Made by a program: the position numbers and the translations under genes
The notes under the pieces: model-generated
What the model was told of the DNA's origin: nothing
What the model saw: the letters and a program-made list of their open reading frames with translations, nothing else
Database searches by the model: none
Shown: piece by piece, positions 1-64,000 of the stretch
Layout of the letters: each line of letters begins with the position of its first letter
Position numbering within the stretch: the first letter of the stretch is position 1
Assembly (NCBI GenBank): GCA_964387285.1
Contig: CAYLWO010000002.1
Span: forward strand, 4,070 to 68,069
DNA length: 64,000 bases
Source: an uncultured Cytophagia bacterium
GTDB lineage: Bacteria > Zhuqueibacterota > Zhuqueibacteria > Residuimicrobiales > Residuimicrobiaceae
Reading direction: 5' to 3'

Positions 1-1506
1 AAACAACCCAATGAAACCAACACCAACTATGCTCAGGGCGGCATAGCGGCCGTCTTTGACGAATCCGATTCGTTCGAGCGTCATGTACAGGACACGCTGC
101 AGGCCGGCGCCGGCTTGTGTCATGAGGACGCGGTGCGTCTGATTGTGGAGCAGGGACCCGGTCGTGTGCGCGAGTTGTTTGATCTCGGTGTGCAATTTAC
201 GCAAAAAGCAAACGGTCAATTTGACCTGGGTCGCGAAGGCGGTCACCACGGCAACCGCATTGTTCACGTCAAAGACCACACCGGCCGCGATGTAGAACAG
301 GCGTTGCTGGCCGCCGTCAAACAGAATCCCAGGATATCGTTATATGAAAATCACGTGGCGGTGGAACTCATAACCGAGCATCACATTTTTTCACCGCATC
401 CGCAGCAGGTGGACCTGCATTGCTGGGGCGCTTATGTACTGAATGTCAACGACAATCGCATCGAGCGCTTTTTAGCCAAGGCAACCATCCTGGCCACAGG
501 CGGTTGCGGCCAGGTTTATTTGCACACCACCAATCCATCCATTGCCACGGGCGACGGCGTGGCCTTGAGTTATCGCGCCGGCGCCCGTATCGCCAACATG
601 GAATTCATGCAGTTCCATCCCACCTCGCTGTATCACAGCGAAGCTAACTCGTTTCTCATCTCTGAAGCGGTGCGCGGCTTTGGCGGCATTCTCATTACTA
701 AATCCGGCGAATCGTTTATGGAAAAATATCATCAGATGGCCTCGCTGGCGCCGCGCGATGTGGTGGCCCGCGCCATTGACACCGAGATGAAAAAAAGCGG
801 TGAACCCTGTGTTTATCTGGACATCACGCACAAGGACAGCCAGGAAATCAGGAGCCATTTCCCGCATATTTATGAAAACTGTCTAAAGTACAAAATCGAC
901 ATCACCAGGGAACCCATTCCGGTGGTTCCGGCCGCCCATTACGCCTGCGGCGGCGTGGCCACCGACCTGCAGGCGCGCACCAGCATAGGCGGATTGTTTG
1001 CCGCCGGAGAGGTCGCATGCACCGGCGTGCACGGCGCCAATCGTCTGGCTTCCAACTCGTTGCTGGAAGCCGTTGTTTTCGGTCACATCGCCGGTGTTGG
1101 CGCTGCGCAACTTGTCCAGTCGCGCAAATATGAATTCCCGGCCATACCGCGCTGGGATGACAGCGCCACATTCAACAGCGAGGAGTGGGTGCTCATCTCC
1201 CACGACAAAATGGAAATTAAAAATATCATGTGGGATTATGTCGGCATTGTGCGCTCGACGCTGCGCCTGGAACGCGCCCTGAGCCGGGTCCGGCTGATCC
1301 GCCAGGAAATAGAAAACTTTTACCGCCGGACCAAAATCACCGAAGGGCTGATCGAACTCCGCAACCTGGCCACGGTCGCGCAACTGATCATTCAATCCGC
1401 CTTGCTGCGCAAAGAGAGCCGGGGATTGCACTTTACCACCGATTACACGAAAACGGATAATGAAAATTTTCTTCTGGATACCATATTACAGCGCATCGAT
1501 GTCTAG
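1..1506 (+). CDS. nadB: L-aspartate oxidase, 5'-truncated by window edge
   Basis: Frame 1 is open from base 1 ([21 protein letters not shown]...), so the ORF-track start at 115 is internal. Flavoprotein motifs [27 protein letters not shown] are typical of the NadB/succinate dehydrogenase family. Confidence 0.88.
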
Positions 1507-1572
1507 ACAAACGGTTTTTAGAATCGGCACAGCTACGTTATGGGCCAAAACCATTGAATCACAGGAGCTCCT

Positions 1573-2712
1573 ATGATCATTAAAAAAGTGATGGTGCGCG
1601 CTTTTAAATCACTGAATGAATTATCCCTGAACCTGGATCCCAAAATCAATGTCCTCATCGGCACCAATGAGAGCGGCAAATCCAACATTCTGAAATCCAT
1701 CGAAGCCTTTCGCCATGATGCGCTCTTTGACGCCACCCTGACTTGCCAGTATTCCAACCATTATTATATGGGCAAACCGCCGGAAATTATTGTCGAATGG
1801 AGCGGCCTGTCCAAAGAAAATCGCCGATACTTGCAGCAGATCTCCGATGTCTTTAAAGACGCTGAATCCTTTCAGGTCTGCCGGGACGGGATGGAGTATA
1901 AGGACTACCGTTTGTTCATCGGCGATAAGCAGATCGACAACATAGATATGCACAAATTGATTAAGGTGATGCCCAAAGTGCTCTATTTCGATGAAATCCG
2001 TTTGTTGAAAAATCGCGTCGACATGGATCAGCTTACATCCGGCAAAGCCGAATTCGCTACAGAAAAAAACCTGCTTAAAATCGGCGGCGTTGAAACCTAC
2101 GATCTCATCTTTGAAGACAGCGCTCGTGGAAGGCGCACGCTGGAAGAGGCGGGACGCATCATCTCTGAACAGATTCGTCGCGTATGGTCCCAGGAACCGA
2201 CCATTGAAGTCAAATTGAATGTGAACGGTAAATCGCTCTATATCGATTTCAGCGACAGCACCACGGTTTTCGATACGCCGGAATCGCGCAGTCTGGGATT
2301 CCGCTGGTATCTCTCGTTCTATGTAAATTTTCTTGCCCAGACTTTTGAAGGTCAGGCCAACGAATACATCTTTCTGATCGATGAGCCCGGCATTCACCTG
2401 CATCCGGCCGGACAAAAAGACCTGGTGCGCGTTCTAGAAGATCTGGCTTTAAAAAATCAGATCATTTACACGACCCATTCACCGTTTATGATCAATCGCG
2501 ATTATCCGGACCGGGTCACCCTGGTCATGAAGGATAAAAACGGCACCAAAATCGACCAGCTGTGCTATCGGGAAAACTGGAAACCGCTGCGCAACGAGAT
2601 CGGCCTCAAAGTCGGCGACCTTTTCTTTTTCAGCGACTCGAGCCTCATTTTAGAGTTACCCACAGGAAAAAAATTCAGTTTCCTGGACAAATTGCGCGGC
2701 GCTGCCGAATAA
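1573..2712 (+). CDS. OLD-family-like AAA ATPase (AAA_15/AAA_21 type), ATPase domain only, no Toprim
   Basis: Walker A LIGTNESGKSNILKS, ABC-signature-like SRSLGFRWYLSF, Walker B plus OLD-type IFLIDEPGIHLHPAGQ. RBS AGGAG lies 6 nt upstream of the ATG. Only 379 aa, and the convergent peptidase gene abuts at 2719, leaving no room for a nuclease domain. Confidence 0.6.
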   Translation: MIIKKVMVRAFKSLNELSLNLDPKINVLIGTNESGKSNILKSIEAFRHDALFDATLTCQYSNHYYMGKPPEIIVEWSGLSKENRRYLQQISDVFKDAESFQVCRDGMEYKDYRLFIGDKQIDNIDMHKLIKVMPKVLYFDEIRLLKNRVDMDQLTSGKAEFATEKNLLKIGGVETYDLIFEDSARGRRTLEEAGRIISEQIRRVWSQEPTIEVKLNVNGKSLYIDFSDSTTVFDTPESRSLGFRWYLSFYVNFLAQTFEGQANEYIFLIDEPGIHLHPAGQKDLVRVLEDLALKNQIIYTTHSPFMINRDYPDRVTLVMKDKNGTKIDQLCYRENWKPLRNEIGLKVGDLFFFSDSSLILELPTGKKFSFLDKLRGAAE

Positions 2713-2718
2713 TATCCG

Positions 2719-3948
2719 CTACAGCCCCATAAACACGTGCGCCAGCACACGGCTATCTGTCAACGTATTGGAAATCAACGATGATTCGTCCGGTTGATGG
2801 GCCGTATCTTCGATGGTAGACCACACGGCCGCCGGCAATCCTGCTGCGCGAAAAACCGCAGCTACGGTGCCGCCGCCGATACCGATCAATTTTGCTTCAA
2901 GGCCTTTGACCGTTTTAATGGCGCGCACCAGTGCCTGTACCACCGGCGCTTCCGCCGCTGTCGGCGGTGCAGCCTCAGCGCGCTGCCTGGATGACAGGGA
3001 AACCGTAACGCCGAATTGTTCTTGCACCTGTTTGCTGATTTCCGCTATTTTTTCTTCCACTTTATGCAAAGGGTATTGCGGCAACACCCGGCTGTCCAGA
3101 TAAAACACATCCTCGCCCGGAATACTGTTGATGTTGGGCACATTGCTCTCTTTTTTAGTCGGCTCAAACGTACTGATGGGCGGATCAAACAACTCATCGC
3201 TTTGATTGAACTGTTCATACAAACTGTCCAACTTGACGGCAAGGTGCGCAGCCGCCCGGTGCGCGTTAATGCCCAGGGCCGGCGTCGACGCATGACACTG
3301 TTTGCCCTGGACTTGCAACTGCAGCCAGAGAATGCTTTTTTCCGCGATTTCGATGGTCTGACCTACGGCATCGCCGGCGTCCGGAACAATGATGAGATCC
3401 TGATCGCTGAATTCTGCGCGATGCTTCTGCAGCAGATAATGCAAACCGTATTGGCTGCCGGTTTCTTCGTCCGCCACAATGGCCAGGCCGACGTTTAAAG
3501 CCGGCGTCATCGACAACTCTTTTAAAGCGGCCATGACAATCAATGCCGATACCAATCCCTGATGATTGTCCTCAACGCCACGACCAATCAAGCGGTCACC
3601 GTCGACTTTAAGCTGAAACGGATCACTGCTCCATAATTTGAGATCACCGGGCGGCACCACATCCAGATGCGCCAAAACCCACACCGTTTTGCTGCGATCC
3701 TGACCGTACCAACGTGCGAGCAAATTGGGACGGAATCCACAAGAAACCCGAGCATCCGGCGCCGGCAACTCTTTTAATTCATCGCACCCCAGGGTCGGTA
3801 ATAAACCTTTCACCCATTCCGCTTTTTCTTTCTCACCGTCGCCGCCGCTTTCCGGCGCCATGGCCGGAATGGCGGTCAGCGCCTGCTGCCAGGCAATGAC
3901 GCTAGCTGCTGATGCTTCGATGCGCGAATACAATTTTTCTAAGGACAT
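2719..3948 (-). CDS. M20 family metallopeptidase (ArgE/DapE-like)
   Basis: HLDVVP, GRGVEDNHQGL and ADEETGS metal-ligand motifs of M20 peptidases; 409 aa. Confidence 0.75.
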   Translation of the reverse strand: MSLEKLYSRIEASAASVIAWQQALTAIPAMAPESGGDGEKEKAEWVKGLLPTLGCDELKELPAPDARVSCGFRPNLLARWYGQDRSKTVWVLAHLDVVPPGDLKLWSSDPFQLKVDGDRLIGRGVEDNHQGLVSALIVMAALKELSMTPALNVGLAIVADEETGSQYGLHYLLQKHRAEFSDQDLIIVPDAGDAVGQTIEIAEKSILWLQLQVQGKQCHASTPALGINAHRAAAHLAVKLDSLYEQFNQSDELFDPPISTFEPTKKESNVPNINSIPGEDVFYLDSRVLPQYPLHKVEEKIAEISKQVQEQFGVTVSLSSRQRAEAAPPTAAEAPVVQALVRAIKTVKGLEAKLIGIGGGTVAAVFRAAGLPAAVWSTIEDTAHQPDESSLISNTLTDSRVLAHVFMGL

Positions 3949-3960
3949 ACAACTTCTCCT

Positions 3961-4659
3961 CTATAATTTTTTAATTTTTCCGGCTTGGCGCAACAGCCCA
4001 TGGCTGGCAGGACCATTATTACACATCAAATCCAGCACAGAAAGGTTTGGCATGAATTTCCCAAAAGACTGCTGATACTCTGGCGCATAAAAATCAAACG
4101 AATATAAAGCGATGCCCGCTTCCTGCAACCGGGAAACATCGATCAATGCTAGTTCGTGCGGCCACAAAAGATAACTGTCCGCATCAAGCTGACGCATCCA
4201 TGTCCGTATGCGTTCCGTTCGATCACTGCAAACGGTTAATTCGCCGGCTGCTTTTAATATGGCCAGCAAACGGGCAGGTGCGAAAATTTCAAACACCTGT
4301 AACAGCAGCGGATTCAGTTCAAACCAATTTTTTTGCCATACCCGGTCTAAAGAATCCTGATAAAAATCATAATACGGAGTAATGTGATAATTTATCTCTA
4401 TGGTTTTGCGATGTGTAGCCGGCCACTTCTCCTGCTGCAAAATTTTCGTTTGCGCTATACTTTGACCGCTTTTGCCGTGGCTGATAACCGGAACCGTTAA
4501 CCATTGCATGCCCTGTGCGCTCTTAATGGCAGCACGGTTTATGGTGCCATGCCGACGAAAATGAAAATTATCGGCCCACACCACGACATCGGCCTGCAGT
4601 GCTTTGGCAAAGTCACTTTGCGGGAAAAAATAGGATGGTTGCAGCACGGTCAGCAACAT
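3961..4659 (-). CDS. WbqC-like family protein (polysaccharide-associated)
   Basis: MLLTVLQPSYFFPQSDFAK...LTVPV...IAQTKI matches the WbqC-like architecture. The start was chosen at the internal ATG (4659) that abuts the GT4 stop codon. The longer ORF to 4692 would overlap the GT4 gene. Confidence 0.55.
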   Translation of the reverse strand: MLLTVLQPSYFFPQSDFAKALQADVVVWADNFHFRRHGTINRAAIKSAQGMQWLTVPVISHGKSGQSIAQTKILQQEKWPATHRKTIEINYHITPYYDFYQDSLDRVWQKNWFELNPLLLQVFEIFAPARLLAILKAAGELTVCSDRTERIRTWMRQLDADSYLLWPHELALIDVSRLQEAGIALYSFDFYAPEYQQSFGKFMPNLSVLDLMCNNGPASHGLLRQAGKIKKL

Positions 4660-4660
4660 G

Positions 4661-5803
4661 TCAATGCACACTCTTGTTTGCCAGACTGTCATAAAGTGCA
4701 GTCAATTTCATAGCCTCTGATTGCCAGTTGTGTTGTTCAAAAACAAATCGCCTGCCGTTTTCACCAAGCCGTTTCGCTTCCTCCGGCCGATCCAGCAAAC
4801 AACGAATAGCCTCACAGTGCGCCTGGCTATCCTGAGCAGCTACGACCAGGCCGGCCTGTGCTTTTTCTATGATATAGATCAGACTGGGCAAATCACTGGC
4901 AACCACCGGCAAACCGCAGGCCATATATTCAAACACCTTGTTCGGGTAAACCATTTTGGTGGTCTGCAAACTGGGTTGCCACGGAATTAATCCGATGCGG
5001 GAAGCTGTCAGGACTTTTGCCACCTGTTCATGAGGAATGGGTGGTCGATATTCAATGACATCCGCAACCAGGCATCTCTGCGCATATTGCTTCACCGCCG
5101 CTTCTACTGTTGGCTCATTAAAGGAACCCAGACAGAGCAAGCGAATATGCGGATGGGTTTTCTTTAATTCAACCATGATATCGACCAATGTAAAAGCGCC
5201 GCGCACCTCGCTTAAACCACCCAGGTAGATGATTTGCGGCAACGGTGTTGAACGCGACTGCCACGCTTTCTCAAAAACTTCCAAACGCGGAAGATTACGG
5301 ATTAAAACCGTATTGCATCCGGCTTGCTGCAATCGCGCCTGCTGATCAGGCACCACACAGACAACGGCATCCAACGTGCGCGCCAATGTCGGTTCCAACC
5401 AGGCAATAAAACGGGAAAACAGGGGACGAATCCAGGCCGGCAACCACACACGCTCATAGGCGGTTTCCGGATAATTCTCATGACAATCATAAATTACCGA
5501 CTTTTGTAATCGCTTCTTCAACAACCAGCCAATGAGCAATAATTCAAAGTCATGAAAATGGTAGACATCGCATTGTTCGTTTTTACAGAGTTGATAGAAT
5601 CTGAGCAAACCGGTGATCCGCTCAAAACGGCTTTTAGGCCGGGGAATGCCCTTGATGATGACGCCGTTTTTTTTATCCAAATTGAAATCGGCCGGCGCCA
5701 GTAAAGTCACATCATGGCCGGCTGCCGCCAATGTGACTGCTTCGCGGTGAAAAACCCGGACATCATCGGGCTTGTGTACAGAGGTAAAAATGCAAACTTT
5801 CAT
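4661..5803 (-). CDS. Glycosyltransferase family 4 (GT-B, WbuB-like)
   Basis: N-term MKVCIFTSVHKPDDVRVFHREA is typical of GT4 group enzymes. The C-terminal half has the EX7E-like region (VFEYMACGLPVVASD). Confidence 0.7.
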   Translation of the reverse strand: MKVCIFTSVHKPDDVRVFHREAVTLAAAGHDVTLLAPADFNLDKKNGVIIKGIPRPKSRFERITGLLRFYQLCKNEQCDVYHFHDFELLLIGWLLKKRLQKSVIYDCHENYPETAYERVWLPAWIRPLFSRFIAWLEPTLARTLDAVVCVVPDQQARLQQAGCNTVLIRNLPRLEVFEKAWQSRSTPLPQIIYLGGLSEVRGAFTLVDIMVELKKTHPHIRLLCLGSFNEPTVEAAVKQYAQRCLVADVIEYRPPIPHEQVAKVLTASRIGLIPWQPSLQTTKMVYPNKVFEYMACGLPVVASDLPSLIYIIEKAQAGLVVAAQDSQAHCEAIRCLLDRPEEAKRLGENGRRFVFEQHNWQSEAMKLTALYDSLANKSVH

Positions 5804-6148
5804 GGACCCGTGTTTTTGTTTAATGGAGATTGCAGATAATCCTGAATGGAGCGATCATTGCCCTCGCCAAGGTCCAAAAAGTATCGGAAGCGTTTCATTC
5901 CGAACCCGCTTTCGCGGGTGAGGAATCTATCAGCGAACTGTTATTACGTCAGTTACGAATTTTTCTACAAGGCCGCTTGCCAAATCAAAACTGCGAAAAT
6001 CTAACTTTTTGGACACCTAAAGGTTATTTTTCGAGCACATCTCGCTCAATTTAGGATAATATAAAAAATGGCAGAGTATTATACAAGCGGTTTAGCAGAG
6101 GGTGCTTATGGCAATGGTTCAAAGGTGTGACGTCAAAAAATCTAAACA

Positions 6149-8644
6149 TTAAAATCCGGTTCTGGCGCCGGACTGCGCATTGCTCAAAATCAACACGTAA
6201 TCATCGAGATCGATAAGCGCATCGGCATTTAGATCAGCGTCTTGATATCCGGTCGGTGTGGTACGCGCCGTGTTGAACCATAACACATAATCGCTGGTAG
6301 TTACATAACCATCCTGATTAATGTCTCCGGCTACAGAGGCCCATACCCCGGTGCTTACCTCAACCGCCGAATGGGCGCCAAAATAGCGGTCCGGATTTGT
6401 GGAAAAATCATAAGAGACAACGGTTCCTGGGGTAAAGGAAAGCATGGCGCTGCTTATAATTTTTAGGTGATTTCTGGTTGCAACAGAGATGTAATATACC
6501 CCAGTTGTCAGGCCGGTCAATGCAATGGCAGTATTGCCATTTTTATCCATAACCTGACCGTCCTGGCGAAGATAAAGATCATAGTAACCGGCCAGACTTG
6601 AACGGTCTGCCATATACAATTGCACTTGCAGGCTGTCAACACAATCCGCCGGTGGTGTGCCGGGCAATGCCGGATTGACGCGCATTTCCGGCCCAACATA
6701 TGGTCCCTGCAAATACAATTTAAGAAAGAGTGAACAGGTCGCAGTTTCCTGATATTCAAACGCACCCAGTTCCGGGGCTGAACCGGAATAGCCGTCATTA
6801 ATGCCGGGAATGTACTCGCCTTTGTTGAGCATGGCGCTCGAATTGAGTAATCCATAATCGCCGGCAGCAGGGTTAGCAAACCCGGGTTGCGCGTGAACGC
6901 CATGCACTTCATGTCCAGTGGCGGCTGTGAACGAAAGCAAATCCGTATAAATAGCCGGATACCAACGCACCAATGTCCCGACTGCAGGCGTCCAATAGCC
7001 GTTATAATCAAAATCGATCGGTTGACTGATGTTATAATCGTACAATGCATAACTGGTGCCCGACCAGATATTGTTTCTGGCATAAATCATTTCCCACTCT
7101 CCCGGTTGTTTGATATGCAGGCCATGGTTGCCGGACTCGGCAACATCACAGGTGTTGTGGAAAATATAGATAACGCCGGAGCGAGAGTAACCGCTGTTGA
7201 ATTTAAACGGCGTGCCTTCGTAGGAATTGCTGCCCTCGCCTGTTCGATAAATCAGATTGCGCAACAGATAGATCGGACCGACATAAACGGGCGCCACGGA
7301 AATACCGACCAACACTTCATGGATGGTGTTGTCCCAGATGCGCACGTTGCTGGCCATGCCGTCTGCTTCCATGCCGTCGTCGCCGCATCGGTACATGGTA
7401 TTGCCATACACATCGGTTTCATTGGTCGTTGTCGTTTCGCTTTCAGGACAGGCGGAAAATCCGTCAAAGCAATCATGAAACACATTATTGCGAATGACCG
7501 TGCCTCTTCCAGTGACCGGATCAAACGTAGTGATATTGCCGATGCTCAACGGCGAATCGTCATAAAAGTATTCCCAGGGCCAGTCATAAACGTCATCATA
7601 GAATTCATTGTCTTCAATGACATTGCGGTCGGAATTGCGCTTGATGCCAACGCCGATATTGTTCATCGCAAACGTGCAGTTTTTGATCAAACAATAGTCC
7701 GCATTGTTCAGATAAACGGCCTTGGGCGTGCCGCCGCTGCCATAAAATCTAAAGGTGATATCTTGCACACAAACATAATTCCGTGCCTCAATCAGCAAGG
7801 CATGATTGTAACGGGAAAGTATCATTGTCGCCAGATTGGGATCCTGCATGTCGGCCAAGCGGACATAGATCGTCGTGCCATCGGTAAAAGAGCCGGGGAT
7901 GCCCCATTTCAGATTTTGTAGATCAGTCAGGTTCTTATACGGCATGAGTCTTTTTCCATTGGCCGCAATAAACAAAACATCGCTGACTGAGACCGTTGTA
8001 CGATAGACGCCGCCGCCAGCCGCCGTCCAAGCGTACACGGCAGGATCGCTGCCGTCCATAATCGCAATCTCGTCATCATAACCTCTGATGACGATCGGCG
8101 CCGTGCTGCTGCCGGAACGCGGCCAGGCGATCTCGCCTTGACGATATACGCCGCCGCGTAAAACGATTTCATCGCCGGCCTGGGCGACCTGGGCCGCATG
8201 AGCCAATGTGGCAAACGGTTCCTCAATTGAGCCTGGATTGGCATCGAGTCCGGTTGTGCTGACATAGTAGGAATGCAGCGGCGCAGGAATGACAATTTCT
8301 GCCCGGGTAGTTTGCGAACCGCTAACGATCACGCCGTCCAAAGGATCCGAATCACTGTCGCTGAAGGAGACGCGAACTTCATAGGTTTGTCCGGGTTGCA
8401 GATAAAAAATACTGCCGACAAAACGAGTATCGCTGACGCGCGTCAAGGGAAAGCCGGTTCGATAACTCGCGCCGGTCAAACGACACTCCGGTATCGCGAC
8501 CGCATCACGATCCGGATCATCGCTGCTGGCGATGGTTACTATGACGCCCAGGGTGTGAAAATTGCCGTATAATTCCATGGTTGCGGGCAATACTGTATTG
8601 TGCGCCAAACAGACTACTAGGCAGGTAAATAGTATTCGTACCAT
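6149..8644 (-). CDS. Secreted right-handed parallel beta-helix (pectate-lyase-fold) protein with C-terminal dockerin repeats
   Basis: Signal peptide MVRILFTCLVVCLAHNTVLPA. The repetitive NN/G-rich beta-helix region includes IRNNVFHDCFDGF. Two dockerin type-I-like repeats sit at the C-terminus (DINQDGYVTTSDYVLWFN; DLNADALIDLDDYVLILSN). Confidence 0.65.
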   Translation of the reverse strand: MVRILFTCLVVCLAHNTVLPATMELYGNFHTLGVIVTIASSDDPDRDAVAIPECRLTGASYRTGFPLTRVSDTRFVGSIFYLQPGQTYEVRVSFSDSDSDPLDGVIVSGSQTTRAEIVIPAPLHSYYVSTTGLDANPGSIEEPFATLAHAAQVAQAGDEIVLRGGVYRQGEIAWPRSGSSTAPIVIRGYDDEIAIMDGSDPAVYAWTAAGGGVYRTTVSVSDVLFIAANGKRLMPYKNLTDLQNLKWGIPGSFTDGTTIYVRLADMQDPNLATMILSRYNHALLIEARNYVCVQDITFRFYGSGGTPKAVYLNNADYCLIKNCTFAMNNIGVGIKRNSDRNVIEDNEFYDDVYDWPWEYFYDDSPLSIGNITTFDPVTGRGTVIRNNVFHDCFDGFSACPESETTTTNETDVYGNTMYRCGDDGMEADGMASNVRIWDNTIHEVLVGISVAPVYVGPIYLLRNLIYRTGEGSNSYEGTPFKFNSGYSRSGVIYIFHNTCDVAESGNHGLHIKQPGEWEMIYARNNIWSGTSYALYDYNISQPIDFDYNGYWTPAVGTLVRWYPAIYTDLLSFTAATGHEVHGVHAQPGFANPAAGDYGLLNSSAMLNKGEYIPGINDGYSGSAPELGAFEYQETATCSLFLKLYLQGPYVGPEMRVNPALPGTPPADCVDSLQVQLYMADRSSLAGYYDLYLRQDGQVMDKNGNTAIALTGLTTGVYYISVATRNHLKIISSAMLSFTPGTVVSYDFSTNPDRYFGAHSAVEVSTGVWASVAGDINQDGYVTTSDYVLWFNTARTTPTGYQDADLNADALIDLDDYVLILSNAQSGARTGF

Positions 8645-8786
8645 CTATGCCTCCAAAACAAAGCTTTATTTATTTTGGATGTTCTATGCACCCAATATAA
8701 ATAATTTTTACATCAATTACGCTTTTTCAATCACGTTTTGTCCACAAATATATTTTCAAGCGCTTTTTACAGTGTCTTTCCGAGTA

Positions 8787-8846
8787 AATAATGGCACAAA
8801 TGCCATGATTACCAAAATGACAATGAAAATCGTGTCATTGCGAGCT
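8787..8846. repeat. Intergenic repeat family A/B copy 1 (contains hairpin ATGGCA-n4-TGCCAT and GTCATTGCGA core)
   Basis: aataatggcacaaatgccatgattacc-aaaatgacaatgaaaatcgtgtcattgcgagc aligns at about 80% identity with 50438-50498. Confidence 0.6.
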
Positions 8847-9017
8847 TGGGCGCGGTTGCTTACAAAGGGGAATATCTGCGCTGGAGTGAAGCAAACCCCT
8901 AGTACACCAAAATGTTTTTAGACAGGACTCATTAAATGAACTACTCCGAGATTCTCCTTGATTATTCGCCAGCGATTAAGTAATTTTTACCGAACATTTT
9001 TCCAGGGAGAGGCAAAA

Positions 9018-9413
9018 TTGAAAAAATTTTTGATCACAGGCAGCGTAATCATCCTGGCGGCACTGGCCGTCTTTTTATGGTGGCGTTACTATTTCGTATT
9101 CGGCGAAGGTATTAAAGCGGGCAATTTAAATTTTTTGGTAAAAAAGGGGTATGTGTTTAAAACCTGGGAAGGCCGCCTGATCCAGACCGGGTTTAAAACA
9201 CCGGCGCCCGGCGCCATGCAAAGCAACGAATTCGATTTCAGCATGGTCAACGACAGCCTGGCGCTAAAATTGGAACGTGCCGGCGGCCAATTCGTCGAAT
9301 TGCGCTACAAAGAGTATCTGCACACCCTGCCGTGGCGCGGCATGAGCAAATATGTGGTGATTGAAGTGCTGCGGGTGGAAAATGAACTCAGAGAGAACAC
9401 GGTGCCTTTTTAA
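9018..9413 (+). CDS. Hypothetical membrane-anchored protein
   Basis: TTG start after the GGGAGAGG RBS. One N-terminal TM helix (FLITGSVIILAALAVFLWW). No recognisable domain. Confidence 0.35.
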   Translation: MKKFLITGSVIILAALAVFLWWRYYFVFGEGIKAGNLNFLVKKGYVFKTWEGRLIQTGFKTPAPGAMQSNEFDFSMVNDSLALKLERAGGQFVELRYKEYLHTLPWRGMSKYVVIEVLRVENELRENTVPF

Positions 9414-9583
9414 AACACTATTCGGATCAAAATCCCCTTTTTTGAAATGGACCCTTTTGAATTTCCAGCGTGGATAATAACCAAGTTGCTTATCGGCTCG
9501 TTTTATCTGCGTTCATTTTTTCTTTTACTGGAACTGTGCAAAAGATACTGATCAATTAGGTCGACGCAGAGAGAACAAACGGC

Positions 9584-11749
9584 TCATTCATTCAGCACCA
9601 TGCTCAAGCCGATGCGATGCCGCTCCTTGTCAATGTTGATCACCCTGACCTCGATCACATCGCCAACCGACACCACCTCCAGCGGATTTTTCACATATTT
9701 CTTTGCCATGCGACTGAGATGCACCAGGCCATCCTCCTTGACGCCAATGTCCACAAACGCGCCAAAATCCACCACATTGCGCACCGTGCCTTTCAAGATC
9801 ATGCCCACGGCCAAATCATCTATGGAAAGCACATCGCTGCGTAAAATCGGTTTCGGCATTTCATCGCGCGGATCGCGATCCGGTTTTTCCAGGCAGGAGA
9901 TGATGTCCATCAGCGTTTCGCGACCGCAGCCGCATTTGTCGCTCAGCTGATCAATTGTTATTTTGCTTTTCTGCAGCTGTCGACTGATCAGCCGGCCATC
10001 GTCCTTAACGCCGGCCATATCCAATTCCAACTCGGTTAACAACCTCCTGGCAGCTTCATAGGATTCTGGGTGAACAGCCGTCGAATCTAGAAATTCCACT
10101 GCATCCGGTATGCGTAAAAATCCCGCCGACTGTACAAACGCATTCTCGCCCAGTCCTTTAATCTCGTGCAGCTGTTCACGCCTTTGAAACGCACCGTTCT
10201 CTTCGCGATACGTAACAATGTTCTCAGCCACGCGGCTGTTGATGCCGGATACGTATTTCAACAGGGAAGCGGAAGCGGTGTTGAGATTGACGCCTACCTG
10301 GTTCACGCAAGATTCTACGGCCTGATCCAGAGATTTCGCCAGGTTGACCTGATCCACATCGTGCTGATACAGGCCTACGCCGATGGATTTAGGATCGATC
10401 TTGACCAATTCGGATAACGGATCCAGCAACCGCCGGGCAATGGAGATGTTGCCGCGTTGTGAAGCTTCCAATTCCGGAAACTCTTTTTTCGCTATCGGCG
10501 AAGCAGAGTAGACCGATGCACCCGCCTCATTGACGATCGTATAACTGACATTTTTAAATTTTGTTATCACTTCTGCGACCAGTTTTTCAGTCTCTCGGCT
10601 GGCTGTGCCGTTGCCGATGGCGATGATTTCCAACCGATAATCCTGAATCAGCTCGAAAAGAATTTCAATGGCTTCCTGCCAGCGTTTTTGCGGTTCATGC
10701 GGAAAAATGGTATCGCCTTCCAGATATTTGCCGGTTTCATCAATAACCGCCACCTTGCAGCCGGTGCGAAAACCCGGATCAATGCCCATGATTTTTTTCC
10801 CGCGCATGGGGGGACCCATCAACAAGGCGCGCAGGTTGGCGCCAAATACCCGTATAGCATGTGCATCCGCCCGTTCGCGCATTTCGCTGCGAATTTCCCG
10901 TTCAATGGCCGGTGCAATCAGGCGATGATAAGCATCAGCGATGGCAACGCGCAACTCATCGGTAAAGATTGATCTGCTATTGGTGATATATTGTTGTTCT
11001 ATCGCCAGCACCATTTCCGATTCTGCGACATCGATCCAGACTTTGAGAAAATCTTCCCGCTCGCCGCGATTAACGGCGAGAATCCGATGCGGCGGGATCG
11101 TTTTCACCGGTTCGGAAAAAGCTTTGTACAACTCGTAATTGCCGGGATTTTCTTCGTCCTTCGCTTCAGATCGCAACACACCCTGGGCAAATGAGTTTTC
11201 ACGAATCATGCGGCGGATGTTGGCGTCGTCCGAAACGATTTCCGCTACAATGTCCCGGCCGCCGGCCAGAGCCTCTTTTGCCGATAAAACGCCCTTCTCC
11301 TCATTTATGTATAACGCGGCGATCTCCAGGGGGTCGCCCAGTTCCTGTTCCTGCTGCAAAATAATTTGTGCTAACGGTTCAAGTCCCTTTTCGCGGGCAA
11401 TCATAGCGCGCGTGCGCCGCTTGGGCTTGTATGGCAGATAGAGATCCTCCACCTCCTGCAACTTGATCGCAGCATTAATTTGCGCGGCCAGTTCCAGAGT
11501 CAGCTTGCCTTGTTCTTCAATGCTTTTGAGCACGGCTTGTTTGCGCTCTTCGAGGGTGCGCAGGTATTTGCTGCGTTCTTCAACAGCGCGGATCTGCTCC
11601 TCATCCAGACTGCCGGTGACCTCCTTCCGATAACGCGCGATAAACGGCACAGTATTGTCGCCATCCAACAACTCTATTGTATTTTTAACTTGATGCCATC
11701 GCAGGCCAAGTTCTTCTGCGATGAGTGTTATCATTTGTGACTCGTCCAA
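9584..11749 (-). CDS. tex: Transcription accessory protein Tex (YqgF/HhH/S1 domains)
   Basis: N-term MDESQMITLIAEELGLRWHQVKNTIELLDGDNTVPFIARYRKE is the Tex signature. A C-terminal S1 domain is present; 721 aa. Confidence 0.9.
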   Translation of the reverse strand: MDESQMITLIAEELGLRWHQVKNTIELLDGDNTVPFIARYRKEVTGSLDEEQIRAVEERSKYLRTLEERKQAVLKSIEEQGKLTLELAAQINAAIKLQEVEDLYLPYKPKRRTRAMIAREKGLEPLAQIILQQEQELGDPLEIAALYINEEKGVLSAKEALAGGRDIVAEIVSDDANIRRMIRENSFAQGVLRSEAKDEENPGNYELYKAFSEPVKTIPPHRILAVNRGEREDFLKVWIDVAESEMVLAIEQQYITNSRSIFTDELRVAIADAYHRLIAPAIEREIRSEMRERADAHAIRVFGANLRALLMGPPMRGKKIMGIDPGFRTGCKVAVIDETGKYLEGDTIFPHEPQKRWQEAIEILFELIQDYRLEIIAIGNGTASRETEKLVAEVITKFKNVSYTIVNEAGASVYSASPIAKKEFPELEASQRGNISIARRLLDPLSELVKIDPKSIGVGLYQHDVDQVNLAKSLDQAVESCVNQVGVNLNTASASLLKYVSGINSRVAENIVTYREENGAFQRREQLHEIKGLGENAFVQSAGFLRIPDAVEFLDSTAVHPESYEAARRLLTELELDMAGVKDDGRLISRQLQKSKITIDQLSDKCGCGRETLMDIISCLEKPDRDPRDEMPKPILRSDVLSIDDLAVGMILKGTVRNVVDFGAFVDIGVKEDGLVHLSRMAKKYVKNPLEVVSVGDVIEVRVINIDKERHRIGLSMVLNE

Positions 11750-11769
11750 TCCACTCCTCCTTTGTCAGC

Positions 11770-12534
11770 TCAACCCTTGAACTGTTTCATCTTTTCGTAC
11801 TGTTTTAATATTTCACCCATATAGGTCGGCACATCATCCGGCAAAATGCCGTTAGGGCGTCCTTCCTTGATCCATTGACTGGCCCGCCACTCGCCGACGC
11901 GACGTGCAGCCAAAGCGCCATCCACGCCATAAATATCGATAAGAGCTGCCAAATATCGCGTACCAATACGAATATTAAGGATGGGATTCAACAAAATCTC
12001 GTCCGGAGTCACCCAGTTCAAATTCATATTACGTGCAATGTAGGACCCGGTAATCGGCATTACCTGCATGAGACCCATGGCGCCTTCTCGCGAGATCATC
12101 TCCGGATTCCAGGTCCCGTTGGTTTCAAAGGTGATGATGGCGCAGACCAAATGTACGTCCAGGCTGGTGTATTGCAAGCTGGCGTCATATATTTCACGCG
12201 CCACGTCGTACTTTAACGGGCCGGGCATTGTTTGGTTATACTGCGAAATGAGGGCGCTAATCCGCGCAATATTAAACTGTCGCAAACTCTCGATATTCAT
12301 CGAGGCGCGTTGGCCTTTAATCACCTCTTCCAATTCGGTAATCTTTTTCAGATAGCGATTGTTATAGGTATATTTGATGCCGACTGCGACAATAATTAAC
12401 AACGCCAACGCCGACAACACCCAGATGGCATGGCGCAGATAATGCATGAATTTTTCTTCATTGAATAGCATTTTACGCTCCCATAAAAATTGAACTGCTG
12501 CCATAAAAATACAAAATTGCCGTGATTCTATCAA
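11770..12534 (-). CDS. Membrane-anchored lytic transglycosylase (SLT domain)
   Basis: N-terminal TM helix. SLT catalytic region EGAMGLMQVMPITGSYIA. Confidence 0.75.
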   Translation of the reverse strand: MIESRQFCIFMAAVQFLWERKMLFNEEKFMHYLRHAIWVLSALALLIIVAVGIKYTYNNRYLKKITELEEVIKGQRASMNIESLRQFNIARISALISQYNQTMPGPLKYDVAREIYDASLQYTSLDVHLVCAIITFETNGTWNPEMISREGAMGLMQVMPITGSYIARNMNLNWVTPDEILLNPILNIRIGTRYLAALIDIYGVDGALAARRVGEWRASQWIKEGRPNGILPDDVPTYMGEILKQYEKMKQFKG

Positions 12535-12607
12535 TCAATTTCCCATTTGTTTACCATCCACAAAAACCTTGCTTGTTATGGATATTTTAAATACTTTGCA
12601 AGGTTGA

Positions 12608-13708
12608 ATGGAAGCGTTAATGATCCTTGCATCTTTTATTGCTTTACTACTCTATGCCGGCATATTGCTCTGGCTGTACTTTGGCCTGGAGCGTCGTCAA
12701 CCACAGGCGCCTGTGCAGAAAGAAAAAATAACTGTTATCATTGCCGTGCGCAATCGCCGCGAAGAATTGCTGCGCTGTCTGCAAGCCTTGGCCAATCAGG
12801 AATATGACCGCCCTTACAACGTTATTATCGTAGACGATCATTCGACAGACGGTACGTTTGAAATCACAGAACAGTTTCTCCAACACCATTCAGACTGGCG
12901 AATCATTCATGCCGAGTCTTCATCCGCATGCGCCAGTTCGAAAAGAGCCGCTTTACATCAAGCTATTCTACAAGCAGAAGGCGAATGGCTAGTCTTTACG
13001 GATGCGGATTGTATTCCCCCAGTCACATGGTTGTCCGGCTTGAGCGGGTATTTTTCAGCAGAGACGGTTTTGGTGGCAGGATTTTCTCCGCAAGTCAGCG
13101 CCGGAAAAAGCGGGTGGAGCAACGTACTGCTTATCGATAGTCTATCCGCGGCACTGGTATCTGCAGCGACCATTGGCCGACAATACGGCGTTACCGGCGT
13201 TGGCCGCAACCTAGCCTATCGTCGCTCAGCTTGGAACAAAATTTCCGGATTTGACGCCTTGCCGGATACCTTGTCCGGGGATGATGATTTTATCATTCAG
13301 GAATTAAGTCGGCACGGTCGCGTACAGTATTGTCTGTCCCCGGAAGCGGTCGTCCCGGCACAAGGACCGTCTGACCTGCGTGAATTTTTGTGGCAAAAAC
13401 AGCGCCATCTTTCCAGCGGGCAATTTTATCCACTGCCGGCTAAAATTGCTTATAGCGCTTATCACAGTACAAACTTGCTGCTCTGGCCGCTCTTTTTCTT
13501 CGGTCTATGGAATCACTGGCTATTTTATCCTCTTTTGTGCAAATGGGTGCTCGACTTTTATGTTCTCCAGGACCTGGCAAAACGGTTGCAGCAGAAAATA
13601 CGCTGCCTGCCTTTTTTGATTTGGCAGGGAATTTTTGTATTTTATAACATCCGGGCAGGCTGGCAGCGATTTCGACCTCCGCCCACCTGGCAGGCAGATG
13701 GACCGTGA
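12608..13708 (+). CDS. Membrane GT2 glycosyltransferase, ceramide-glucosyltransferase/HpnI-like (GT21-like) paralog 1
   Basis: N-TM, VIIAVRNRREEL...VIIVDDHSTDGT (D1/D2), FTDADC, SGDDDF (D3), QKQRH (QxxRW-like) and C-terminal TM helices. Confidence 0.75.
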   Translation: MEALMILASFIALLLYAGILLWLYFGLERRQPQAPVQKEKITVIIAVRNRREELLRCLQALANQEYDRPYNVIIVDDHSTDGTFEITEQFLQHHSDWRIIHAESSSACASSKRAALHQAILQAEGEWLVFTDADCIPPVTWLSGLSGYFSAETVLVAGFSPQVSAGKSGWSNVLLIDSLSAALVSAATIGRQYGVTGVGRNLAYRRSAWNKISGFDALPDTLSGDDDFIIQELSRHGRVQYCLSPEAVVPAQGPSDLREFLWQKQRHLSSGQFYPLPAKIAYSAYHSTNLLLWPLFFFGLWNHWLFYPLLCKWVLDFYVLQDLAKRLQQKIRCLPFLIWQGIFVFYNIRAGWQRFRPPPTWQADGP

Positions 13709-14511
13709 GAAAAAAAATTAACGAAATACTGTGGTCCGAATATCAGGCTGCGATGCTGCATCGCGGCTGGTTAATTGCCGAAATTTTAGAAAAACGACTC
13801 GATTTAGCCGGCGCCCGAATAGCGGATTTGGGATGCGGCCATGGCGGCGCATCGCTGCAACTAGCCGAACGAGGGGCAGTTGTGGCCGCAGTCGATCGTC
13901 GAGCAGATACGGCAGCGCAACTCCAGGAGATGGCGCAAAAGAAAAAACTGACCGTTACCGTTCATGCTGCCGACATAGAAACCTGGCAGCCGCAAACTCC
14001 TGTGGATGCTGTTGTGCTGTGGGATGTACTGGAACATATTGCCCATCCCTTACTGCTGTTGCAGCATATCCGACGATTTCTCAAACCGAAAGGATTTTTA
14101 CTTTTGGCTACGCCGAATAAATGGTCACCGCTCAATCTGCTCTGCGATCCGCACTATAGTTTGCCCGGTATAGCTTGCTGCAAACGCACCCGTGTCTATA
14201 AAATCGTCGTGCAACGCTTGCATTGGTTTGCACCGGAGAAAACAGATATTGCACAATTAATTTCCTGGCGTGAATTACACGCCCTTTTACATGGCGCCGG
14301 TTTTAATTATGACTGGGTGGTTAAAGAGGTCTCAGAACTGGCTCTACAGAATCCGGCCAGCATATGGAACCGGCCTTGGCATTTACGATTGATTCACCTG
14401 ATAATGAACATGCGTCTGTCGCGCATCGTTCTCTCTGCGGCGCCGAAAAAACCGGGCTTGCTTAACCAAAGGCTTTTACCGACCTTTTATGTGCTGGCGA
14501 GTAAACGGTGA
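13705..14511 (+). CDS. Class I SAM-dependent methyltransferase
   Basis: Motif I DLGCGHGGASLQLA, post-I acidic VDRRAD, motif II VDAVVLWDVLEH. GTG start overlaps the upstream stop (GTGA). Confidence 0.75.
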   Translation: MRKKINEILWSEYQAAMLHRGWLIAEILEKRLDLAGARIADLGCGHGGASLQLAERGAVVAAVDRRADTAAQLQEMAQKKKLTVTVHAADIETWQPQTPVDAVVLWDVLEHIAHPLLLLQHIRRFLKPKGFLLLATPNKWSPLNLLCDPHYSLPGIACCKRTRVYKIVVQRLHWFAPEKTDIAQLISWRELHALLHGAGFNYDWVVKEVSELALQNPASIWNRPWHLRLIHLIMNMRLSRIVLSAAPKKPGLLNQRLLPTFYVLASKR

Positions 14512-15518
14512 AAGAACTTCCGATCAGAGCAATATTGAAAAGCATCACACGGTATCGCCTGAATAATGCGTTAAAACTGAGCGCCGGCTTTATTTTTTCA
14601 AAATTGCTGGGTTATCCATTTGTTTGGGGCCAGCCTTTTGTGGTGACGATAGAGCCAACCAATCTCTGCAATCTGGCCTGTCCACAGTGCGCGGTCGGCG
14701 CCGGAGTCTTGACGCGCCCTCGCGGCCAAATGCCGCTGGATCTCTATCGTGACATTTTAGAACAGATGCATCGTTCCCTCTGCTATTTACTGCTATACGA
14801 TCAGGGCGAACCGCTGTTGCATACGGACTATTGCGAAATGATTCGATTAGCAAAAGCCAAAAACATGGCCGTCACCTGCAGCAGCAACGGTCAATTGCTT
14901 GGCGATAAAGATATAGCCCGTTGCCTGGTCGCTTCCGGGCTGGACAACCTGATTATCTCCATCGACGGTTTGACGGAACAAACGTACCAAACCTATCGAA
15001 AAGGCGGGCAACTGTCTAAAGCAATCCAGGCAATCAAAAATGTTCAACAGGCTCGAAGCATTCTCAAAACAAAAACACCGCGAATTTGCGTTCAATTTCT
15101 GGTTACAAAACATAATGAAACCGAATTGCCGCACCTGGCTGAAGCGGTTCGCGACTGGGGGGCTGATCTACTGCTGATAAAAAGCATGCAGATTTGCACA
15201 CCGGCTGATGCTGAACAGTGGCTGCCGCGGCAGGAAAAATATCGCCGGTATCGAACCCGGAACAATCAACTGGTTACAAAAAAAAGAAACCGCATATGCC
15301 CCCGCTTGTGGTACAGCAGCGTCATACATCAGGACGGCAGCGTGGTGGCTTGTTGCTTTGACAAAGACAATCAATTCGTTCTCGGCCGCATGACCGAGAC
15401 GCCGTTTACACAACTCTGGCACGGTTCCGCTTTACAGGCATTGCGTACGGCTGTGCTGAATAAAACCAAACCAAATTTATGTAGAAATTGCACAAATGGA
15501 CTGGCGCTTTACAAATAA
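14508..15518 (+). CDS. Radical SAM protein, MoaA/HpnH-like with Cys-rich C-terminal (SPASM/twitch-like) domain, paralog 1
   Basis: EPTNLCNLACPQC (Cx3Cx2C) and GEPLLH. C-term CPRLW...VVACCFD...LCRNC. The GTGA overlap with the upstream gene indicates coupling. Confidence 0.7.
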   Translation: MKELPIRAILKSITRYRLNNALKLSAGFIFSKLLGYPFVWGQPFVVTIEPTNLCNLACPQCAVGAGVLTRPRGQMPLDLYRDILEQMHRSLCYLLLYDQGEPLLHTDYCEMIRLAKAKNMAVTCSSNGQLLGDKDIARCLVASGLDNLIISIDGLTEQTYQTYRKGGQLSKAIQAIKNVQQARSILKTKTPRICVQFLVTKHNETELPHLAEAVRDWGADLLLIKSMQICTPADAEQWLPRQEKYRRYRTRNNQLVTKKRNRICPRLWYSSVIHQDGSVVACCFDKDNQFVLGRMTETPFTQLWHGSALQALRTAVLNKTKPNLCRNCTNGLALYK

Positions 15519-16470
15519 AAAAACCGTCATCTTTTGGATCAAAGGCGTGATTGCCGTTTGCGTTCTCGCACTTTTGGTGCGGCGCATCAGTTGGCGCGCT
15601 CTGCTGGAGGCTGTATATCAGGCGCAGGCAGAATGGATTATCGCAGCGGCCCTTTTATTGATTCCCAATATTTTTTGTCAGTTTAAACGCTGGCAACTCA
15701 TCACCCGACAGCTCCATCCGGATACGTCGAATCCGGTGGTGGCGCGTTCTCTTTTTGCCGGCATCACTCTCGGTTTTATCACGCCCGGCCGCATCGGCGA
15801 TCTGGGGCGAACGATTTTTATTCCACAGGCCAATTGGCTTGGATTGGTCGGTTTGATGTTGGTGGAAAAATGGTATAGCCTGCTGATCATTTACTGGTTC
15901 GGCTTATTAGGCATCATTCCCATCCTGTCGACCGCGTTTAAACTGGAACTGTGGATCCCGGCCGTGCTGACCGGACTGATTATGATTTTGGCCGGCATCA
16001 GCCTGGTGTTGCATCCGGGATTTTTAAATTATATTCTCAAACGCTTCGACAAAGCGAGAAAAAGAAAACGACTGCATCAGGTCTTTGCCGGCATCAATGC
16101 CTTGACGCCAAAATTGTCCCTCCAGCTTTTGCTTTATACCCTGATACAGGTCCTCGTTTATTTCGGACAATTCTACCTTCTCGTGAGAGCATTTACCCCC
16201 TTGCCGCTCTTGCGGGGCTTGGCAGCCGTCGCGGCGATCATGTGGAGTAAAACCCTGCTGCCCATTTCTCTAGGCGATCTGGGCGTGCGTGAAAGCGCAG
16301 CCGTTTATTTCCTCGGCAAATTGCATACGCCCGCAGCCGTTGCGTTTGACAGCGCCTTACTCTTGTTCGCCATCAATATTTTACTGCCGGCCATTATCGG
16401 CTTTGTGGTATTGCTGCAGAGTCGAATCTTGCAAAATGGGCCCGGTAAAACCATGAGGTCACGGTGCTGA
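15496..16470 (+). CDS. Flippase-like integral membrane protein (lysylphosphatidylglycerol-synthase TM-region / UPF0104 family)
   Basis: About 8 predicted TM helices. Conserved FITPGRIGDLGRT motif. 23-nt overlap with the upstream gene. Confidence 0.6.
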   Translation: MDWRFTNKKTVIFWIKGVIAVCVLALLVRRISWRALLEAVYQAQAEWIIAAALLLIPNIFCQFKRWQLITRQLHPDTSNPVVARSLFAGITLGFITPGRIGDLGRTIFIPQANWLGLVGLMLVEKWYSLLIIYWFGLLGIIPILSTAFKLELWIPAVLTGLIMILAGISLVLHPGFLNYILKRFDKARKRKRLHQVFAGINALTPKLSLQLLLYTLIQVLVYFGQFYLLVRAFTPLPLLRGLAAVAAIMWSKTLLPISLGDLGVRESAAVYFLGKLHTPAAVAFDSALLLFAINILLPAIIGFVVLLQSRILQNGPGKTMRSRC

Positions 16471-17579
16471 TATATTATCTCGTTATTTCTCTAGTATACA
16501 TTTTATTTATCGCCTGGATATACAAGGGGATTCAGCAGTTAAATGAACAAAAGGTAAATTTTCAACAACCGATTGTCAATGTCATCGTTCCAGCGCGCAA
16601 TGAAGCCGCAAATCTTGCCGAATGTCTAACGCATTTAAAGCAACAGAGTTATCCGGCACATCGTTACGAAATCATCGTCGTCGATGACGGCTCTGTTGAT
16701 GAAACAGGCAGGATAGCAAAAGAGCAGGGCGTTCGCTGCCTGACTCTGGATGTTATTCCCAAGGGCTGGTCGCCCAAAAAGGCCGCCCTGGCCCTGGCGA
16801 TCCGCAACAGCAATGCAGAAATTATTCTAACCACCGATGCGGATTGCCGTGCGCCGCGGGAATGGATCGAATCCATGATCCGTCATTTCACGGCCGATGT
16901 CGGCGTTGTGGCTTCGTGGGTTGGGATTGCCGAAACAGGCTCCTTGCTGGCGCGTTTAGAAGCTCTGGATACGCTTTCGTATCAAATGATTGGCGCTGCG
17001 GCCATCGGACACGGAAAACCTTTTTTGGCTAACGGCGCCAATTGGGGGTACAGACGCGAGCTTTATGCTGAGGTCAACGGCTTTAGCGGCATCGAATCAT
17101 TGGCCTCCGGCGACGATGATCTGTTACTGCAAAAAATGGCGCAAAACGGCAAATGGCGCGCAGCCTTCAGCAACGAATCAAGCACGCGCCTTATCACCAA
17201 AAGCTGCACGTCCTGGTCCGGCTTTTTCATGCAGCGCCTGCGCTGGGCTTCCAAGAGCCATCGTTATCCGCTATCCGTTATTCTTTTGGAAGGATTTATT
17301 TTTATTTACCATTCTTCCCTGTGGTTGGTATTGGTCTTAAAAATTAACTCGCCGCTCTGGTTTTTATTTCTTCTGGTTAAACTGGTCAGCGATGCTCTAT
17401 TGGTTCGCACGGTGATGCAAAACATCAATTTTAAATTTCACTGCTTCGATATGCTGCTGGCCCAGATCGGACAGATGATTTACACGGTTATCCTCGGCTT
17501 GCTGGCGTGGCGCGGCCGCTTTGTCTGGAAAAATCGTGTTTATAATCGCGGTACGCTGGTTGAAGAAAAAAGGGTTTGA
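16464..17579 (+). CDS. Membrane GT2 glycosyltransferase, GT21-like paralog 2
   Basis: VNVIVPARNEAANL, IIVVDDGSVDET, TTDADC, SGDDDLL, QRLRWASK and C-terminal TMs. GTG start overlaps the upstream stop. Confidence 0.75.
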   Translation: MLIYYLVISLVYILFIAWIYKGIQQLNEQKVNFQQPIVNVIVPARNEAANLAECLTHLKQQSYPAHRYEIIVVDDGSVDETGRIAKEQGVRCLTLDVIPKGWSPKKAALALAIRNSNAEIILTTDADCRAPREWIESMIRHFTADVGVVASWVGIAETGSLLARLEALDTLSYQMIGAAAIGHGKPFLANGANWGYRRELYAEVNGFSGIESLASGDDDLLLQKMAQNGKWRAAFSNESSTRLITKSCTSWSGFFMQRLRWASKSHRYPLSVILLEGFIFIYHSSLWLVLVLKINSPLWFLFLLVKLVSDALLVRTVMQNINFKFHCFDMLLAQIGQMIYTVILGLLAWRGRFVWKNRVYNRGTLVEEKRV

Positions 17580-17638
17580 AAAAAAGCTCTTGTTTGATAT
17601 ATTTAGCTGAATGGCACGATAGGCGCCCGCAAAACAAC

Positions 17639-17666
17639 CTTGCGAAGGTTTAGAGCCTTCGCCAAG
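17639..17666. terminator. REP-like palindromic hairpin (family C/D copy 1), possible internal terminator/attenuator
   Basis: cttgcgaaggtttagagccttcgccaag is a near-perfect inverted repeat, about 60 nt after the GT2 paralog 2 stop. It is near-identical to 51447-51474. No strong T-run follows. Confidence 0.4.
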
Positions 17667-17725
17667 ATAATACAATCGTTCAGTTCTGGTAAATAATATT
17701 TTGACACCCGTTTTGGGATTATCGA

Positions 17726-19288
17726 ATGAAACACATTCTTGCCATAACCATCATTTCATATTCGCTGCTCTTTTCGGCCCCCCCCAGTTCCGTGAATGTG
17801 CCGAATGACTATTGGGGATATGGTTTTCTGGAACGTATGGAAACCAAGGGACTGTTGAAAAGTTACCAGCTTTGTACCCGCCCTGTTTCGCGTACGATCT
17901 TTGCCGAACTGTTGCGGCAGACGACAGAACAATTGCAGCGCAATGCCGCAATTCTGAGCAAAACGGATCAGCAATTGCTCGAGCAGCTCCAGGGCGATTT
18001 TTACGATGAACTGCATCCTGTCTCATCCGAGCGCGGTCCCGAACGCCATTTTACCAGTTGGAAAGAAGGGCAAAGCCGTTTGCATATCGATCTGTATGGC
18101 AAACAGTCCATCATCTCCAATCGTGGCCAGCAATATGAAACCAGCGAGTTGATCTCTGAAACCTCTCTCGGCGCCATCCTGCGCGGCTCGCTCAGCAACA
18201 CCATCGGATTTTATCTGGATGCGCGCAATGCACTCACCCGCGGCAAGGATGAAATATTGGAAGAAAATTTCGATCCGTCTCAGGGCTCGCCGGTGGTGAT
18301 TTCCGGTTCAAACGTTTTTCAGGATCGCGCGCTCGCTTACTGGACCTGGCAGAATGCCTGGCTGCGCCTGCAAATGGGCCGTGACGAATTGCAATGGGGA
18401 CCGGGATATCATGCCGGTCTTTCCATCTCCGGCAACATGCCGGCAACAGAAATGATCCGCCTCAGCGCCTCCTTTCGTCGTTTTAAATTCAGCTACATTC
18501 ACGCCTTTCTGCGCAGCAGTCTCGGCCCTAAATATCTGGCCGGTCATCGCCTGGATTACATGGTCAAACCCGGCCTCTATTTCGGCGCATCGGAAACGGT
18601 TATTTATGGCCAACGCGACGTCGAGTTCGCCTATCTCAATCCCATCATGCCGATTCATGTCGCGCAACACCATCTGGGCGACAAGGACAACAAGACCATG
18701 AGTTTGGATGCGACCTGCACGCTGGTCCGCAACTGCAAACTGTATCTGGAATATTTCATCGACGACATGACCAGCAGTGAGAGTTTGACCAAATTCTACG
18801 GCAACAAATTCGCCTTTCTGACCGGAATTCTTTGGACCGATCCGTTGCATATCGCCAATACCGATCTTCGCTGCGAATACTCGCACGTCGAGCCGTACGT
18901 CTATACACACTGGGATTCCATCAACATCTACACCAACTATGACCAGATCATCGGCCACTGGTTGGGGCCTAATGCAGACTGTCTCTTCATACAGGCCGGC
19001 TGGCAACCTTTGCGCGATTTTCGCGTCGAGTTTTTTTGGGAACAGCAGCGCAACGGCGCCGGCAACGCGGACACGCGCACCAGACCTGAACAAGGCATGA
19101 CCAAGCAATTTTTGGGCGGCGTGGTGGAAAAGAAAAAAATGATCGGTTTAAAACTGGTCGAACAGATACGTCGCGATATGTTTGCCTCAGTCAGTTATAC
19201 CTACTGTGATACCCGCAACCTGCATCGCCAGGCTGGTAAAACCTCCTTTGATCATCTGGCCCGCTTTGAATTCTGGTTAAATTATTGA
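17726..19288 (+). CDS. Outer-membrane beta-barrel protein, possibly Wzi-like capsule/glycan anchoring family
   Basis: Signal peptide MKHILAITIISYSLLFSA. N-terminal helical region PNDYWGYGFLERMETKGLL. Aromatic-rich amphipathic strands. C-terminal ...FEFWLNY. Confidence 0.45.
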   Translation: MKHILAITIISYSLLFSAPPSSVNVPNDYWGYGFLERMETKGLLKSYQLCTRPVSRTIFAELLRQTTEQLQRNAAILSKTDQQLLEQLQGDFYDELHPVSSERGPERHFTSWKEGQSRLHIDLYGKQSIISNRGQQYETSELISETSLGAILRGSLSNTIGFYLDARNALTRGKDEILEENFDPSQGSPVVISGSNVFQDRALAYWTWQNAWLRLQMGRDELQWGPGYHAGLSISGNMPATEMIRLSASFRRFKFSYIHAFLRSSLGPKYLAGHRLDYMVKPGLYFGASETVIYGQRDVEFAYLNPIMPIHVAQHHLGDKDNKTMSLDATCTLVRNCKLYLEYFIDDMTSSESLTKFYGNKFAFLTGILWTDPLHIANTDLRCEYSHVEPYVYTHWDSINIYTNYDQIIGHWLGPNADCLFIQAGWQPLRDFRVEFFWEQQRNGAGNADTRTRPEQGMTKQFLGGVVEKKKMIGLKLVEQIRRDMFASVSYTYCDTRNLHRQAGKTSFDHLARFEFWLNY

Positions 19289-19295
19289 TCCGGCC

Positions 19296-20411
19296 TTGAT
19301 AATAATTTTCTACATAACCTGCGGAATGACGGCCATTTACGGCTTGTGCCTCATACTGTTCTCCCTGGGATTGCTGCGCAGGCAGAACAAAAGTGTATTA
19401 CAACCCTTTGTTTCTGTAATTGTAGCTTGTCGCAATGAACAGGAAAATATTACACCCCTGTTGCATGCCTTGACCCGGCAAAATTACCCATCTACGCGCT
19501 TTGAAATTGTCCTGGCCAATGACGCCTCTACAGACGAAACAGGGCAACGGATCAGCGCTTTTTTTAAGACCAATCCCAGTGTTGCTATTAAAAAAATCTC
19601 CGTGCAGAACCGCGATCAGGCGGCTTCGCCCAAAAAAAATGCGCTGAGTCAGGCGATTGCATTTTCTACAGGAGAGGTGCTGCTTTTTACAGATGCCGAT
19701 TGTCGGCCAGGCCCGGACTGGATCGCAAGTATCGTCCAATATTTCTCGCCAGATGTTGGCATGGTTATCGGTTTCTCGCCGTATGAATTGCCTTCGCTGC
19801 AGGGCATTGGGCAACGATTGCTGGCCATAGAGTCCCTATCCCTCGCAGCTCTGGCTGCCGGCACAACCGGATGGGGACGGCCGGCCACCTGTACCGGTCG
19901 CAATCTCGCCTATCGCAGAAAAGTTTATGATGAATTGGGCGGATTCAAGGAAATTGCGCAATTTGTATCCGGCGACGACGATTTGTTTTTAAAACTGGTC
20001 GTGCAACGCACGCGCTATCGGGTAAGATACGCGTTGGACAGCCGCGCGGTTGTGCCGACTCTAATTTTGACAAATGGCCGGCATTTTTTTCAACAACGTT
20101 TGCGCCACGCTTCCAAAGGTTTTCACTATGGCTGGCGCATGACCTCTGTGCTGGCCGGCGCCTGGTTGTACAATTTTTTGTTGTTGGGATTGCTGTTAAC
20201 TCCGTGGCGCGGATATGCCATTATGCTTTTCCTGGTAAAAGCCTTTTCAGAATTACCGCTCCTGCTGGGTTTTGCAGCAAAAATGAACAGAGTATCCTAT
20301 TTTACCGTTTGGCCGTTGGCTGCTTTTTTGCATATTTGTTACGTCGTGGTCATTGGCGCATTGGGACCGTTCCTGAAATTCAATTGGAAAGAGATCAGGG
20401 TTCATTCATGA
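19296..20411 (+). CDS. Membrane GT2 glycosyltransferase, GT21-like paralog 3
   Basis: VSVIVACRNEQENI, FTDADC, SGDDDLF, QQRLRH and C-terminal TMs. Confidence 0.75.
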   Translation: MIIIFYITCGMTAIYGLCLILFSLGLLRRQNKSVLQPFVSVIVACRNEQENITPLLHALTRQNYPSTRFEIVLANDASTDETGQRISAFFKTNPSVAIKKISVQNRDQAASPKKNALSQAIAFSTGEVLLFTDADCRPGPDWIASIVQYFSPDVGMVIGFSPYELPSLQGIGQRLLAIESLSLAALAAGTTGWGRPATCTGRNLAYRRKVYDELGGFKEIAQFVSGDDDLFLKLVVQRTRYRVRYALDSRAVVPTLILTNGRHFFQQRLRHASKGFHYGWRMTSVLAGAWLYNFLLLGLLLTPWRGYAIMLFLVKAFSELPLLLGFAAKMNRVSYFTVWPLAAFLHICYVVVIGALGPFLKFNWKEIRVHS

Positions 20412-21556
20412 TTGGCTTGTCCTACATCGTCCTGGCGTTGACGATTGTTTACGGAATAATCCTTCTGGTCTTTATTGTTGCGCTACGCTTTCCGAGTAAG
20501 GCAAACAGCCCTTTGCAGCCGCGTGTTTCCATCATTGTTGCTGCGCGCAACGAAGAAGCCAACATTGCCGCGCTGCTGGAGGATTTGGTGCAGCAGGATT
20601 ATCCGGCTGAATATGAAATCATTATCGCCAACGACGGTTCAACCGATGGCACGGCTCATCTGGTCAACGGGTTTTGCACCCGCTTTGCCAATATCCATCT
20701 ACTCAATATCGATGAGGCGCCGGCAGGATTCAGTCCGAAAAAATATGCCTTACAATGCGCAGTGGAAAAATCAACCGGCGAGATCATTCTGGCCACGGAC
20801 GCAGATTGTCGCGTGGGACCGGGCTGGATTTCCGGCATGGTTGCTTATTTTGCGCCCGAGGTGGGTTTTGTTATCGGTTTTTCGCAATATGGCAGACCGG
20901 GGCAAAAACAAAAACTGGTGGAACGGTTTCAAGCGTTCGATTTTGTCACGCTCATGGCTGTGGCAGCGGCCAGTACGCATCTGCGCATTCCCATGGCAGC
21001 CTCGGGACAAAATCTGGGCTATCGTCGCGCCGCGTTCATTCAGGTGGACGGCTATCGTTCCATCAGCCATCGCATGTCCGGCGACGATGTCCTACTCATG
21101 CAATTGATTCGCCGTCGCACGGATTATCGTATTTTATACGCTTCGGACCCGCGCACGTATGCTGTGTCAGCGCCGCAACCCACCTGGCCCGCTTTTATCA
21201 ATCAACGCAACCGCTGGGCCTCTAATGGCGGCTATCAATTGCTGTTGAGCCCCTTGTTCTTTAGCTATCTGGTTTTCACCTTTTCCTATAATTTGGCGCT
21301 GCTGCTTGGCCTCTCACTTTACGGCGCCGGTGTTCTTGGCGGATGGGGCATGCCGCTCTGCTTTCTGGCCAAAGGATTTTTTGAATTTTGTGTGGCTTGT
21401 AGCGGTTGCAGATATTTTCAGCGATCTGATCTGCTGAAATATTTTCCTCTGTGGTTTCTACTGCAGATTCCCTATATTGTTCTGGTCGGCGCCATGGGTT
21501 CTTTGGGATTATTTCGCTGGAAGGGCCGCAAAGGCGCGACAAGGATCCGGGCATAG
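20408..21556 (+). CDS. Membrane GT2 glycosyltransferase, GT21-like paralog 4
   Basis: Start ATG overlaps the paralog 3 stop (ATGA). VSIIVAARNEEANI, ATDADC, SGDDVLL, NQRNRWAS. The longer ORF from 20204 was rejected because it overlaps the paralog 3 coding region. Confidence 0.7.
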   Translation: MIGLSYIVLALTIVYGIILLVFIVALRFPSKANSPLQPRVSIIVAARNEEANIAALLEDLVQQDYPAEYEIIIANDGSTDGTAHLVNGFCTRFANIHLLNIDEAPAGFSPKKYALQCAVEKSTGEIILATDADCRVGPGWISGMVAYFAPEVGFVIGFSQYGRPGQKQKLVERFQAFDFVTLMAVAAASTHLRIPMAASGQNLGYRRAAFIQVDGYRSISHRMSGDDVLLMQLIRRRTDYRILYASDPRTYAVSAPQPTWPAFINQRNRWASNGGYQLLLSPLFFSYLVFTFSYNLALLLGLSLYGAGVLGGWGMPLCFLAKGFFEFCVACSGCRYFQRSDLLKYFPLWFLLQIPYIVLVGAMGSLGLFRWKGRKGATRIRA

Positions 21557-22076
21557 CCAAAGGCTGTTTATTTTTTTTCGTTATAATAATAAATGACGTT
21601 CAATGATGCTGTAAGAAATTTATGATCTATTCCCCCATAGTCGCCCAGATGTTTGATGCGACCGGCGAAGTTCTTTTGCACCTGCATCTCGATGCCAATC
21701 TTGTTAAATCTATATCCTGCCGCTAAAATAAAACCGGTAAAGCAAGATAAGCTTCAGCCCAATCCGCATTTACAATCTGTGACCAGTTGCTATAATATGC
21801 CGTTCTATTTTCCACTCTGGCTCCGCGTAGTAGAATTTCCATCCCATAGACCAGCGAAAGGTATTTTTTTGCAAACTCTCGACGCCTATGCCCATGGAAT
21901 ACCTTAATAGTGGTTTGGAAGAGGTGTCGTAAAATTTGGAGCAATTAACGCTGCCGGAAATAAAAAGGGCGAGCCGGCTCGGGTTTCAGAAAAACGAAGC
22001 AACATCAGGAATAGAAACAAAATGCTTTCTAAAACCGTCTGAAAACCGTAAATTCTGCACTGATTTGAGGAAGAGC

Positions 22077-23132
22077 ATGAGCGCACCGATACAGCTGCTA
22101 AACAATCTGTTACATCGCCGGCCGGTCAACTCGAGCACGGAAATCCGTCTGACCCGCCTGTGCACGCAACGCTGCCGGCAGTGTCGCGTTTACGAACGGG
22201 AAACCCAGCCGGCCAGCATGAGTCTGGAACAATTTCAAATGATCCGGCGGCGGTTGCGTGAATACGGTGCCTGGCTCGGCTTTATCTCCGGCGGCGAAGC
22301 GTTGCTGGCGCCGGATCTGTTGCCCATCCTGGCAGAGGCGAAAAAGACCTTTCGCTGCGCCACCACCCTGGTCACAGGGCTTTACCATCAACGTCAACGG
22401 GTATTGGAAGCGGCCGAGTTTTGCCTGGCAAACAATATCAACATCCAGACCTCCATGGACGGCATCGGCCCTGTGGGTAATTACTTGCGCGGCGTCAAGA
22501 ATTTTAGCGATACCGTGCTGGAGCATATGGCCTTAATCAGCGCCATGAAAAAAAATTCTCAATCGCTGCTCTACGCAAACATTGTGCTCAACAACCTGAA
22601 TCGCAACCAGGTTCCGGATCTGATCCGGCGCTGCCGCGGCCTGGGTTGGCGCGTCACCATCGGCCTGTATCACAACCTTACCGAGACCACACGCAGAGAC
22701 GACGAGTTGCGTATTACACCGGATGAACAACTTGATCAACTGCTGGCTTTTCTGGATCACAATCCGGATATTTTGAATTTAAATTCATTCATTCGCGGCA
22801 TCGGCCCGTTTTTACGCAGCGGGAAAACGACACGTTGTCCCTTTGTCGCCGGCCGCATCTGGATGACGCGCACCACCATCATGGAAAACGGCGACCTGCA
22901 TCTGTGTTGGGGCGGCCCCATCGGCAATCTTTTCTCCTCTTCCCTGCGGGAAATATTCCACAGCTCCGTTTATACCGACCGCCTGGCTGCTTACGACCGC
23001 TGTGCCGGCTGTTGGACCACCTGCTACACGCAACGGCTGTTGCTCTTGCGTCCTCGCTCCCTGACCGAATTACGAGACAACATCGTCAAGATGATCCACC
23101 TGCGTCGTTATCAACAGGAGCGGCCGGCGTGA
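22077..23132 (+). CDS. Radical SAM protein with Cys-rich C-terminal domain, paralog 2
   Basis: RLCTQRCRQC (Cx3Cx2C), ISGGEALL. C-term CPFVAG...LHLCWGG...CAGCWTTC. Start chosen at the ATG preceded by GAGGAAGAG. The ORF-track start at 21936 lacks an RBS. Confidence 0.65.
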   Translation: MSAPIQLLNNLLHRRPVNSSTEIRLTRLCTQRCRQCRVYERETQPASMSLEQFQMIRRRLREYGAWLGFISGGEALLAPDLLPILAEAKKTFRCATTLVTGLYHQRQRVLEAAEFCLANNINIQTSMDGIGPVGNYLRGVKNFSDTVLEHMALISAMKKNSQSLLYANIVLNNLNRNQVPDLIRRCRGLGWRVTIGLYHNLTETTRRDDELRITPDEQLDQLLAFLDHNPDILNLNSFIRGIGPFLRSGKTTRCPFVAGRIWMTRTTIMENGDLHLCWGGPIGNLFSSSLREIFHSSVYTDRLAAYDRCAGCWTTCYTQRLLLLRPRSLTELRDNIVKMIHLRRYQQERPA

Positions 23133-23899
23133 AAAAATTTTTATTTCTTTTACTGATCGCCGGCGTAGCCGGCAGTGGTGAAAAAGTGCGATTCATCGGC
23201 CATGCTGATTTAAATCGATTTATTGGCGAACAACTGGATTTCTCCTTGTCCTTGCGCGGGGTCAGCGCAGCCAAGGCGCGCATGCTTTGCGACACCCTCG
23301 GTATCGACCGCTGGCTTATCTCAGCCGACATATCGACAAAATTCTGGGCTGATCTGGTTTTCCCAGTGCACAATATTTACCAGACCTTTCTCGATCGCCG
23401 CGACGGCCGCACTGCAGAGACCTATAAAAAAATCAAACAAAAAAATCTTGGCCAGGAGATGCATGTCGTTTTTGATTATAAACAAAAGCAGGCGACCGGT
23501 TATTCGGATGGCAGCCGCACCATTCGCGATTCCCTGCAAACCCTCTTTGCCATGCTCTATCACTTGCGCGCCATGGATTTGTCTTTACATGATTCTGTCT
23601 TCTGTTTATTGGAAATTGAATCACAGTGGTGGCAAGTAGCCGGGAAAGTCAGACAGGGAGAAAAAACCACCGGACCTTTTTCTCGTCTCGAGGTCCGCGA
23701 TGTGGTGCTTACTTTTTCCCCTCACGGCGCGGTTGTTGCCCGTCCCTGGAAAACCGATTTGCTGACCAATCGCATTGCCCGCAGCGGCCGGTTGCTCATC
23801 CGGCTGGGGCCTGCGCCGGAGAATTTGCCAATATGGATACAGATCGGCGAGGCCAAACAGACCGTGACGCTCAAATTGAACAGCTGTAAAAAGGTGTAA
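23129..23899 (+). CDS. Secreted hypothetical protein (possibly DUF3108-like)
   Basis: GTG start overlapping the upstream stop (GTGA). Signal peptide VKKFLFLLLIAGVAGSG. About 256 aa, no catalytic motif recognised. Confidence 0.4.
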   Translation: MKKFLFLLLIAGVAGSGEKVRFIGHADLNRFIGEQLDFSLSLRGVSAAKARMLCDTLGIDRWLISADISTKFWADLVFPVHNIYQTFLDRRDGRTAETYKKIKQKNLGQEMHVVFDYKQKQATGYSDGSRTIRDSLQTLFAMLYHLRAMDLSLHDSVFCLLEIESQWWQVAGKVRQGEKTTGPFSRLEVRDVVLTFSPHGAVVARPWKTDLLTNRIARSGRLLIRLGPAPENLPIWIQIGEAKQTVTLKLNSCKKV

Positions 23900-23902
23900 T
23901 GC

Positions 23903-25030
23903 ATGGTCACGCTCATCCATATATTTTGCGCCATCCTCTATCTTTTAGTAGGCATCGCTATCCTGTTGCTGCTGAAAAAAAGCTGGCCACAAAAAAAGTC
24001 TGTGGAACCGGTTCTGGCCTCTGTCATCATTGCCGGACGCAATGAAGCGCCGCATTGGCCGGCCTGTTTGGACGCTTTGGCAAATTTGGATTATCCGACG
24101 GACAAATTGGAAATCATCCTGGTTGACGATGCCTCCCGCGATCACTCCTTGTCGCTTTTGCGTGCGTTTGCGCAACAGCGTCCGTTTGTACGCGTCATCT
24201 CCCTTTCTGTGGAAGCGAAAGAATTGGCCGGCAAGGCCGGCGCGGTTTTGCCGGCCATCGAATCCAGCAAGGGCGAAATTATCTTTGTCACGGATGCCGA
24301 TTGTCAAGTTCCGCAAAACTGGATTTTAAGTCACCTTTCCTTCTTTACTGATGAGGTGGGATTGGTCGGCGGCCTGACTTTGCTGGATCAACCGCGTCAC
24401 AAGTATGGCGCTTTTCAGCGTATCCAATCCCTGGATTGGTTGTTCCTGCTGTCGGTCGCCTTTGCGGCCGGCCGTATCGGCAGACCCCTGAGTTGGATGG
24501 GCAACAACATGGCCTTTCGTCGCACAGCGTATCACGCGGTGGGCGGCTATCGTTCGCTGGCCAGCCATTTAATCGAAGATTTCAGTCTGATGGACGCGAT
24601 GGTCCGGCAGACTCCGTGGCGGGTTGTTTTACACACCCAGGCCTCGGCCATGGTGCTAAGCTGCGCTGAAAAAACCGTGACCGGGCTTTATCGACAGCGT
24701 CGGCGTTGGGCCCTGGGCGTACGACCGGTGCGCCTGTTGGGTAAAGGCTTGTTGTCGGTTTTTTATATCAGCCACATGCTGGTTTGGTTGGCGTTGGTTT
24801 GCAGCCAGACAACAGGATGGCTGCTATTTATCGTCATCCTCGCAACAGATGCAGCCATTCTGATCACAGCTGCCGGACCGATCAACCGGCATGATCTGTT
24901 GAAATGGCTGCCTAGCTTGCAATTGTATTATTTCCTGGCAATCTTGTTGCTGCCGCCGATTCTTTTATTCGATAAAAAAATCATCTGGAAGGACAAGGTC
25001 TACCATTCAATGGATCAAAGTGTCCGCTGA
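23903..25030 (+). CDS. Membrane GT2 glycosyltransferase, GT21-like paralog 5 (divergent D3 motif EDF)
   Basis: ASVIIAGRNEAPHW, IILVDDASRDH, VTDADC, LIEDFSLMDAM (resembles the AEDYF region of ceramide glucosyltransferase), RQRRRWALG, C-terminal TMs. Confidence 0.75.
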   Translation: MVTLIHIFCAILYLLVGIAILLLLKKSWPQKKSVEPVLASVIIAGRNEAPHWPACLDALANLDYPTDKLEIILVDDASRDHSLSLLRAFAQQRPFVRVISLSVEAKELAGKAGAVLPAIESSKGEIIFVTDADCQVPQNWILSHLSFFTDEVGLVGGLTLLDQPRHKYGAFQRIQSLDWLFLLSVAFAAGRIGRPLSWMGNNMAFRRTAYHAVGGYRSLASHLIEDFSLMDAMVRQTPWRVVLHTQASAMVLSCAEKTVTGLYRQRRRWALGVRPVRLLGKGLLSVFYISHMLVWLALVCSQTTGWLLFIVILATDAAILITAAGPINRHDLLKWLPSLQLYYFLAILLLPPILLFDKKIIWKDKVYHSMDQSVR

Positions 25031-25073
25031 TAACAACCTGGTTGTCTAGTGCGTATTTAAGCCGGAATCGATC

Positions 25074-26075
25074 ATGTCGCTTTTGCCGCCGCTTTTGCTG
25101 CATTATTATATTACTTATCGTTGCAATTGTCGCTGTCGTTTTTGCGAAATCTGGCAAATGAATGATCCCGCAGAAGCTGATCCGGCAGTTGTCCGGCTGC
25201 GCCTACGGCAGGCCAAACAGCTCGGCGTCCGCTTTGTGGATTTCACCGGCGGTGAACCGTTACTGCATCCTGATCTGCCGGATATGTTGAAAGCGGCCCA
25301 AGAGCTGGGCCTTAAAACCACCATCACCACCAACGCAGCGCTTTATCCACAACGGGCCGGCGAGTTGGCAGGTTTGGTGGATTTTTTGCATTTCTCCCTG
25401 GATGCTGCTGAGGCTGATATGCATAATCGCTTGCGCGGCGCTATCATTTTTGACACCGTTGTAGAGAGCCTGGATATTGCTCGAGCTCTGGGCGAACGAC
25501 CTGATATCACCTTTACCGCTAATGAAGAGAACCTCTCGCAACTTGCCTTGTTATCGCAAGTTGCAGAAGCGCTTGCGCTGGTGCTTGTGGTCAATCCGGT
25601 ATTTGGTCAAGAGGCACTTTCAGAGCAAGCTCTGAACTATATCGAGCAGTATAAACAACATCCTTACGTCTATATCAATCCAGCCTTTCACCGTTTGCGC
25701 AGAAGGGGCGGCAATCAAACAGATCATCCCCGTTGTCGCGTCATGGATGCGGTGATCGTCATTCTGCCGGATGATCAACTGGCTGTTCCCTGTTTTCATT
25801 TCAATCAGACGCGACGCCCCATTTCCCATTTAAAGGTCATGCAAGACGAAAAGTGGTTTAAAGATATCAAAAGGCAACAGGGAAAATTTCCGACTTGTCA
25901 GGGGTGTGTGCTGAACTGTTATTTTGATCCATCTTTTCTTTATGTTCCGGATTTACTGTTTTATGAAAGCATGCAAGCGAAATTACGCTACGCCTGGCTC
26001 AAATATCTGAAACCGGATCAGAAACCAACGCAATCGGCGGGCAAACTGTTTTCTCAACTGGTCAACAAACCATGA
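25074..26075 (+). CDS. Radical SAM protein with Cys-rich C-terminal domain, paralog 3
   Basis: YRCNCRCRFC (Cx3Cx2C), FTGGEPLLHPDL. C-term CRVMDAV...VPCFHF...CQGCVLNC. Confidence 0.7.
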   Translation: MSLLPPLLLHYYITYRCNCRCRFCEIWQMNDPAEADPAVVRLRLRQAKQLGVRFVDFTGGEPLLHPDLPDMLKAAQELGLKTTITTNAALYPQRAGELAGLVDFLHFSLDAAEADMHNRLRGAIIFDTVVESLDIARALGERPDITFTANEENLSQLALLSQVAEALALVLVVNPVFGQEALSEQALNYIEQYKQHPYVYINPAFHRLRRRGGNQTDHPRCRVMDAVIVILPDDQLAVPCFHFNQTRRPISHLKVMQDEKWFKDIKRQQGKFPTCQGCVLNCYFDPSFLYVPDLLFYESMQAKLRYAWLKYLKPDQKPTQSAGKLFSQLVNKP

Positions 26076-27661
26076 ATCCCTTCGCTCTCGCGGCCAACAT
26101 CGTTTTTCCGTTCCTGTTATACGCGGAAACCCATTATCGCATTCCGGGGATTCCCAGCCGTTTATTTAAACGGGAACCGGAAATTTTAATCGATGTGCCG
26201 CATCGCGTGCAAGAGGGGCGTGCTGTGCCGGTTTTATTGATCATCAAAGACAGCGACCGATTCCCTGTTTTGCTGGAGAAACTGCATATTTTTATTGATG
26301 GCCGCGAATTTGTCTTTAATGAAAACCAAAAAATTCAACAAAAGTTTTGGCATAAAATTTATTATATCCAACCGGGAAATAACCTGTCCGGTGAAATAAG
26401 CGTCAACGCCAAAATCGAACTCGTCATCAACCAAAGGCATTGCCTGGTCCACAATGACAATTTTCATACTGCCGGTCACAAGCCGTTTCAAGTAGCGTTG
26501 GATGATCAACCTTTGCCGGGATCAGAGTTTTGCAGCTGGGCTGATATGCATTGCCACAGTTGCTACACGAACGATCAGATGGAATTCGGTCCGCCCCTGA
26601 CCGGGATCAAAGCCATGTCCGACGCCATTGGCCTGCGCGCTGCGGCGGTCACGGACCACTCTTATGATCTGGACGATTTGCCGGATAATTATCTGATTAA
26701 TGATCCGCAGACAGTAAAGTGGTACGCGCTTCTACAGGAGGTTGAACGTCTGAACCAGGCGCCCGGCCCTGTATTGATTCCGGGAGAAGAGCTTTCTGTC
26801 GGCAATTGTAAAGAACGCAATGTACACCTGTTGATTCTGAACGACCCGGATTTTTATCACGGCACGGGCGATTCAGGAGAAAAATGGCTGAAAACGAAAC
26901 CGCAAACCTTCATCCCATATCTCTTAGCGCACCTGTCTCCGCAGGCAGCGGCGTTTGCCGCTCATCCCAAAGCTTTGCCGCCCTGGCCGCAACGCTGGTT
27001 GTTGGGCCGCGATCAATGGCATGATCAGGATTGTGCGCAGCCCGGATTACATGGACTGCAAATCTGGAACGGCGAAGGGGCTGCCGGTTTCGAGCAGGGT
27101 TTGGCGAGTTGGATTAGACAGCTGCTCGACGGCCGATCATTGACCATCATCGGCGGCAATGACAGTCATGGCGATTTCAATCGCGTACGGCACATCAAAA
27201 TTCCCTTCTGGTCAATTTTAGAAAGTACGCACCATGTTTTTGGCTGCGTGCGCACCGGCTTGTTGACCCGGACGGCAACAACTACGAACCAATTTGTGCA
27301 AGCACTGCGAAAAGGTCATTGCATCATCAGCAACGGCCCTTTTGCCCAACTCGTGATTGCCGGAAAAAGCAGCGGGGAAACGGTGCAGGAAAAGAATCCG
27401 CCGCTGTTACTCCGCGCCAGTTCAACCCCCAACTTTGGTTTTCTGCAGCACATGGATATTTATATCGGCGACCAGCAAAAAAAACAGGAGGTCAAACGGA
27501 CCATAGCCGCGCCTCCTGCATGTCTGCATTTCGAGCGAAATATAAACGACCTGTCTTTGCCGCAACAAGGGTATGTGCGTTTACAGGTTTTCACTGAAAA
27601 GGATGGTCGCTCCTACCAATGCCTCACCAATCCCGTTTATCTTTCTCTTAAAACAATTTGA
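26072..27661 (+). CDS. PHP-domain-like metal-dependent phosphoesterase (putative)
   Basis: ATGA overlap with the upstream radical SAM gene. Candidate PHP motifs DMHCHS, AVTDHS, HLLILND, GGNDSHGD. 529 aa. The assignment is tentative. Confidence 0.4.
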   Translation: MNPFALAANIVFPFLLYAETHYRIPGIPSRLFKREPEILIDVPHRVQEGRAVPVLLIIKDSDRFPVLLEKLHIFIDGREFVFNENQKIQQKFWHKIYYIQPGNNLSGEISVNAKIELVINQRHCLVHNDNFHTAGHKPFQVALDDQPLPGSEFCSWADMHCHSCYTNDQMEFGPPLTGIKAMSDAIGLRAAAVTDHSYDLDDLPDNYLINDPQTVKWYALLQEVERLNQAPGPVLIPGEELSVGNCKERNVHLLILNDPDFYHGTGDSGEKWLKTKPQTFIPYLLAHLSPQAAAFAAHPKALPPWPQRWLLGRDQWHDQDCAQPGLHGLQIWNGEGAAGFEQGLASWIRQLLDGRSLTIIGGNDSHGDFNRVRHIKIPFWSILESTHHVFGCVRTGLLTRTATTTNQFVQALRKGHCIISNGPFAQLVIAGKSSGETVQEKNPPLLLRASSTPNFGFLQHMDIYIGDQQKKQEVKRTIAAPPACLHFERNINDLSLPQQGYVRLQVFTEKDGRSYQCLTNPVYLSLKTI

Positions 27662-28133
27662 TTTTCTTCATGATTCTTTTCAAACCGCGACCGAAAATTT
27701 CCGGCTCGAGCTCAATATGCCGGTCGTCCCCTTCGCCGTAAGAGATGGCTTTGATCGCTTCATTGTCCTTCAGAGCCTCATGAATGATGAATCGTTCATA
27801 ACTGCTCATGTGCGGCAAGATCACTTTTTGTCCGCTCTGCATGGCCTCTTCGGCCTTTTTCTCGGCATACCTGCGCAAATTACCTACCGGATACAGACGC
27901 AATTCGTACTGATCCTCGCCGATGCGATAGGTTTTAGTAGCCACATTGGGGTCTTTGTCAAACTCGCGATGAATCTGTTTGCGTTCAAAAGCATTCAGCA
28001 GGGTCAGGGAAATGGGAACAATGGAATCGCACAAATCCTCACGCACTTTGGCGATCAATCGCACCATTTTACCGTCCATCTCTTTGCCACGCTCTCTTTT
28101 CTCATCAAAACGTCTGCGCGTTCTTTTTTCCAT
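27648..28133 (-). CDS. Jag/KhpB-like RNA-binding protein (KH + R3H domains)
   Basis: R3H motif ILPHMSSYERFIIHEAL. Confidence 0.6.
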   Translation of the reverse strand: MEKRTRRRFDEKRERGKEMDGKMVRLIAKVREDLCDSIVPISLTLLNAFERKQIHREFDKDPNVATKTYRIGEDQYELRLYPVGNLRRYAEKKAEEAMQSGQKVILPHMSSYERFIIHEALKDNEAIKAISYGEGDDRHIELEPEIFGRGLKRIMKKIKLF

Positions 28134-28167
28134 ACAAAACGACCTCTCTCATAGGGGTAAATTCATC

Positions 28168-28213
28168 ATCTTTTCTGTCAGGGGCGCGCTAAACGCGCCT
28201 CTGCAGAAAAGAT
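28168..28213. other. Long nested palindromic hairpin between jag-like and mpl
   Basis: atcttttctgtcaggggcgcgctaaacgcgcctctgcagaaaagat has outer arms atcttttctg(t)cag/ctgcagaaaagat and inner arms ggcgcg/cgcgcc. Confidence 0.4.
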
Positions 28214-28219
28214 GTTTTG

Positions 28220-29635
28220 TTATCGCACTGCTTTTAATAATTTTTCATGAATTCCGCCAAAAAAACCATTGCTGAAGGTTATCACAACATCGCCCGGATG
28301 CAGGCGCGGCTGCAAAAAATCAACCATGGCGTCAACCGTCTCAACATAAAACGCCTCTTTGTTCAAAATCCGCAAATCTTTAATCAATTGTTCGCAGGAA
28401 AAAACCTGACCGACCGGCGCTTTATCCGGACGATCCACTGCTGAGACTAAAATGCCGTCGGCATATTGCAGCGCTTCGGCCATCTCTTTCTGAAATACCG
28501 AGCGCCGCGTGGTGGCGGTTCTCGGTTCAAACAACGCCCAAATTTTCTTTTGCGGATGCAATCTGCGAAATCCGATCAACGTTTCGCGAATGGCTGTTGG
28601 ATGATGACCAAAATCATCAAAAATATGTATTCCGTTGACCTCGCCCTTGAGTTCCAGTCGTCGTTTGACATTGGCAAAGGTGGCCAAGCCGTGGCGCATG
28701 GTTTCCACATCCAATCCGACATGCCGGCCAACGGCAAACGCAGCCAGGCTGTTGCGGATGTTGTGATCGCCGAACATCGGAATAAAAACGCGGGTTATCC
28801 GCTTTTCTTCCGCCAGGATGTCAAAATTTTGCCCCTCAGCGGATTGTTCGATTCGATCCGCACGCCAGTAATTATCCATAGTTAAACCAAAAGAATGCAC
28901 CGGACAAAATGCCCGGGCGCACACTTCCCGCACCGTGGGAAAGTCATAGCAGGCAGCCAAAAGACCGTTCCGGGGTATCAGATTGACAAACCGGCGAAAC
29001 GCCAATTTTATTTCATCCAGAGAGGAATAAATATCCGCATGATCAAACTCTACATGGTTGATCACGCCGATATCCGGCATATAGCGCAAGAACTTGGCGG
29101 CTTTATCAAAGAAAGCCGAGTCGTATTCATCGCCTTCCAGGATGATGTCGTTGCCGCTGCCGATTTGGAAACCACGGCCAAAGTTATTGGGAATGCCGCC
29201 GATGAGAAAACTGGGGTTTTTCCCTGCGGTTTCGAACAACCAGGCCAGCAGGGCGCTGGTGGTCGTTTTACCGTGCGTGCCGGTGATCACAATGGAACGT
29301 CGCCCACGGATGCACAGCTCGCGCAACGCATCGGGCAAAGAAAGATAGGGTATATGCCGATCCAGTATTTCTTCAATCTCGACATTGCCGCGGGAAATGA
29401 CATTGCCGATCACCACCAAATCCGGACCGCTGTCCAAATGAGACGGATGAAAACCGTCAAAAACCGGAATGCCCTGTTGCTCCAAAAAAGTACTCATGGG
29501 CGGATAAACGCCGGAATCGGAACCATACACTTCATAGCCCATCTGTTTCAGCATGGCTGCGAGCGAGGCCATCGCCGTGCCGCAGATGGCCAAAAAATAA
29601 ATCTTGTGCGCTTTCTGCAGATCCCTGTTCATCAC
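28220..29635 (-). CDS. mpl: UDP-N-acetylmuramate:L-alanyl-gamma-D-glutamyl-meso-DAP ligase
   Basis: N-term ...IYFLAICGTAMASLAAML...YPPMSTFLEQQGI closely parallels Mpl. Mur ligase central and C-terminal domains are present. Confidence 0.85.
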   Translation of the reverse strand: MMNRDLQKAHKIYFLAICGTAMASLAAMLKQMGYEVYGSDSGVYPPMSTFLEQQGIPVFDGFHPSHLDSGPDLVVIGNVISRGNVEIEEILDRHIPYLSLPDALRELCIRGRRSIVITGTHGKTTTSALLAWLFETAGKNPSFLIGGIPNNFGRGFQIGSGNDIILEGDEYDSAFFDKAAKFLRYMPDIGVINHVEFDHADIYSSLDEIKLAFRRFVNLIPRNGLLAACYDFPTVREVCARAFCPVHSFGLTMDNYWRADRIEQSAEGQNFDILAEEKRITRVFIPMFGDHNIRNSLAAFAVGRHVGLDVETMRHGLATFANVKRRLELKGEVNGIHIFDDFGHHPTAIRETLIGFRRLHPQKKIWALFEPRTATTRRSVFQKEMAEALQYADGILVSAVDRPDKAPVGQVFSCEQLIKDLRILNKEAFYVETVDAMVDFLQPRLHPGDVVITFSNGFFGGIHEKLLKAVR

Positions 29636-30519
29636 GGGGCCGTAATCTGTTTCATCAGTGCCGGAAAATCCGCATCTGTTACTTTGGTCACACCCTGCTT
29701 ATCAACAAGCAGATTAGCCACGCGACCGCGATCACCGGCATTGCCCAAATCCTGGTTGTTCAAATACAACCGCACGCCGCCGGCATTGCCGATCTTTAAA
29801 TAAAAACGGGTGAACGAGGTCCAGGAACGTCCATCTCCCGGGGAAAACATGCCTTCATCCGCCAACGTATCTTGATAAACGATGCGCACCCAGGCGCTGT
29901 CGGAAACCTTGATGGTCAGGTTCAACGCATCAGCCGGCCGCTGTTCGACCTGGACCGATTCATTCAGGGGAATCAGGTTGCTGGTGTCTGCCGGAACGCC
30001 CGGTTCAATTTTTTCCACCACGGTGCCGGTATCCAACAACGGCGTTTCATCGGCGGATCGCAAGAAAAGAAAATAAACGGTGGCAACGAACACCGCTAAA
30101 ACCGCAAACACGCCGACAAGCAAAATCCTTTGATCCCGGGGATTGTCATGGGCACTGATCTCATTTTTACTGACGGATTCAAGAGGAATTTCTTTAACAT
30201 CAGCATCGGACAAATGCAATGGCGTTTCTTTTTTACTTTCGACCTGCGGTGATTCGGCCGGCTTGTCCACCGGTTTGGCGGCATCCAAAGTCAGAAATTG
30301 ACGGACCATTACATCCGGATCCAGACCCAGCTCCATTGACAGAGTACGGATAAAAGCGCGCACATAGACGCTTGGCAAAAATTTAAAATCCCCGTTTTCC
30401 ATTGCCTCGATAAAACGATCCGCAATTTTTGTTTTTGCGGACAACTGGGCAATGGTCAGCCCCTTCAACTCGCGCTGACGGATAAATTCCTGGGCGATAA
30501 AATTTGCTGTTTCTGTCAC
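29632..30519 (-). CDS. rodZ: RodZ-like cytoskeleton protein (HTH_25 + TM + DUF4115-like)
   Basis: N-terminal HTH LKGLTIAQLSAKTKIADRFIEAMENGDF. A central TM helix. C-terminal beta-rich domain. Confidence 0.65.
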   Translation of the reverse strand: MTETANFIAQEFIRQRELKGLTIAQLSAKTKIADRFIEAMENGDFKFLPSVYVRAFIRTLSMELGLDPDVMVRQFLTLDAAKPVDKPAESPQVESKKETPLHLSDADVKEIPLESVSKNEISAHDNPRDQRILLVGVFAVLAVFVATVYFLFLRSADETPLLDTGTVVEKIEPGVPADTSNLIPLNESVQVEQRPADALNLTIKVSDSAWVRIVYQDTLADEGMFSPGDGRSWTSFTRFYLKIGNAGGVRLYLNNQDLGNAGDRGRVANLLVDKQGVTKVTDADFPALMKQITAP

Positions 30520-31121
30520 AATCTTCCTAACTGATTTTTTAAGAATTCCAAAAGCGTAAGATAGAATTTGGTTAAAGGAAAACCCACAACGTTATAAAAA
30601 CACCCCTCGATGCGATCAGCGAAAACCGCGCTCTGATCCTGTATGCCGTAGGCGCCGGCTTTATCCATCGGACCGTCGCTGCTTGCATAGTTATTTATTT
30701 CCCAATCCTGCAAAGGCCGAAAATGCACGGCGGTAACCTCGTAATCCGACACCGACCGTCCGGACGGCTGATCGATCAGGGAAAACCCGGTAAATACATG
30801 GTGCGTGCGGCCGCTTAATCTGGTCAACATCTCTATAGCGTGCTCCGGATTGTCTGGCTTGCCGAGAATTTCCCCATCGAGCACAACGATCGTATCAGCG
30901 CCGATTATGATCCCCTTTTTCACCAATCCGGATACTTCTTGCGCCTTGGCCAGAGATTGGCGCAGCACGTGATTGATCGGATCAGGTTCATCCACCCCAT
31001 TTTCATCATGACCGCTGACCAGCACGGTAAACGGCAACTGCAACAAGGACAACAGCTGACGACGTCGCGGCGATTGCGACGCCAGCACATAATTGTACTG
31101 TTGCAATGAATGATACATCAC
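30516..31121 (-). CDS. maf: Maf-like nucleoside triphosphate pyrophosphatase
   Basis: VLASQSPRRRQLL...GADTIVVLDGEILGKP conserved Maf motifs. Confidence 0.85.
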   Translation of the reverse strand: MMYHSLQQYNYVLASQSPRRRQLLSLLQLPFTVLVSGHDENGVDEPDPINHVLRQSLAKAQEVSGLVKKGIIIGADTIVVLDGEILGKPDNPEHAIEMLTRLSGRTHHVFTGFSLIDQPSGRSVSDYEVTAVHFRPLQDWEINNYASSDGPMDKAGAYGIQDQSAVFADRIEGCFYNVVGFPLTKFYLTLLEFLKNQLGRL

Positions 31122-31576
31122 TCTTCCCGTCGTTTGTCGTCGCTGTCCAACCAGATTGTAAAAGGGCCGGCGTTGTGCAACTCTACCAACATGTCGGCGC
31201 CGAATTCACCTTCCTGAACATCGATTTGATAGGATCGTAAAAACTCTACAAAACGGTGATAGAGCGCTTCCGCCATTTCCGGTTTGCCTGCATAGGAAAA
31301 TCCCGGTCGCCGTCCCCGTGTACAATCAGCATATAAGGTGAACTGAGAAACAGCCAGAACAGCGCCTTTAACATCTAAAAGGGAAAGATTTGTTTTGCCG
31401 CCTGCATCCTCAAAAATTCTTAAATTCACGACGCGGTCGGCCAGATAACGCGCGACCGCTTCATCGTCGCCTTCTCGCACGCCTAAAAATACGGTCAATC
31501 CGAGATCAATCTTGCCGATGAGGTTGCCGTGAACGGTCACAGATGCTTTTTTTACCCGTTGTAAAAGAACTCGCAT
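31118..31576 (-). CDS. dtd: D-aminoacyl-tRNA deacylase
   Basis: MRVLLQRVKKASVTV...GLTVFLGV and C-terminal SQFTLYAD...GRRP motifs of Dtd. Confidence 0.9.
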   Translation of the reverse strand: MRVLLQRVKKASVTVHGNLIGKIDLGLTVFLGVREGDDEAVARYLADRVVNLRIFEDAGGKTNLSLLDVKGAVLAVSQFTLYADCTRGRRPGFSYAGKPEMAEALYHRFVEFLRSYQIDVQEGEFGADMLVELHNAGPFTIWLDSDDKRREE

Positions 31577-31596
31577 GCTTGTACTTTATTTTACTC

Positions 31597-32439
31597 TTAT
31601 CCCAAAACAATGGCCACCAGACCTAAAACCATCGCGGTTTTAAGCAACAGGCTGGTGCGCCGCAATCCGAGGCTATCGGGCATCGGCCACAGTTTTATTA
31701 TCAACCAAAAGAGCAATGGATTCACTAAAACCATCACAACAGCGAAATAGCCAGGACCATAAAAACCCAACGCAAACGCGAGTATGGTCACCGCCATCAG
31801 CGCCAGGAGAATGGCGGCGATCATGATTCGGGCCACCGGCACGCCATATACAATCGGCAAGGTCCGCGCCTGCAACTTTTTATCGCCGGGAATATCCTCA
31901 ATGTCCTTGACGATTTCTCTGGCCCAATTGATCAAGAAGGCAAATATCGCCGGCAGAACAGCGGGCGCCACATGCCCGGCAACCATACCGCCGAACAGAA
32001 AAGTCAGCCCCGTACTAAAACTTACCGTTATGTTGCCCCACACCGCTGTTTGTTTTAAAAACGCACTATATAGCACCAAGAGCCCCTGAGCGCCCAAAAC
32101 AATCAAAAAAACCACCAAACTGATCTGGACGGCAAAAAGCAACGCCAGTAAAAAAAAACAGATGGAAATCGTAATCGCCTGTTTCGAAGTCAATAATCCG
32201 GCAGGCAATGGCCGTTCCGGTCGGTTGATGCGATCAATTTCAACATCAAAAAAATCGTTAATGGCATTTGCACCGCCGGCCACCAGGCCGGTAATGCCGG
32301 CAGCCAGGACCAACCGCAGCCAGGCCGTTGTTGGATTACAAATCAACACCGCAATCACCGCCGAGAACATCGAAATCACGACATTGATCGGTCTGATAAT
32401 GGTCGATAAACCTTTAAGTGTTGCAGCACCGGTTCTCAT
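31597..32439 (-). CDS. UbiA-family prenyltransferase (about 280 aa, DGGGP-synthase-sized)
   Basis: Asp-rich motif NAINDFFDVEIDRINRPERPLPAG. About 8 TM helices. Confidence 0.75.
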   Translation of the reverse strand: MRTGAATLKGLSTIIRPINVVISMFSAVIAVLICNPTTAWLRLVLAAGITGLVAGGANAINDFFDVEIDRINRPERPLPAGLLTSKQAITISICFFLLALLFAVQISLVVFLIVLGAQGLLVLYSAFLKQTAVWGNITVSFSTGLTFLFGGMVAGHVAPAVLPAIFAFLINWAREIVKDIEDIPGDKKLQARTLPIVYGVPVARIMIAAILLALMAVTILAFALGFYGPGYFAVVMVLVNPLLFWLIIKLWPMPDSLGLRRTSLLLKTAMVLGLVAIVLG

Positions 32440-32564
32440 GGATGTAATCCGAGCATAATCATAAATATAAGATTCTTGGCCAAAAAATGCAACAGCAAAT
32501 TCTTTTAAATAATGATTGAATATTAGGATAAAAATTTATACCATTTAGAAAAACAAGGAGTGTT

Positions 32565-33650
32565 ATGAAATTGTTGCCTTTGCGCCAACCCCGACCCGAC
32601 CAACAGGCCTTTATCGACGCTTTGCTGCAGGCACAACCGGGGCAGCACGTTCCCCTGGTGGAATACATTATCGACGATGTGGTTCTCAGGCCCATTGTCA
32701 CAGATTTGCTTGACGGCGTCTGGCATCCTTTTGGCGCTGATCGCGCCTCGCAAAAAGCCTATTTGGACAACTTTATCCGTGTTTGGCATCGCCTCGGTTA
32801 TGATTGCGTGCGTTATGAAACAGGCCTGTGCTTTCAACCAAATGTGCTGCAAGCCGCGGATATCGGGCCGGATCCGCAAAAAATCAGGCAGTGGGATGAA
32901 CAGCATCAGGGCGTCATCTCCACATGGCAGGATTTCGAATCATTTTCCTGGCCGACTGTGGAACAGGTGGATTTATTCGCCATGGAATATCTCAATTCCC
33001 ATTTGCCGGAAGGTATGGGCCTGATAACCTGTCATGCTGCCGGCGTTTTTGAGCATGTCAGCAAAATTTTTTCTTATGAAGGTTTGTGCTATGCGCTGAT
33101 GGACCAACCGGATCTGGTGCAAGCCGTGGTTGATAAAGTGGGCGGTCTGCTGGAAGCTTATTATCGCGTCCTCCTGCAAATGCACAACGTGGTGGCCATT
33201 TTTCAGGGCGACGACATGGGCTTTCATTCGGCCACCCTTATCAGCCCAACGGATTTGCAGACCTATTTCTTACCCTGGCATAAACGATTAGCGCAATTGA
33301 CCCACGATCAGGGCCGACCCTATTTTCTGCACTCGTGCGGACGCATTACCGATATTATGGACAGCCTGATTCAGGACGTGCACATCGACGGAAAACATTC
33401 CTTTGAAGATTCCATCATTCCGGTCCAAGAATTCCAAAAACAGTATGGCGAGTACATCGCGGTACTTGGCGGCGTGGACATCAACATCCTCTCTGCCGGA
33501 ACGCCGGAACAGGTACGGCAGAAGACCAGACAACTCATCGAGCAGTGCGGCAGCCGCGGCCGTTACGCGATCGGATCCGGCAACTCGGTGCCCAGTTATG
33601 TGCCTGCGAAAAATTTTCTGACAATGGTTGAAGAAGCAAACCGGCAATAA
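32565..33650 (+). CDS. Uroporphyrinogen decarboxylase (URO-D) family protein, MtaA/CmuA-like
   Basis: URO-D fold motifs in the C-terminal half (DDMGFHSATLISP, YFLHSCG). 361 aa. Confidence 0.65.
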   Translation: MKLLPLRQPRPDQQAFIDALLQAQPGQHVPLVEYIIDDVVLRPIVTDLLDGVWHPFGADRASQKAYLDNFIRVWHRLGYDCVRYETGLCFQPNVLQAADIGPDPQKIRQWDEQHQGVISTWQDFESFSWPTVEQVDLFAMEYLNSHLPEGMGLITCHAAGVFEHVSKIFSYEGLCYALMDQPDLVQAVVDKVGGLLEAYYRVLLQMHNVVAIFQGDDMGFHSATLISPTDLQTYFLPWHKRLAQLTHDQGRPYFLHSCGRITDIMDSLIQDVHIDGKHSFEDSIIPVQEFQKQYGEYIAVLGGVDINILSAGTPEQVRQKTRQLIEQCGSRGRYAIGSGNSVPSYVPAKNFLTMVEEANRQ

Positions 33651-33748
33651 AAATTTCCGATTTGCTGATACTTCTCCCCATAAAAAAACGACGCCCGGAA
33701 TGGTGCGTCGTTTTTTTCTCTCACGCGGTTAAAAATCCACGTTACAGA

Positions 33749-35224
33749 TCAATAAGTTGTTGTGCTGGTGCTTGAAGCGTCCCTGTTCGGATCGATCCAG
33801 CGCGTCCATTCCGTATCGTATAGTTCTCCGCGCGCCGTAGAGTGCACCAGTTCGTAATCGCTCATTTCTCGTTTATCCACAAAGACAAAATCTACGCCGC
33901 CCTGCACCTGATAATAATGCCAAATCTCATAGGAACGGTTTTGATTGCTGAACGGGAAGCGTTCCGGTTCATCGGGGTGACCATAAATCAACAGCACGCG
34001 TCCCCGATCGGTGCGCCAACCGTCGCGAAATGTGCCGCGGTAATGTTGATTGGCATATTCCACGCGATTGAGATAACCGCGTTTGTATTCATTCTCCGGC
34101 GTACCCGGTGTTTGATCTCTACGGGACCAAAACTCTTTGATATAGTTCCGTTTGCCGTCCAGATTCAATTTTTTATAAGTATCGCGCTCCTCCTTGGTGG
34201 CGATATAGCGGACATATTCGAATTCCTGGTTGATCTCTTTCTCGGTCATGTTGTTGTAGCGTTCGGCGTCCGTGCCCGCACTGCCGACGTTTTGCACGTC
34301 TTCCTTCTTTTGAAATTTTTCACCGCCTTCGGCATAATCTTCCTGCCGGTAAACGAAAAATTTATGATTCGCTTTCGCGGCCTTGTTCGTTTCCAGGTCC
34401 GTCACTTCCACCTCAAGCAGGTAAGCGCCGGAAAGCAGCGTCACCACATTGGCAGCATTGACCTCAACAGCGGATGAGCCGGGTTTTTTGCGCTCGCGGA
34501 CGCCCATATTTTTGACGAGTTTGCCGTCACTGTTCAGTACTCTGTACTCGATGCGATACTTGCCGCCCGCTTCGGTTCTTGCCGGCGCCAGATTATAAAC
34601 TTCCATATAAGTATAGAGAATCGGCACGCCAATGCCGTAGAGCCCTGTCGGATTAGGCGTCACGCGAAAGCCGTTTTTACTAAAAGCGCTTTGCACCGTA
34701 TCGCGCTCAATGTTGCTGGATATCTGAATATCCGAAAGCAGCAACGAGTCCGGGCCGAAGGTTCGCGGCTTGACTGGCCACTCGAGCGCACTGGCGCTGG
34801 CCGGATTATGAGGATCCTGCAAGGTCAATCGGATTTTGTGCGGTTTCAGCGGCACGACAAAACTGTTCAGACAAAACAATCTTTGCCCTTCGCCAAGCTC
34901 CGCCAAACTGTCCACCTGGTTGACGTTTTTCCACATTTTCCGGTTGATGACAGAATCTTGCTCCAACAAATCGGCCGTGACCAGGAACTCTCCTTTGAAT
35001 TTTGCTTTATCTGCAACGTACTTGAGCTGTGAGCGGTCAAGGGAAGCTGCAAATTCGACAAACATCAAACTGTCGGAATAACGATAACGTGAGCAGTCAA
35101 CGGCAAAGCGCAACCGCTCGTTTGCATTTGCAGAATCGGATTGCGCTTGTGTCCAGGCTGGTTTTTCCGACAAACAAACCAACATCAGGATAACAGCCAG
35201 AATGGTTTTATCACGGCATTGCAT
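33749..35224 (-). CDS. Secreted GWxTD-domain protein
   Basis: C-terminal DGWRTDRGRVLLIYGHPDE (GWxTD). Start chosen at MQCRDKT..., preceded by GGAAGGAG. Signal peptide ILAVILMLVCLS. Confidence 0.7.
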   Translation of the reverse strand: MQCRDKTILAVILMLVCLSEKPAWTQAQSDSANANERLRFAVDCSRYRYSDSLMFVEFAASLDRSQLKYVADKAKFKGEFLVTADLLEQDSVINRKMWKNVNQVDSLAELGEGQRLFCLNSFVVPLKPHKIRLTLQDPHNPASASALEWPVKPRTFGPDSLLLSDIQISSNIERDTVQSAFSKNGFRVTPNPTGLYGIGVPILYTYMEVYNLAPARTEAGGKYRIEYRVLNSDGKLVKNMGVRERKKPGSSAVEVNAANVVTLLSGAYLLEVEVTDLETNKAAKANHKFFVYRQEDYAEGGEKFQKKEDVQNVGSAGTDAERYNNMTEKEINQEFEYVRYIATKEERDTYKKLNLDGKRNYIKEFWSRRDQTPGTPENEYKRGYLNRVEYANQHYRGTFRDGWRTDRGRVLLIYGHPDEPERFPFSNQNRSYEIWHYYQVQGGVDFVFVDKREMSDYELVHSTARGELYDTEWTRWIDPNRDASSTSTTTY

Positions 35225-35261
35225 GAGTACGGCTCCTTCCAGGATGCCCTTTTCCAAAAGA

Positions 35262-38200
35262 TTAATTGTTTGCGGCTGTGTTTTGAGCTGCGTCAAATTT
35301 AACGGACACAACCTTTGACACGCCCTTTTCTTCCATGGTGATGCCGTAAAGTTGATCCGCAGCGCGCATGGTCATCTTGTTATGCGTTACCACCATGAAT
35401 TGCGTGTTTTTCGAAAACTCTTTCAAGGCATTGGTGAAACGCGTTACATTACGATCATCCAACGGCGCGTCCACTTCATCAAATATGCAAAACGGGCTCG
35501 GTTTATACAGATAAATGGCAAACAACAACGAGATGGCGGTCAATGATTTTTCCCCGCCGGAGAGCAACGTCAGGGCCGTCATTTTTTTGCCGCCGGGGGT
35601 GGCGAGAATATCAATCTCCGCCTCCAGCGGATCTGCCGTTTCCTGCAAAGCCAGACTGGCGCGGCCGCCTTCAAAAAAAGTACCGAACACCTGGGAAAAA
35701 TTGACCTGCACCTTTTCAAAAGTCTCCATGAATTTTTGCCGTGCGGTCGAATTGATGATGTCGATGGTTTCCGTCAGATTCTTGCGCGCCTTGATCAAAT
35801 CATCGCGTTGCGCCTGCAAAAACTCCATGCGTTCCTTTTCCTGCTCAAACTCTTTCAACGAAAGCAGATTGACCGGTCCCACCTCTTTGATTTTTTCGCG
35901 CATCTCTTCAATGAGTTTCGTGGTTTCTTCCGCGTTAAAAGCCTCGTCCACCGCTCCTCGTTGCAGCGTGTATTCAAACTCTTCGCGCATGCGCGATTTC
36001 AAGTTCTCCAGCCGCAGCTTTAACTCGGACACCCGGAGTTCTATCTTGTGCACCGACTCGGCCAGTTCGTCCAGTTTGCCGCGCTCGGTGCGAATGGCTT
36101 TTTCCTGTTCTGCCACATGGGTGTTGGTTTGAAATTGCTGCTCCTCCAGCTGGGTCAACTCTGTCTGCAAGATCTCCTTTTTGCCGTCTAGTTCCTGAAC
36201 CCGGTTATTATACTCCTGATTGGCCTCATTTAGTTCCAAAATTTCCTTGTGCGCCCGGTCGGTTTCCTCGGTGCGCATGCGGATCAGACCCTGGGTCTCC
36301 TGCACCTGGCGCAGAATCGAATCGCTCTCCCGTTTAAGCGCTTCGAAATCACTCTGCAGCTTGGCCACCTGCACATTGATCTCCTGCAGACGAATAGATG
36401 CCTTCGCCATGGTCTGTTCCGCCTGCTTGATCTCCTCGCCCAATTGATTGGCCAGCTGTCCCAACTGTTGACGACGTGCGGTCAAATCATCGGCGCCCAG
36501 CGCCTGCATTTCCAGATTCTGGCCCAATTGACTAACTTCGCCCAACAGATGTTGTCGCTCTGAAATCTGCTTGTTGTGCGTATCTTGCAGACTGCCTTCT
36601 TCAAAAGACATCCTGCCCAACTCGACTTTGAGATTGGCCAGGTCTTCTTCCATTTTTTTGATTTCAGCCGTTTGCACTTCAACGTCGATTTTGCTGCGCT
36701 GAATATCCACTTCCTTTTGTGCCATCTGCGTGTGTCGGCTGTCAATGGCCAGCTTTAACTTGTCGATCTCCTGCACCAGCGCCTGCAACTGTTCCTGGCG
36801 TCCGACAAAATCAGACTGATTGCGATGATTAGCGCCGCCGCGAATGTACCCGGCATGACCCAACACCTCGCCGGCCAAGGTGACCACATTGATCTGTTGC
36901 GCTTTAACCTGATTATAGATGCGGTTGGCCGTTTGCAGGTCTTGAACGACAAGGTAATGACCCAAAACCGCACGGATCAATTCATTGAACGACTCTTCGT
37001 GACTGACCAGTTCGTCAGCATAACCGACCACTCCGAGATCGCCGATCACCGGCCGGCCGTTCACATTCCATTTGATGTCATGACGCGGAGCAAACGTAAC
37101 AACGCCCCGTTTCTCTTCTTTCAACAAACCGATGCCGTTAAAAGCGGCTGTGGCATCCTCCACCACCAACCAGGTCGCGGCCTCTCCGAGGCTGGCGGAA
37201 ATCGCCGTGCGAAAATTGGGTTGTACCTGAATGATGTTGGCCAGCGGACCAAAACTGGCGAAACCGATCTCTTTGTTTGTGGCCAGATAACGGACGCCGG
37301 AAGGATAGTCTTCATAATTGTCAATAAGGCGTTTGACCAACTCGGCCTGATGCGTCAACACCTCGACCCGGTTGCGGTCCTGGCTTTCCGCTTTCTGCAT
37401 CTGTTCAAAGGACCGCTTCATCTCCTCTTCACTGCGCGTCAGTTCCGCAACTTTTTTCTTTTTCTGTTCCAGACTTGCCGACAAGCCGAGCTCACGGCTG
37501 CGTGCAGCCTGCAGCACGCCGGTGAGTTCCAAGAGCCGATCATTGATCGTCTTTTCTTCTTCGTTGATCTGCGCAATGCGACGCGACAGATTCTCTTCCG
37601 TTGCCTTGAGACGTTCGCCTTCATTTTGTTTGCGGCTTAACTCTTCGGTGATGATCAACACCTGCGACTCGGATTCACGGAAACGCACGCGTTTTTCTTC
37701 ATATTCACGGCGGATATTTTCATATTCCCGTGTTGCCTGAATCTGCTCTGTTAAATTTCCGTTCAACACTCGCTCGGATTCAGCATTGCGAGTATCGATG
37801 ATCTGTTGCTGTTCCAGCAACGCCTGCAACTTGATTTCCAGCGATTCCCGTTCCTGTATATAACGCAAATTCGACTCTTCCAACGAGCGGATGCGTTCGC
37901 TGTTGACGAGAATGCGCTCTTCAAACTTTTGCATTTCACGCATATAGTCATTAACCAGGCGCTGCTTTTCGGACAACTGACGTTCGATTTCCAGCAAACG
38001 CATACGGGTGGTTTCATAATCCGCATCGCGATTGGCCAGAACACCGGACGAGGCCTCGCGCTCGTCTCTTGCCAATGCGAGATGTGTTTCCAGCGGTTCC
38101 AATTCCAGCGACAGCTTGTTGAACTCATGATCCGCCAGTTTGATCTCCAGCGCTTTAAGCTCTTCCGCCAATTCCTGATATCGCTGCGCCTTGGCCACCT

Positions 38201-38822
38201 GTCGCCGCAGGGTGCGTACATTTTTCTCCACCTCAGACATGATGTCCTCGATGCGGATCAAATCCTTTTCCGTGGATTCCAGTTTGCGGAAAGTGGCTTT
38301 ACGGCGCAATTTGTATTTGGTGATGCCCGCGGCTTCTTCAAAAATTTTTCGCCTTTCATCCTCTTTGCCGTTGAGAATGCGTTCTACCTGCGCCAATTCG
38401 ATGACCGAATAGGTGTGCGGTCCGGCGCCCGTGTCCAGAAACAGATCCAGGATATCCTTCAATCGACAGGTGTTGCCGTTGATGAGATATTGGCTCTCGC
38501 CGGAGCGGAACAACCGGCGGGTAATGAGCACTTCAGAATAGTCAATGGGCAAAATATTTTTAGTGTTCTCAATTTTCAAAGAGACTTCAGCCATGCCTAC
38601 CGGCTTGGCCGTGGCGGAACCGTTAAAGATAACGTTTTCCATGCGATCGCTGCGCAAGGCGCCGGTGCGCTGTTCTCCCATCACCCAGCGGATCGAGTCG
38701 ACGATGTTGCTCTTGCCGCAGCCGTTAGGGCCGACAATACCGGTTATACCGTCATGAAGAACGATGTTGGTCTTTTTCGCAAACGATTTAAACCCGACGA
38801 TTGTAAGTTCAGAAAGGTACAC
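35262..38822 (-). CDS. smc: Chromosome segregation protein SMC
   Basis: N-term Walker A GPNGCGKSNIVDSIRWVMGEQ. Long coiled coils, hinge, C-terminal LSGGEKSLTAISLLFAI signature and DEVDAPLD Walker B. 1186 aa. Confidence 0.9.
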   Translation of the reverse strand: MYLSELTIVGFKSFAKKTNIVLHDGITGIVGPNGCGKSNIVDSIRWVMGEQRTGALRSDRMENVIFNGSATAKPVGMAEVSLKIENTKNILPIDYSEVLITRRLFRSGESQYLINGNTCRLKDILDLFLDTGAGPHTYSVIELAQVERILNGKEDERRKIFEEAAGITKYKLRRKATFRKLESTEKDLIRIEDIMSEVEKNVRTLRRQVAKAQRYQELAEELKALEIKLADHEFNKLSLELEPLETHLALARDEREASSGVLANRDADYETTRMRLLEIERQLSEKQRLVNDYMREMQKFEERILVNSERIRSLEESNLRYIQERESLEIKLQALLEQQQIIDTRNAESERVLNGNLTEQIQATREYENIRREYEEKRVRFRESESQVLIITEELSRKQNEGERLKATEENLSRRIAQINEEEKTINDRLLELTGVLQAARSRELGLSASLEQKKKKVAELTRSEEEMKRSFEQMQKAESQDRNRVEVLTHQAELVKRLIDNYEDYPSGVRYLATNKEIGFASFGPLANIIQVQPNFRTAISASLGEAATWLVVEDATAAFNGIGLLKEEKRGVVTFAPRHDIKWNVNGRPVIGDLGVVGYADELVSHEESFNELIRAVLGHYLVVQDLQTANRIYNQVKAQQINVVTLAGEVLGHAGYIRGGANHRNQSDFVGRQEQLQALVQEIDKLKLAIDSRHTQMAQKEVDIQRSKIDVEVQTAEIKKMEEDLANLKVELGRMSFEEGSLQDTHNKQISERQHLLGEVSQLGQNLEMQALGADDLTARRQQLGQLANQLGEEIKQAEQTMAKASIRLQEINVQVAKLQSDFEALKRESDSILRQVQETQGLIRMRTEETDRAHKEILELNEANQEYNNRVQELDGKKEILQTELTQLEEQQFQTNTHVAEQEKAIRTERGKLDELAESVHKIELRVSELKLRLENLKSRMREEFEYTLQRGAVDEAFNAEETTKLIEEMREKIKEVGPVNLLSLKEFEQEKERMEFLQAQRDDLIKARKNLTETIDIINSTARQKFMETFEKVQVNFSQVFGTFFEGGRASLALQETADPLEAEIDILATPGGKKMTALTLLSGGEKSLTAISLLFAIYLYKPSPFCIFDEVDAPLDDRNVTRFTNALKEFSKNTQFMVVTHNKMTMRAADQLYGITMEEKGVSKVVSVKFDAAQNTAANN

Positions 38823-38950
38823 GAATGGGTCTGTTTCCTTCTTTAGTTAATAAAAAATATAAATACCCGGGCGTAGAAAATAACACAGCCAGCGGTAAAA
38901 AACAAGGGGTTTTTCACCCTAGAGGCTTTCATAATCGCTCTCTCACACAC

Positions 38951-41428
38951 TTAACGCGTTAAAAGTGAAGAATAGTATGAAATATAGGCCAATAAAGATC
39001 GACTCGGTTCAAAATATAAAATAAGAGCGAGCGCCGTAACTCCCAGTAGCATGGCAAGATACAGCAGGGCTTTGACAGCACCGGTCTGCAGAATCACCTT
39101 TAATCCGCGCAGCATGCGTATGAGAAACCAGCCGACGAGTACGAGCAAGATGAATAGCAGCGGTTGCACCAAATAATTTTTCTCAAGACTGCGATAAAGG
39201 ACAATCACGACCGGGATGGCAAACAAAAAGTTGGCCGGCACCCAGTGGACAAACGACAGTATCTGAGTAAAACGGAGATATCGGCGATGCCATAATACAC
39301 TAAGCTTGATTAATATTGCCTGGGCGATGGCCAGCATCTCGAGAAAAAGCGTCAGCAAGGCTATCAGAGCTGTCGGACGCCATATAAACCATATGGCATA
39401 GTATTTAATTTTAGCGCCGGGAAAAAGCCAAGTCAACCACTCATCTATATATGTGTTGCAGCGGTAATAATAGATTAAACTGGTCAATCCGGCGGCAATG
39501 GCTAAAAACGAAGCCATGCCGACCAATCCGGTGAGAAAAGGCGCCAATTGACGATTTTCAACCAAATCCGTGTAGAATCCATGTGGATAGAAAAATGCGC
39601 GGCGGACATAATGACTCATCCGTTTATCCTGTTTGATAAAAAACAAAACAAGCAAAAGCAAAACGATTCCCAAAGCCTGAAAGATGTACGGTTCCGGCGG
39701 AAACAACTCCCCGGGCAGCACTTCCGGCAAGGTGGTTCCGGAAAACAGACTTGTGATAACGCGATAGGCGCTGCGCGGCTGACCATGACTGTCGAGCAAC
39801 CCGGCAGTGAACAGATTGGTATTGCTGCGGTCTCCCCACATGAGGTGCGGGGTGTCGGACCAATAATCGCGTAATGGTGCAATCAGTACGCCCTGCAATT
39901 TTTCTGAATTCAAAGCAAGGGCAACGGCTTTCTTCATCTGAAAGGCCTGATACTGTTCCAGATTCGTTTCAGATGCCTGTATGGCGGGCATCGGTATGGT
40001 CAAGCGGTAGATAATCGGATAATAACTTTTATTTCGGGGCAAAGTCAAATCACCGATCCGCTCTGGCCGCGTCTCCCAGATAGCCAAATCTACCGGCAAA
40101 TTTTCCGGCAACAATCTTTCGCCGCGAAAGCCGGCATAAACCGGACGTGAATCCGTCTCTGCAATCCAGTGCCGCATCTCGGTGAGAAAAGATAGGGCTG
40201 TTACGTCGTACGCGTCATAACCGTTGCCCAGCCCCCAGCCGGCGATGCAAGGATGGTGCTGACCGAGAGGCAACAATTCCTTTAAAATGCTTTGGCCGGA
40301 CTTTATCAGATCGGCATTCAGGTGACGCGAAGGGATATTGATCAACGGCGCTTCAATAAAAACGGCCAATCCCAATCGGTCGCAAACAGAAAGCAGATAT
40401 TCCGGAGGGGCGCCGCCCAGAACGCGAACCGCATTGGCGCCGGATTTAAAAATCGCCTGCATCTCCTGATCAATGCTTCTCCTCAGTTCGCTCTCGGAAA
40501 GCACTTTCAAGCGATAATCTTCCACCCACTCGATCGCCCGCCAGCGAACCGTCTTGAGTGACTCGTTAAAACCGAATTGCAATTCAGCCCGATCCACAAC
40601 AGAATCGGCCCTTAAAATCGTTGCCTCGATGCGATACAATGCCGGGGAGCGCGGCAGCCAAATGACCGGCGCAGGTAACGTCACGCTGGTTTGAATATCA
40701 GCCGCGCTAGCTGTAAACGCAGCAACCGGTTGTTGTGCCGTGTACATCGGTAGAGAATCTTTGGGAGCGAAGACCGTGATCCGGCATTGAATTTTCTTCT
40801 GATCGGAAAACGCCAATGAATCAGCGGCAGATTTCGCCATCGCCAGACGGATATTTAATACGCCGACGCCCGGATCAACGGTCATGGATTTTATGCCCCA
40901 TGGGCGAACATACAGCAGTTTGATGGGACGCGTCAAACCGCCGACCACGGCGGGCAGGCCGCGACTGCGCACGCTATGCGGCAGCGTGGTTTTATAATTT
41001 ACCCGTGTATCTAAATCTACTACCAGCTCATTGTGCTCATTAAAAAACAGATCCTGTTTTGCAATATCAAACACGACCGGTGTTGAGGTGCGCAGCCGGC
41101 TGCCTAACAATTTTTTATTAAGATATACGGCGCTGGAGCCTTCCAGACTTTCAAACACCAATCTGTATGCGTGGCTGCAATGGATGGAATCCAGGTCGAA
41201 ATACCGGCGGAACGTATATACGCCCTGACTGCGCAACACATGGGGCGCCTGAATCGGATGCCAGCTGTCTTTCAAACTAACGCGATATTGCCAGGCGCCA
41301 TTCAGCAAAATTTCTCCGGGCTTGTTCAGACTGTCCGGTCGAAACAACCGATCAAAAAAGATCGTGGTCTCTGCACTCAAAACAGTAATCATCGACAAGA
41401 AAAAAATGATGAAGAAAACCCGTTTCAT
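38951..41428 (-). CDS. GH2-like glycoside-hydrolase ectodomain fused to C-terminal polytopic membrane domain
   Basis: Signal/TM at the N-terminus. GH2 sugar-binding (LNGAWQY) and TIM-barrel (GANAVRVLGGAPPEYLLSVCDRLGLAVFIEAPL) regions. About 260 C-terminal residues form roughly 6-7 TM helices. Confidence 0.55.
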   Translation of the reverse strand: MKRVFFIIFFLSMITVLSAETTIFFDRLFRPDSLNKPGEILLNGAWQYRVSLKDSWHPIQAPHVLRSQGVYTFRRYFDLDSIHCSHAYRLVFESLEGSSAVYLNKKLLGSRLRTSTPVVFDIAKQDLFFNEHNELVVDLDTRVNYKTTLPHSVRSRGLPAVVGGLTRPIKLLYVRPWGIKSMTVDPGVGVLNIRLAMAKSAADSLAFSDQKKIQCRITVFAPKDSLPMYTAQQPVAAFTASAADIQTSVTLPAPVIWLPRSPALYRIEATILRADSVVDRAELQFGFNESLKTVRWRAIEWVEDYRLKVLSESELRRSIDQEMQAIFKSGANAVRVLGGAPPEYLLSVCDRLGLAVFIEAPLINIPSRHLNADLIKSGQSILKELLPLGQHHPCIAGWGLGNGYDAYDVTALSFLTEMRHWIAETDSRPVYAGFRGERLLPENLPVDLAIWETRPERIGDLTLPRNKSYYPIIYRLTIPMPAIQASETNLEQYQAFQMKKAVALALNSEKLQGVLIAPLRDYWSDTPHLMWGDRSNTNLFTAGLLDSHGQPRSAYRVITSLFSGTTLPEVLPGELFPPEPYIFQALGIVLLLLVLFFIKQDKRMSHYVRRAFFYPHGFYTDLVENRQLAPFLTGLVGMASFLAIAAGLTSLIYYYRCNTYIDEWLTWLFPGAKIKYYAIWFIWRPTALIALLTLFLEMLAIAQAILIKLSVLWHRRYLRFTQILSFVHWVPANFLFAIPVVIVLYRSLEKNYLVQPLLFILLVLVGWFLIRMLRGLKVILQTGAVKALLYLAMLLGVTALALILYFEPSRSLLAYISYYSSLLTR

Positions 41429-41474
41429 AAAACTATTCCAGTTATAAAATGTTAGCTGTTAAATTTGCTTCTTA

Positions 41475-43487
41475 TTATTGTTTGACTGCCAGCACCGCCT
41501 GACGCGTCGCCTGCAACAACGGTTCTGCCGATACCGGGCTGCCAACGGCCAGGCGCATCCAGGCGTCTGGAGTGATGGCGCCAAGCCTGCACATGCGTTC
41601 CATTTCGGCGCCGAGATTTTTGTTCTGCAAATATTGCTCGATTTGGAACATGATGATATGACCGAGAGAGTAATCGGGCAAATACAAGCCGGAATCGATC
41701 ATATGCGAATAGATGGCCAACAAGTAAGTATCCTTGACGCCCAACAAAGGCTGCCAATATTTATTCCACAGTTCGCGGGAAATTTCCAGCACCGCAGCTT
41801 TCAACTCGGCCGGGCCTGCTTGCGGATGATCATACATCCAATGCCACACCTTCATATCGAGCAATCCTACCGAAGCGATTTCACAAGTAGCCCAGTAGGT
41901 ATCCAGTGCGGCCAGGTGCTCCGCCTGTGGATCGCTTTGCACTAAGCCCAAGAGTTCCAGATCACGCGATTGGAAAACGAAAGCAAAAGCTTCGGTAAAA
42001 GCGGTATTGGGCACGCCGGCCAGAAGCGAATGATCGATGCGATTAAGGGAAAACACCTGCTCAACGCAATGACCCAATTCATGAATGGCAATATTATAGC
42101 CTTTATAACGCATGCCGTCGCCGGGGATGCGCGTGCGTAAATGCGCCTGATCTTCGCGACGGCCCGCGCCCATCGCATGGCCGGCGCCGCGCGAAGGATC
42201 TACGACAATCTTTTCGGATAAAAACTGCGACGTATCCCGGTTAAAATCCAGCTTGGTTAATATATTAATCAGATCCGCCTGAAACGCCGCTGTGGTGGGA
42301 TAAAGCGATTTTGTCCGACGATCCAGTTCCTCTTCGTTGTAATGGGCGGCCGGCTTGAAACCGTTATACCAAATATCAAAGGATTCCAGTTTGCGACCCA
42401 ATCGCCTGGCGATAAGCCGGCTAACTTGTTTAGCCACCGGATCCGTAAGCACCGAAATCAACAGTTGTTCAAACTGGGCTTCGGGAATTTCACGATCTCT
42501 TTCAAAGCGACGCGCTGGTTTACTCGGCAGTTGCGGGAAATAGACGTCCGCCTGTCGTTCCGCGTGAAAAATATTGAGTAAAAATTGATACCGTGTATCC
42601 GGCTCTGATTTGAAAGGAACCGGCGGCAAAAGGGCATTCTTGAATGGATTCCAAACCAGGCTGTCGTTATCGATCACGGCTTGCGGAATTTCCTGTGCAA
42701 TGATTCGCTCCATCACCGCGCGGATCATGCGTTGCCGGGCCAGACCGTTGGCATTGGCGTACTGGGCTTTCAACTCGTCGCGCAATCCCCAGTGGGTGAT
42801 CAGTTTTAATCCTGCCGGAAAAAGCCGCTGACCGCTATCATCAACAAGCTGATGCATATGGATGTTATAATTAGCAATATAATCATCAGCCTGAACATAG
42901 GCTGTGGACAAAGCCTGGTTCACATCTGCAGGCACGCGATCCAGGAACCGTTGCGCCAATCGCGCTTGTGCCCACTGTTCGCGACTCCATTGCAGCCCCT
43001 GCTGCAACCGCTCCGCCAGCGTGGTATTGGCAAAATTAAGCAGCACCACAAAGGCAATTTTTGTTTTAAACAAATCTTCGGTAACATGTGCAGACGGATT
43101 ATATTGAGCAAACAGATAATCTACAGGTAAAATCGATCCCATCTCCAATTGCATCGGCCGCGACAAATCACGTCCAACCTCAACGTTATGCCCGCCGATG
43201 ATCTCGAGATTGGTCTCCGTCCTTGCCAGGGTATTTTGCAGATCCTGCGGCGAGGCGATGAAATGATCCAGACAAAAATGCTGAAAAGCCTGTTCATTCC
43301 CGTCCTGTGTTCGCCATAATGCAGCGGCCTGGCGCACGCCCTGAACCATGCGCAAATGATTACCTGCGCCGTAACGGGTTTGCAGGTCCTGAATGGTTTG
43401 TTGAATGATGCGCTCTTCCATACTCCTGGATTGAGTTGATAAAAGCAAACAGAGTACTATGAGAATAGCCAGGCGTAAGCGATGCAT
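41475..43487 (-). CDS. Secreted putative zinc metallopeptidase (HExxH)
   Basis: Start at MHRLRLAILIVLCLLLS after the GGGAGG RBS. HELGHCVEQ zincin motif. 670 aa, no closer family assignment. Confidence 0.4.
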   Translation of the reverse strand: MHRLRLAILIVLCLLLSTQSRSMEERIIQQTIQDLQTRYGAGNHLRMVQGVRQAAALWRTQDGNEQAFQHFCLDHFIASPQDLQNTLARTETNLEIIGGHNVEVGRDLSRPMQLEMGSILPVDYLFAQYNPSAHVTEDLFKTKIAFVVLLNFANTTLAERLQQGLQWSREQWAQARLAQRFLDRVPADVNQALSTAYVQADDYIANYNIHMHQLVDDSGQRLFPAGLKLITHWGLRDELKAQYANANGLARQRMIRAVMERIIAQEIPQAVIDNDSLVWNPFKNALLPPVPFKSEPDTRYQFLLNIFHAERQADVYFPQLPSKPARRFERDREIPEAQFEQLLISVLTDPVAKQVSRLIARRLGRKLESFDIWYNGFKPAAHYNEEELDRRTKSLYPTTAAFQADLINILTKLDFNRDTSQFLSEKIVVDPSRGAGHAMGAGRREDQAHLRTRIPGDGMRYKGYNIAIHELGHCVEQVFSLNRIDHSLLAGVPNTAFTEAFAFVFQSRDLELLGLVQSDPQAEHLAALDTYWATCEIASVGLLDMKVWHWMYDHPQAGPAELKAAVLEISRELWNKYWQPLLGVKDTYLLAIYSHMIDSGLYLPDYSLGHIIMFQIEQYLQNKNLGAEMERMCRLGAITPDAWMRLAVGSPVSAEPLLQATRQAVLAVKQ

Positions 43488-43692
43488 AGCCGCCTCCCTA
43501 TCTGAGTAATGGATAATTACAATCACTATTTTATTCATTTTTCCGCACAAATCAAAACAAAATGATCACAGTATCCGTGTAATTTATATTAAAGACACCT
43601 AAATCCTGTGTAATACTTATTATAAAAACCCCTTGAATTTAAAGAAAATATCCGTTATTTTTTGAATCAAAAGAACTCTCCGGGAGCCCATC

Positions 43693-44037
43693 ATGACGGA
43701 AAAATATTCTGAATTGGTCTACTCGACCGCCAAAGCACAACCAGATCAGGAGCACAATGCCATCGCTTCTCAGCCGCAGCCAGGCGGCGGTAAATCACCG
43801 CAAACGGCGCGCATTTCGTTGGATCGTAAAGGCCGGCAAGGCAAATCAATGACCATCATTGACGGTCTGTCCGCATGCCCCAGTCATATGGCAACTTTAT
43901 GCAAAACATTAAAAACAAACCTGGGAGCTGGGGGCACAGTGAAAGAGGGTCATATCGAAATTCAGGGAGATCATCGCAGCAAAGTGGTTGCGCTATTGCA
44001 AAAGTTGAATTATAAAACAAAATTGATCGGCGGATAA
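43693..44037 (+). CDS. yciH: Translation initiation factor SUI1/YciH
   Basis: KGRQGKSMTIIDGL...LCKTLKTNLGAGGTVKEGHIEIQGDHR SUI1 fold motifs. Confidence 0.85.
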   Translation: MTEKYSELVYSTAKAQPDQEHNAIASQPQPGGGKSPQTARISLDRKGRQGKSMTIIDGLSACPSHMATLCKTLKTNLGAGGTVKEGHIEIQGDHRSKVVALLQKLNYKTKLIGG

Positions 44038-44054
44038 CCAAAAGCCAAAAGGAG

Positions 44055-44756
44055 ATGACCATGAAAAAGCAGTCTCTTTTTTTTACCGTGGTATTGTTGA
44101 TCGGGTTGCTTGCCGGTTGCGGACAAGCTCAAACCAGGTTTCAGGCCGGCGTACATCTGGCAGCCGGATTATTGCAGGGAGAATTTAAGCAAAACACCGG
44201 CAATGATGGGTATGGTCTGACCGGAGAATTTCTGTATGCGCCCCCCCGTTCCATTTTCAGCGTCGGCGTGGATATCGGTTTTTTAATCTATGGCATGGAA
44301 ACGCGCCACCAGCCGTTAAGCAGCGAATTCCCGGATATCGATGTAGACGTCACTACCGATAATTCAATGGTCTTGTCCCACCTGCTCTTGCGCATTCAAA
44401 ACAGAGAGGGCCGGTTTCGGCCTTATGTTGAAGGGGTCGTGGGGTTGAACTATCTTTTTACACAAACCAGAATCGAAGACGCCGATGATTGGAATGATGA
44501 CTGGGACAATGACTCGTTCAGTACCACCAATTTTGACGATACCGCTTTCAATTACGGCGCCGGCGGCGGACTGCAATGGCTGGTGCATAAAAACACGGTG
44601 GCGCTGGATCTGCGCGCCCGATATCTCGCTGGCGGCGAAGCTCGTTATCTGAAAAAAGGCTCCATTCACCGCGAAAAAGGCAAAGTAACCTATGACGTCA
44701 AAGAATCGACCACGGATATGGTGCTGATCCAATTAGGCGTGTGTTTTAACTTTTAA
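44055..44756 (+). CDS. Outer-membrane beta-barrel lipoprotein (OmpA/OmpW-like barrel)
   Basis: Lipobox LLAGCGQ. Alternating hydrophobic strands. C-terminal ...LGVCFNF. Confidence 0.5.
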   Translation: MTMKKQSLFFTVVLLIGLLAGCGQAQTRFQAGVHLAAGLLQGEFKQNTGNDGYGLTGEFLYAPPRSIFSVGVDIGFLIYGMETRHQPLSSEFPDIDVDVTTDNSMVLSHLLLRIQNREGRFRPYVEGVVGLNYLFTQTRIEDADDWNDDWDNDSFSTTNFDDTAFNYGAGGGLQWLVHKNTVALDLRARYLAGGEARYLKKGSIHREKGKVTYDVKESTTDMVLIQLGVCFNF

Positions 44757-44974
44757 GCATCTTTGTTGCGATACAGTCCTGCCATAAGATCCGGCAGGAC
44801 CTCACCGGTGTATTTGCCGGTCTATTGGACTGAAACACGTTATGGCCTCAGCGCATCATATGGCAACCATTGTGACCCGGTAAAATGCAGGAAAGAACCC
44901 GGAAATAGCTCCGTTTATTCAATCGCTGGTCCACTATTTACGACGCGCGCAATATCCCGTTCAAGTCCGAATCG

Positions 44975-45298
44975 ATGAACTATATCGAAACAGACGCACT
45001 GTTAAATTTCCTGAATGACCGGGATATGGTCAGGGTTTTTCTCGAATGGAAACACAGCCTGAGTCATGACGGTTTTGTCACGACCCGAGTGCTGGCCAGT
45101 GATAATATTCTAAAAAGATGCTACCACATGGTCTTGTTGACAATAGGCGATATCGTGCTCGGCGTCCGGTACAAAAGCCATTCCCTTCGTTCGGTGATCA
45201 ACGATATTGAAAACGCCCGATTATCCTATATCTATGGCGGCAAAGCTCATTTTTTCCACTTTAGAAGATTCTCTATGATAAAAAACCCTGCCTTGTGA
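44975..45298 (+). CDS. Hypothetical protein
   Basis: 107-aa ORF with no recognisable motif. Weak call. Confidence 0.2.
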   Translation: MNYIETDALLNFLNDRDMVRVFLEWKHSLSHDGFVTTRVLASDNILKRCYHMVLLTIGDIVLGVRYKSHSLRSVINDIENARLSYIYGGKAHFFHFRRFSMIKNPAL

Positions 45299-45302
45299 TA
45301 TT

Positions 45303-45932
45303 TCACGCCTCCATGGCGCCCTGACTTTTGCGCTTTTGCAGGCGTGAATAGACAAACCACCCCAGCAATGCAACAAGAAACACGACCACCCCGATATCGA
45401 TCTGGTGGGAATACTTTTGCACTACCGGCCAATTTTCACGCAACTTGATTCCCAAAAACAGCAAAAAACTGTTCCAGATCGTGGCGCCCAGCAAGGTGAC
45501 GAGGATAAAGGGGCCAATGGGCATTTTACCCATGCCGGCCGGAATGGATACAAAATGGCGGATCACCGGAATAAAGCGGCTGATGAACAGGGTCCAGACG
45601 CCGCTGCGTTTGTTAAAAAATTTTTCCGTCATTTCCAGATCGTGTTTATCCAGCAACAGATATTTCCCCACGCGCAACACCAGCGGCTTGCCGCCGTACA
45701 ATCCCAGATAATAGGAAATCAACGAGCCGATAATGGAACCAAGGGAGGTTGCCAAAACGGCAACCGGTAAATTCCATTTGCCGTCAGCTACCAAAAATCC
45801 CACAAACGGCATCACCGCTTCGCTCGGCACCGGAGCGATCATGCTCTCCAACGCCATCAACAAACCCGCGCCCCAATAGCCCATCATTTCTAAAATTTTT
45901 ACGGCATATTGAGAAATAATCTCTGTAATCAT
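45303..45932 (-). CDS. DedA/VTT-domain membrane protein
   Basis: YWGAGLLMALESMIAPVPSE...FISRFIPVIR DedA signature. Confidence 0.8.
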   Translation of the reverse strand: MITEIISQYAVKILEMMGYWGAGLLMALESMIAPVPSEAVMPFVGFLVADGKWNLPVAVLATSLGSIIGSLISYYLGLYGGKPLVLRVGKYLLLDKHDLEMTEKFFNKRSGVWTLFISRFIPVIRHFVSIPAGMGKMPIGPFILVTLLGATIWNSFLLFLGIKLRENWPVVQKYSHQIDIGVVVFLVALLGWFVYSRLQKRKSQGAMEA

Positions 45933-46037
45933 GCTACCTCATCGTTAAATGAACAATATCGCTTCCTGTAAAACGAATTTTTAAGAGGTCGAGTATACGA
46001 ATTTTTTTTACAAAATGCAAGGACTGTTGGGAGCGGG

Positions 46038-47126
46038 TCATCTTACGCGATTGTCCAGAATTTTTTTCAATCCCGCACTGGCGCCCGGCGACCAGCCGAA
46101 TGCCCGTTGCCAGACTTCGTCGCTTTCCATGCAAAGATACAACCCATCGTCGAATCCATAACGATTGATCCATTGCTTCATCCTGCTGAACATCTCGATG
46201 CGCTGCGGTTTGAAATAGCGCAGTTTTTTGTCAACACCCGGCAACAATTCGCCCAAAACAATTTGCGAGTGCGGATGGGCCTGACGAATGATGTCGTCCA
46301 TGGCTGAGGGATAACGCAAGGCGCCCAGACTGATCCAGGCGATGTTTTCCGGCCGGGCAAAAGAAAAAATGCGGTCAACCGTCTCTCGATAATAATCCTG
46401 CCAACCCGCAAAATAGATCATGGGGTCGAAATGAAAACCCAACCGGTATCCCGCCTTTTGCACCTCCTTGGCCGCAGCCAGGCGATCTGCCAACGTAGGC
46501 GCATCCGGTTCTTCACTGCGACAGATCGGCTCTGCATTGACCGACCAGGAGACTATGGTCCGCCGTCCATGATCAAGCGTCAACAAGTTGTCGATGTGTA
46601 CGTTTTTCGATTTCAGTTCAATGACCGCATTGTGTTGTGGTCTGAACCAGTTCACCAGGTCCACAGACAATCCGGTGAGATGATCAAAGGTCATGCTGTC
46701 CGACAGTTCGCCGGTGCCGATGCGAAAAAAACGGTCGGCCGAACGCTGCAACGCTTCCGCCAACTCGCAAAACATATCACCGGCATTCACGTACAAAGTG
46801 GTGCACGGCGTATTGAGATAACCCTGCAGAATGCAATAACTGCAGCCCAGATCACATCCGGCTGCCACATCCAGGTTTTGATATAAACAGCAAATATGCT
46901 TGGGCGTGCCGGGACAATAGCGCAGAAACGGCCCGCGCTGTTTTGCCAACAACAAAGTTCCTGACGGACTCGTCCGCGACCACAAAGATTCCGCGTCAGC
47001 AATCGTTTCCAGCGGAGTGTGCGGCAAACGAGACAGGATCCGTTGCGTCAGCGGCTCTTTCGCTACCGATTCTTCAATGTAGATGCGCAGCGGTTGAAAA
47101 TTTTTCTGTGAGGGAAAAGAGATCAT
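46038..47126 (-). CDS. Radical SAM protein, spore-photoproduct-lyase-like (COG1533/SplB family)
   Basis: CDLGCSYC (Cx3Cx2C) near the N-terminus. 362 aa. ATGA overlap with the upstream ParB-like gene. Confidence 0.6.
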   Translation of the reverse strand: MISFPSQKNFQPLRIYIEESVAKEPLTQRILSRLPHTPLETIADAESLWSRTSPSGTLLLAKQRGPFLRYCPGTPKHICCLYQNLDVAAGCDLGCSYCILQGYLNTPCTTLYVNAGDMFCELAEALQRSADRFFRIGTGELSDSMTFDHLTGLSVDLVNWFRPQHNAVIELKSKNVHIDNLLTLDHGRRTIVSWSVNAEPICRSEEPDAPTLADRLAAAKEVQKAGYRLGFHFDPMIYFAGWQDYYRETVDRIFSFARPENIAWISLGALRYPSAMDDIIRQAHPHSQIVLGELLPGVDKKLRYFKPQRIEMFSRMKQWINRYGFDDGLYLCMESDEVWQRAFGWSPGASAGLKKILDNRVR

Positions 47127-48106
47127 GCCAATCCAACCATGTTTTCGATAATGCCGTCATCGGCCAGGCGCTGCAATTCATGCACCTGCTGTTGAAATTC
47201 CCTGCTGTCCTTGAAGGTAAAAGAGACGGAAAACTCATCATGAGAAAAAAACAAGGGCGCCTGCAATCGGCACGTTGGTGGCAGGTGCGCGGCTTTGAGC
47301 AAATCATTAAATTTTTTTTGCACCACACTATACTGCGGATAACGCAAACGAATCAGTTCTGCTTTAACGCGTTCCACTTTTTGCGAAGGCGTGAGCGTGG
47401 TTTCCGACAAAACATCAGTCAAAGCCGGTTGCTGTAATAACGTGCAGAGGTCCCTGTTTAACATGCGACTCACATCGCACGCCAATTGACAAAATTCCTT
47501 CTGCCTGTTTTTGCCCAACCGGAGGGACTTGAAAAGATGCAGCAGGCCATGACGTTCCGGAATCGACAACGCGACCAGTGTCGGCAACAAATCCAGCGAC
47601 AGCCAATCCTGTGCAAGCTCGGCTTTGCTAACGTCGTCCAATTCGTACAGCGGCCGATATAACTCGAACAACTTTACATTTTTCCCCAATCCCAATAACG
47701 GTAAAAAATGCTCCACGATTCTATTGCGGGCAACCGCTTTTTGTTCCAACTTGAACAGCACGGTAGCAATCTCTAAAGGATTCAACATACTGGACCGATC
47801 AGACAGGGCTAACGTGTACAGTTCTTCCTCCGGGCAGCGTTCGGCAATCAATAAAACCGGGACCTGCGGCCAAAGCAATTCGCGCGCTAGTTGCAGACGT
47901 TTAAAACCCATTACCGGTTGATATCTGTTATCCGGCAATTTACGCACCAGCAACGGCTGCAGCATGCCCAGGGTCGCCAGACTGGCGCGCAAGGATTCCT
48001 CCGGTGCAGCTAACGAAATGCGAAACTCTTCATCCTGGCTGATAAGCGCGGTTTCGAGGTTTAAAAACTGGAATTTTCTCATCTTTCTCTCTGAAATCGG
48101 TTTCAT
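47123..48106 (-). CDS. ParB/Srx-like nuclease-domain protein
   Basis: ParB N-domain motifs LGMLQPLLVR and YQPVMGFKRLQLAREL...VPVLL. The helical C-terminal region is uncharacterised. Confidence 0.6.
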   Translation of the reverse strand: MKPISERKMRKFQFLNLETALISQDEEFRISLAAPEESLRASLATLGMLQPLLVRKLPDNRYQPVMGFKRLQLARELLWPQVPVLLIAERCPEEELYTLALSDRSSMLNPLEIATVLFKLEQKAVARNRIVEHFLPLLGLGKNVKLFELYRPLYELDDVSKAELAQDWLSLDLLPTLVALSIPERHGLLHLFKSLRLGKNRQKEFCQLACDVSRMLNRDLCTLLQQPALTDVLSETTLTPSQKVERVKAELIRLRYPQYSVVQKKFNDLLKAAHLPPTCRLQAPLFFSHDEFSVSFTFKDSREFQQQVHELQRLADDGIIENMVGLA

Positions 48107-48178
48107 ATTTCATTAAATTTACGTATCTTTTCGCTTAGAAAAAATGTTTTTGTCATTCCCGGGTGTGGAAATTGTCCC

Positions 48179-48207
48179 TTGACAAAATTGCTTTTATTTT
48201 GTAGAAT
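48179..48207 (+). promoter_or_regulatory. Sigma70-like promoter for ssb
   Basis: TTGACA (48179-48184), 17-nt spacer, TAGAAT (48202-48207). Lies about 52 nt upstream of the ssb ATG, whose RBS is AGGAGG. Confidence 0.5.
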
Positions 48208-48259
48208 TCTTTCGAGGTACCATTTTAGATGATCCGTAAAACATATAAGGAGGTGTATC

Positions 48260-48706
48260 ATGGCGTATGATAGTAAAGGCACCCTGAACAAGGTCATGTT
48301 GATCGGCCGACTGGGCCAGGATCCGGAGGTCAAATACACGCCCTCCGGCGCAGCAGTGGTCACCCTGAGCGTGGCAACCAACACCTCCTATAAGGATCAG
48401 GAGGGTAAAATGCAGGAGCAAACGGAATGGAATCGCGTGGTGGCCTGGCGCAAGACGGCTGAAAACATCGGCCAATATTGTAAAAAGGGTCACCGTATTT
48501 ATGTGGAAGGCAAACTCACTACCCGCTCCTGGAACGACAAGGACGGCAACAAACGCTACACCACCGAAATCACTGCTGATTCCGTGCAATTTCTGGAAGG
48601 CAAATCCGATCGAGAACCGGCAGGGCCGGCAGAACCGCCGCCGCATCCTGCTGAAGCGGATTTCAGCGCACCCATGCCGGCCGAAGCAGATGATCTGCCC
48701 TTCTAG
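48260..48706 (+). CDS. ssb: Single-stranded DNA-binding protein
   Basis: OB fold LNKVMLIGRLGQDPEVKYTPSGAAV...TEWNRVVAW. Acidic tail DDLPF. Confidence 0.9.
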   Translation: MAYDSKGTLNKVMLIGRLGQDPEVKYTPSGAAVVTLSVATNTSYKDQEGKMQEQTEWNRVVAWRKTAENIGQYCKKGHRIYVEGKLTTRSWNDKDGNKRYTTEITADSVQFLEGKSDREPAGPAEPPPHPAEADFSAPMPAEADDLPF

Positions 48707-48761
48707 GGGCTGTCGGCTGATAAAATCGTTTACTTTGTCCGACAATTTTCTTACTTTACAT

Positions 48762-48789
48762 CCAGGTCCTTCAGACCTGGATTTTTTTT
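48762..48789 (+). terminator. Rho-independent terminator after ssb
   Basis: ccaggtccttcagacctgg hairpin followed by tttttttt. Confidence 0.7.
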
Positions 48790-48802
48790 GCAGGAGATTG
48801 AA

Positions 48803-49195
48803 ATGCACGCGTATTCAGAACTTGCCGCCAAAGCGCGACATTCTCTGAAATTTTCCCAGGCCATTTATTCCGGCTTTGCGGTCGGCGCCGCATTGCTGGC
48901 TAAAGACGGAACCATCTTTACCGGATGCAATGTCGAATCCAGTTCGTATGGACTCACCATTTGTGCAGAACGGGTGGCTTTGGTTAAAGCTCTGTCGGAA
49001 GGCGTGACCGAATTCACCGCCATTGCCGTTGTCACGCCGAAGAAGCCCTTGTGTCCGCCCTGCGGCGCCTGTCGGCAGCTGTTATGGGATTATACGAAAA
49101 ATATTGTTGTGATTATGGCGACAGAAGACGAACAACAAACAACGACCCTGGCTGAGTTGCTGCCGTTTGCTTTTGATAACCGGTTTCTGTTATGA
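48803..49195 (+). CDS. cdd: Cytidine deaminase
   Basis: CAERVALVKA...PCGACRQ zinc-binding motifs. ATG chosen after the AGGAG RBS. Confidence 0.85.
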   Translation: MHAYSELAAKARHSLKFSQAIYSGFAVGAALLAKDGTIFTGCNVESSSYGLTICAERVALVKALSEGVTEFTAIAVVTPKKPLCPPCGACRQLLWDYTKNIVVIMATEDEQQTTTLAELLPFAFDNRFLL

Positions 49196-49833
49196 TGCAT
49201 AAACCTCTGGTGATTGCCGTTGCCGGCGGCTCTGGTTCCGGCAAAACCTATTTGACGGAAGAGTTGGCCAAGGTTCTGGCTGATTATCATCCCTTGTTGC
49301 TTTCACAGGACTATTATTATCGCGATCGTTCGGAGCTGACTTTAGCGCAACGACAGACCATCAATTATGATCATCCGGACGCCATAGAATTTTCTCTTTT
49401 AATCGCGCAACTGCGGGATTTGTGCGAGCGCAAAAGCATCACGCATCCGTTGTACGATTTTAGCCAACACAATCGCCGTCCGGAATGCATAGCCGTTGCA
49501 CCGGCAGACATCATCCTGCTGGACGGCATCCTGTTGTTGGCCGTTGCGGAATTGGCGCCGCTGCTGGATGTGAAAATATTCGTCGATACGGCCAAGGATA
49601 TTTGTTTTATCCGCAGGCTGCAGCGCGATACGGCTGAACGCGGCCGTTCGATGCAATCGGTCATCGATCAGTATACCGCCACGGTTCGTCCCATGTATTT
49701 GCAGTACGTTTATCCCAGTCGCCATAACGCCGATATCATTGTCTCCGGCGAGGAGGAAGTCGGCTCTTTGGTTAAAAAAATTCTCGCCGAGATTGGCAAA
49801 CGATATCCGTCTCTCTTGCATCAGATCAAATAA
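49192..49833 (+). CDS. udk: Uridine kinase
   Basis: P-loop VIAVAGGSGSGKT. ATGA overlap with cdd. Confidence 0.88.
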   Translation: MMHKPLVIAVAGGSGSGKTYLTEELAKVLADYHPLLLSQDYYYRDRSELTLAQRQTINYDHPDAIEFSLLIAQLRDLCERKSITHPLYDFSQHNRRPECIAVAPADIILLDGILLLAVAELAPLLDVKIFVDTAKDICFIRRLQRDTAERGRSMQSVIDQYTATVRPMYLQYVYPSRHNADIIVSGEEEVGSLVKKILAEIGKRYPSLLHQIK

Positions 49834-49848
49834 TCGGGAAAGGTTTTT

Positions 49849-50409
49849 ATGCTCAATGTCGTACCCAAAGGCGTCGGTTGGATCGAGGTAATCTGCGGCA
49901 GCATGTTCAGTGGAAAAACCGAAGAGTTGATCCGGAGATTGAAACGTGCGGAAATCGCCAAGTTGAAAACCGCTATTTTCAAACCAAAGATTGATGATCG
50001 CTACTCGGTCGAACATATTGTTTCACACAACGCGTTGAAACTGCCTTCCATTGCCGTGAGTTCGGCCCAGGACATTCTGGCGCAGGCCGGCGATGCAGCG
50101 GTCATCGGCATTGACGAAGCGCAGTTCTTTGGTCTGGATTTGGTAGAGGTGTGTCAAAAGCTGGCTAACATGGGCAAGCGCGTCATTGTCGCCGGACTGG
50201 ACCAGGATTATACCGGCAAACCTTTTGAACCCATTCCGCAGTTGTTGGCCGTAGCGGAAGACATCCATAAAACACTGGCCATCTGTGTGAAATGCGGCAA
50301 TCCGGCCAATCGCACGCAAAGATTGAGTCGCGATGCAGAGCGCGTGGTGGTGGGCGCCGCCGATATCTATGAAGCGCGCTGCCGGTTTTGCCATGAAGTG
50401 TATGAGTAG
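49849..50409 (+). CDS. tdk: Thymidine kinase
   Basis: [21 protein letters not shown]-loop. C-terminal zinc ribbon CVKCG...CRFC. Confidence 0.9.
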
Positions 50410-50437
50410 CTTTGTCTTTTGTGCCAAGTAGTCAAGA

Positions 50438-50498
50438 ATAGTAATGGCATAAATGCCATGATTATCCAAATAACACGAAAACCATGTCATTGCGAACG
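50438..50498. repeat. Intergenic repeat family A/B copy 2
   Basis: agtaatggcataaatgccatgattatccaaataacacgaaaaccatgtcattgcgaacgc is homologous to 8787-8846. It shares the ATGGCA-n4-TGCCAT hairpin. Confidence 0.6.
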
Positions 50499-50567
50499 CA
50501 GGTAATTCCCGTTTATCCAGGTTAGGACCAGGGTGATTGTTCCTTTCTCTCGGAATGGTTTTAAAAA

Positions 50568-51407
50568 ATGCTGCTTAAAGAAAAAATCAAGGAATCTCTG
50601 GCTGTGCTCCAGGCTCGGCTGCATGCGCCGGCGCCGAAAACAGCTTTGGTTTTGGGCTCGGGTTTGGGTCGATTTGCTGATTCCATCGAGGATGCTACTG
50701 TCATTCCCACTGCGGATATTCCACATTATCCCCGTTCCACGGTTCCTGGACATGCCGGCCGTTGGTATATCGGTAGAATTCGTAATGTGCCCATCATAGC
50801 CCTGCAGGGCCGGGTGCATTATTATGAGGGATATTCTCTGCAAGAGGTTGCCTTTCCCATTCATGTATTAGCCGGCCTGGGCGTCAACACCTTGCTGGTA
50901 ACAACCGCCAGCGGCGGTTTGAACCCTCATTACTCCAGCGGTGATTTGATGGTCATTACGGATCATATCAAATTCATACCCGGCAATCCGTTGCGCGGCA
51001 AGCCGGACGATTTACTCGGCCCGCGTTTTCCTGATCTATCGACCTGTTACGATAAAAGATTAATCCAACTGGCCCTGGCCGCCGCTGCGGATATGGGCAT
51101 CCCCTTGCATCGGGGTGTGTTCTGTTGTATGACCGGCCCGGCCTATGAAACAGCGGCCGAAGTGCGCATGCTGCAAAGATTGGGCGGCGATGCCGTCTCC
51201 ATGTCCACCGCGCCGGAAGTGATTGCTGCGCGGCAGCGGCATATGCGGGTTCTGGGCATTGCGCTTATTACCAATGCCGCTACAGGCATCTCCCCCGATC
51301 CGTTATCGCATCAAGAAGTAACAGAGGCGGCCGACAAAGCCGGAGATAAACTGGGCCGGTTGTTGATGGAAATCATTGTGCGAATGCAAAACATGGATAA
51401 AAAATAA
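50568..51407 (+). CDS. punA: Purine nucleoside phosphorylase (PNP/MTAP family I)
   Basis: LVLGSGLG...HAGRW...ASGGLNP...STAPE motifs. Confidence 0.85.
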   Translation: MLLKEKIKESLAVLQARLHAPAPKTALVLGSGLGRFADSIEDATVIPTADIPHYPRSTVPGHAGRWYIGRIRNVPIIALQGRVHYYEGYSLQEVAFPIHVLAGLGVNTLLVTTASGGLNPHYSSGDLMVITDHIKFIPGNPLRGKPDDLLGPRFPDLSTCYDKRLIQLALAAAADMGIPLHRGVFCCMTGPAYETAAEVRMLQRLGGDAVSMSTAPEVIAARQRHMRVLGIALITNAATGISPDPLSHQEVTEAADKAGDKLGRLLMEIIVRMQNMDKK

Positions 51408-51446
51408 ATCTGATCTTGCGAAGGTTTAAAACCTTCGCAAAGTTGT

Positions 51447-51474
51447 ATTTCGAGTACAAAACGCTCAATTAAGG
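51447..51474. terminator. REP-like palindromic hairpin (family C/D copy 2), likely punA terminator
   Basis: cttgcgaaggtttaaaaccttcgcaaag is a perfect inverted repeat 40 nt after the punA stop. A T-containing tail follows. Confidence 0.5.
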
Positions 51475-51595
51475 AAAAAGTAAAACATGACTTTAACATT
51501 CGTGTAAATTCGCGCCATTCGTGGTTAATTCTTTTTAATAACCTTTTTATTAGTGATACACAAACTGTACCTCTTCCATCAAACAAGGAGTTCCT

Positions 51596-52915
51596 ATGGA
51601 TCGCAGAACCTTTATTAAAAACACCTCGCTGGCCACAGCCGGCGGATTGACGATTTTAAATTTTCCGGTGTTCGGTAAAAACGCACCCAGCAACAAAGTG
51701 GTGGTCGCGGTCATGGGCGTCAACAGCCGCGGCGCTTATCTGGCCGACTGTTTTAAAAAGCTAGAGAACGTGCAAGTGGCTTATATCTGCGACGTGGAAG
51801 AGGCCGCCATCCAAAAAGGTCTCAAGCCCTTTGCCAATGATGAAAAAAAACCGACGGTTGAAAAAGACATCCGCAAGTTGGTGGAAAAAACCGATTTTGA
51901 CGCGCTGATCATTGCCGCGCCGGATCACTGGCATGCTCCGGCCTCACTGCTGGGTGTCAGCCATGGCAAACATGTTTATGTGGAAAAGCCGTGCGGCCAC
52001 AATCCACGCGAGAGCGAAATCCTCATTCAGGCTTCGGAAAAATATAAAAAGATCATTCAGATCGGCAGCCAGCGCCGCTCCATGCCCGCTTTGATCGAGG
52101 CGGTCAAATTGGTGCGCGAAGGCATCATTGGCGCTCCCTACATGGGCAAGGCGTGGTACGCCAATAACCGCAAGCCCATTGGTTTTGGTAAAAAAGTTCC
52201 GGCGCCGGCCACTTTGGATTTTGAACTGTGGCAGGGACCGGCGCCGCGACGGCCCTATCAGGACAATCTGGTGCATTACAACTGGCACTGGTTCTGGAAC
52301 TGGGGCACTGCGGAAACCTGCAACAACGGCAATCATGAACTGGATTGCTGTCGCTGGTTTTTGGGCGTGGATTATCCCACCAAGGTCACCTCTGCCGGCG
52401 GACGATATGCCTATCGTGATGATTGGGAAACCCCGGATACTCAGGTGGTTGCTTATGAATTCGGCGACCAAAAGTGCATTACCTGGGAAGGCCGCAGCTG
52501 CAACCACTTTCCGGTTGAAGGCGGATCGCGCGGATTCGTGATCTATGGAGAAAAAGGCACGTTGGTCAATATCGGCGGTGATGATTTCAAGATTTATGAC
52601 GACAACAATAAACTGGTCAAAGAGGGCGGCAGCAAGATAAAAACAGAGGGCACGAATACGGTCAGTGCTACGGGCAATCTCGATATGTATCATTTTACCA
52701 ATTTCGTGGAAAGCGTACGCGGCAATGCGCAACCGACCACGCCGGTAGCGGATGCACACAAGAGCGTACTGCTCTGTCATCTGGCCAACATTGCGCAGCG
52801 CACCGGAACCACCTTGCATTGCGATCCCAGCAACGGCTATATCAAAGACAACAAAAAGGCCATGAAACTGTGGAAACGCGAGTATCAAAAAGGATGGGAG
52901 ATGAAGCTGGCATAA
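51596..52915 (+). CDS. Gfo/Idh/MocA-family oxidoreductase with TAT signal
   Basis: Twin-arginine MDRRTFIKNTSLATAGG. Rossmann GVNSRG. 439 aa. Confidence 0.8.
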   Translation: MDRRTFIKNTSLATAGGLTILNFPVFGKNAPSNKVVVAVMGVNSRGAYLADCFKKLENVQVAYICDVEEAAIQKGLKPFANDEKKPTVEKDIRKLVEKTDFDALIIAAPDHWHAPASLLGVSHGKHVYVEKPCGHNPRESEILIQASEKYKKIIQIGSQRRSMPALIEAVKLVREGIIGAPYMGKAWYANNRKPIGFGKKVPAPATLDFELWQGPAPRRPYQDNLVHYNWHWFWNWGTAETCNNGNHELDCCRWFLGVDYPTKVTSAGGRYAYRDDWETPDTQVVAYEFGDQKCITWEGRSCNHFPVEGGSRGFVIYGEKGTLVNIGGDDFKIYDDNNKLVKEGGSKIKTEGTNTVSATGNLDMYHFTNFVESVRGNAQPTTPVADAHKSVLLCHLANIAQRTGTTLHCDPSNGYIKDNKKAMKLWKREYQKGWEMKLA

Positions 52916-52944
52916 TCTCCCTGTTGAATTAACGATGTTTGAAA

Positions 52945-52978
52945 ATAAAGGCGAGAGATCTCTCGCCTTTATTTTTTA
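52945..52978 (+). terminator. Rho-independent terminator
   Basis: aaaggcgagagatctctcgccttt is a perfect hairpin followed by attttttat. Confidence 0.8.
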
Positions 52979-53306
52979 TGTCGACATCGCGGTTAGCCTC
53001 ATTAATTCAGGCTTTGACAATTGCAGCCATTTCAGTGAAGCCTTGATTTGGTCATGGGGCAGGCGCTGTTGCTGCAAGAACGCGGTATAAGGATTTTTAA
53101 TTTTGTCAGAAAACGGTTGCATAATATCTCACAGCTTCTGTATAATATGGATAGTAGACATATTATACTAAAAAAAATCAACCAATTTTCTTGACACCGG
53201 AAAGTATAAAAGTTAAATTTCAGAGATTACTAGACCTTTGCAATTACTGGTTAACAGCCTTAAACCATTTCGTATCTAAAGTACTTGCATTCTGCCAAGA
53301 CCGTAT

Positions 53307-53325
53307 GTATCTTCTATGTAGATAC
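53307..53325. promoter_or_regulatory. Inverted repeat (candidate MazE operator) in AT-rich leader
   Basis: gtatct-n7-agatac about 20 nt upstream of the mazE start. The AT-rich 53100-53340 leader carries TATAAT-like boxes. Confidence 0.35.
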
Positions 53326-53347
53326 AATAGTAATTATAGGGACTGAA

Positions 53348-53590
53348 ATGGAAACAAAAATTCAAAAATGGGGAAATAGTCTCGCTGTACGGTTGCCAAA
53401 AGCATTTGCAGAACAGACTGGAATTGAGAATGGCTCGGATGTCCAAATCTCGATACAGGATGGGAAAATAATTCTCGTTCCAGTCAAAGATCGCGCTAAA
53501 TTGCTTGATGCTTTGTTAGAACAAATCGACGAATCCACAGTTCACAGTGAAATCAGTTTTGGCAAACCAGTTGGAAAAGAATTGTTATGA
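53348..53590 (+). CDS. mazE: MazE/AbrB-family antitoxin
   Basis: METKIQKWGNSLAVRLPKAFAE is the SpoVT/AbrB swapped-hairpin motif. 80 aa. Confidence 0.7.
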   Translation: METKIQKWGNSLAVRLPKAFAEQTGIENGSDVQISIQDGKIILVPVKDRAKLLDALLEQIDESTVHSEISFGKPVGKELL

Positions 53591-53874
53591 GCTATGAACC
53601 TGATCGTGGCGATATTATCTGGATAATGCTAAATCCTCAAAGCGGTCACGAACAAGCAGGTCGCCGTCCTGCAATCGTTCTTTCCTCGTTAAAGTATAAT
53701 TCTAAAACAGGTCTTTTAATCTGTTGTACAATAACTTCTCAGGAAAAAAAATATCCTTTTGAAGTCAAAATCCCAAATGGCTACCCTGTTTCCGGGGTTA
53801 TCCTTGCGGATCGATATAAAAGTTTTCCAAACCGCTCCCGAAAGGTTTTACTTCGGGAAAAAGCAGGAATTTAA
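53587..53874 (+). CDS. mazF: MazF/PemK-family endoribonuclease toxin
   Basis: DRGDIIWIMLNPQSGHEQAGRRPAIVLS. ATGA overlap with mazE. Confidence 0.8.
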   Translation: MSYEPDRGDIIWIMLNPQSGHEQAGRRPAIVLSSLKYNSKTGLLICCTITSQEKKYPFEVKIPNGYPVSGVILADRYKSFPNRSRKVLLREKAGI

Positions 53875-54332
53875 AATCTCGTCCCAGAGGTGTCACAGAA
53901 CTCTCAAAAGGATGATAATCAAACGGGAAAAAACCTTGCAAAAAAACGGCATACCCTTCGGTATGTATTCCTTTCAAGCTTTCTATTGAATTGCATTGAT
54001 TGCGATAAAGATGAAATCACAATAAACGGCGGTTCATTCATTGAACCTGAACTGTACTATGTGATCAATGTTTTCTCTCTGGGCCTGGGCTATAAACAAT
54101 ATATCAATAATGAAACAGCAACGCGACAAGCAACAAACGGGGTCCTCTTCGGCCGGGTGTTTATTGCTGCAGTGTTTCCTGTTGGTGCCTTTTAAACGTT
54201 TTCGTCGCGCTCCGCGCGCCTGCCATCAAAACACTTTGTTTGAGGCTTATTAAAATTCGGCAGGTACAGCCGATTTTATCACACAGCATAAAAATATCAT
54301 GGACCTGATTCTGTGACGAACGGATCGACCGC

Positions 54333-55856
54333 ATGCATGTCAGTCTAAAACATATTTCCAAATCATACTCCGGGAACCGCGTGTTGAACCGGGTATGCAT
54401 GACCGTGGACCAAGGGCAAATCCATGCGCTGATTGGTGAAAACGGCGCCGGGAAATCGACGCTGATGAAAATTCTGCTTGGCGTGGAGCAGGCGGACAGC
54501 GGGGATATCGTGATCGATGGTGAAAACAAACGATGGCAACACCCGAGCAAAGCTCGCGAGGCCGGCATTGCCATGGTTTATCAGGAGCTGTCATTGATCC
54601 CGTCGCTCACAGTCGTTGAAAATGTTTTTCTGGGCCGGCTCCTGACAGGCCGTACACGACTTGTCAATTGGGCGGAGATGAAGCGGCAGGCGGAGCGGAT
54701 ATTTCACGAACTTTTATTTCCGATTGACCCGGGGGAAATGGTCGATGAACTATCTGTCGCTGAAAAGCAGATGGTGGAGATTGCCCGGGCACTGGCACAG
54801 AATGCCGAGCTGATTATCCTTGATGAACCGACATCACCGCTGACCGAACAGGATGCAAACAGATTGTTCAGCCGAATCAAAATTCTGGCGGAAAAAGGCG
54901 TGAGCGTTGTTTATATCACGCATCGGTTGGAAGAGGTTTTTCACATCGCTCATCATATCTCCATTTTACGCGATGGTGAGCTGGTCCGTTCATGCCCGAT
55001 TAACGAGGTGGACATGGCTGCGATGGTCCGGGATATGGTTGGCCGGGAGTTGGCGGAGCAATTTCCGCCGAGAACGAAAATGCGTGCAGACGTGTCAAAG
55101 CATATTGCGCTTAAGGTCGATCAGGCGACTCGAAAGAATGAATTTTATGATATCAGCTTTTCTGCCCGGGAAGGTGAAATACTGGGCTTTGCAGGATTGG
55201 TCGGCGCCGGCCGCACGGAATTGGTGGAAGCGATTTTTGGCGTGCATAAACTCGACCGGGGGAACATCGAGATCAGGAAAAGAGCCGTTAAAATTCATTC
55301 GCCGGCGCAGGCCGTAAAGAGCGGAATAGGATTGATTCCGGATGATCGCAAAGTCAAGGGGCTGGTTCCGGATGCGGCTGTCGATTTTAATTTGAGCATG
55401 GCAACCGGACAAAAATATGCGACGCGTTGGGGCTGGCGCCTGCAAAACCGCGAAAGGACTGCCGCAAAGCATCTTGTTGCGAATTTGCGCATCAAACTCT
55501 CTTCCCTGAGCCGGCATGTGGCGCGATTAAGCGGCGGAAACCAGCAAAAAGTCGCCATCGGCAAATCGTTGAACAGCGATTCCTCAATTCTGATTTTTGA
55601 TGAGCCAACCCGGGGCATCGATGTCGCAGCCAAGCGCGAAATATACCATCTGTTGCGTAAATTGGCGGATGACGGGGCTGCGATCATTCTGGTATCTTCC
55701 GAACTGGAGGAAATTTTAGGATTATCGGATCGAATTTTAGTCATGTGTCAGGGTCGGCTCGCTGGTGAACTTGCATCGGCAGAAGCAACCCAGGAAAAGA
55801 TTATGTATATGGCGTTAGGAGCCGGTCAATCATTTGAAAATGGAACCAGGTTATGA
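54333..55856 (+). CDS. Sugar ABC transporter ATP-binding protein (tandem ABC domains, RbsA/MglA-like)
   Basis: Two Walker A motifs (GENGAGKST; GLVGAGRTE) and two LSGG signatures. 507 aa. Confidence 0.85.
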   Translation: MHVSLKHISKSYSGNRVLNRVCMTVDQGQIHALIGENGAGKSTLMKILLGVEQADSGDIVIDGENKRWQHPSKAREAGIAMVYQELSLIPSLTVVENVFLGRLLTGRTRLVNWAEMKRQAERIFHELLFPIDPGEMVDELSVAEKQMVEIARALAQNAELIILDEPTSPLTEQDANRLFSRIKILAEKGVSVVYITHRLEEVFHIAHHISILRDGELVRSCPINEVDMAAMVRDMVGRELAEQFPPRTKMRADVSKHIALKVDQATRKNEFYDISFSAREGEILGFAGLVGAGRTELVEAIFGVHKLDRGNIEIRKRAVKIHSPAQAVKSGIGLIPDDRKVKGLVPDAAVDFNLSMATGQKYATRWGWRLQNRERTAAKHLVANLRIKLSSLSRHVARLSGGNQQKVAIGKSLNSDSSILIFDEPTRGIDVAAKREIYHLLRKLADDGAAIILVSSELEEILGLSDRILVMCQGRLAGELASAEATQEKIMYMALGAGQSFENGTRL

Positions 55857-56794
55857 AATGGCTGCGACAACTCGGACCTTTGCTGGCATTGTTCGTCATG
55901 ATCGTGCTGCTCAGTCTGTCATCACCGTATTTTTTTACTGCTGACAATCTTCTCAACATTTTCAGGCAGTCATCCGTGAACGCGTTATTGGCGTTGGGGC
56001 AACTCTTGGTTATTATCACGGCCGGAATCGATCTTTCGGTCGGGTCGATTGTCGGTTTGTGTGCTGTGATGGCGGCGATGTTTTTAAAGGCAGGCTGGCC
56101 GGTGATGGTGAGTATCCTGGGTTGTCTGGTTGTCGGCGCCGCGGTCGGATGGTTGAATGGCGCCATGCTCACCAAACTGAAACTGCCGCATCCGTTCATT
56201 TCCACACTTGCCACCATGAATATCGCCCGTGGATTGGCGCTGATCATTTCGGGCGGTTTCCCGATCTCGGATTTGCCGGCCGGTTATCGGATTTTGGGCG
56301 CCTCATCGGCCGGTATTATTCCGATACCTGTGATTGTCGTTTTGCTTGTCTATGTCGTTTTTCATATCTTTCTCACTAAAACCATTGTCGGTCGTGACAT
56401 CTATGCCATTGGCGGTAATAAGACGGCCGCGTATTATTCCGGGATTCCGACCCATCGACGTCTGGTGATGGTGTACATGCTGAGCGGCGTTTTAGCCGGA
56501 CTCGCGGCCGTCATCCTTACCGGACGGATGAATTCCGGATTTCCGCTGGCAGGTGTGGGGGCTGAACTGGACAGCATTGCAGCGGTGATCATTGGCGGCG
56601 CGAGTTTTTTTGGCGGCGTCGGCACCGTATGGGGAACCCTGATCGGTGCGCTGCTGATGGGAGTGTTGCGCAATGGATTAAATCTGTTGGATGTATCGGC
56701 AAATTGGCAGACCGTCGTAATCGGGACCGTGATTGTCTGGGCCGTATGGATGGATGTGGTGCGGCTGCGGATGATGAAGAGACGTGATCAATAA
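55853..56794 (+). CDS. Sugar ABC transporter permease (RbsC-like)
   Basis: About 10 TM helices. ATGA coupling with the ATPase gene. Confidence 0.85.
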   Translation: MKWLRQLGPLLALFVMIVLLSLSSPYFFTADNLLNIFRQSSVNALLALGQLLVIITAGIDLSVGSIVGLCAVMAAMFLKAGWPVMVSILGCLVVGAAVGWLNGAMLTKLKLPHPFISTLATMNIARGLALIISGGFPISDLPAGYRILGASSAGIIPIPVIVVLLVYVVFHIFLTKTIVGRDIYAIGGNKTAAYYSGIPTHRRLVMVYMLSGVLAGLAAVILTGRMNSGFPLAGVGAELDSIAAVIIGGASFFGGVGTVWGTLIGALLMGVLRNGLNLLDVSANWQTVVIGTVIVWAVWMDVVRLRMMKRRDQ

Positions 56795-56820
56795 GATTCC
56801 CTGGATGAAAGGATTGATAA

Positions 56821-57780
56821 ATGCACCGGCAAAAAATTTATTTTCGTTTGCTAATCATGATGACGGCACTCGTCTCACTCATGTGCCCCGGTTCAGGTAA
56901 AAAAGAGTATCGCGTGACGCTGGTGGCCAAAGCAATGGACAGTGAGTTCTGGCAGAATGTGAAACAGGGGGCAACGGATGCTGCCGCACAGTTGCCGGAT
57001 GTTAGGTTGACGGTGCTTGCCCCGGCGCGTGAGATCAATATCGACCAGCAGGTGAACATTCTGGAAGACCAGATATTGAAACAGGTTTCGGCCATCGCCA
57101 TTGCTCCATGTGGATCGGCTGAAATCATTCCCATGCTCAACAAAGCGCACGTGAATAATATTCCTGTGATAAGTTTTGGCTCGGATATCGAGTGGGAACA
57201 TAAATCGAGTTATGTCGGCACCGATAATCGGTTAGGAGGGCGACTGGCCGGCCATTACATTGTCAACGTATTGAATGGGAAGGGGAAGGTCGCTGTCATT
57301 CGCGGTATTTTAGGCATTCATGATCATGAAGAACGGGTTGGCGGATTTCTGGATGCTGTTCAGGGTTTTACGGGCATCAAAATCGTTGCGTTGCAGCCGG
57401 CAAACAGCGAGCGGGAATTAGCCTTGACCGTTATGGAGAATATCCTGACCTCGCACCCGGAATTAAACGCCGTCTTTATCACCAGTGATCAAATGGCGCT
57501 TGGCGCCCTGGAAGCAATAGACGCCCATCGATTGACCGGCAAATTAATCACTGTTGGGTTCGATGGCGGCCGGGAAGCCATTCAAGCCATTCGGGAAGGA
57601 CGACTCACGGCGGAAGTCGCTCAAAATCCCCATAACATGGGACGGTTGGCCTTTTTGACGGCTTATCAAGCTGCCAAAGGGAAAGTGGTGGAAAAACGGA
57701 TTGATACCGGGACTGCCCTCATCAACAAATCCAATGTGGATGAGTATTATTCAGCGGATAACAATCGAATTCAACAGTGA
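56821..57780 (+). CDS. Periplasmic sugar-binding protein (RbsB-like) paralog 1
   Basis: Signal peptide, then the LacI/RbsB-type PBP fold. Confidence 0.8.
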   Translation: MHRQKIYFRLLIMMTALVSLMCPGSGKKEYRVTLVAKAMDSEFWQNVKQGATDAAAQLPDVRLTVLAPAREINIDQQVNILEDQILKQVSAIAIAPCGSAEIIPMLNKAHVNNIPVISFGSDIEWEHKSSYVGTDNRLGGRLAGHYIVNVLNGKGKVAVIRGILGIHDHEERVGGFLDAVQGFTGIKIVALQPANSERELALTVMENILTSHPELNAVFITSDQMALGALEAIDAHRLTGKLITVGFDGGREAIQAIREGRLTAEVAQNPHNMGRLAFLTAYQAAKGKVVEKRIDTGTALINKSNVDEYYSADNNRIQQ

Positions 57781-57821
57781 ATTGCGCACAGGTTGTCGGT
57801 ATGTGAAAGGAAGACATCCGT

Positions 57822-58748
57822 ATGAGACGCTGCTACAAGAGGGTTCTCATGACCGTCATAATGCCCTGCTTTCTGTGGTTGACGTGCCATGATGCATCGA
57901 AGCAGAAAATACGCATTACTGTCGTCACCCAGTCGATGGATAGTGAATTTTGGCAAAAAGTAAAACTAGGCGCTGAAGACGCTGCCAAAGAATTCCCGGA
58001 AGTTAAATTATCGGTGCTGGCGCCTGCACGGGAAATCAATATCGATCAGCAGGTAAATATTATTGAAGATCAAATATTAAAGCATGTTTCTGCATTGGCT
58101 GTCTCACCCTGCGGCACAGCTGAAATTTTACCCGTTCTTGAAAAGGCGCGCGCCCTGTCGATTCCGGTCGTTATCTTCAATTCGGACATTGAATGGCAAC
58201 ACAAATTGACTTTTGTCGGAACCGACAATCGAATGGGGGGGCGATTGGCCGGCGAGCGCATTATCGACGCTTTGCATGGCAAAGGAAAAGTCGCTGTCAT
58301 TCGGGGCATCATGGGGATTCGCGGCCATGAGGAGCGTGTCGCAGGCTTTTTAGATGCCGTAAAAATCGCTTCCGGAATCGAGGTGGTCGCCATACAACCG
58401 GCAAATAGTGAACGGGAATTGGCACTGACCGTCATGGAGAATATTCTCACACTCCATCCTGATCTGGATGCGGCATTCATAACAAATGATGGCATGGCGC
58501 TCGGCGCACTGGAAGCCGTGGATAGTCATCGACTCTCCGGCAGGCTCATCATGATCGGATTCGATGCCGGACACGAGGCCGTTAATGCCGTTCGCGCAGG
58601 CCGGTTAACCGCCGTAATAGCCCAGGATCCCTACAATATGGGCAGGCAATCCTTTTGGGCAGCGTTGAAAGCAGCACAAAATGAAACCATCCCAAAACGC
58701 ATCGATACGGGTACACGGTTGATTGATAGAGAAAACGTGGATCGGTAG
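57822..58748 (+). CDS. Periplasmic sugar-binding protein (RbsB-like) paralog 2
   Basis: Roughly 60% identical to paralog 1 (e.g. VLAPAREINIDQQVNI shared). Confidence 0.8.
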   Translation: MRRCYKRVLMTVIMPCFLWLTCHDASKQKIRITVVTQSMDSEFWQKVKLGAEDAAKEFPEVKLSVLAPAREINIDQQVNIIEDQILKHVSALAVSPCGTAEILPVLEKARALSIPVVIFNSDIEWQHKLTFVGTDNRMGGRLAGERIIDALHGKGKVAVIRGIMGIRGHEERVAGFLDAVKIASGIEVVAIQPANSERELALTVMENILTLHPDLDAAFITNDGMALGALEAVDSHRLSGRLIMIGFDAGHEAVNAVRAGRLTAVIAQDPYNMGRQSFWAALKAAQNETIPKRIDTGTRLIDRENVDR

Positions 58749-58902
58749 GGAGGATTTTGTCAATGTGCGCGCTGAGCCAAGAGCCGAGAGTTAAAAATCA
58801 ACGTTGTGCAAAAATCTTCGTAAGCGTAACAATTCGGCATTCCCGTTCATTTGCAGAAAAAGGACTTTCTGTACAAATCCGGCAACCAGGCCGGAGGATG
58901 AT

Positions 58903-59664
58903 CTATTGATCCAACATAACGTGGGCATCCGATATATAGGACATATCTTTCTGGTTTCTAAAAAAGTCCATCCAGATATAATGCAGATGCCGTTCATGGC
59001 TTACGCGTACACCATGGTTTGAGCCGAGAGGAATGTGCAGCAATGTATCCTCTTCAAATAGTGCCTCGTGTCCATCCGCAGTAACATAACAGGAATTTTC
59101 CGGCAAGCCATAGAATAATTGTTCCAGCATCGGGTGGCTATGGGGCGCCACCTCATCCGGTCCTATTGTTTGCACCGAACCCATGGACATCCGCGGAACG
59201 AGATTATTCGGGATCAGCATGCGGCTGACTGTTTTTTTACTCTTAATGTCTTCTTTGTAAGGGTGACAGTCTGCATAATTGGCAAAATAGGGATATTTAT
59301 TCGCTACGGTTTTCAAATAGACCTGATCCGGTTTGCTCAATTCCAGGATAATTTCGAGAAACGCAATGTCAGGATCATGCGCTTCTACAGCAAACGATCT
59401 TTGTGCATCCGGCACAAAAACTGAAAGCCTGTGAAAGGGAAAAGTCCTGACCCCGTGCCTGATCACGCCTTTTCCGCTGAAGAAAAGAAAGACCAAACTC
59501 CTTTGTTCACTCGGATATGCTTCATACACGGCGCCACGATGAACGATTACATGATTTGTAGTGACGCCTTCAATCTCGCCCTTGAGTAATTCATGTTTCA
59601 GGACTCCTGTCTGCCCGGATGATAAATTGTGGCGGGTCTTTTCAATCTTGATACAGTCAGCCAT
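58903..59664 (-). CDS. Cupin-fold protein (possible sugar isomerase)
   Basis: Cupin motif APHSHPMLEQLFYG...LHIPLGSNHG. Confidence 0.4.
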   Translation of the reverse strand: MADCIKIEKTRHNLSSGQTGVLKHELLKGEIEGVTTNHVIVHRGAVYEAYPSEQRSLVFLFFSGKGVIRHGVRTFPFHRLSVFVPDAQRSFAVEAHDPDIAFLEIILELSKPDQVYLKTVANKYPYFANYADCHPYKEDIKSKKTVSRMLIPNNLVPRMSMGSVQTIGPDEVAPHSHPMLEQLFYGLPENSCYVTADGHEALFEEDTLLHIPLGSNHGVRVSHERHLHYIWMDFFRNQKDMSYISDAHVMLDQ

Positions 59665-59666
59665 TG

Positions 59667-61151
59667 CTATTCTTCATTCAAATATAATTTATCTATCAGC
59701 TTGTGTGCGGTAGCGACGATTATTTCTGATGATTCCGGATTTACGATGCAGACGCTGGGTTCATAGCCTCCTTCCTCCATTTGATCGCCTGGCGGAATAT
59801 AGGAAATGTATTCATTGGCGATGCCCACGGTCATGGGATTTGCCGACGCGACCGGCTGGATCATCTGCATACCTGTTGTATGGTACAGTTCTCCGGGACT
59901 CATGATCAGGACGCTATCATTCAACTTTAGGCCGTACTCGAAGGTGTTGATGAATCCCTGCTTCCGATACTCCGGTCGCAGGCAATGGACCACCTCTTTG
60001 CTGCGATAATAGAACCAGAAATCATTCTGCAACTTTCGTCGCTGTTCCGGTTCATGCGTCTCATCATAAATTTTTTCAATGCGATTCATGTGCTGTTCGC
60101 CGCTTTCCAGGCTGTCTGGCAGGTCTGTTCGCAACGGAAGGGAAAGGGGCTCTGCACAAAATTTCATGCTGGTTAATGGCTTCCAGATGTTTTCGGAAAG
60201 ATTGGCGATGAGAATCTCCGCCAACCCTTCTCCATACTCTTTTGCACAGGCATGGGAATACTCTCGATTCAATGGTCGCAAATCACCCGAGGGTCCCTGC
60301 CCGAACAGGGAAATTCCACCTAACCGATTTTCGATGCGTTTTTTAAGATAGCCGGGGTAATCGGCCGAAATATCGCCATTCACTTTCTTTTCCGACACGA
60401 TCACGGCGTGAGCGGCAAAGCGGATAAAGCTGCCGGTCACTTTTTTCGTGTTCGCATCCCTGAAGAAGAGGGCTTGCAAGCGGTCATCCACATCGCGATG
60501 CGTGATGAAACGGTTGTTTTCGGCGATATAATCATCCGGCTTTGCGCCAAGATTTCGAATCCATTCCTTAACCTGCTCTGTCGCATCCAGATGATCTTCA
60601 TGGACCTCGCAAAAGTCATTGAACATGATGGTCCGTGTTCCGATTCCCGGTACATGGATGTGCCGGTTGATGACGTATTTTTTTCCGTCAATTTTTGCAT
60701 GTACGGCGCTGATTTCAGTTTCAGCTATGTCCCGTTTCGCCTGCCGAACAGCGTCGGCGATAAGCCTTTGCAATTTTTTCGCATCATAGGCCAGTGTGAC
60801 GTGACAATGGGAAGGCATAAAAACGACCCGGTCGCCGGCAATACGGCATTCGGCCAGAACCGGATCACGCATTACATCCAGATCATGATATTCGAGATCG
60901 CAGTGGTCAATCGCGACCAGGACGAATGGGCCGTGATCATCTTCTCCATACATCATGGAAATATGCAGCGGTTCAATCACGGCACGTTGTCCGCCTTCTT
61001 CGGGACGCCACATTCCAACAACACGATCGGAAATGTCAAATTTTTTCTCCCGCGCATAGTTCTTTTCAGCAGATCCGGCTGCAGACCCAATTGTGGTCGC
61101 CCGCCAATCGACGGCGTCCATCAGGTTCATTTTACTAAATCCTACTTTCAC
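59667..61151 (-). CDS. Hypothetical protein (494 aa)
   Basis: Long ORF with good codon usage, coupled to the cupin gene. No confident family assignment. Confidence 0.3.
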   Translation of the reverse strand: MKVGFSKMNLMDAVDWRATTIGSAAGSAEKNYAREKKFDISDRVVGMWRPEEGGQRAVIEPLHISMMYGEDDHGPFVLVAIDHCDLEYHDLDVMRDPVLAECRIAGDRVVFMPSHCHVTLAYDAKKLQRLIADAVRQAKRDIAETEISAVHAKIDGKKYVINRHIHVPGIGTRTIMFNDFCEVHEDHLDATEQVKEWIRNLGAKPDDYIAENNRFITHRDVDDRLQALFFRDANTKKVTGSFIRFAAHAVIVSEKKVNGDISADYPGYLKKRIENRLGGISLFGQGPSGDLRPLNREYSHACAKEYGEGLAEILIANLSENIWKPLTSMKFCAEPLSLPLRTDLPDSLESGEQHMNRIEKIYDETHEPEQRRKLQNDFWFYYRSKEVVHCLRPEYRKQGFINTFEYGLKLNDSVLIMSPGELYHTTGMQMIQPVASANPMTVGIANEYISYIPPGDQMEEGGYEPSVCIVNPESSEIIVATAHKLIDKLYLNEE

Positions 61152-61167
61152 GGTGCTTTTGCCTTAT

Positions 61168-62307
61168 TTATTGCTTCGGTTTTGGAAACACAGCTCCAGG
61201 GATACATTTCCCGGCTAACGCCAGGAAAGCAAAGGTTGTCGTTTGTGTATGAAGACCGGTCAGAATTTCAAGTTCTGCCGTGTCTGAAAAAGTATAGTTC
61301 AATATTTTGTTTGCTGCCTGCTCAATTCGAGGATCGCGCTCCATGTTGTGATAATACCAGTTCAGCACAACCGATAAGGCAGGCAACTTTTGCCGCCACC
61401 AAGAGACACGACAATCCATGCCGCCATCTTTTCGCTGATTCTCTAAAACAATATCAACCAGTGAGCGCAGTTTCTTTTGGATTCTCGGATAATACGCCTC
61501 CTGGTCACGCAAATGCTCGGCATTGACAATTAATCCTTCTCCAAGATACATGACAAACGTGGTGATGCCGTCCTTAAAACTGGTTCCAACCGTCACGTCA
61601 GCTTTAGTGTAATCGAACGCCAGCAACCAATCGCACGCTTCCATGGCAACGGTTTTGTATTTTTCGATTTTCGTCACATCGTACAGATGCCACGCCAATG
61701 CGCTGAAAAGCGAAGTCCCGATCCAGAATTCCCGGATGGGATTCAACTCGCCGTTTCGCCACCCGCTCGGCAGCGAGCCGTTGGGATTGCGCCAGTTATC
61801 AATGATATAGTCCACGAACATTTTCACGGAATTGATATACCGATCACGTTGAGCGCCTACGATCTGTGGATTGGTGGCCACGGCCAATACCGCCAATCCG
61901 ATGCAGCAACAATCCGCCGGATACCAGCCCAGCGGGCGTTCGTAACCGGTATCATCATACCCCATGGCGTATGCGCCCGGATGCAGCGTTTTCCCCTGCA
62001 ACGAAAGCATGCGGTCCGTCCAACGAACGGCATAATTCAGATCATAATTATCATTAGTATAATGGTCGTAGGCAATGAGAATGGCGCGCACGGCATAGGA
62101 TTCGATATAATGCTGAATGGCGTAATTGCCGTTCGTTCTGTCAAACTGATGCTCGATATTGCGCAGGTACTGGATGAATTGTCGCTGCCGGATCAGGGTA
62201 TCCTGATTTTCTTTTCCTGAGCAAGGCTGAATGCCGAAACCGATCAGCACTACTAGCAATAGAATGCTTTTAATTAATGGAAGGAATCTATTTGCCTGCA
62301 TGGTCAC
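61168..62307 (-). CDS. Secreted protein, possibly (alpha/alpha)6 six-hairpin glycosidase-like
   Basis: Signal peptide. Trp/Tyr-rich repeated helical hairpins. Tentative call. Confidence 0.3.
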   Translation of the reverse strand: MTMQANRFLPLIKSILLLVVLIGFGIQPCSGKENQDTLIRQRQFIQYLRNIEHQFDRTNGNYAIQHYIESYAVRAILIAYDHYTNDNYDLNYAVRWTDRMLSLQGKTLHPGAYAMGYDDTGYERPLGWYPADCCCIGLAVLAVATNPQIVGAQRDRYINSVKMFVDYIIDNWRNPNGSLPSGWRNGELNPIREFWIGTSLFSALAWHLYDVTKIEKYKTVAMEACDWLLAFDYTKADVTVGTSFKDGITTFVMYLGEGLIVNAEHLRDQEAYYPRIQKKLRSLVDIVLENQRKDGGMDCRVSWWRQKLPALSVVLNWYYHNMERDPRIEQAANKILNYTFSDTAELEILTGLHTQTTTFAFLALAGKCIPGAVFPKPKQ

Positions 62308-62364
62308 TCCTTATTTTTGATCTGCGCAGCCCCTGGCCATGTCGAACGCAAGAGCTAAAAATTT

Positions 62365-64000
62365 TTACCGGTTGCTCGGCTTGTACAGGAGCACACTCCC
62401 GATGCCAATTAAACCGATACTGCTGAGAAAATTAGGCCAAAAACCGCCATCCGCTTTTGTCAGGATACCGGCCAGCAGCAGAAAGGCCCCAAAAATGACA
62501 CAGCCGGAGCCGATGACGCCGTTAATATTGGGAATATTTTTTTTTGTGAACCGTTCTGTGCCGGCAACACGATCTTGTATTTCCGGCCTGGACCTGGTTG
62601 TCAGTCTGGCAAAAAGGATTTGAACCTCTTCTTTGCGTTTACCCTTTACCGGATCAATGATTCCGGCGATAAAGAAAGTCACCATCGTGACGCCGGAATT
62701 GATCAGCACTGTTTCCAACAAAGGCAGTTTAAACCAAAACTGAGTGACCAGGCCGGAAACGAATCCGACCGCGAAGGCCAGATTGGCTCCCCAAGCCGGG
62801 GTTCGTTTGTTGTAAAGACCCAGCAGTGGCGGCAAATAGGTCGGTGAACTCGTCAATCCCAGGGCCAGATAGCAAAACTTGAATGCACCGCCCAGATTTT
62901 CCACCTGCGATCCGATCAACGTACAGAGCAGGGCAATTCCCAGTGTTGAGAAACGTCCGATCCAGAGCAATTTCTGCTCCCGGATTTCACGGGATTTTTT
63001 AAGCAGATCGTGATAAATGTCCCTTGTGCAAACCGCAGACAGAATGTTATATTCGGCGGACAAGGCGCTCATGGTAGCCGAAAAACCGGCCACGATAATA
63101 AAGCCCATCAGTCCGGCAGGGAGCAGTTTCAGGCACACCAACACATAGCTTCTCTCTGCAGCCAGGTGCATGGGGAGACCTCCGGCTACCAGTTGATTGA
63201 TCTCTTTGGCGATGATTTGCGGGCCCAAAGCGCCGGGCAGAAACAGTATAGGCATCACTACTAGCGTTGCCAGGGCTGAAATATAGCAGACCTTTTTCGC
63301 TTCCCACTCGCTGGGAGTGGTGGTATAGCGCTGAACAAGCGACCAGAATCCATTATTATTAATAAAATTAAGCAGTGCAATCGCGATTAAATACCCAATA
63401 GTAAACTCGCTGTCCGGACTAACACTCCAGAAACCTTCCGCTGAATTGGAAATAAAGGCAGAAAAACCGCCAATGGATGCCAAGCCAAGCACAGCGACTA
63501 GCATCACCGCAAAACTCATCAGGAAAAACTGGATCACATCGGTGGAAATGACCGCCCACAGGCCGCCGAGAAAGGTATAGATCACGATAATAAAACTAGA
63601 TCCCCACAATCCCAAACCCTTGCCGATGCCCAGCCCCATACCAACAAATACCGCCGTGGCATAAATCCGGTTGCCATTGTCCAGAATTCGTGATGGAATG
63701 CCCACAAAACTGAACAGGTATCGTGTGGAATTGCCGAACCGCTTGCTGAGAAATTCGGGAACAGTTGTAATGCTTGCCCGGTGCCATCGGGCGGCGATAG
63801 GAGCGCTCAGGATCAAGCCCAACGCCCACAACGGTGCATTGGCCATGACCCATCCCGCATGTCGATAGGCAACAGAAGCCTGGCCGACAAACACCATCAC
63901 CGAAAAGCCGCCCATAAAGTACGATAACCCGGAGATCCAACCGGGAACAATCCGGCCGCCGGTAAAATAATCAGCGGTGTTTTTTGTTTTAAAGAAATAG
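62365..64000 (-). CDS. Sodium:solute symporter (SSS family), N-terminus beyond window edge
   Basis: At least 13 TM helices. The reading frame stays open upstream of the annotated Met through the 3' window end (…TADYFTGGRIVPGWISGLSYFMGG…), matching the SSS N-terminal region. Confidence 0.8.
   Translation of the reverse strand, partial: YFFKTKNTADYFTGGRIVPGWISGLSYFMGGFSVMVFVGQASVAYRHAGWVMANAPLWALGLILSAPIAARWHRASITTVPEFLSKRFGNSTRYLFSFVGIPSRILDNGNRIYATAVFVGMGLGIGKGLGLWGSSFIIVIYTFLGGLWAVISTDVIQFFLMSFAVMLVAVLGLASIGGFSAFISNSAEGFWSVSPDSEFTIGYLIAIALLNFINNNGFWSLVQRYTTTPSEWEAKKVCYISALATLVVMPILFLPGALGPQIIAKEINQLVAGGLPMHLAAERSYVLVCLKLLPAGLMGFIIVAGFSATMSALSAEYNILSAVCTRDIYHDLLKKSREIREQKLLWIGRFSTLGIALLCTLIGSQVENLGGAFKFCYLALGLTSSPTYLPPLLGLYNKRTPAWGANLAFAVGFVSGLVTQFWFKLPLLETVLINSGVTMVTFFIAGIIDPVKGKRKEEVQILFARLTTRSRPEIQDRVAGTERFTKKNIPNINGVIGSGCVIFGAFLLLAGILTKADGGFWPNFLSSIGLIGIGSVLLYKPSNR

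Follow-up and report, generated by a model that had tools for sequence, protein, structure and literature searches.

The window, by which we mean the whole 64-kb stretch of DNA analysed, carries near its left edge a complete gene for a 379-residue ABC ATPase of the OLD family (AAA_15) that has no Toprim domain. The gene has nadB upstream and a convergent M20 metallo-hydrolase gene downstream, as an earlier sequence-only reading of this DNA had described. The same reading stated that no Toprim domain is present and that no nuclease or helicase gene adjoins, and both Pfam and the flanking genes bear this out. The features of the locus are the following, all on the + strand except the last.

1..1506, + strand: nadB (L-aspartate oxidase; TIGR00551, 501.5 bits against a cutoff of 452.75), 5' end outside the window
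1563..1567, + strand: Shine-Dalgarno-like AGGAG, 6 nt before the ATG, read from the sequence
1573..2712, + strand: Toprim-less OLD-family (AAA_15) ABC ATPase gene, complete, 379 aa (ORF list, Pfam, homologues, dN/dS, AlphaFold2)
1660..1686, + strand: Walker A/P-loop GTNESGKSN, aa 30-38 (family alignment)
1741..1755, + strand: Q-loop-like TCQYS, aa 57-61 (assigned as a probable Q-loop from its position)
2284..2310, + strand: ABC signature-like SRSLGFRWY, aa 238-246 (family alignment)
2368..2406, + strand: Walker B and D-loop IFLIDEPGIHLHP, aa 266-278 (family alignment)
2470..2481, + strand: H-loop TTHS, aa 300-303 (family alignment)
2617..2670, + strand: conserved C-terminal stub DLFFFSDSSLILELPTGK, aa 349-366, including E361 at nt 2653-2655 (HMMER alignment to GajA)
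2719..3948, - strand: convergent M20 metallo-hydrolase gene (NF010589, 544.6 bits against a cutoff of 333)

The nadB reading frame has no in-frame stop in nt 1-114, and the gene continues beyond the left edge of the window. At the other side the stop codons of M20 and the ATPase are separated by only 6 nt. The 379-residue open reading frame proposed earlier holds up. It starts at an ATG with the AGGAG upstream, and because it has several hundred homologues and a dN/dS of 0.079 against its orthologue in locus L001, the gene is real and under selection. Its assignment to the OLD/AAA_15 type is confirmed by Pfam (AAA_15 at 3.8e-27, AAA_21 at 8e-15), which finds no match to Toprim within the 379 residues. 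The GC content of the gene is lower, at 0.475, which hinted at recent horizontal acquisition. This was ruled out, since the third-position GC (0.605) is typical of the window (mean 0.563 +/- 0.045), and the composition therefore gives no sign of recent transfer. The calculated pI values (about 5.7-9.1, mean 6.7) are near neutral, which is uninformative and lends no support to DNA binding.

AlphaFold2 generates a model of the ATPase with a pLDDT of 80.6 and a pTM of 0.77. Using this model, Foldseek finds the folds of SMC heads, PtuA, TsOLD, Rad50 and GajA, the best matches including SMC and Rad50 heads (E about 1e-14, TM 0.46-0.54). This identifies the generic head fold of SMC, Rad50 and OLD proteins and adds no specific function.

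The motifs quoted in the sequence-only reading (GTNESGKSN, SRSLGFRWY and IFLIDEPGIHLHP) are all present, and they are very well conserved. In the Walker A motif, G30, N32, G35, K36 and N38 do not vary among 41 family members or among 13 full-length OLD relatives; similarly R239, S240 and G242 of the signature are invariant throughout the family and its outgroup OLD nucleases. Across the family the same is true of T57, C58, Q59 and Y60 in the Q-loop-like motif, of D270, E271, H275, H277 and P278 in the Walker B/D-loop stretch (which aligns to TsOLD 6p74 and PtuA 8ee4), and of T301, H302 and S303 in the H-loop. GajA binds ATP and may not hydrolyse it, so intact motifs in the ATPase are no proof of turnover.

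The C-terminal stub at residues 349-366 corresponds in the alignment to the linker and first β-strand of the lost Toprim domain. HMMER places 'sslilELPtkk' of the ATPase opposite 'rvlliEGPsEK' of GajA, so that E361 is equivalent to E379 of GajA, the invariant catalytic glutamate of its Toprim domain (PMC10781630). From this position full-length relatives run on with LIVEGxSD...DxDxxG, and it is here that their Pfam OLD-like_TOPRIM match begins. The ATPase ends 18 residues past the equivalent of E379, and the equivalents of G409 and D432/D434 are absent. Of the Glu, Gly and DxD that OLD nucleases of classes 1-3 require for catalysis, there survives only the Glu, on its β1 strand. Within the family D349, F352 and F353 never vary, and conservation of E361, P363 and K366 is 90% or higher. 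The pLDDT is below 50 over residues 342-379. The stub, which is conserved but unstructured, is likely to be a docking element.

The family to which this protein belongs is uniform in length (about 375-390 residues), and every member ends at the same point. The best 120 matches are 375-412 residues long and 62-96% identical, and among the matches listed there are about 100 further clusters of 352-394 residues. There are more than 200 homologous clusters at 90% identity, of 373-392 residues, and after clustering of the library at 50% identity the family is reduced to a single full-length representative at 552 bits, the next match (fragments aside) being at 266 bits. We collected 54 loci from at least 53 species-level genomes of KSB1/Zhuqueibacterota, all of them MAGs. 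They cover at least o__DRLW01 and o__AABM5-25-91 of GTDB p__KSB1, so that 'phylum-wide' is used here to mean many species in at least two orders, and not proven universality.

Conservation within the family is comparable to that of a tRNA synthetase. Mean pairwise identity is 0.70 for the ATPase, 0.69 for LysS, 0.57 for the S58 peptidase described below and 0.49 for McsB, and the pairwise identities of the ATPase correlate with those of LysS (r=0.91), LolC (0.86) and McsB (0.84); the S58 peptidase tracks the ATPase with a Spearman coefficient of 0.46. Values of dN/dS lie between 0.04 and 0.11. Taking these correlations as a proxy for a tree, the sequences indicate that the family is inherited vertically within KSB1/Zhuqueibacterota, under constraint like that of a core gene. 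No member was found in 2.9 million viral contigs. Defence genes are generally patchy, horizontally transferred and located in defence islands or mobile elements, and the family has none of these properties.

The gene order around the ATPase in its relatives is usually lysS, lolC, lolD, mcsA, mcsB, clpC, the ATPase, a gene for an S58 peptidase, a gene resembling γ-carbonic anhydrase, and NhaC. In 39 of the 49 called loci the S58 gene follows immediately, in the same orientation, mostly with gaps of -4 to +11 nt that include 4-nt overlaps of start and stop codons. The pair is kept whether clpC, SpoIID, prfB or one of several unclustered genes lies upstream, and it spans two orders. The spacing in most genomes is close enough to imply an operon. 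Between clpC and the ATPase there are 60-390 nt, in which the words TTGAYTT and TTATATT recur. The ATPase has its own promoter-like upstream region, and because of this it looks to form one transcription unit with S58. A search of this region for SOS or CtsR-type boxes yielded no palindromic operator, only the recurrent promoter-like words. Adjacency to clpC is by itself weak evidence because synteny is generally high in KSB1/Zhuqueibacterota.

The window departs from this arrangement. Its nadB/M20 context is a rearrangement seen in a minority of loci; the S58 neighbour has been lost, and M20 fills the position that the peptidase gene has in most relatives. M20 adjoins the ATPase elsewhere only in L001. 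In all, the S58 neighbour is missing in about 10-14 loci, which include the window, L001-L003, L016, L026, L037, L042 and L054. A conserved position beside nadB was considered and rejected: nadB adjoins the gene only in the window and in L001-L003, while in L040 it lies about 700 nt upstream, and this neighbour is lineage-specific and outside the conserved module. The sequence-only reading, which favoured defence, had itself named standalone housekeeping homologues kept beside nadB across a phylum as evidence against that view. The synteny comparison that it proposed finds homologues that are in substance standalone and conserved in the phylum; the part concerning nadB does not stand, the conserved site being that between clpC and S58.

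Beyond the family, the nearest relatives are OLD nucleases of 580-700 residues that have a Toprim domain and are 30-44% identical over residues ~90-361; OLD-like_TOPRIM is found in nine of the ten outgroups tested by Pfam. They are scattered through archaea, Enterobacteria, Bacteroidota and plasmids, where they occur in defence or mobile surroundings. Among solved structures, TsOLD, PtuA, GajA and AriA are the closest in sequence. Like OLD nucleases of classes 1-3, the protein has an AAA_15 ATPase with invariant motifs, which aligns to TsOLD and GajA, and on these sequence comparisons its evolutionary affinity to the OLD nucleases is clear. It does not approach any NCBIfam equivalog cutoff. 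One candidate for a second Toprim-less lineage, P0122 (415 aa), was discarded; it is a singleton on a 2.4-kb contig, its relatives have about 630 residues with Toprim, and it was probably cut at the contig end.

The class 1 OLD nucleases (P2 Old, Thermus scotoductus OLD 6P74, Vibrio cholerae OLD, E. coli YbjD/OldB), together with the uncharacterised clade of full-length proteins P0123/P0124/P0375-P0379, share with the ATPase an AAA_15 ABC ATPase with Walker A, signature, Walker B and H-loop, and in particular the sequences LLKIGG, FEDS, W.Q, PESRS.GFRW, DEPG.HLHP.GQKDL and NQ.IY.THSPF. They are also stand-alone genes, as in the family described here. However, they carry a C-terminal Toprim domain of 200 residues with the E, G and DxD motifs, whereas the family stops after Toprim β1, and their distribution is patchy, while the family is vertically inherited in one phylum. 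It is worth adding that residues 1-377 of YbjD, a construct without Toprim and of about the same length as the natural 379-residue ATPase, keep anti-phage activity on over-expression (PMC13261556).

Among functional analogies for a housekeeping OLD protein, the best is Cran1, the OLD-family ATPase-nickase of Sulfolobales (clade U11, Yang et al. 2025), which is vertically inherited, apparently essential and not involved in defence (PMC12796447). Its ATPase domain drives the cellular phenotype, and its link to chromatin and the cell cycle is experimental (PMC12796447). Both are OLD proteins in a non-defence context, with a tree that matches the species tree of a single lineage; for the ATPase this is seen by proxy, from the correlations of 0.84-0.91, the conserved synteny and dN/dS of at most 0.11. 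However, Cran1 is archaeal and has an active Toprim nickase, whereas the KSB1 protein is bacterial, lacks the Toprim domain that such an activity would need, and is known from sequence alone. The supplements of PMC12796447 contain no KSB1 entries.

Several multi-component defence systems have related ATPases. PtuA works with the HNH nuclease PtuB, and GajA, which itself bears a Toprim domain, with the helicase GajB. The PtuA of Septu and of retrons shares with the ATPase the ABC ATPase fold and motifs (8ee4 at 1e-11, Foldseek TM about 0.5), but NF041760 scores 59.7 bits against a cutoff of 500 and no PtuB is seen among the window ORFs. GajA of Gabija aligns from end to end (1-369 against 1-385), including the Toprim Glu, yet there is no Toprim domain in the ATPase, and no downstream helicase gene in the window or in the 54 related loci. 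AriA of PARIS (class 4 OLD) resembles the ATPase in being an ATPase-only polypeptide of OLD lineage and gives the best defence-model match (5e-29), mainly between residues 1-180 and profile positions 1-177 of 373; the AriA chains 8ux9/8v45 in the PDB match at about 7e-7 over residues 262-306 only. AriA has about 464 residues, always lies beside ariB (DUF4435/Toprim), and is often borne by phages or satellites (PMC11464382). The ATPase family, by contrast, is not mobile, its 54 loci showed no Toprim gene up to 8 kb on either side, and in the window the neighbours are nadB and M20, with no AriB among the ORFs. Finally, RecF (about 360-380 residues) is similar in size, and RecF, SMC and Rad50 heads are likewise nuclease-less ABC ATPases that dimerise on ATP, but the sequence similarity is confined to the P-loop region and there is no coiled-coil insertion of the SMC/Rad50 type. 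Best hits to RecF or RecN would have spoken against the defence reading; this is not what is found, and identity as RecF or RecN was rejected on score, RecF TIGR00611 giving 32.5 bits against a cutoff of 172 over residues 3-44 only.

The comparison with defence models suggested by the sequence-only reading was run using PADLOC. It does give matches to AriA (5e-29), Old (6e-25), PtuA and GajA, but these are not evidence of defence, because housekeeping proteins of the same window match more strongly: the chromosomal SMC matches 'mad3' at 1e-65 and an ABC-transporter ATPase matches it at 1e-41. In the 48 other ORFs of the window PADLOC finds no partner of the AriB, PtuB or GajB type, only generic cross-matches (SMC to mad3/LmuB, ABC transporter to mad3/mad8, radical SAM to pVip), and the S58, M20 and hexapeptide proteins have zero PADLOC matches to known defence components. 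We also built a Toprim HMM from the Toprim halves of the 12 nearest full-length relatives, which matched 137 proteins as a positive control. In six-frame translations it found nothing in the window or within 8 kb of the ATPase on either side in the 54 loci (best E=1.5), although a profile of OLD type might miss a divergent DUF4435. The same regions of the 54 loci contain no defence genes.

On the basis of these observations, we consider it probable that the gene encodes a domesticated OLD ATPase without nuclease, conserved in KSB1/Zhuqueibacterota with a housekeeping role, which we infer from the pattern of inheritance, the conservation and the context. By analogy with Cran1, RecF or SMC, a constitutive cellular role, such as in handling of the chromosome or of nucleic acids, seems most likely. 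The main alternative is a coupled role with the S58 peptidase (DmpA/P1-type, an Ntn-hydrolase), in which the two form one module and the ATPase acts as an ATP-gated regulator, scaffold or substrate-delivery partner, perhaps linked to McsAB-ClpC, the genes having merely been separated in the lineage of the window. The close linkage in 39 of 49 loci, its persistence across two orders behind varied upstream genes, and the promoter-like region of the ATPase all point this way, and the stub, disordered in the model and conserved, could be a docking peptide. However, the loci without S58 are equally constrained (as in the comparison of the window with L001), the peptidase is less conserved than LysS and follows the ATPase less closely, and the homologues listed include no fusion protein. 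We know of no OLD- or SMC-type ATPase that partners a peptidase, and overall we regard the coupled role as possible but doubtful.

We do not think that the ATPase functions in phage defence. A chromosomally fixed, constitutive OLD-type sensor ATPase, acting alone like YbjD without Toprim or by way of an effector encoded elsewhere in the genome, for instance a PARIS-like AriB, would be compatible with the PADLOC matches, with the closest structures by sequence and with the phenotype retained by truncated YbjD, and a defence gene fixed throughout a phylum would be unusual but not impossible. Against this, the PADLOC ATPase models are unspecific, the loci contain neither defence genes nor a detected Toprim, viral contigs lack the family, and vertical inheritance, LysS-like conservation, low dN/dS and core synteny are the opposite of what is seen in the patchy Toprim-bearing relatives; this makes the idea improbable. 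The gene might also be what is left of a Gabija, PARIS, Septu or class 1 OLD system, decaying, without a partner and cut short where it meets M20, and the missing Toprim, the 6 nt to the convergent gene and the end right after the first Toprim strand would fit. However, every member has this end and this length in unrelated contexts, and the truncation is therefore ancient and did not arise from the M20 junction. With invariant catalytic motifs and dN/dS of 0.04-0.11, the remnant reading is effectively refuted, and we give it almost no credence. The three options of the sequence-only reading (a minimal abortive-infection ATPase, a partner-less remnant, or a defence ATPase with a distant effector) thus receive no support from a family of uniform length that is inherited vertically, conserved like LysS and set among core neighbours.

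For the housekeeping ATPase that we prefer, the history would be as follows. The ancestor would have been an OLD-family nuclease, which lost its Toprim domain from just after the first strand onwards, at the latest in the last common ancestor of those KSB1/Zhuqueibacterota orders that were sampled (at least two of five). The remaining ABC-type ATPase module would since then have been inherited vertically as a core gene under strong purifying selection. In the lineage of the window the gene would have moved beside nadB and lost its S58 neighbour, under the same constraint. Two protomers would clamp two ATP, the Walker A of one against the signature of the other, as in the heads of SMC, Rad50, RecF and OLD proteins, and ATP binding and hydrolysis would switch the dimer between states. 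Because there is no nuclease, the output would have to be the binding, scaffolding or remodelling of a partner.

It is tempting to go further, and to propose that an anti-phage OLD nuclease became an indispensable nuclease-free ATPase across the whole phylum, with a new job alongside the S58 Ntn-hydrolase and next to the McsAB-ClpC genes, and with the Toprim strand carrying the former catalytic Glu re-used as a docking peptide. We think this unlikely. If true, archaeal Cran1 would have its first counterpart in bacteria, and an ABC/OLD ATPase would for the first time be found to work with a peptidase. The proposed pairing of ATPase and S58 peptidase is testable.

To automated pipelines, as to the sequence-only reading, an OLD/AAA_15 ATPase is a sign of phage defence. 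In the KSB1 clade, which has discarded the nuclease and in which the ATPase is fixed and as strongly conserved as a tRNA synthetase, this inference fails. ATPase matches of the PADLOC type need genomic context before defence is called; in the window, SMC and an ABC transporter outscore the ATPase gene. Taken with Cran1 in Sulfolobales, the KSB1 family points to repeated recruitment of OLD proteins of the defence type into core cell biology, and to an activity of the isolated ATPase module on which selection can act. This natural Toprim-less form offers a way to ask what an OLD ATPase does by itself.

The product of the gene at 1573-2712 had been read, from the sequence alone, as an ATPase of the OLD/AAA_15 type. 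This is confirmed: all three quoted motifs are present, and Pfam matches AAA_15 (3.8e-27) and AAA_21 (8e-15). Its flanks are likewise as described, nadB on one side and a convergent M20 peptidase on the other.

Features of the ATPase gene and its flanks in the window
1573-2712, forward strand: ATPase gene, intact, 379 aa, ATG start
6 nt before the ATPase ATG, forward strand: AGGAG, read from the sequence
ATPase residues 30-38: GTNESGKSN, Walker A
ATPase residues 238-246: SRSLGFRWY, signature
ATPase residues 266-278: IFLIDEPGIHLHP, Walker B
Upstream of the ATPase gene: nadB, extending past the left window edge
Downstream of the ATPase gene, convergent: M20 metallo-hydrolase, stop-to-stop distance 6 nt

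An antisense 'shadow' ORF of 264 aa (1621-2415, reverse strand) lies inside the ATPase gene, and long antisense ORFs (161-425 aa, cluster c15) occur within it at the related loci L002, L003, L036, L045 and L048 as well, where greedy ORF picking took them up by mistake. Most likely the antisense ORF reflects codon usage rather than a real gene.

Searching 5.8 billion proteins for homologues gave 764 matches. The best 120 of these are 375-412 aa long and 62-96% identical to the query, and all carry the label candidate division KSB1, 'Calditrichaeota' or Zhuqueibacterota; a later search found about 100 more clusters of the same length. In a 50%-identity library this KSB1 family has a single full-length representative, at 552 bits, and the next match, fragments set aside, scores at most 266 bits. 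Beneath this gap come relatives with 30-44% identity, most of them 580-700 aa long. Their alignments end at query residues 361-368, which in nine of ten relatives tested is exactly where the Pfam domain OLD-like_TOPRIM begins. In a multiple alignment the relatives run on with the Toprim motifs ...LIVEGxSD...DxDxxG, and the KSB1 proteins finish with ...LILELPTxKK and a short variable tail. HMMER aligns the family end to end with GajA of Gabija (1-369 with 1-385), placing E361 on GajA E379, the invariant catalytic Toprim glutamate (PMC10781630). The alignment end points, the continuation in the relatives and the E361/E379 match together identify the KSB1 family as an OLD-family ATPase whose Toprim domain was removed after its first strand. 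Pfam found no Toprim domain in the ATPase; the description 'without Toprim' was correct, and the break point is identical in every family member. It is worth adding that some public records of family members or relatives (proteins P0459 and P0270 in the search lists) carry the name 'DNA replication and repair protein RecF', which is unsupported (RecF model 32.5 bits against 172).

AlphaFold2, run with the family alignment, modelled residues 1-340 confidently (mean pLDDT 80.6, pTM 0.77). Foldseek against the PDB matched it to SMC heads, PtuA, TsOLD, Rad50 and GajA (E around 1e-14, TM around 0.5), so that the predicted fold is a generic SMC/Rad50/OLD head. Residues 342-379 fall below pLDDT 50, which predicts a disordered C-terminal stub. 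The stub is also among the best-conserved stretches, with D349, F352 and F353 invariant and E361, P363 and K366 at least 90% conserved. Disorder combined with conservation is typical of docking or strand-exchange elements, and the stub may be one of these.

The absence of a nuclease or helicase partner nearby, which the sequence-only reading had noted, held up under direct search. A Toprim HMM built from 12 full-length relatives, which recovered 137 proteins as a positive control, gave no match (best E=1.5) when the window and all 54 related loci were translated in six frames, and PADLOC found no AriB, PtuB or GajB in 48 other window ORFs. PADLOC did match the ATPase itself to defence models (AriA at 5e-29, then Old, PtuA and GajA), but these matches are unspecific. 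The chromosomal SMC (35265-38822, reverse strand; Pfam SMC_N 5e-64) matches mad3 at 1.4e-65 and LmuB at 4e-19, as well as GajA, AriA and PtuA, and a two-domain sugar-type ABC-transporter ATPase (54333-55853, forward strand) matches mad3 at 1.4e-41 and mad8 at 9e-16. Both mad3 matches are stronger than the best match of the ATPase, so that resemblance to PADLOC ATPase models does not count as evidence of defence. A MADS or Lamassu system at these two genes was rejected, the matches being generic ABC-ATPase cross-hits. PADLOC gave no matches for the S58 peptidase, the M20 peptidase or the LbH protein.

A pattern scan using one genome per GTDB species gave 54 loci (L001-L054) in 53 genomes, all of them MAGs, spanning at least two of the five orders of the phylum (o__DRLW01/Zhuqueibacterales and o__AABM5-25-91/Thermofontimicrobiales).

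Mean pairwise identity, and correlation with ATPase divergence
ATPase: 0.70
LysS: 0.69; r = 0.91
LolC: 0.59; r = 0.86
McsB: 0.49; r = 0.84
S58: 0.57; r = 0.67 (Spearman 0.46)
ClpC: 0.81; r = 0.64 (Spearman 0.88)

The dN/dS of the ATPase is 0.079 between the window and L001, 0.109 between the window and L002, and 0.040 between L002 and L003. Invariant residues are G30, N32, G35 and K36 (Walker A), Q59, R239, S240 and G242 (signature), D270 and E271 (Walker B) and H302. GC3 (0.605) is typical of the window, and 2.9 million viral contigs held no KSB1 family member, only partial relatives at 27-47%. Judged from distance correlations, the ATPase appears to be vertically inherited, and it is under strong constraint. 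One MAG (CAZTNL01) holds two clpC-ATPase copies, L028 and L054, which match the query at 62% and 61% identity and both lack a following S58 gene; a paralogue, a mixture of strains or a binning artefact may explain them.

The ORFs of the 54 loci were clustered and annotated by Pfam and NCBIfam. The commonest order is lysS, lolC-like, lolD-like, mcsA, mcsB, clpC, ATPase, peptidase S58, a gamma-carbonic-anhydrase-like LbH protein and NhaC. In 39 of 49 called loci the ATPase is followed, in the same direction, by an S58 (DmpA/P1-type) peptidase gene, mostly with a gap of -4 to +11 nt, and clpC is the upstream neighbour in 32 loci, across a spacer of 60-390 nt. In many loci (200 nt upstream of the start, L004-L054) this spacer contains the recurrent words TTGAYTT (CTTGA[TC]TTG) and TTATATT, which suggests that the ATPase has its own promoter and is consistent with a conserved one dedicated to the ATPase-S58 unit. 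A second context (prfB, a SpoIID-domain protein, ATPase, S58, a convergent sigma-54 activator and a membrane protein) occurs in L004, L009, L013, L017, L019, L031 and L050, of which those with a taxonomic placement are of the order o__AABM5-25-91 (Thermofontimicrobiales), and the pair is kept in several further contexts.

The ATPase is thus not an orphan in the sense first proposed. Its position is conserved in relatives, in the clpC/S58 context, but adjacency to nadB is not: it is shared only by L001-L003, all without S58, which is also absent across the 64-kb window. In L040 nadB lies about 700 nt upstream, followed by ATPase and S58. The arrangement in the window is therefore a derived rearrangement of a conserved unit. 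Just past the M20 gene a large polysaccharide-biosynthesis region begins (3961 to about 33000). It encodes WbqC, a GT4 and five GT2-family glycosyltransferases, several radical-SAM proteins and an 831-aa product of unknown type (6149-8644); in L001 GT4 is followed by the next conserved gene, with no 831-aa gene in between.

The nearest Toprim-bearing relatives have a scattered distribution, turning up in Bathyarchaeota, Helarchaeota, Chryseolinea, Enterobacter, Serratia, Escherichia (including plasmids) and Paenibacillus. Their neighbours are HEPN-NTase, MazE, TIR and Rep genes, or they lie within an ICE that also carries TraG and a RES toxin. P0124, which is among the closest full-length relatives and has the highest identity (44%), is encoded on a Bathyarchaeota contig (L055; JAOZHP010000043, gene 6001-7995) in an apparent archaeal defence island that also holds a HEPN-nucleotidyltransferase pair, a MazE-like antitoxin, a TIR_2 protein and a Rep-like gene. 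Such scatter and such neighbours are what one expects of defence OLD genes; the KSB1 family shows the opposite. A surviving defence function, whether exerted by the ATPase alone or through an unlinked effector, is for this reason unlikely, whatever the resemblance of the ATPase to defence models. Coupling of its function to S58 is possible though doubtful: the link looks operon-like and the region upstream of the ATPase promoter-like, and the window has the ATPase and no S58. A decaying remnant is scarcely credible for a protein with an intact, invariant set of ABC ATPase catalytic residues and such low dN/dS.

By descent the ATPase belongs to the OLD lineage, and we infer that it works like an SMC/RecF/OLD head. 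It lacks the Toprim domain that defines OLD nucleases and the partners of PARIS, Septu and Gabija, and approaches no NCBIfam equivalog cutoff (PtuA 59.7 against 500), nor does it reach the RecF model score. In concept Cran1 of Sulfolobales comes closest: this OLD protein is inherited vertically, is apparently essential and acts in cell-cycle progression, not in defence, and its over-expression phenotype is driven by its ATPase domain (PMC12796447); Cran1, however, is archaeal and keeps an active nickase, whereas the ATPase is bacterial and has no nuclease. E. coli YbjD cut to residues 1-377, with Toprim deleted, keeps activity (PMC13261556). No literature description of a phylum-conserved Toprim-less OLD ATPase was found, the supplements of the Cran1 paper have no KSB1 entries, and the word 'defense' does not occur in the Zhuqueibacterota paper.

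The results on Cran1 and truncated YbjD make a nuclease-free ATP switch plausible. Two protomers would sandwich two ATP between Walker A and the signature motif, the nucleotide state would switch the assembly, and the output would be binding, scaffolding or remodelling, not cleavage. On balance we favour a constitutive, non-defence cellular role for the ATPase as an ATP-gated dimeric switch, within which nucleic-acid or chromosome handling is the likelier function.

Follow-up and report, generated by a model that had tools for sequence, protein, structure and literature searches.

What is built by an operon that encodes five membrane glycosyltransferases (GTs) and three radical SAM enzymes side by side? 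The question arises for positions 12608-27661 of the window, i.e., the whole stretch of 64,000 nucleotides that was analyzed here, where 13 consecutive plus-strand ORFs (g1 to g13) fill the locus. No described system has this gene content. The operon is conserved across the uncultured bacterial phylum KSB1/Zhuqueibacterota, to which the window belongs, and, with moderate confidence, we regard it as a cell-envelope operon that most likely assembles a lipid-anchored oligosaccharide (a complex glycolipid or a small lipoglycan).

Organization and conservation of the operon

The locus comprises five paralogous, GT21-like membrane GT2 enzymes (g1, g5, g7, g8 and g11), three radical SAM proteins (g3, g9 and g12), a SAM methyltransferase (g2), a flippase-like PplT/UPF0104 protein (g4), a Wzi-like outer-membrane protein (g6), a secreted DUF3108 protein (g10) and a PHP phosphoesterase (g13). 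Pfam matches and ORF calls agree with the original prediction on this inventory. The genes had also been described as mostly joined by 4-nt overlaps, which holds for five of the 12 junctions; two others overlap by 23 and 7 nt, and the rest are gaps of 146, 7, 520, 3 and 43 nt. g1, whose ORF begins at 12608, has its conserved start at the ATG of position 12620, while the real starts of g8, g9 and g10 lie at 20408, 22077 and 23129, respectively.

A putative promoter precedes g1 on the plus strand (12567..12600; CTTGCTTGTTATGGATATTTTAAATACTTTGCA). This promoter-like element is kept in the related loci L002, L004 and L006, where the flanking intergenic DNA diverges. Its pattern, TTG-N15-21-TAn(n)TTTG, has a single site in 12301-28300, and shuffled sequences give about one. 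The largest gap, between g8 and g9 (21557..22076; 520 nt), is variable: conservation with L002 is confined to its last 61 nt, L006 lacks it, and L004 carries an additional secreted-protein gene there. It contains a terminator-like hairpin (21553-21567) and a sigma-70-like promoter match (21769-21796), yet neither an Rfam match nor a conserved small ORF was found in it.

In at least 12 species-level genomes, all 13 genes occur in identical order, flanked by SLT on one side and R3H-MurC-RodZ on the other. Since this order recurs in many genomes at a protein identity of about 40-85%, the arrangement is not a matter of chance. Reduced clusters lack two or all radical SAM genes. A radical-SAM-free form, GT-PplT-GT-GT-g13, is common, and the g10-g11-g12-g13 block is also found by itself. 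In 11-gene variants, g3 and g9 are missing while all five GTs are kept, which indicates that the radical SAM enzymes are dispensable tailoring steps. Other variants gain genes: in L008, a GT and the flippase-like gene are neighbored by a polysaccharide deacetylase, an arrangement known from HexSDF and GpgSDF, and L006 has a Wzx-like Polysacc_synt gene upstream of the cluster. A conserved ORF of 65-67 amino acids that resembles a degenerate half receiver domain precedes the reduced clusters L008, L009, L034 and L042; it is missing in the window.

The proteins were searched against Pfam and NCBIfam profiles, with gathering and cut-off scores as thresholds. None of the enzymes passes a curated equivalog cut-off, and no curated family claims any of the GTs or radical SAM enzymes. 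Functions are therefore assigned at the superfamily level only, which counts against the lipid-anchored reading.

Glycosyltransferases and envelope proteins

The five GTs, all on the plus strand, match Glycos_transf_2 in Pfam at 73-89 bits and, at 36-58 bits, exceed the Glyco_transf_21 gathering score of 21.7. Based on these matches, together with transmembrane (TM) segments for g1, g5, g7 and g8 and catalytic motifs, they are g1 (12608..13708; QKQRH variant, GT2 83 bits, Glyco_transf_21 36 bits, N-terminal TM, orthogroup motifs conserved), g5 (16464..17579; QRLRW), g7 (19296..20411; QRLRH), g8 (20408..21556; QRNRW, joined to g7 by an ATGA overlap) and g11 (23903..25030; EDF and QRRRW), the last being the GT most tightly linked to g13. 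The motifs quoted earlier (TDADC, SGDDD or EDF, QRxRW) are indeed present, but a QxxRW layout for all five is too general: g5, g8 and g11 have it, whereas g1 and g7 carry QxxRH. The DxD, acid and QxxR(W/H) motifs are conserved in a form specific to each of the five orthogroups, which speaks for five separate, active enzymes and against a single polymerase.

A profile built from 31 cluster GTs was compared with the PDB. Ceramide glucosyltransferase is the sole end-to-end match (profile 6-372 to chain 17-381; 73.7 bits), whereas BcsA, PcManGT and hyaluronan synthase align over part of the catalytic domain only. A lipid-anchored product is favored by this match being unique among solved structures, by the flippase-like gene being translationally coupled to a GT as in HexSDF and GpgSDF, and by the fact that polysaccharide export, polymerase and priming genes were not found: Wza/Wzc, Wzx/Wzy, an ABC exporter, a priming phosphoglycosyltransferase and PilZ are all missing among the window ORFs scanned. 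The original prediction of a membrane lipid or lipid-linked glycan that carries several sugars and is tailored by radical SAM enzymes thus also emerges as the best explanation, given the GT colinearity with ceramide glucosyltransferase, the PplT precedents and the modular variants. Against it stands that no lipid-synthesis gene in the operon identifies the acceptor.

The remaining proteins, likewise plus-strand, are assigned at domain level. The class I SAM-dependent methyltransferase g2 (13705..14511) matches Methyltransf_23 at 80 bits, and no NCBIfam family passes its cut-off. The membrane protein g4 (15496..16470; about seven hydrophobic segments) covers positions 2-302 of the 302 in LPG_synthase_TM (PF03706; 81 bits), the PplT/UPF0104 domain that is the lipid flippase domain of MprF; its gene shares 23 nt with g3 and 7 nt with g5 and is translationally coupled to both. 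Proteins of this family belong to two glycolipid operons with experimental proof, HexSDF (PMC10128005) and GpgSDF (PMC12713373). The best conserved protein of the cluster is g6 (17726..19288), which has a signal-like N-terminus and passes the Caps_assemb_Wzi model (70 bits; cut-off 30) with no sequence match to the solved Wzi. Similarly, g10 (23129..23899) has a signal-like N-terminus and matches DUF3108 (PF11306, 32 bits; cut-off 26), a family described as an outer-membrane beta-barrel with a YmcC fold (PMC4364669). Finally, g13 (26072..27661) is a PHP-fold metal-dependent phosphoesterase with two flanking Ig-like beta-sandwich domains and, at its N-terminus, a hydrophobic helix that is conserved. 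In 23 of 55 metagenome loci, the gene immediately upstream of its homologue encodes a g11-type GT; as homologues also occur alone in unrelated contexts, the link to the pathway is frequent, not obligatory.

A synthase-type capsule or exopolysaccharide locus, an alternative already named in the original prediction, is a serious rival, though less probable. One or several of the GT2 enzymes would then be processive, membrane-embedded synthases like PgaC, NodC or HasA, and the polymer would be methylated, modified by the radical SAM enzymes and held on the cell surface, with the Wzi-like lectin g6 and the YmcC-fold protein g10 as anchors. PgaC_IcaA, a processive polysaccharide synthase family, is the best or co-best NCBIfam match of g5, g7, g8 and g11 over nearly the full length (67-84 bits), which also speaks against the lipid-anchored reading, as does the alignment of BcsA through QxxRW. 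QxxRW and TED-like motifs are typical for processive GT2 enzymes, and small four-TM processive synthases, such as NodC and HasA, exist. To our knowledge, capsule anchoring is the only characterized role of Wzi, and group 4 capsule genes are linked to the YmcC fold; by analogy, g6 and g10 would fit a polysaccharide product, as would the deacetylase of L008 and the Wzx-like gene of L006. However, every PgaC score is far under the cut-off of 422, PgaA/B/D, BcsB/C, PilZ, Wza/Wzc and TPR-porin partners were not found among the window ORFs scanned, and five separately conserved paralogues are unusual in synthase-dependent systems. Moreover, the end-to-end match is ceramide glucosyltransferase rather than a synthase, and the GTs are translationally coupled to a lipid-flippase-like protein.

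Radical SAM enzymes and their possible substrates

The three radical SAM enzymes, encoded on the plus strand, are g3 (14508..15518; PF04055 53 bits, SPASM 51 bits), with a twitch/SPASM auxiliary-cluster domain, g9 (22077..23132; PF04055 32 bits, SPASM 22.5 bits), with a five-Cys auxiliary-cluster domain, and g12 (25074..26075; PF04055 77.5 bits), with a five-Cys C-terminal motif. Their invariant cysteines are C54/C58/C61 and C264/C282/C325/C328 in g3, C29/C33/C36 and C254/C277/C309/C312/C316 in g9, and C17/C21/C24 and C221/C240/C275/C278/C282 in g12, which has no Pfam match to SPASM in spite of its five invariant C-terminal cysteines. The motifs reported for g3 (EPTNLCNLACPQC and GEPLLH) are present. 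None of the three is a close paralogue of another: g9 and g12 align over 148 amino acids with 30% identity, and g3 can barely be aligned with either. The label "MoaA-like" reflects generic similarity in the radical SAM core and no more.

Among solved structures, g3 and g12 come closest to BlsE and BtrN, two enzymes that modify sugars (for g3, BlsE and the C-terminal domain of BtrN), at scores of 30-54 bits only. Two of the three distant g3 homologues examined are located in glycan gene clusters, which, like the sugar-modifying relatives, favors the lipid-anchored reading; the other has a non-glycan context, which weighs against the lipid-anchored reading. So do the named families that score highest with g3 and g12, i.e., W-cofactor oxidoreductase maturase at 122 bits and StsB at 86 bits, as these are nominally protein or peptide maturases.

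Instead of a sugar, the radical SAM enzymes might act on the lipid itself, e.g., by forming ether or C-C bonds like Tes, Mss and Ges, so that the operon would make glycosylated ether or membrane-spanning lipids, possibly isoprenoid-anchored. We consider this unlikely. GDGT-MAS (Tes) is among the PDB matches of g3 (33 bits) and g12 (23 bits) and weakly matches g9 (22.5 bits), and the archaeal PTO1314 family is the best full-length NCBIfam neighbor of g12 (81 bits; cut-off 306) and of g9. A DGGGP-synthase-like UbiA prenyltransferase gene lies 4 kb downstream, conserved in all loci with enough flank, and the FCB group includes bacteria that can make ether lipids of the archaeal type (PMC7852524). 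Yet all these similarities are weak and do not extend beyond the generic radical SAM core. The UbiA gene is on the other strand in a housekeeping array (Dtd-Maf-RodZ-MurC) with scores under the family cut-offs, and the window ORFs scanned include no GGGP synthase.

Maturation of a peptide or protein (a glycosylated RiPP or a secreted protein like g6 or g10, with the GTs glycosylating the product) is more improbable still. SPASM/twitch enzymes mostly modify peptides or proteins, MftC, StsB, WgkB and ScmF are among the top named matches, g1 and g2 weakly match MftF and MftM, and the 65-67 amino acid ORF precedes some reduced clusters. Nonetheless, all maturase scores are far under their cut-offs, and the small ORF looks like a half receiver domain and is missing in the window. 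In agreement with the earlier statement that no precursor peptide is present, neither the window nor the full-length clusters contain a conserved small ORF, and the only sizeable gap is variable and absent in L006. No RRE/PqqD domain was found in g3, g9 or g12 with Pfam; as CX3CX2C begins at residue 54, 29 and 17, respectively, there is no N-terminal extension to hold one. A peptidase or exporter is absent as well.

The resemblance noted originally, to the adenosylhopane synthase HpnH and the GT HpnI, fails at the profile level, and a pathway for hopanoid side chains is very improbable: GT21-like GTs, radical SAM enzymes and a UPF0104 protein (the family of HpnL) do recall hpnI, hpnJ and hpnL, and the L008 deacetylase recalls hpnK, but the scores (39-81 bits) are far below the cut-offs for HpnH (TIGR03470, 42-46 bits; cut-off 225) and HpnI (TIGR03472, 39-81 bits; cut-off 310), PgaC and MftF match the GTs equally well, g4 has no match to the HpnL model, and the hopanoid core genes shc, hpnG and hpnC-E, already reported as absent, were not found among the window ORFs scanned. 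The only PNP-family gene in the window (50568-51407) is an ordinary purine nucleoside phosphorylase.

Proposed pathway and closest known systems

Gene content, conserved catalytic motifs, domain-level families and the conserved, modular nature of the locus are observed here. For the lipid-anchored oligosaccharide, we infer that the acceptor is a lipid, in which order the steps occur, every substrate and the radical SAM chemistry. The five GTs would add sugars in turn to a membrane lipid at the cytoplasmic face of the inner membrane. Tightly linked to g11, g13 may process a phosphate-containing lipid or intermediate, possibly exposing a hydroxyl for glycosylation, like PlcP in glycosyl-diacylglycerol synthesis; PlcP sits in an operon with GTs, including a processive di-/tri-glycosyl-DAG synthase (PMC4796936). 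The methyltransferase g2 and the radical SAM enzymes g3, g9 and g12 would tailor the sugar residues; HpnJ and Cds are known examples of radical SAM enzymes whose targets are sugar head groups on lipids (PMC13459092). The glycolipid would then be flipped to the periplasmic leaflet by g4, and g10 and g6 may receive, anchor or display it at the outer membrane.

Several known systems share parts of this design. At the outer membrane, g6 passes the Pfam model of Wzi, the lectin that anchors the K30 capsule, and g10 belongs to a family with the YmcC fold, while the Wza/Wzb/Wzc and Gfc partners of these systems are lacking. PgaABCD, NodBC/NodS and BcsA have a membrane GT2 with QxxRW in common with the locus, which also has a NodS- or MftM-like methyltransferase match and, in L008, a NodB-like deacetylase; it differs in having five GTs instead of one, scores far under the cut-offs and neither the partner proteins nor PilZ. 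Pgt, the bacterial processive glycosyl-DAG synthase of GT21, is often in an operon with PlcP, a phosphoesterase-GT pairing like that of the locus, though PlcP has its own fold and g13 a PHP fold. HexSDF of C. difficile and GpgSDF of P. aeruginosa likewise combine a lipid GT with a stand-alone UPF0104/PplT protein in one operon, and their polysaccharide deacetylase recurs in L008 but not in the window cluster. Their synthases are soluble enzymes of the GT4 or MGDG-synthase type instead of GT21-like membrane GT2 enzymes, and these three-gene systems add one sugar and lack counterparts of the radical SAM enzymes, the methyltransferase, the outer-membrane proteins and the PHP enzyme.

Ceramide glucosyltransferase (UGCG) is colinear with the cluster GTs over its full length (N-terminal TM, GT-A domain with D1/D2/D3/QxxRW, C-terminal TMs) at low identity (profile 74 bits), with five paralogues in the locus versus one. 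The logic of hpnI-hpnK-hpnJ (with hpnL) is shared as well, as a GT21-like membrane GT glycosylates a lipid, whose sugar is subsequently remodeled by a radical SAM enzyme (PMC13459092). The locus differs by widely failing the HpnI and HpnH models and by its absent hopanoid core genes. HpnJ, like Cds a radical SAM enzyme for lipid head groups, binds B12, unlike the twitch/SPASM types of the locus. The closest structural parallels for the tailoring enzymes are BlsE, the best PDB relative of both g3 and g12, and BtrN, which resembles g3 in two respects: the BtrN auxiliary domain matches the g3 C-terminus, and the auxiliary cysteines of g3, four in number, follow a BtrN-like pattern.

Gene content of the cluster

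Thirteen consecutive ORFs, all on the plus strand, span 12608-27661 and are numbered g1 to g13 from 5' to 3'. The five glycosyltransferases, three radical SAM enzymes, methyltransferase, UPF0104 gene and Wzi-family gene of the original prediction are all matched by Pfam. Membrane GT2 enzymes are encoded by g1 (12608-13708, although the conserved start codon is the ATG at 12620 rather than that at 12608), g5 (16464-17579), g7 (19296-20411), g8 (20408-21556) and g11 (23903-25030), and radical SAM enzymes by g3 (14508-15518), g9 (22077-23132) and g12 (25074-26075). A class I methyltransferase (g2, 13705-14511), an LPG_synthase_TM/UPF0104 membrane protein (g4, 15496-16470), a Wzi-family protein (g6, 17726-19288), a DUF3108 protein (g10, 23129-23899) and g13 (26072-27661) complete the set. 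The junctions had been described as mostly 4-nt overlaps; five are of this kind and two overlaps are longer, while the others are gaps of 146, 7, 520, 3 and 43 nt.

g4 is a full-length PplT/UPF0104 protein (PF03706; 80.8 bits versus 33.4, profile positions 2-302 of 302), and g6 passes the Wzi model PF14052 (70.1 bits versus 30.1) over residues 207-506. Both g6 and g10 have signal-like N-termini, and a PDB sequence search returned no match for either; DUF3108 proteins have been described as outer-membrane beta-barrels of the YmcC fold (PMC4364669). The 529-aa g13 protein has no Pfam match and is typed as PHP by its NCBIfam domain neighbour, the CehA/McbA PHP-metallohydrolase domain NF038032 (73.9 bits, just under the cut-off of 80), and by its AF2 model (pLDDT 91). 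This model comprises a conserved N-terminal hydrophobic helix, an Ig-like sandwich, a PHP barrel whose metal ligands are all invariant, and a second sandwich. With the modelled fold and the metal-binding His/Asp/Glu set both present, g13 is probably a PHP-family metal-dependent phosphoesterase.

Conservation, modular variants and flanking DNA

The exact cluster proteins were found only in one Logan assembly and one NCBI contig. Searches of one-genome-per-species assemblies anchored on the Wzi-like gene returned 53 loci, among which candidate division KSB1, Candidatus Zhuqueibacter and Candidatus Coneutiohabitans are named. A BLAST map of all thirteen proteins recovered the full order, from a minus-strand lytic transglycosylase (SLT) gene through g1-g13 to the minus-strand R3H-MurC-RodZ array, in at least 12 species-level genomes, with protein identities from about 85% down to about 40%. 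OY843751.1 and CAXXMD010000003.1 are examples of complete KSB1 genomes with the cluster.

Other loci carry part of this set. An 11-gene version (L021, L022, L024, L026) is without g3 and g9 and keeps all five glycosyltransferases; Zhuqueibacter-type loci are reduced to a g3-like radical SAM gene, a Wzi-like gene, two glycosyltransferases and a g13-like gene; and L008 comprises a glycosyltransferase, a methyltransferase, a radical SAM enzyme, PplT, a polysaccharide deacetylase, two further glycosyltransferases and a g13-like gene. The unit g10-g11-g12-g13 stands alone in L067, and a metagenome scan with a g13 profile frequently returned a radical-SAM-free form, GT-PplT-GT-GT-g13. Directly upstream of g13, a g11-type glycosyltransferase or g12 is found in 34 of the 55 loci with enough upstream sequence to be counted, and neither in 21. 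The cluster is thus composed of separable modules. From the variant forms and these counts a stable core follows, consisting of GT21-like glycosyltransferases, a flippase-like protein and a PHP enzyme. To this core, the radical SAM enzymes and the methyltransferase may or may not be added, a pattern that would be expected of tailoring enzymes. As an obligatory pathway member, g13 was rejected, since some of the 21 homologues stand alone in unrelated neighbourhoods.

Upstream of g1, a promoter-like motif, CTTGCTTGTTATGGATATTTT(A/G)(A/G)ATACTTTGCA at 12567-12600 (+), is common to three related loci (L002, L004 and L006) and is kept in a spacer that otherwise diverges. In form it is similar to Bacteroidota promoters of the -33/-7 type, and it is the sole site of the FCB-type TTG ... 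TAnTTTG form in the 16-kb region. The 520-nt gap between g8 and g9 (21557-22076) is a variable insertion spot, empty in L006 and filled in L004/L005 by a gene for a 704-aa GEVED/FlgD_ig secreted protein; its last 61 nt alone are conserved between the window and L002. The window version has short ORFs on either strand, none of them conserved, as well as a terminator-like hairpin and a match to a sigma-70-like promoter. The latter two are weak evidence for functional signals; counts in the sigma-70 promoter and terminator scan lie at or modestly above those of shuffles (promoters within 2 sd, terminators about 2.7 sd). At gathering scores, Rfam gave no match to a riboswitch or other RNA anywhere in the window, and at E <= 1 it gave none in the g8-g9 gap.

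The SLT gene (11770-12534, -) encodes a membrane-anchored lytic transglycosylase and is divergent from g1. Every full-length and every 11-gene version has it next to the cluster (42-87% identity), and it is absent at the reduced Zhuqueibacter-type loci; its position may reflect a functional link, for example opening of the peptidoglycan for an envelope-spanning assembly, or mere synteny. In L006/L007 (1-7080), genes for PhoU, a PhoB-like response regulator, a histidine kinase, a TonB-dependent receptor and a Wzx-like Polysacc_synt protein lie directly upstream of the SLT gene and the cluster, which may hint at phosphate regulation or a polysaccharide link. A second small glycan-related set (2719-5803, -), about 7 kb upstream, encodes an M20 peptidase, a WbqC-like protein and a GT4 glycosyltransferase; the former two are kept in both L002 and L004, while GT4 is present in L002 and absent from L004. 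A beta-helix protein is encoded at 6149-8644. Just upstream of reduced clusters, a conserved ORF of 65-67 aa ending in ...DGxYYIEL (L008:7752-7949, L009:9544-9747, L034:8142-8342, L042:8204-8404) resembles one half of a receiver domain in degenerate form; neither the window nor the full-length clusters contain it.

Downstream, a UbiA-family prenyltransferase gene (31597-32439, -) heads the minus-strand array UbiA-Dtd-Maf-RodZ-MurC-R3H, which abuts the cluster. The best NCBIfam matches of its product are PRK12884 'prenyltransferase' (218 bits versus 269) and archaeal-type DGGGP synthase (206 versus 296), and the gene keeps its synteny in all related loci whose downstream flank is long enough (L068, L069, L070, L074, L078, L081, L087 and L092). 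This is in line with reports of possible archaeal-type ether lipid synthesis in FCB-group bacteria (PMC7852524), where KSB1 is not named. Also in the window are a URO-D/MtaA-like protein 5 kb downstream of the cluster (32565-33650, +), conserved in L068, and a spore-photoproduct-lyase-family radical SAM protein (46038-48106, -; 104 bits versus an equivalog cut-off of 400) that adjoins a protein with a ParB N-terminal domain. A candidate HpnG-like enzyme at 50568-51407 (+) was rejected: this PNP_UDP_1 gene encodes a purine nucleoside phosphorylase (350 bits versus 218) and adjoins a uridine kinase gene.

Glycosyltransferases and radical SAM enzymes

All five glycosyltransferases pass the Glyco_transf_21 gathering score of 21.7 bits (PF13506; 36.3, 53.9, 52.1, 55.6 and 58.4 bits), and the generic Glycos_transf_2 model outscores PF13506 on them. 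Each has one N-terminal and about three C-terminal hydrophobic segments and carries DxD, acidic and QxxR(W/H) motifs, of which each orthogroup conserves its own version. The full-length GT21-type architecture (N-terminal TM, GT-A domain with D1/D2/D3 and (Q/R)xxRW, C-terminal TMs) is found throughout, but QxxRW, announced for all five, occurs in three, since g1 and g7 carry H for W. Many GT2 enzymes in the PDB match the 31-GT profile A4 over its N-terminal half, and only ceramide glucosyltransferase (UGCG) matches it end to end (6-372 to residues 17-381, 73.7 bits); BcsA aligns as far as QxxRW (60 bits) and hyaluronan synthase hardly. No glycosyltransferase reaches any NCBIfam equivalog cut-off. 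The proposed likeness to HpnI (TIGR03472) did not hold, with 39.0 bits for g1, 55.4 for g7, 59.2 for g8 and 80.9 for g11 versus a cut-off of 310, g5 being unlisted. PgaC/IcaA (TIGR03937; 48.6-83.8 bits versus 422), MftF (50-85 versus 280) and CruG (25-60 versus 600) also stay below theirs. An AF2 model of g11 built from the five window paralogues only was poor (pLDDT 62, below 50 in the C-terminal membrane half).

The three radical SAM proteins share only a distant relationship. They pass the PF04055 threshold of 29.5 bits (g3, 52.9; g9, 32.2; g12, 77.5), and the CX3CX2C cysteines are invariant in each family. The SPASM model PF13186 (threshold 21.5) is passed by g3 (51.4 bits) and g9 (22.5) and has no Pfam match in g12. 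Four invariant C-terminal cysteines in g3 follow a BtrN-like pattern, and g9 and g12 have five each in a shared C...C...CX2CX3C pattern; the seven-Cys full SPASM motif is missing in all three. With such Cys-rich auxiliary-cluster domains at their C-termini, all three fall into the SPASM/twitch subgroup. Resemblance to HpnH (TIGR03470) likewise fell away, at 42.2 bits for g3 and 45.8 for g12 versus a cut-off of 225, with g9 unlisted. The best named NCBIfam matches are a W-cofactor oxidoreductase maturase for g3 (122 bits versus 380) and, for g12, StsB (86 versus 625) and the archaeal PTO1314 family (81 versus 306), for which a link to calditol synthase is conceivable. Among solved structures, the sugar-modifying BlsE is the nearest relative of g3 and g12, and BtrN that of the g3 C-terminus. 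Distant g3 homologues occur in an RpiB/EpsG/GT2 neighbourhood in Paludibacteraceae, in a Woesearchaeota cluster with UDP-glucose dehydrogenase, epimerase, DegT, GT2, deacetylase and PMT_2, and in a third context that is not glycan-related. A 52%-identical g12 homologue in Latescibacteria (L066) lies in a context that differs from the cluster, among two URO-D-like genes (4070-5203 and 11096-12211), a second radical SAM gene and a phosphodiesterase.

Predicted product and relation to described systems

Functional statements on this locus rest on superfamily-level similarity and gene context, and on this basis we infer the acceptor lipid, the sugars, the step order, the chemistry of the radical SAM enzymes and what g6, g10 and g13 do. 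Several features were counted for a lipid-anchored product, among them the ceramide-glucosyltransferase architecture of the glycosyltransferases, the separate conservation of all five, and the translational coupling of the PplT gene, with its predicted flippase activity, to them. HexSDF and GpgSDF, both proven by experiment to be glycolipid operons, include UPF0104 proteins, whose domain is the lipid flippase domain of MprF; operons of PlcP with glycosyltransferases for glycosyl-diacylglycerols are a precedent for pairing a phosphoesterase with lipid glycosyltransferases (PMC4796936). A synthase-type capsule has its own arguments, as the glycosyltransferases are as similar to PgaC and NodC as to HpnI, the sole known role of Wzi is that of a capsule lectin, and the YmcC fold is tied to group 4 capsule genes. 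No PgaA/B/D partners are present in the locus. The window ORFs scanned include none for the export, polymerisation or priming of a polysaccharide and none for c-di-GMP components, which counts for a lipid anchor. Weighing the evidence for a lipid anchor, for sugar tailoring and for polysaccharide, we give a glycolipid or lipoglycan about an even chance and regard a capsule as possible, if doubtful.

HpnJ and calditol synthase are known cases in which a radical SAM enzyme remodels a lipid-linked sugar (PMC13459092), and loss of g3 and g9 with all five glycosyltransferases kept was counted in favour of the radical SAM enzymes being sugar-tailoring steps. That they act instead on lipid tails seems quite unlikely. 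A peptide or protein substrate is highly improbable: as the original prediction had noted, no precursor is apparent, none of the small ORFs of the 520-nt g8-g9 gap being conserved across loci, and no PqqD/RRE domain was matched in g3, g9 or g12, whose N-termini measure only 16-53 residues. Membership in a hopanoid HpnH/HpnI pathway, of which shc and hpnG were indeed absent among the window ORFs scanned, was rejected by NCBIfam scores far below the cut-offs, leaving this reading a next to negligible probability.

A more specific proposal, in itself unlikely, is a signature surface glycolipid of KSB1/Zhuqueibacterota with radical-SAM-converted sugars and an Lpt/Wza-independent route to the outer membrane. 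Up to five sugars would be assembled on a lipid of the membrane, for which the conserved UbiA gene nearby, DGGGP-synthase-like, makes an isoprenoid ether lipid a possibility. Some of these sugars would then become carbocyclic, deoxy or C-C/ether-linked through three unrelated radical SAM enzymes, by chemistry like that of calditol synthase or HpnJ, and the YmcC-fold protein and the Wzi-like barrel, rather than Lpt or Wza machinery, would carry the product to the outer membrane. If true, the product would represent a new class of envelope lipid in bacteria, and its export route would be new as well.

More broadly, we infer an operon for a glycolipid or envelope glycan that radical SAM enzymes tailor, the product being deduced in its entirety and the hosts uncultured. 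Modular in make-up, the locus is found phylum-wide, and its three radical SAM families are as yet without an assigned reaction. If this reading is right, a whole uncultured phylum and, with reduced versions, related FCB-group candidate phyla invest 15 kb in one conserved envelope glycoconjugate. A bacterial glycolipid made by five GT21-like transferases in series would be unusually elaborate, and for three radical SAM tailoring enzymes on such a product HpnJ and calditol synthase are the only two, loose, precedents; because of this combination, the product chemistry is not predictable from known pathways. The product could serve as a KSB1 lipid biomarker in sediments and digesters, the roles of PplT flippase-like, Wzi-like and DUF3108 proteins would extend past phospholipids and capsules, and the three radical SAM families would become tractable targets, for which variants with 0, 1 or 3 radical SAM genes are natural controls in heterologous expression.

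Every curated family model tested on the locus failed, and searches of the accessible literature, including the Zhuqueibacterota-defining paper and a 2026 review of lipid-modifying radical SAM enzymes, found no described system with this gene set, in agreement with the original prediction. Of the systems described so far, those that come closest are HexSDF and GpgSDF, the hpnI/K/J(/L) head-group module and GT21 lipid glycosyltransferases with PlcP, and on the capsule side PgaABCD and NodBC with Wzi; they share at most two or three components with the locus. HexSDF and GpgSDF consist of a synthase, a deacetylase and a UPF0104 protein, whereas the window has a glycosyltransferase and UPF0104 without a deacetylase, and its glycosyltransferase family differs from HexS and GpgS. 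The L008 variant, however, has a glycosyltransferase, a deacetylase and a UPF0104 protein together, as HexSDF and GpgSDF do.

Follow-up and report, generated by a model that had tools for sequence, protein, structure and literature searches.

The five glycosyltransferase genes GT1 to GT5 of the window, by which we mean the whole stretch of 64,000 nucleotides analyzed, appear to encode five anciently diverged, competent membrane GT2 enzymes that are constant members of an envelope-glycoconjugate operon, 13 genes long and conserved in candidate division KSB1, a reading that we favor with modest confidence. According to this reading, GT1 to GT5 would be catalytically competent inverting GT-A glycosyltransferases, each individually indispensable, with a predicted architecture in which a single N-terminal transmembrane (TM) helix precedes a GT-A domain, QxxR(W/H) lies on an amphipathic interface helix, and the C-terminal part adds three further TM helices. 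Most likely, each would catalyze its own distinct sugar transfer to a putative membrane-anchored acceptor on the cytoplasmic side, in a presumed order of action. Tailoring of the product by the methyltransferase and radical SAM enzymes would follow, after which it may cross the inner membrane via the LPG_synthase_TM-like protein, and the Wzi-like and DUF3108 proteins could receive it at the outer membrane.

All five GT2 open reading frames are intact, lie on the plus strand, and span 12608-25030 (12.4 kb; Table 1), and every motif string quoted in the preliminary description of this DNA is present in them and aligned in register. The genes had been called tandem there; they do share a strand and a single cluster but are not arranged head to tail, as eight other genes are interleaved. 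The adjacency and coupling of GT3 and GT4 were confirmed, the two genes overlapping by 4 nt, ATGA (tcATGAtt). The 520-nt gap downstream of GT4 contains a hairpin resembling a terminator (21553-21567) and a site resembling a promoter (21769-21796), and an Rfam search of it returned no match; GT4 and rSAM_B overlap instead in the related loci L001 and L019. Among the interleaved genes, the methyltransferase reached no NCBIfam equivalog, UbiG and MftM being matched only partially and weakly, and the LPG_synthase_TM-like protein contains several hydrophobic segments, forming an export context with Wzi and DUF3108. The CehA/McbA-family gene is the final gene of the cluster and is syntenic in related loci; beyond the R3H protein and Mur ligase lie RodZ, Maf, Dtd, and UbiA.

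Table 1. Genes of the glycosyltransferase cluster and its conserved neighbors, in window coordinates
Feature	Position	Strand	Characteristics
SLT lytic transglycosylase	11770..12534	-	Conserved upstream neighbor, divergent
GT1	12608..13708	+	His-type membrane GT2; QKQRH, SGDDDF, G-R-N; first strand RNR, not RNE; Pfam PF00535 83 bits, PF13506 36 bits
Class I SAM-dependent methyltransferase	13705..14511	+	PF13489 80 bits; overlaps GT1 by 4 nt
Radical SAM/SPASM protein A (rSAM_A)	14508..15518	+	PF04055 and PF13186
LPG_synthase_TM (MprF-flippase/HpnL-like), polytopic membrane protein	15496..16470	+	PF03706 80.8 bits, full profile covered
GT2	16464..17579	+	Trp-type membrane GT2; QRLRW, SGDDDL, G-A-N
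Wzi-like outer-membrane protein	17726..19288	+	PF14052 70 bits; N-terminus signal-peptide-like
GT3	19296..20411	+	His-type membrane GT2; QQRLRH, SGDDDL, G-R-N; alternative start 19326 is the gene call of the source genome
GT4	20408..21556	+	Trp-type membrane GT2; QRNRW, SGDDVL, G-Q-N; translationally coupled to GT3; start 20408 taken, mechanical ORF from 20204 being too long
Noncoding gap, 520 nt	21557..22076		Between GT4 and rSAM_B
Radical SAM/SPASM protein B (rSAM_B)	22077..23132	+	Linked to GT4 in most related loci
DUF3108 protein	23129..23899	+	PF11306 30.8 bits; N-terminus signal-peptide-like
GT5	23903..25030	+	Trp-type membrane GT2; TED-like IEDF, QRRRW, G-N-N
Radical SAM protein C	25074..26075	+	PF04055 77.5 bits; co-occurs with GT5
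CehA/McbA-family (PHP-like) metallohydrolase-domain protein	26072..27661	+	NF038032 73.9 bits, just under cutoff 80
R3H protein and Mur ligase	27648..29635	-	Conserved downstream neighbors

In Pfam searches, PF00535 (CAZy GT2, inverting GT-A) matched all five paralogs at 73 to 89 bits (cutoff, 23.3), and PF13506 (Glyco_transf_21) matched them at 36 to 58 bits (cutoff, 21.7), always below the PF00535 score. The strings previously labeled D1 cover the first beta-strand and RNE, a nucleotide-binding motif, and the first Asp proper lies in (D/N)D-x-S; this residue is present in all five proteins, as is an invariant DxD motif, TDADC. The general-base position reads SGDD(D/V) in GT1 to GT4 and IED in GT5 and is conserved within orthogroups. 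EDF had been listed as a D3 variant, but in cellulose synthases and ceramide glucosyltransferase the third-Asp motif canonically reads ED (as in T-E-D), and it is the G-D-D of GT1 to GT4 that is the alternative. The complete D1/D2/D3 and (Q/R)XXRW set is found in GT2, GT4, and GT5, while GT1 and GT3 carry His in place of the QxxRW Trp, as the preliminary description had noted. In this motif set, the acceptor sugar stacks against the QxxRW Trp, and the Asp of TED serves as the general base (PMC9651860).

The order of the 13 genes recurs in at least nine other loci, the named relatives among them being members of candidate division KSB1; these related loci were fetched by GT3-derived patterns and so carry an ascertainment bias. 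The order is identical in L001 (a KSB1 metagenome-assembled genome), L019, L021, L022, L024, L026, L030, and L042 and near-complete in L017, L027, and L058. Some lineages can dispense with radical SAM proteins A and B, rSAM_A being missing from L017, L027, L031, and L058. In a phylogeny covering 10 genomes, each paralog forms an orthogroup of its own with a bootstrap of 100/100, and positional orthologs share a mean identity of 48 to 62%, compared to 25 to 34% with sister paralogs. Identities among the five window paralogs are 26.4 to 39.7%, against the level of more than 80% that had been proposed as a mark of recent duplication. The view that the five are nonredundant is supported by the retention of all of them, with unchanged order, in no fewer than nine further loci and by the fixed active-site signature that each paralog has of its own. 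A Wzi-like gene lies directly upstream of the His-type GT3 in 22 of 37 metagenome loci, and GT4 follows the His-type GT3 directly in 29 of 39; His-type GT3 genes lacking an adjacent Trp-type partner occur in L020, L049, and L073, so the pairing is frequent but not obligatory.

The His-for-Trp substitution is itself strictly conserved. Among 121 GT3 homologs, down to 41% identity, all have His at the Trp position and all retain TDADC and SGDDD; QxxRH is found in 17/17 GT1 orthologs, which keep the DxD and general-base motifs, and in 125 of the best 149 representatives from an exhaustive search. The GT4 orthogroup has SGDD[VI]L (43 of 52 members) together with QRxRW, and [IV]EDF with QR[RK]RW is present in all 15 GT5 orthologs. 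An Arg in the G-x-N motif accompanies the His in 81/81 His-type sequences and 0/86 Trp-type sequences, a covariation behind which stand only one or two independent evolutionary events; GT1 and GT3 group together with a bootstrap of 63/100. When GT3 was aligned to BcsA, the last query position was 271, the His itself, opposite chain residue 383. Judged from the sequences, the motif variants of GT1, GT3, and GT5 read as family signatures rather than decay, and the invariant His with its coupled Arg has the pattern of a remodeled, not relaxed, active site. QxxRH with a nearby Arg apparently represents a large subfamily that has not been described so far. Within our favored reading, and with the same modest confidence, there would be two acceptor-pocket classes, Arg plus His in GT1 and GT3 and Ala/Gln/Asn plus Trp in GT2, GT4, and GT5. 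Along the cluster, His-type precedes Trp-type (GT1...GT2; GT3-GT4), and the TED/QRRRW-type GT5 is terminal.

AlphaFold (AF2) models of GT3 and GT5 (pLDDT, 94.4 and 93.0) each show four TM helices, split one plus three, along with a single interface helix; in GT3, TM helix 2-26 is followed by the GT-A domain, interface helix 261-278 with QRLRH, and three C-terminal TM helices. All top structural matches of both models are GT2 GT-A enzymes. In Foldseek searches, PcManGT was the best match for both, with hyaluronan synthase (HAS) and BcsA next for GT3; TM-scores were 0.60 to 0.67 for PcManGT, HAS, and BcsA and 0.38 to 0.41 for GtrB, ArnC, and DPMS. The models show a predicted minimal cellulose-synthase-like fold with four TM helices, closest to PcManGT, HAS, and BcsA.

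The preliminary description had proposed five successive sugar additions to a growing lipid-linked headgroup. Against a small headgroup as the product, the HAS-like fold points towards polysaccharide synthesis, as do genes of reduced clusters, namely, those for a PilZ-domain protein after rSAM_B in L044 and L043 (24 bits; cutoff, 22.5) and for NodB/PdaB-like deacetylases. A tentative alternative, which we consider possible though doubtful, is a synthase-dependent surface polysaccharide: heteromeric pairs of His-type and Trp-type proteins (4 + 4 TM helices) would polymerize an alternating heteropolysaccharide and translocate it, with an anionic sugar (e.g., uronic acid) entering the Arg/His pocket and a neutral sugar the Trp pocket. 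The Wzi-like protein would be an outer-membrane lectin or anchor, and GT5 would make a second polymer or a primer. The PilZ and deacetylase genes would suit this alternative, as would the Wzi capsule-assembly homolog directly upstream of GT3, the His-to-Trp adjacency with translational coupling, and the QxxRW and TED motifs, which typify processive beta-glycosyltransferases (PMC9651860). However, each protein has just four predicted TM helices, like the nonprocessive PcManGT, the window has no PilZ domain, TPR/porin scaffold, or deacetylase, and the His-type GT3 at times stands alone. Nor were the NCBIfam equivalog cutoffs approached for PgaC (84 versus 422 bits), NodC (42 versus 550), or CelA (32 versus 699).

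It is unlikely that the His-type proteins are glycosyltransferases acting on polyprenyl phosphate or another lipid phosphate, with Arg and His binding the acceptor phosphate, the lipid-phosphate sugar flipped by the LPG_synthase_TM-like protein for periplasmic use, and the Trp-type enzymes acting on sugar acceptors. Replacement of neutral and aromatic residues by Arg and His at two acceptor-site positions would fit such a role, as would the flippase-like gene in the same module and the UbiA prenyltransferase in the conserved neighborhood; in the Calditrichota locus L020, moreover, Wzi, GT3, and a PAP2 lipid phosphatase follow one another beside a complete mevalonate pathway, although this adjacency may be coincidental. 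Yet GtrB, ArnC, and DPMS are much poorer structural matches, and a GT-C enzyme to make use of such a donor is absent from the cluster.

We consider it very improbable that the His-for-Trp paralogs are catalytically dead pseudoenzymes whose sole role would be to scaffold or regulate the Trp-type enzymes as their partners. They have lost the acceptor-stacking hallmark, usually adjoin a Trp-type partner, and in the case of window GT1 also have RNR for RNE; against this, TDADC and SGDDD are invariant in the GT3 homologs and kept in GT1 orthologs, His and its coupled Arg are both invariant, and His-type genes occur without Trp-type neighbors. Recent tandem duplication with functional redundancy, which a common strand and domain architecture within 12.4 kb might suggest, is refuted by the 26 to 40% identity among the five, by orthogroups older than the divergence of at least 10 genomes, and by the eight conserved genes interleaved in a conserved order.

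Among known systems, the closest to our favored reading of five competent membrane GT2 enzymes is PcManGT (PDB 6YV7), a membrane mannosyltransferase of crenarchaeal origin whose fold is called "minimal cellulose-synthase-like"; it was the top PDB sequence match (E values of 4e-16 for GT5 and 4e-14 for GT3). It has in common with the window proteins a size of about 350 amino acids, the GT-A domain, and few TM helices, and its general base, Asp223, is equivalent to the TED Asp (PMC12595478). Identity is only 19 to 23%, with the sequence alignment limited to the N-terminal two-thirds, and PcManGT acts in archaeal N-glycan synthesis as the product of a single gene, with no hint of a His/Arg versus Trp dichotomy or a multiparalog operon. 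Processive membrane-integrated GT2 synthases (HAS, BcsA, chitin synthase, NodC, and PgaC) also differ from the window proteins. BcsA and HAS have six to eight TM helices, as against four in the GT3 and GT5 models, in which a TM channel of at least six helices within one polypeptide is absent; the window proteins also have no fused PilZ domain, and two of them have no Trp.

The resemblance noted earlier between the EDF of GT5 and the AEDYF of ceramide glucosyltransferase (GT21, UGCG) was borne out in the solved structure (PDB 26qf), to which GT5 residues 40-297 align with liEDFslm opposite iaEDYFmak and RW opposite RW; an N-terminal TM anchor and a cytoplasmic GT-A domain are likewise in common. 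The similarity is weak (GT5, E value of 6.6e-6 and 29 bits; GT3, 6e-4) and did not amount to close full-length similarity to the characterized enzyme, and the window showed no genes for sphingolipid synthesis. GT5 is the paralog most like both ceramide glucosyltransferase and HpnI, the bacteriohopanetetrol glucosamine glycosyltransferase, but assignment to HpnI was rejected (TIGR03472, 80.9 bits versus a cutoff of 310), as were MftF, the mycofactocin glycosyltransferase (TIGR03965, best in GT1 at 85 bits versus 280), and, when the membrane part of the structures was included, the polyprenyl-phosphate GT2 enzymes. No mftA-E genes were found, and the conserved intergenic spaces leave no room for a precursor peptide gene.

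The reduced clusters resemble the Nod-factor system NodC/NodB/NodS in combining a four-TM GT2, a NodB-like deacetylase, and a SAM methyltransferase; no score reaches its equivalog cutoff (NodC, 42 bits at best versus 550; NodB, 130 versus 240), NodA acyltransferase is absent, and the window cluster lacks the deacetylase. The hopanoid hpnI-J-K-L module likewise places a membrane GT2, a radical SAM enzyme, and an LPG_synthase_TM-family protein (HpnL) side by side, and the likeness extends to the deacetylase of the reduced clusters, although that protein is NodB-type, unlike HpnK, which is YdjC-type, and the window contains no squalene-hopene cyclase. The hopanoid module would offer a precedent for the tailoring and flipping of a lipid-linked sugar.

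The preliminary description had placed the five membrane glycosyltransferase (GT) paralogs, GT1 to GT5, in tandem. They do not lie head to tail: eight other genes are interleaved among them, in a tightly packed run of 13 genes on the + strand (12608-27661) defined by open reading frames and Pfam and NCBIfam assignments. For GT4, radical SAM B and the DUF3108 gene, the start positions are those called on two Logan contigs with 100% identity to the window. The majority of the junctions overlap by 4-23 nt, GT3 and GT4 sharing an ATGA.

Genes of the 13-gene cluster (window positions) and extra genes of related reduced clusters (positions in the loci named)
Feature	Position	Strand	Assignment
GT1	12608-13708	+	membrane GT2 (Pfam/NCBIfam)
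Methyltransferase	13705-14511	+	class I SAM-dependent (Pfam/NCBIfam)
Radical SAM A	14508-15518	+	radical SAM/SPASM
Flippase-like protein	15496-16470	+	LPG_synthase_TM (MprF-flippase/HpnL family)
GT2	16464-17579	+	membrane GT2
Wzi-like protein	17726-19288	+	outer-membrane protein
GT3	19296-20411	+	membrane GT2
GT4	20408-21556	+	membrane GT2
Radical SAM B	22077-23132	+	radical SAM/SPASM
DUF3108 protein	23129-23899	+	family of unknown function
GT5	23903-25030	+	membrane GT2
Radical SAM C	25074-26075	+	radical SAM
Metallohydrolase	26072-27661	+	CehA/McbA-type (PHP-like)
Deacetylase/PilZ extra genes	L044 9246-9893, 13565-14245; L043 8261-8962; L093 4024-4638; L018 6552-7187		

The sole long gap in the cluster, 520 noncoding nt (21557-22076), separates GT4 from radical SAM B. 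Directly 3' of the GT4 stop is a hairpin resembling a terminator, with a T-run (21553-21567), and a strong promoter-like site, TTTACA-16-TGnTATAAT with 11/12 matches, follows at 21769-21796; a scan of the whole window, gap included, against Rfam at gathering thresholds matched no RNA family. Because GT4 and radical SAM B overlap in the related KSB1 loci L001 and L019, where the gap is missing, the window's lineage may be the only one in which the operon forms two transcripts. A RiPP/glycocin cluster with a precursor-peptide gene was considered and rejected, as the gap holds only short, nonconserved open reading frames and is missing in relatives. Upstream of the cluster, two genes on the - strand encode a GT4-family (GT-B fold) glycosyltransferase (4661-5803) and a large beta-helix protein (6149-8644).

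When species-representative genomes were scanned with GT3, a KSB1 metagenome-assembled genome (MAG; L001) showed a 13-gene order identical to that of the window. GT3-homolog look-ups and a metagenome scan recovered the full order also in L019, L021, L022, L024, L026, L030 and L042, while L017, L027, L031 and L058 are without radical SAM A and B. The flanks are likewise constant, with an SLT lytic transglycosylase upstream and R3H, Mur ligase, RodZ, Maf, Dtd (D-Tyr deacylase) and UbiA genes downstream; these cell wall and morphogenesis flanks (9584-12534 and 27648-32439 in the window) recur in at least nine loci. Tex is an additional upstream neighbor in two loci only, the window and L021, its closest relative. 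Of the relatives that bear a name, the great majority are "candidate division KSB1," and some are Calditrichota.

Three modules recur across loci: a His-type GT (QxxRH, as in GT1 and GT3), methyltransferase, (radical SAM A), flippase-like protein and Trp-type GT (QxxRW, as in GT2, GT4 and GT5); (Wzi), GT3, GT4 and (radical SAM B); and DUF3108, GT5, radical SAM C and metallohydrolase. The usual order is a His-type GT and then a Trp-type GT. Among nonidentical metagenome loci with enough sequence, GT4 was the next gene after the His-type GT3 in 29/39, and Wzi lay directly upstream of GT3 in 22/37 metagenome loci. This pairing is common and not obligatory, since His-type GT3 has no Trp-type neighbor in L020, L049 and L073. 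In L020 (Calditrichota MAG RPQV01000027.1, 2337-12032), Wzi, His-type GT3 and a PAP2 phosphatase directly precede the genes of an entire mevalonate pathway (HMG-CoA reductase, type-2 IDI, HMG-CoA synthase, two GHMP kinases and MVD), a layout that may be coincidental or may connect the GT with an isoprenoid lipid. Reduced three-GT clusters carry an extra NodB/PdaB-like polysaccharide deacetylase gene after the first Trp-type GT and an extra PilZ-domain gene after radical SAM B (~24 bits, barely over the Pfam cutoff), together hinting that those organisms use GlcNAc chemistry and control by c-di-GMP. A Synechococcaceae MAG (L010, 7753-10855) has three distant GT2 relatives in a row, with 24-31% identity to the window's GTs, and some GT5 homologs bear the JGI label "1,2-diacylglycerol 3-beta-glucosyltransferase"; both make a link to lipid-glycosylating GT2s possible.

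AlphaFold2 models of GT3 (pLDDT 94.4) and GT5 (pLDDT 93.0) have the same topology, in which an N-terminal transmembrane (TM) helix leads into a GT-A domain, QxxR(H/W) lies on an interface helix, and three TM helices form the C-terminal end. In Foldseek searches with both models, the archaeal mannosyltransferase PcManGT (PDB 6YV7) ranked top (E values of 1e-15 to 3e-16, TM-score of ~0.6), followed by hyaluronan synthases (HAS) and BcsA; the polyprenyl-phosphate GT2s GtrB and ArnC matched much more poorly (TM-score of 0.38-0.41). Set against the BcsA and HAS architectures, a single four-TM subunit of the modeled kind is unlikely to form a polymer channel; the predicted architecture would suit acceptors with a lipid or membrane anchor, short products or oligomeric channels.

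On balance, we lean toward five nonredundant, putatively active GT2 enzymes with distinct acceptor pockets that serve one envelope glycoconjugate. GT1 to GT5 would build it on a membrane-anchored acceptor; tailoring, flipping and handling at the outer membrane would follow. Successive sugar additions to a lipid headgroup, as proposed in the preliminary description, may be one concrete form of it. The main rival, in which the His/Trp pairs act as heteromeric synthases whose product is a heteropolysaccharide, either secreted or anchored, draws on the presence of Wzi in the cluster, PilZ and deacetylase in the reduced clusters, and the HAS-like fold; we judge it a serious contender of appreciably lower probability.

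All motif strings quoted for the five GTs were found and aligned in register, with some reassigned. The strings called D1 in fact span the first strand and the RNE motif; it is (D/N)D-x-S that holds the first Asp, and TDADC is the DxD motif. The ED of GT5, taken earlier as a variant of the third-Asp motif, is not an odd form of it: more distant GT5 homologs have S-V-T-E-D-Y, the classical TED motif. The Asp of this motif is the general base (PMC9651860), a role filled by Asp223 in PcManGT (PMC12595478). The suggested likeness to the AEDYF of ceramide glucosyltransferase held, as phmmer paired "liEDFslm" and "rrRWa" of GT5 with "iaEDYFmak" and "miRWt" of PDB 26qf. The label "GT21-like" stood at the domain level (PF13506 Glyco_transf_21, 36-58 bits) and gave way to the stronger GT2 assignment (PF00535, 73-89 bits), all five GTs passing both thresholds. 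By every testable criterion they are GT2 members, and they are distant relatives only of GT21. None of the five reached the NCBIfam equivalog cutoffs for PgaC, NodC, CelA, HpnI, MftF or CruG, nor was any NCBIfam equivalog threshold reached by the three radical SAM proteins, Wzi, the DUF3108 protein or the flippase-like protein. Residues 45-51 of GT1 (12740-12760) contain RNR where nearly all relatives have RNE in the first-strand nucleotide-binding motif; P0183, its closest representative (64% identity), has RNN, and this looks like a lineage-specific relaxation. An F..WK motif after the last TM helix is kept at all five C termini (~13690, 17540, 20390, 21530 and 24990), its Trp being invariant in all five (A1 W361) and its Trp-Lys in the GT3 (A2 W364-K365) and GT5 (A3 W362-K363) families; it could be a counterpart of the BcsA/HAS gating loop.

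The QxxRW Trp is treated as a defining acceptor-binding residue of cellulose-synthase-like GT2 enzymes. Between the DxD and GDD/ED motifs comes G-x-N-[LM]-[AG]-[YF]-R-[RK], presumably at the position of the BcsA acceptor-site motif FFCGS. Its residue x was Arg in 81/81 His-type and 0/86 Trp-type sequences, where the Trp-type groups have Ala (GT2), Gln (GT4) or Asn (GT5). The interface helix of the GT3 model (261-278) carries the His, which aligns with BcsA residue 383. Stacking on the acceptor sugar is the usual role of the Trp (PMC9651860), and the Arg/His pair therefore most simply suggests a remodeled, more basic acceptor pocket and hence a different acceptor. The covariation represents one or two independent events only. 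That the His-type enzymes are lipid-phosphate glycosyltransferases is a minor alternative, to which we give a small probability.

The His form is a signature of a large subfamily and not a lesion, because it is fixed in GT3 and GT1 and prevails among database representatives. In GT3, His occupied the Trp position in 121/121 sequences (the query and 120 database homologs, 41-100% identity), with TDADC and SGDDD invariant, and QxxRH was present in 17/17 GT1 sequences. An exhaustive phmmer search with GT1 over 1.84 billion representatives gave 485 clusters (50% identity) at E <= 1e-30, and His stood at the Trp position in 125 of the best 149 matches. Among the Trp-type paralogs, GT2 has QRxRW, with Phe in 5/25; GT4 has QRxRW, with SGDD[VI]L in 43/52; and GT5 has [IV]EDF with QR[RK]RW in 15/15, its ED/QRRRW pair being kept in homologs down to ~31% identity in Ignavibacteria, Bacteroidota and Rhodothermales. 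That the His-type GTs are decayed pseudoenzymes is contradicted by the conserved GT3 and GT1 motifs and by the His-Arg covariation, and is very improbable.

Pairwise global identity among GT1 to GT5 is 26.4-39.7%, far from the >80% that would mark recent duplicates. The five GTs of L001 each best match their positional counterparts (39-52% identity versus 25-37% to other paralogs), and in a neighbor-joining (NJ) bootstrap tree of 10 genomes by five GTs, each orthogroup received 100/100 (mean identity of 48-62% within versus 25-34% between groups). The duplications are therefore older than the divergence of these lineages, and recent, redundant duplication is refuted. Deep branches were weak (GT1+GT3, 63/100; GT4+GT5, 74/100), so the His form may have arisen once or twice. 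With orthologs at ~50% amino acid identity, synonymous sites would be saturated, making dN/dS unsuitable.

A bolder, combined reading, which we put forward tentatively as rather unlikely in its entirety, goes further. The QxxRH/G-R-N enzymes would form a distinct, widespread and so far uncharacterized class of membrane GT2, with a positively charged pocket recognizing an anionic acceptor (a lipid phosphate or a uronic-acid-terminated glycan) and in obligate tandem with classical QxxRW partners. KSB1 would draw on three radical SAM enzymes, a Wzi-like barrel, two His/Trp pairs and a TED-type enzyme to make an outer-envelope glycolipid or alternating heteropolymer that was not known before and defines the lineage.

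The strings "QXXRH" and "QRXRH" were absent from the literature searched, which also yielded nothing on KSB1 with glycosyltransferases and radical SAM, on LPG_synthase_TM-linked GT2 glycolipids or on the structure determination of ceramide glucosyltransferase; in that literature, the 13-gene KSB1 operon, the QxxRH/G-R-N subfamily and the pairing of the latter with QxxRW enzymes appear undescribed. A fixed His and covarying Arg, with every catalytic residue kept, offer nature's own test of how this fold encodes acceptor specificity. With three radical SAM enzymes, one methyltransferase and a fixed place among cell wall genes, the operon marks a probably major, chemically unusual envelope glycoconjugate of the uncultivated KSB1 and relatives, and would be a concrete target for heterologous reconstitution and for reading lipid and glycan biomarkers from the sediments and sludge these bacteria inhabit. 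Altogether, the findings do not overturn current understanding; they give a solid, testable lead on the acceptor specificity of cellulose-synthase-like enzymes and the envelope of an uncultivated phylum. The fold and chemistry of the five GTs are familiar. In its combination of families the operon matches hpnIJKL, and the reduced clusters match nodBCS; because the membership tests for both systems came back negative, the likeness is an analogy of logic, not an assignment.
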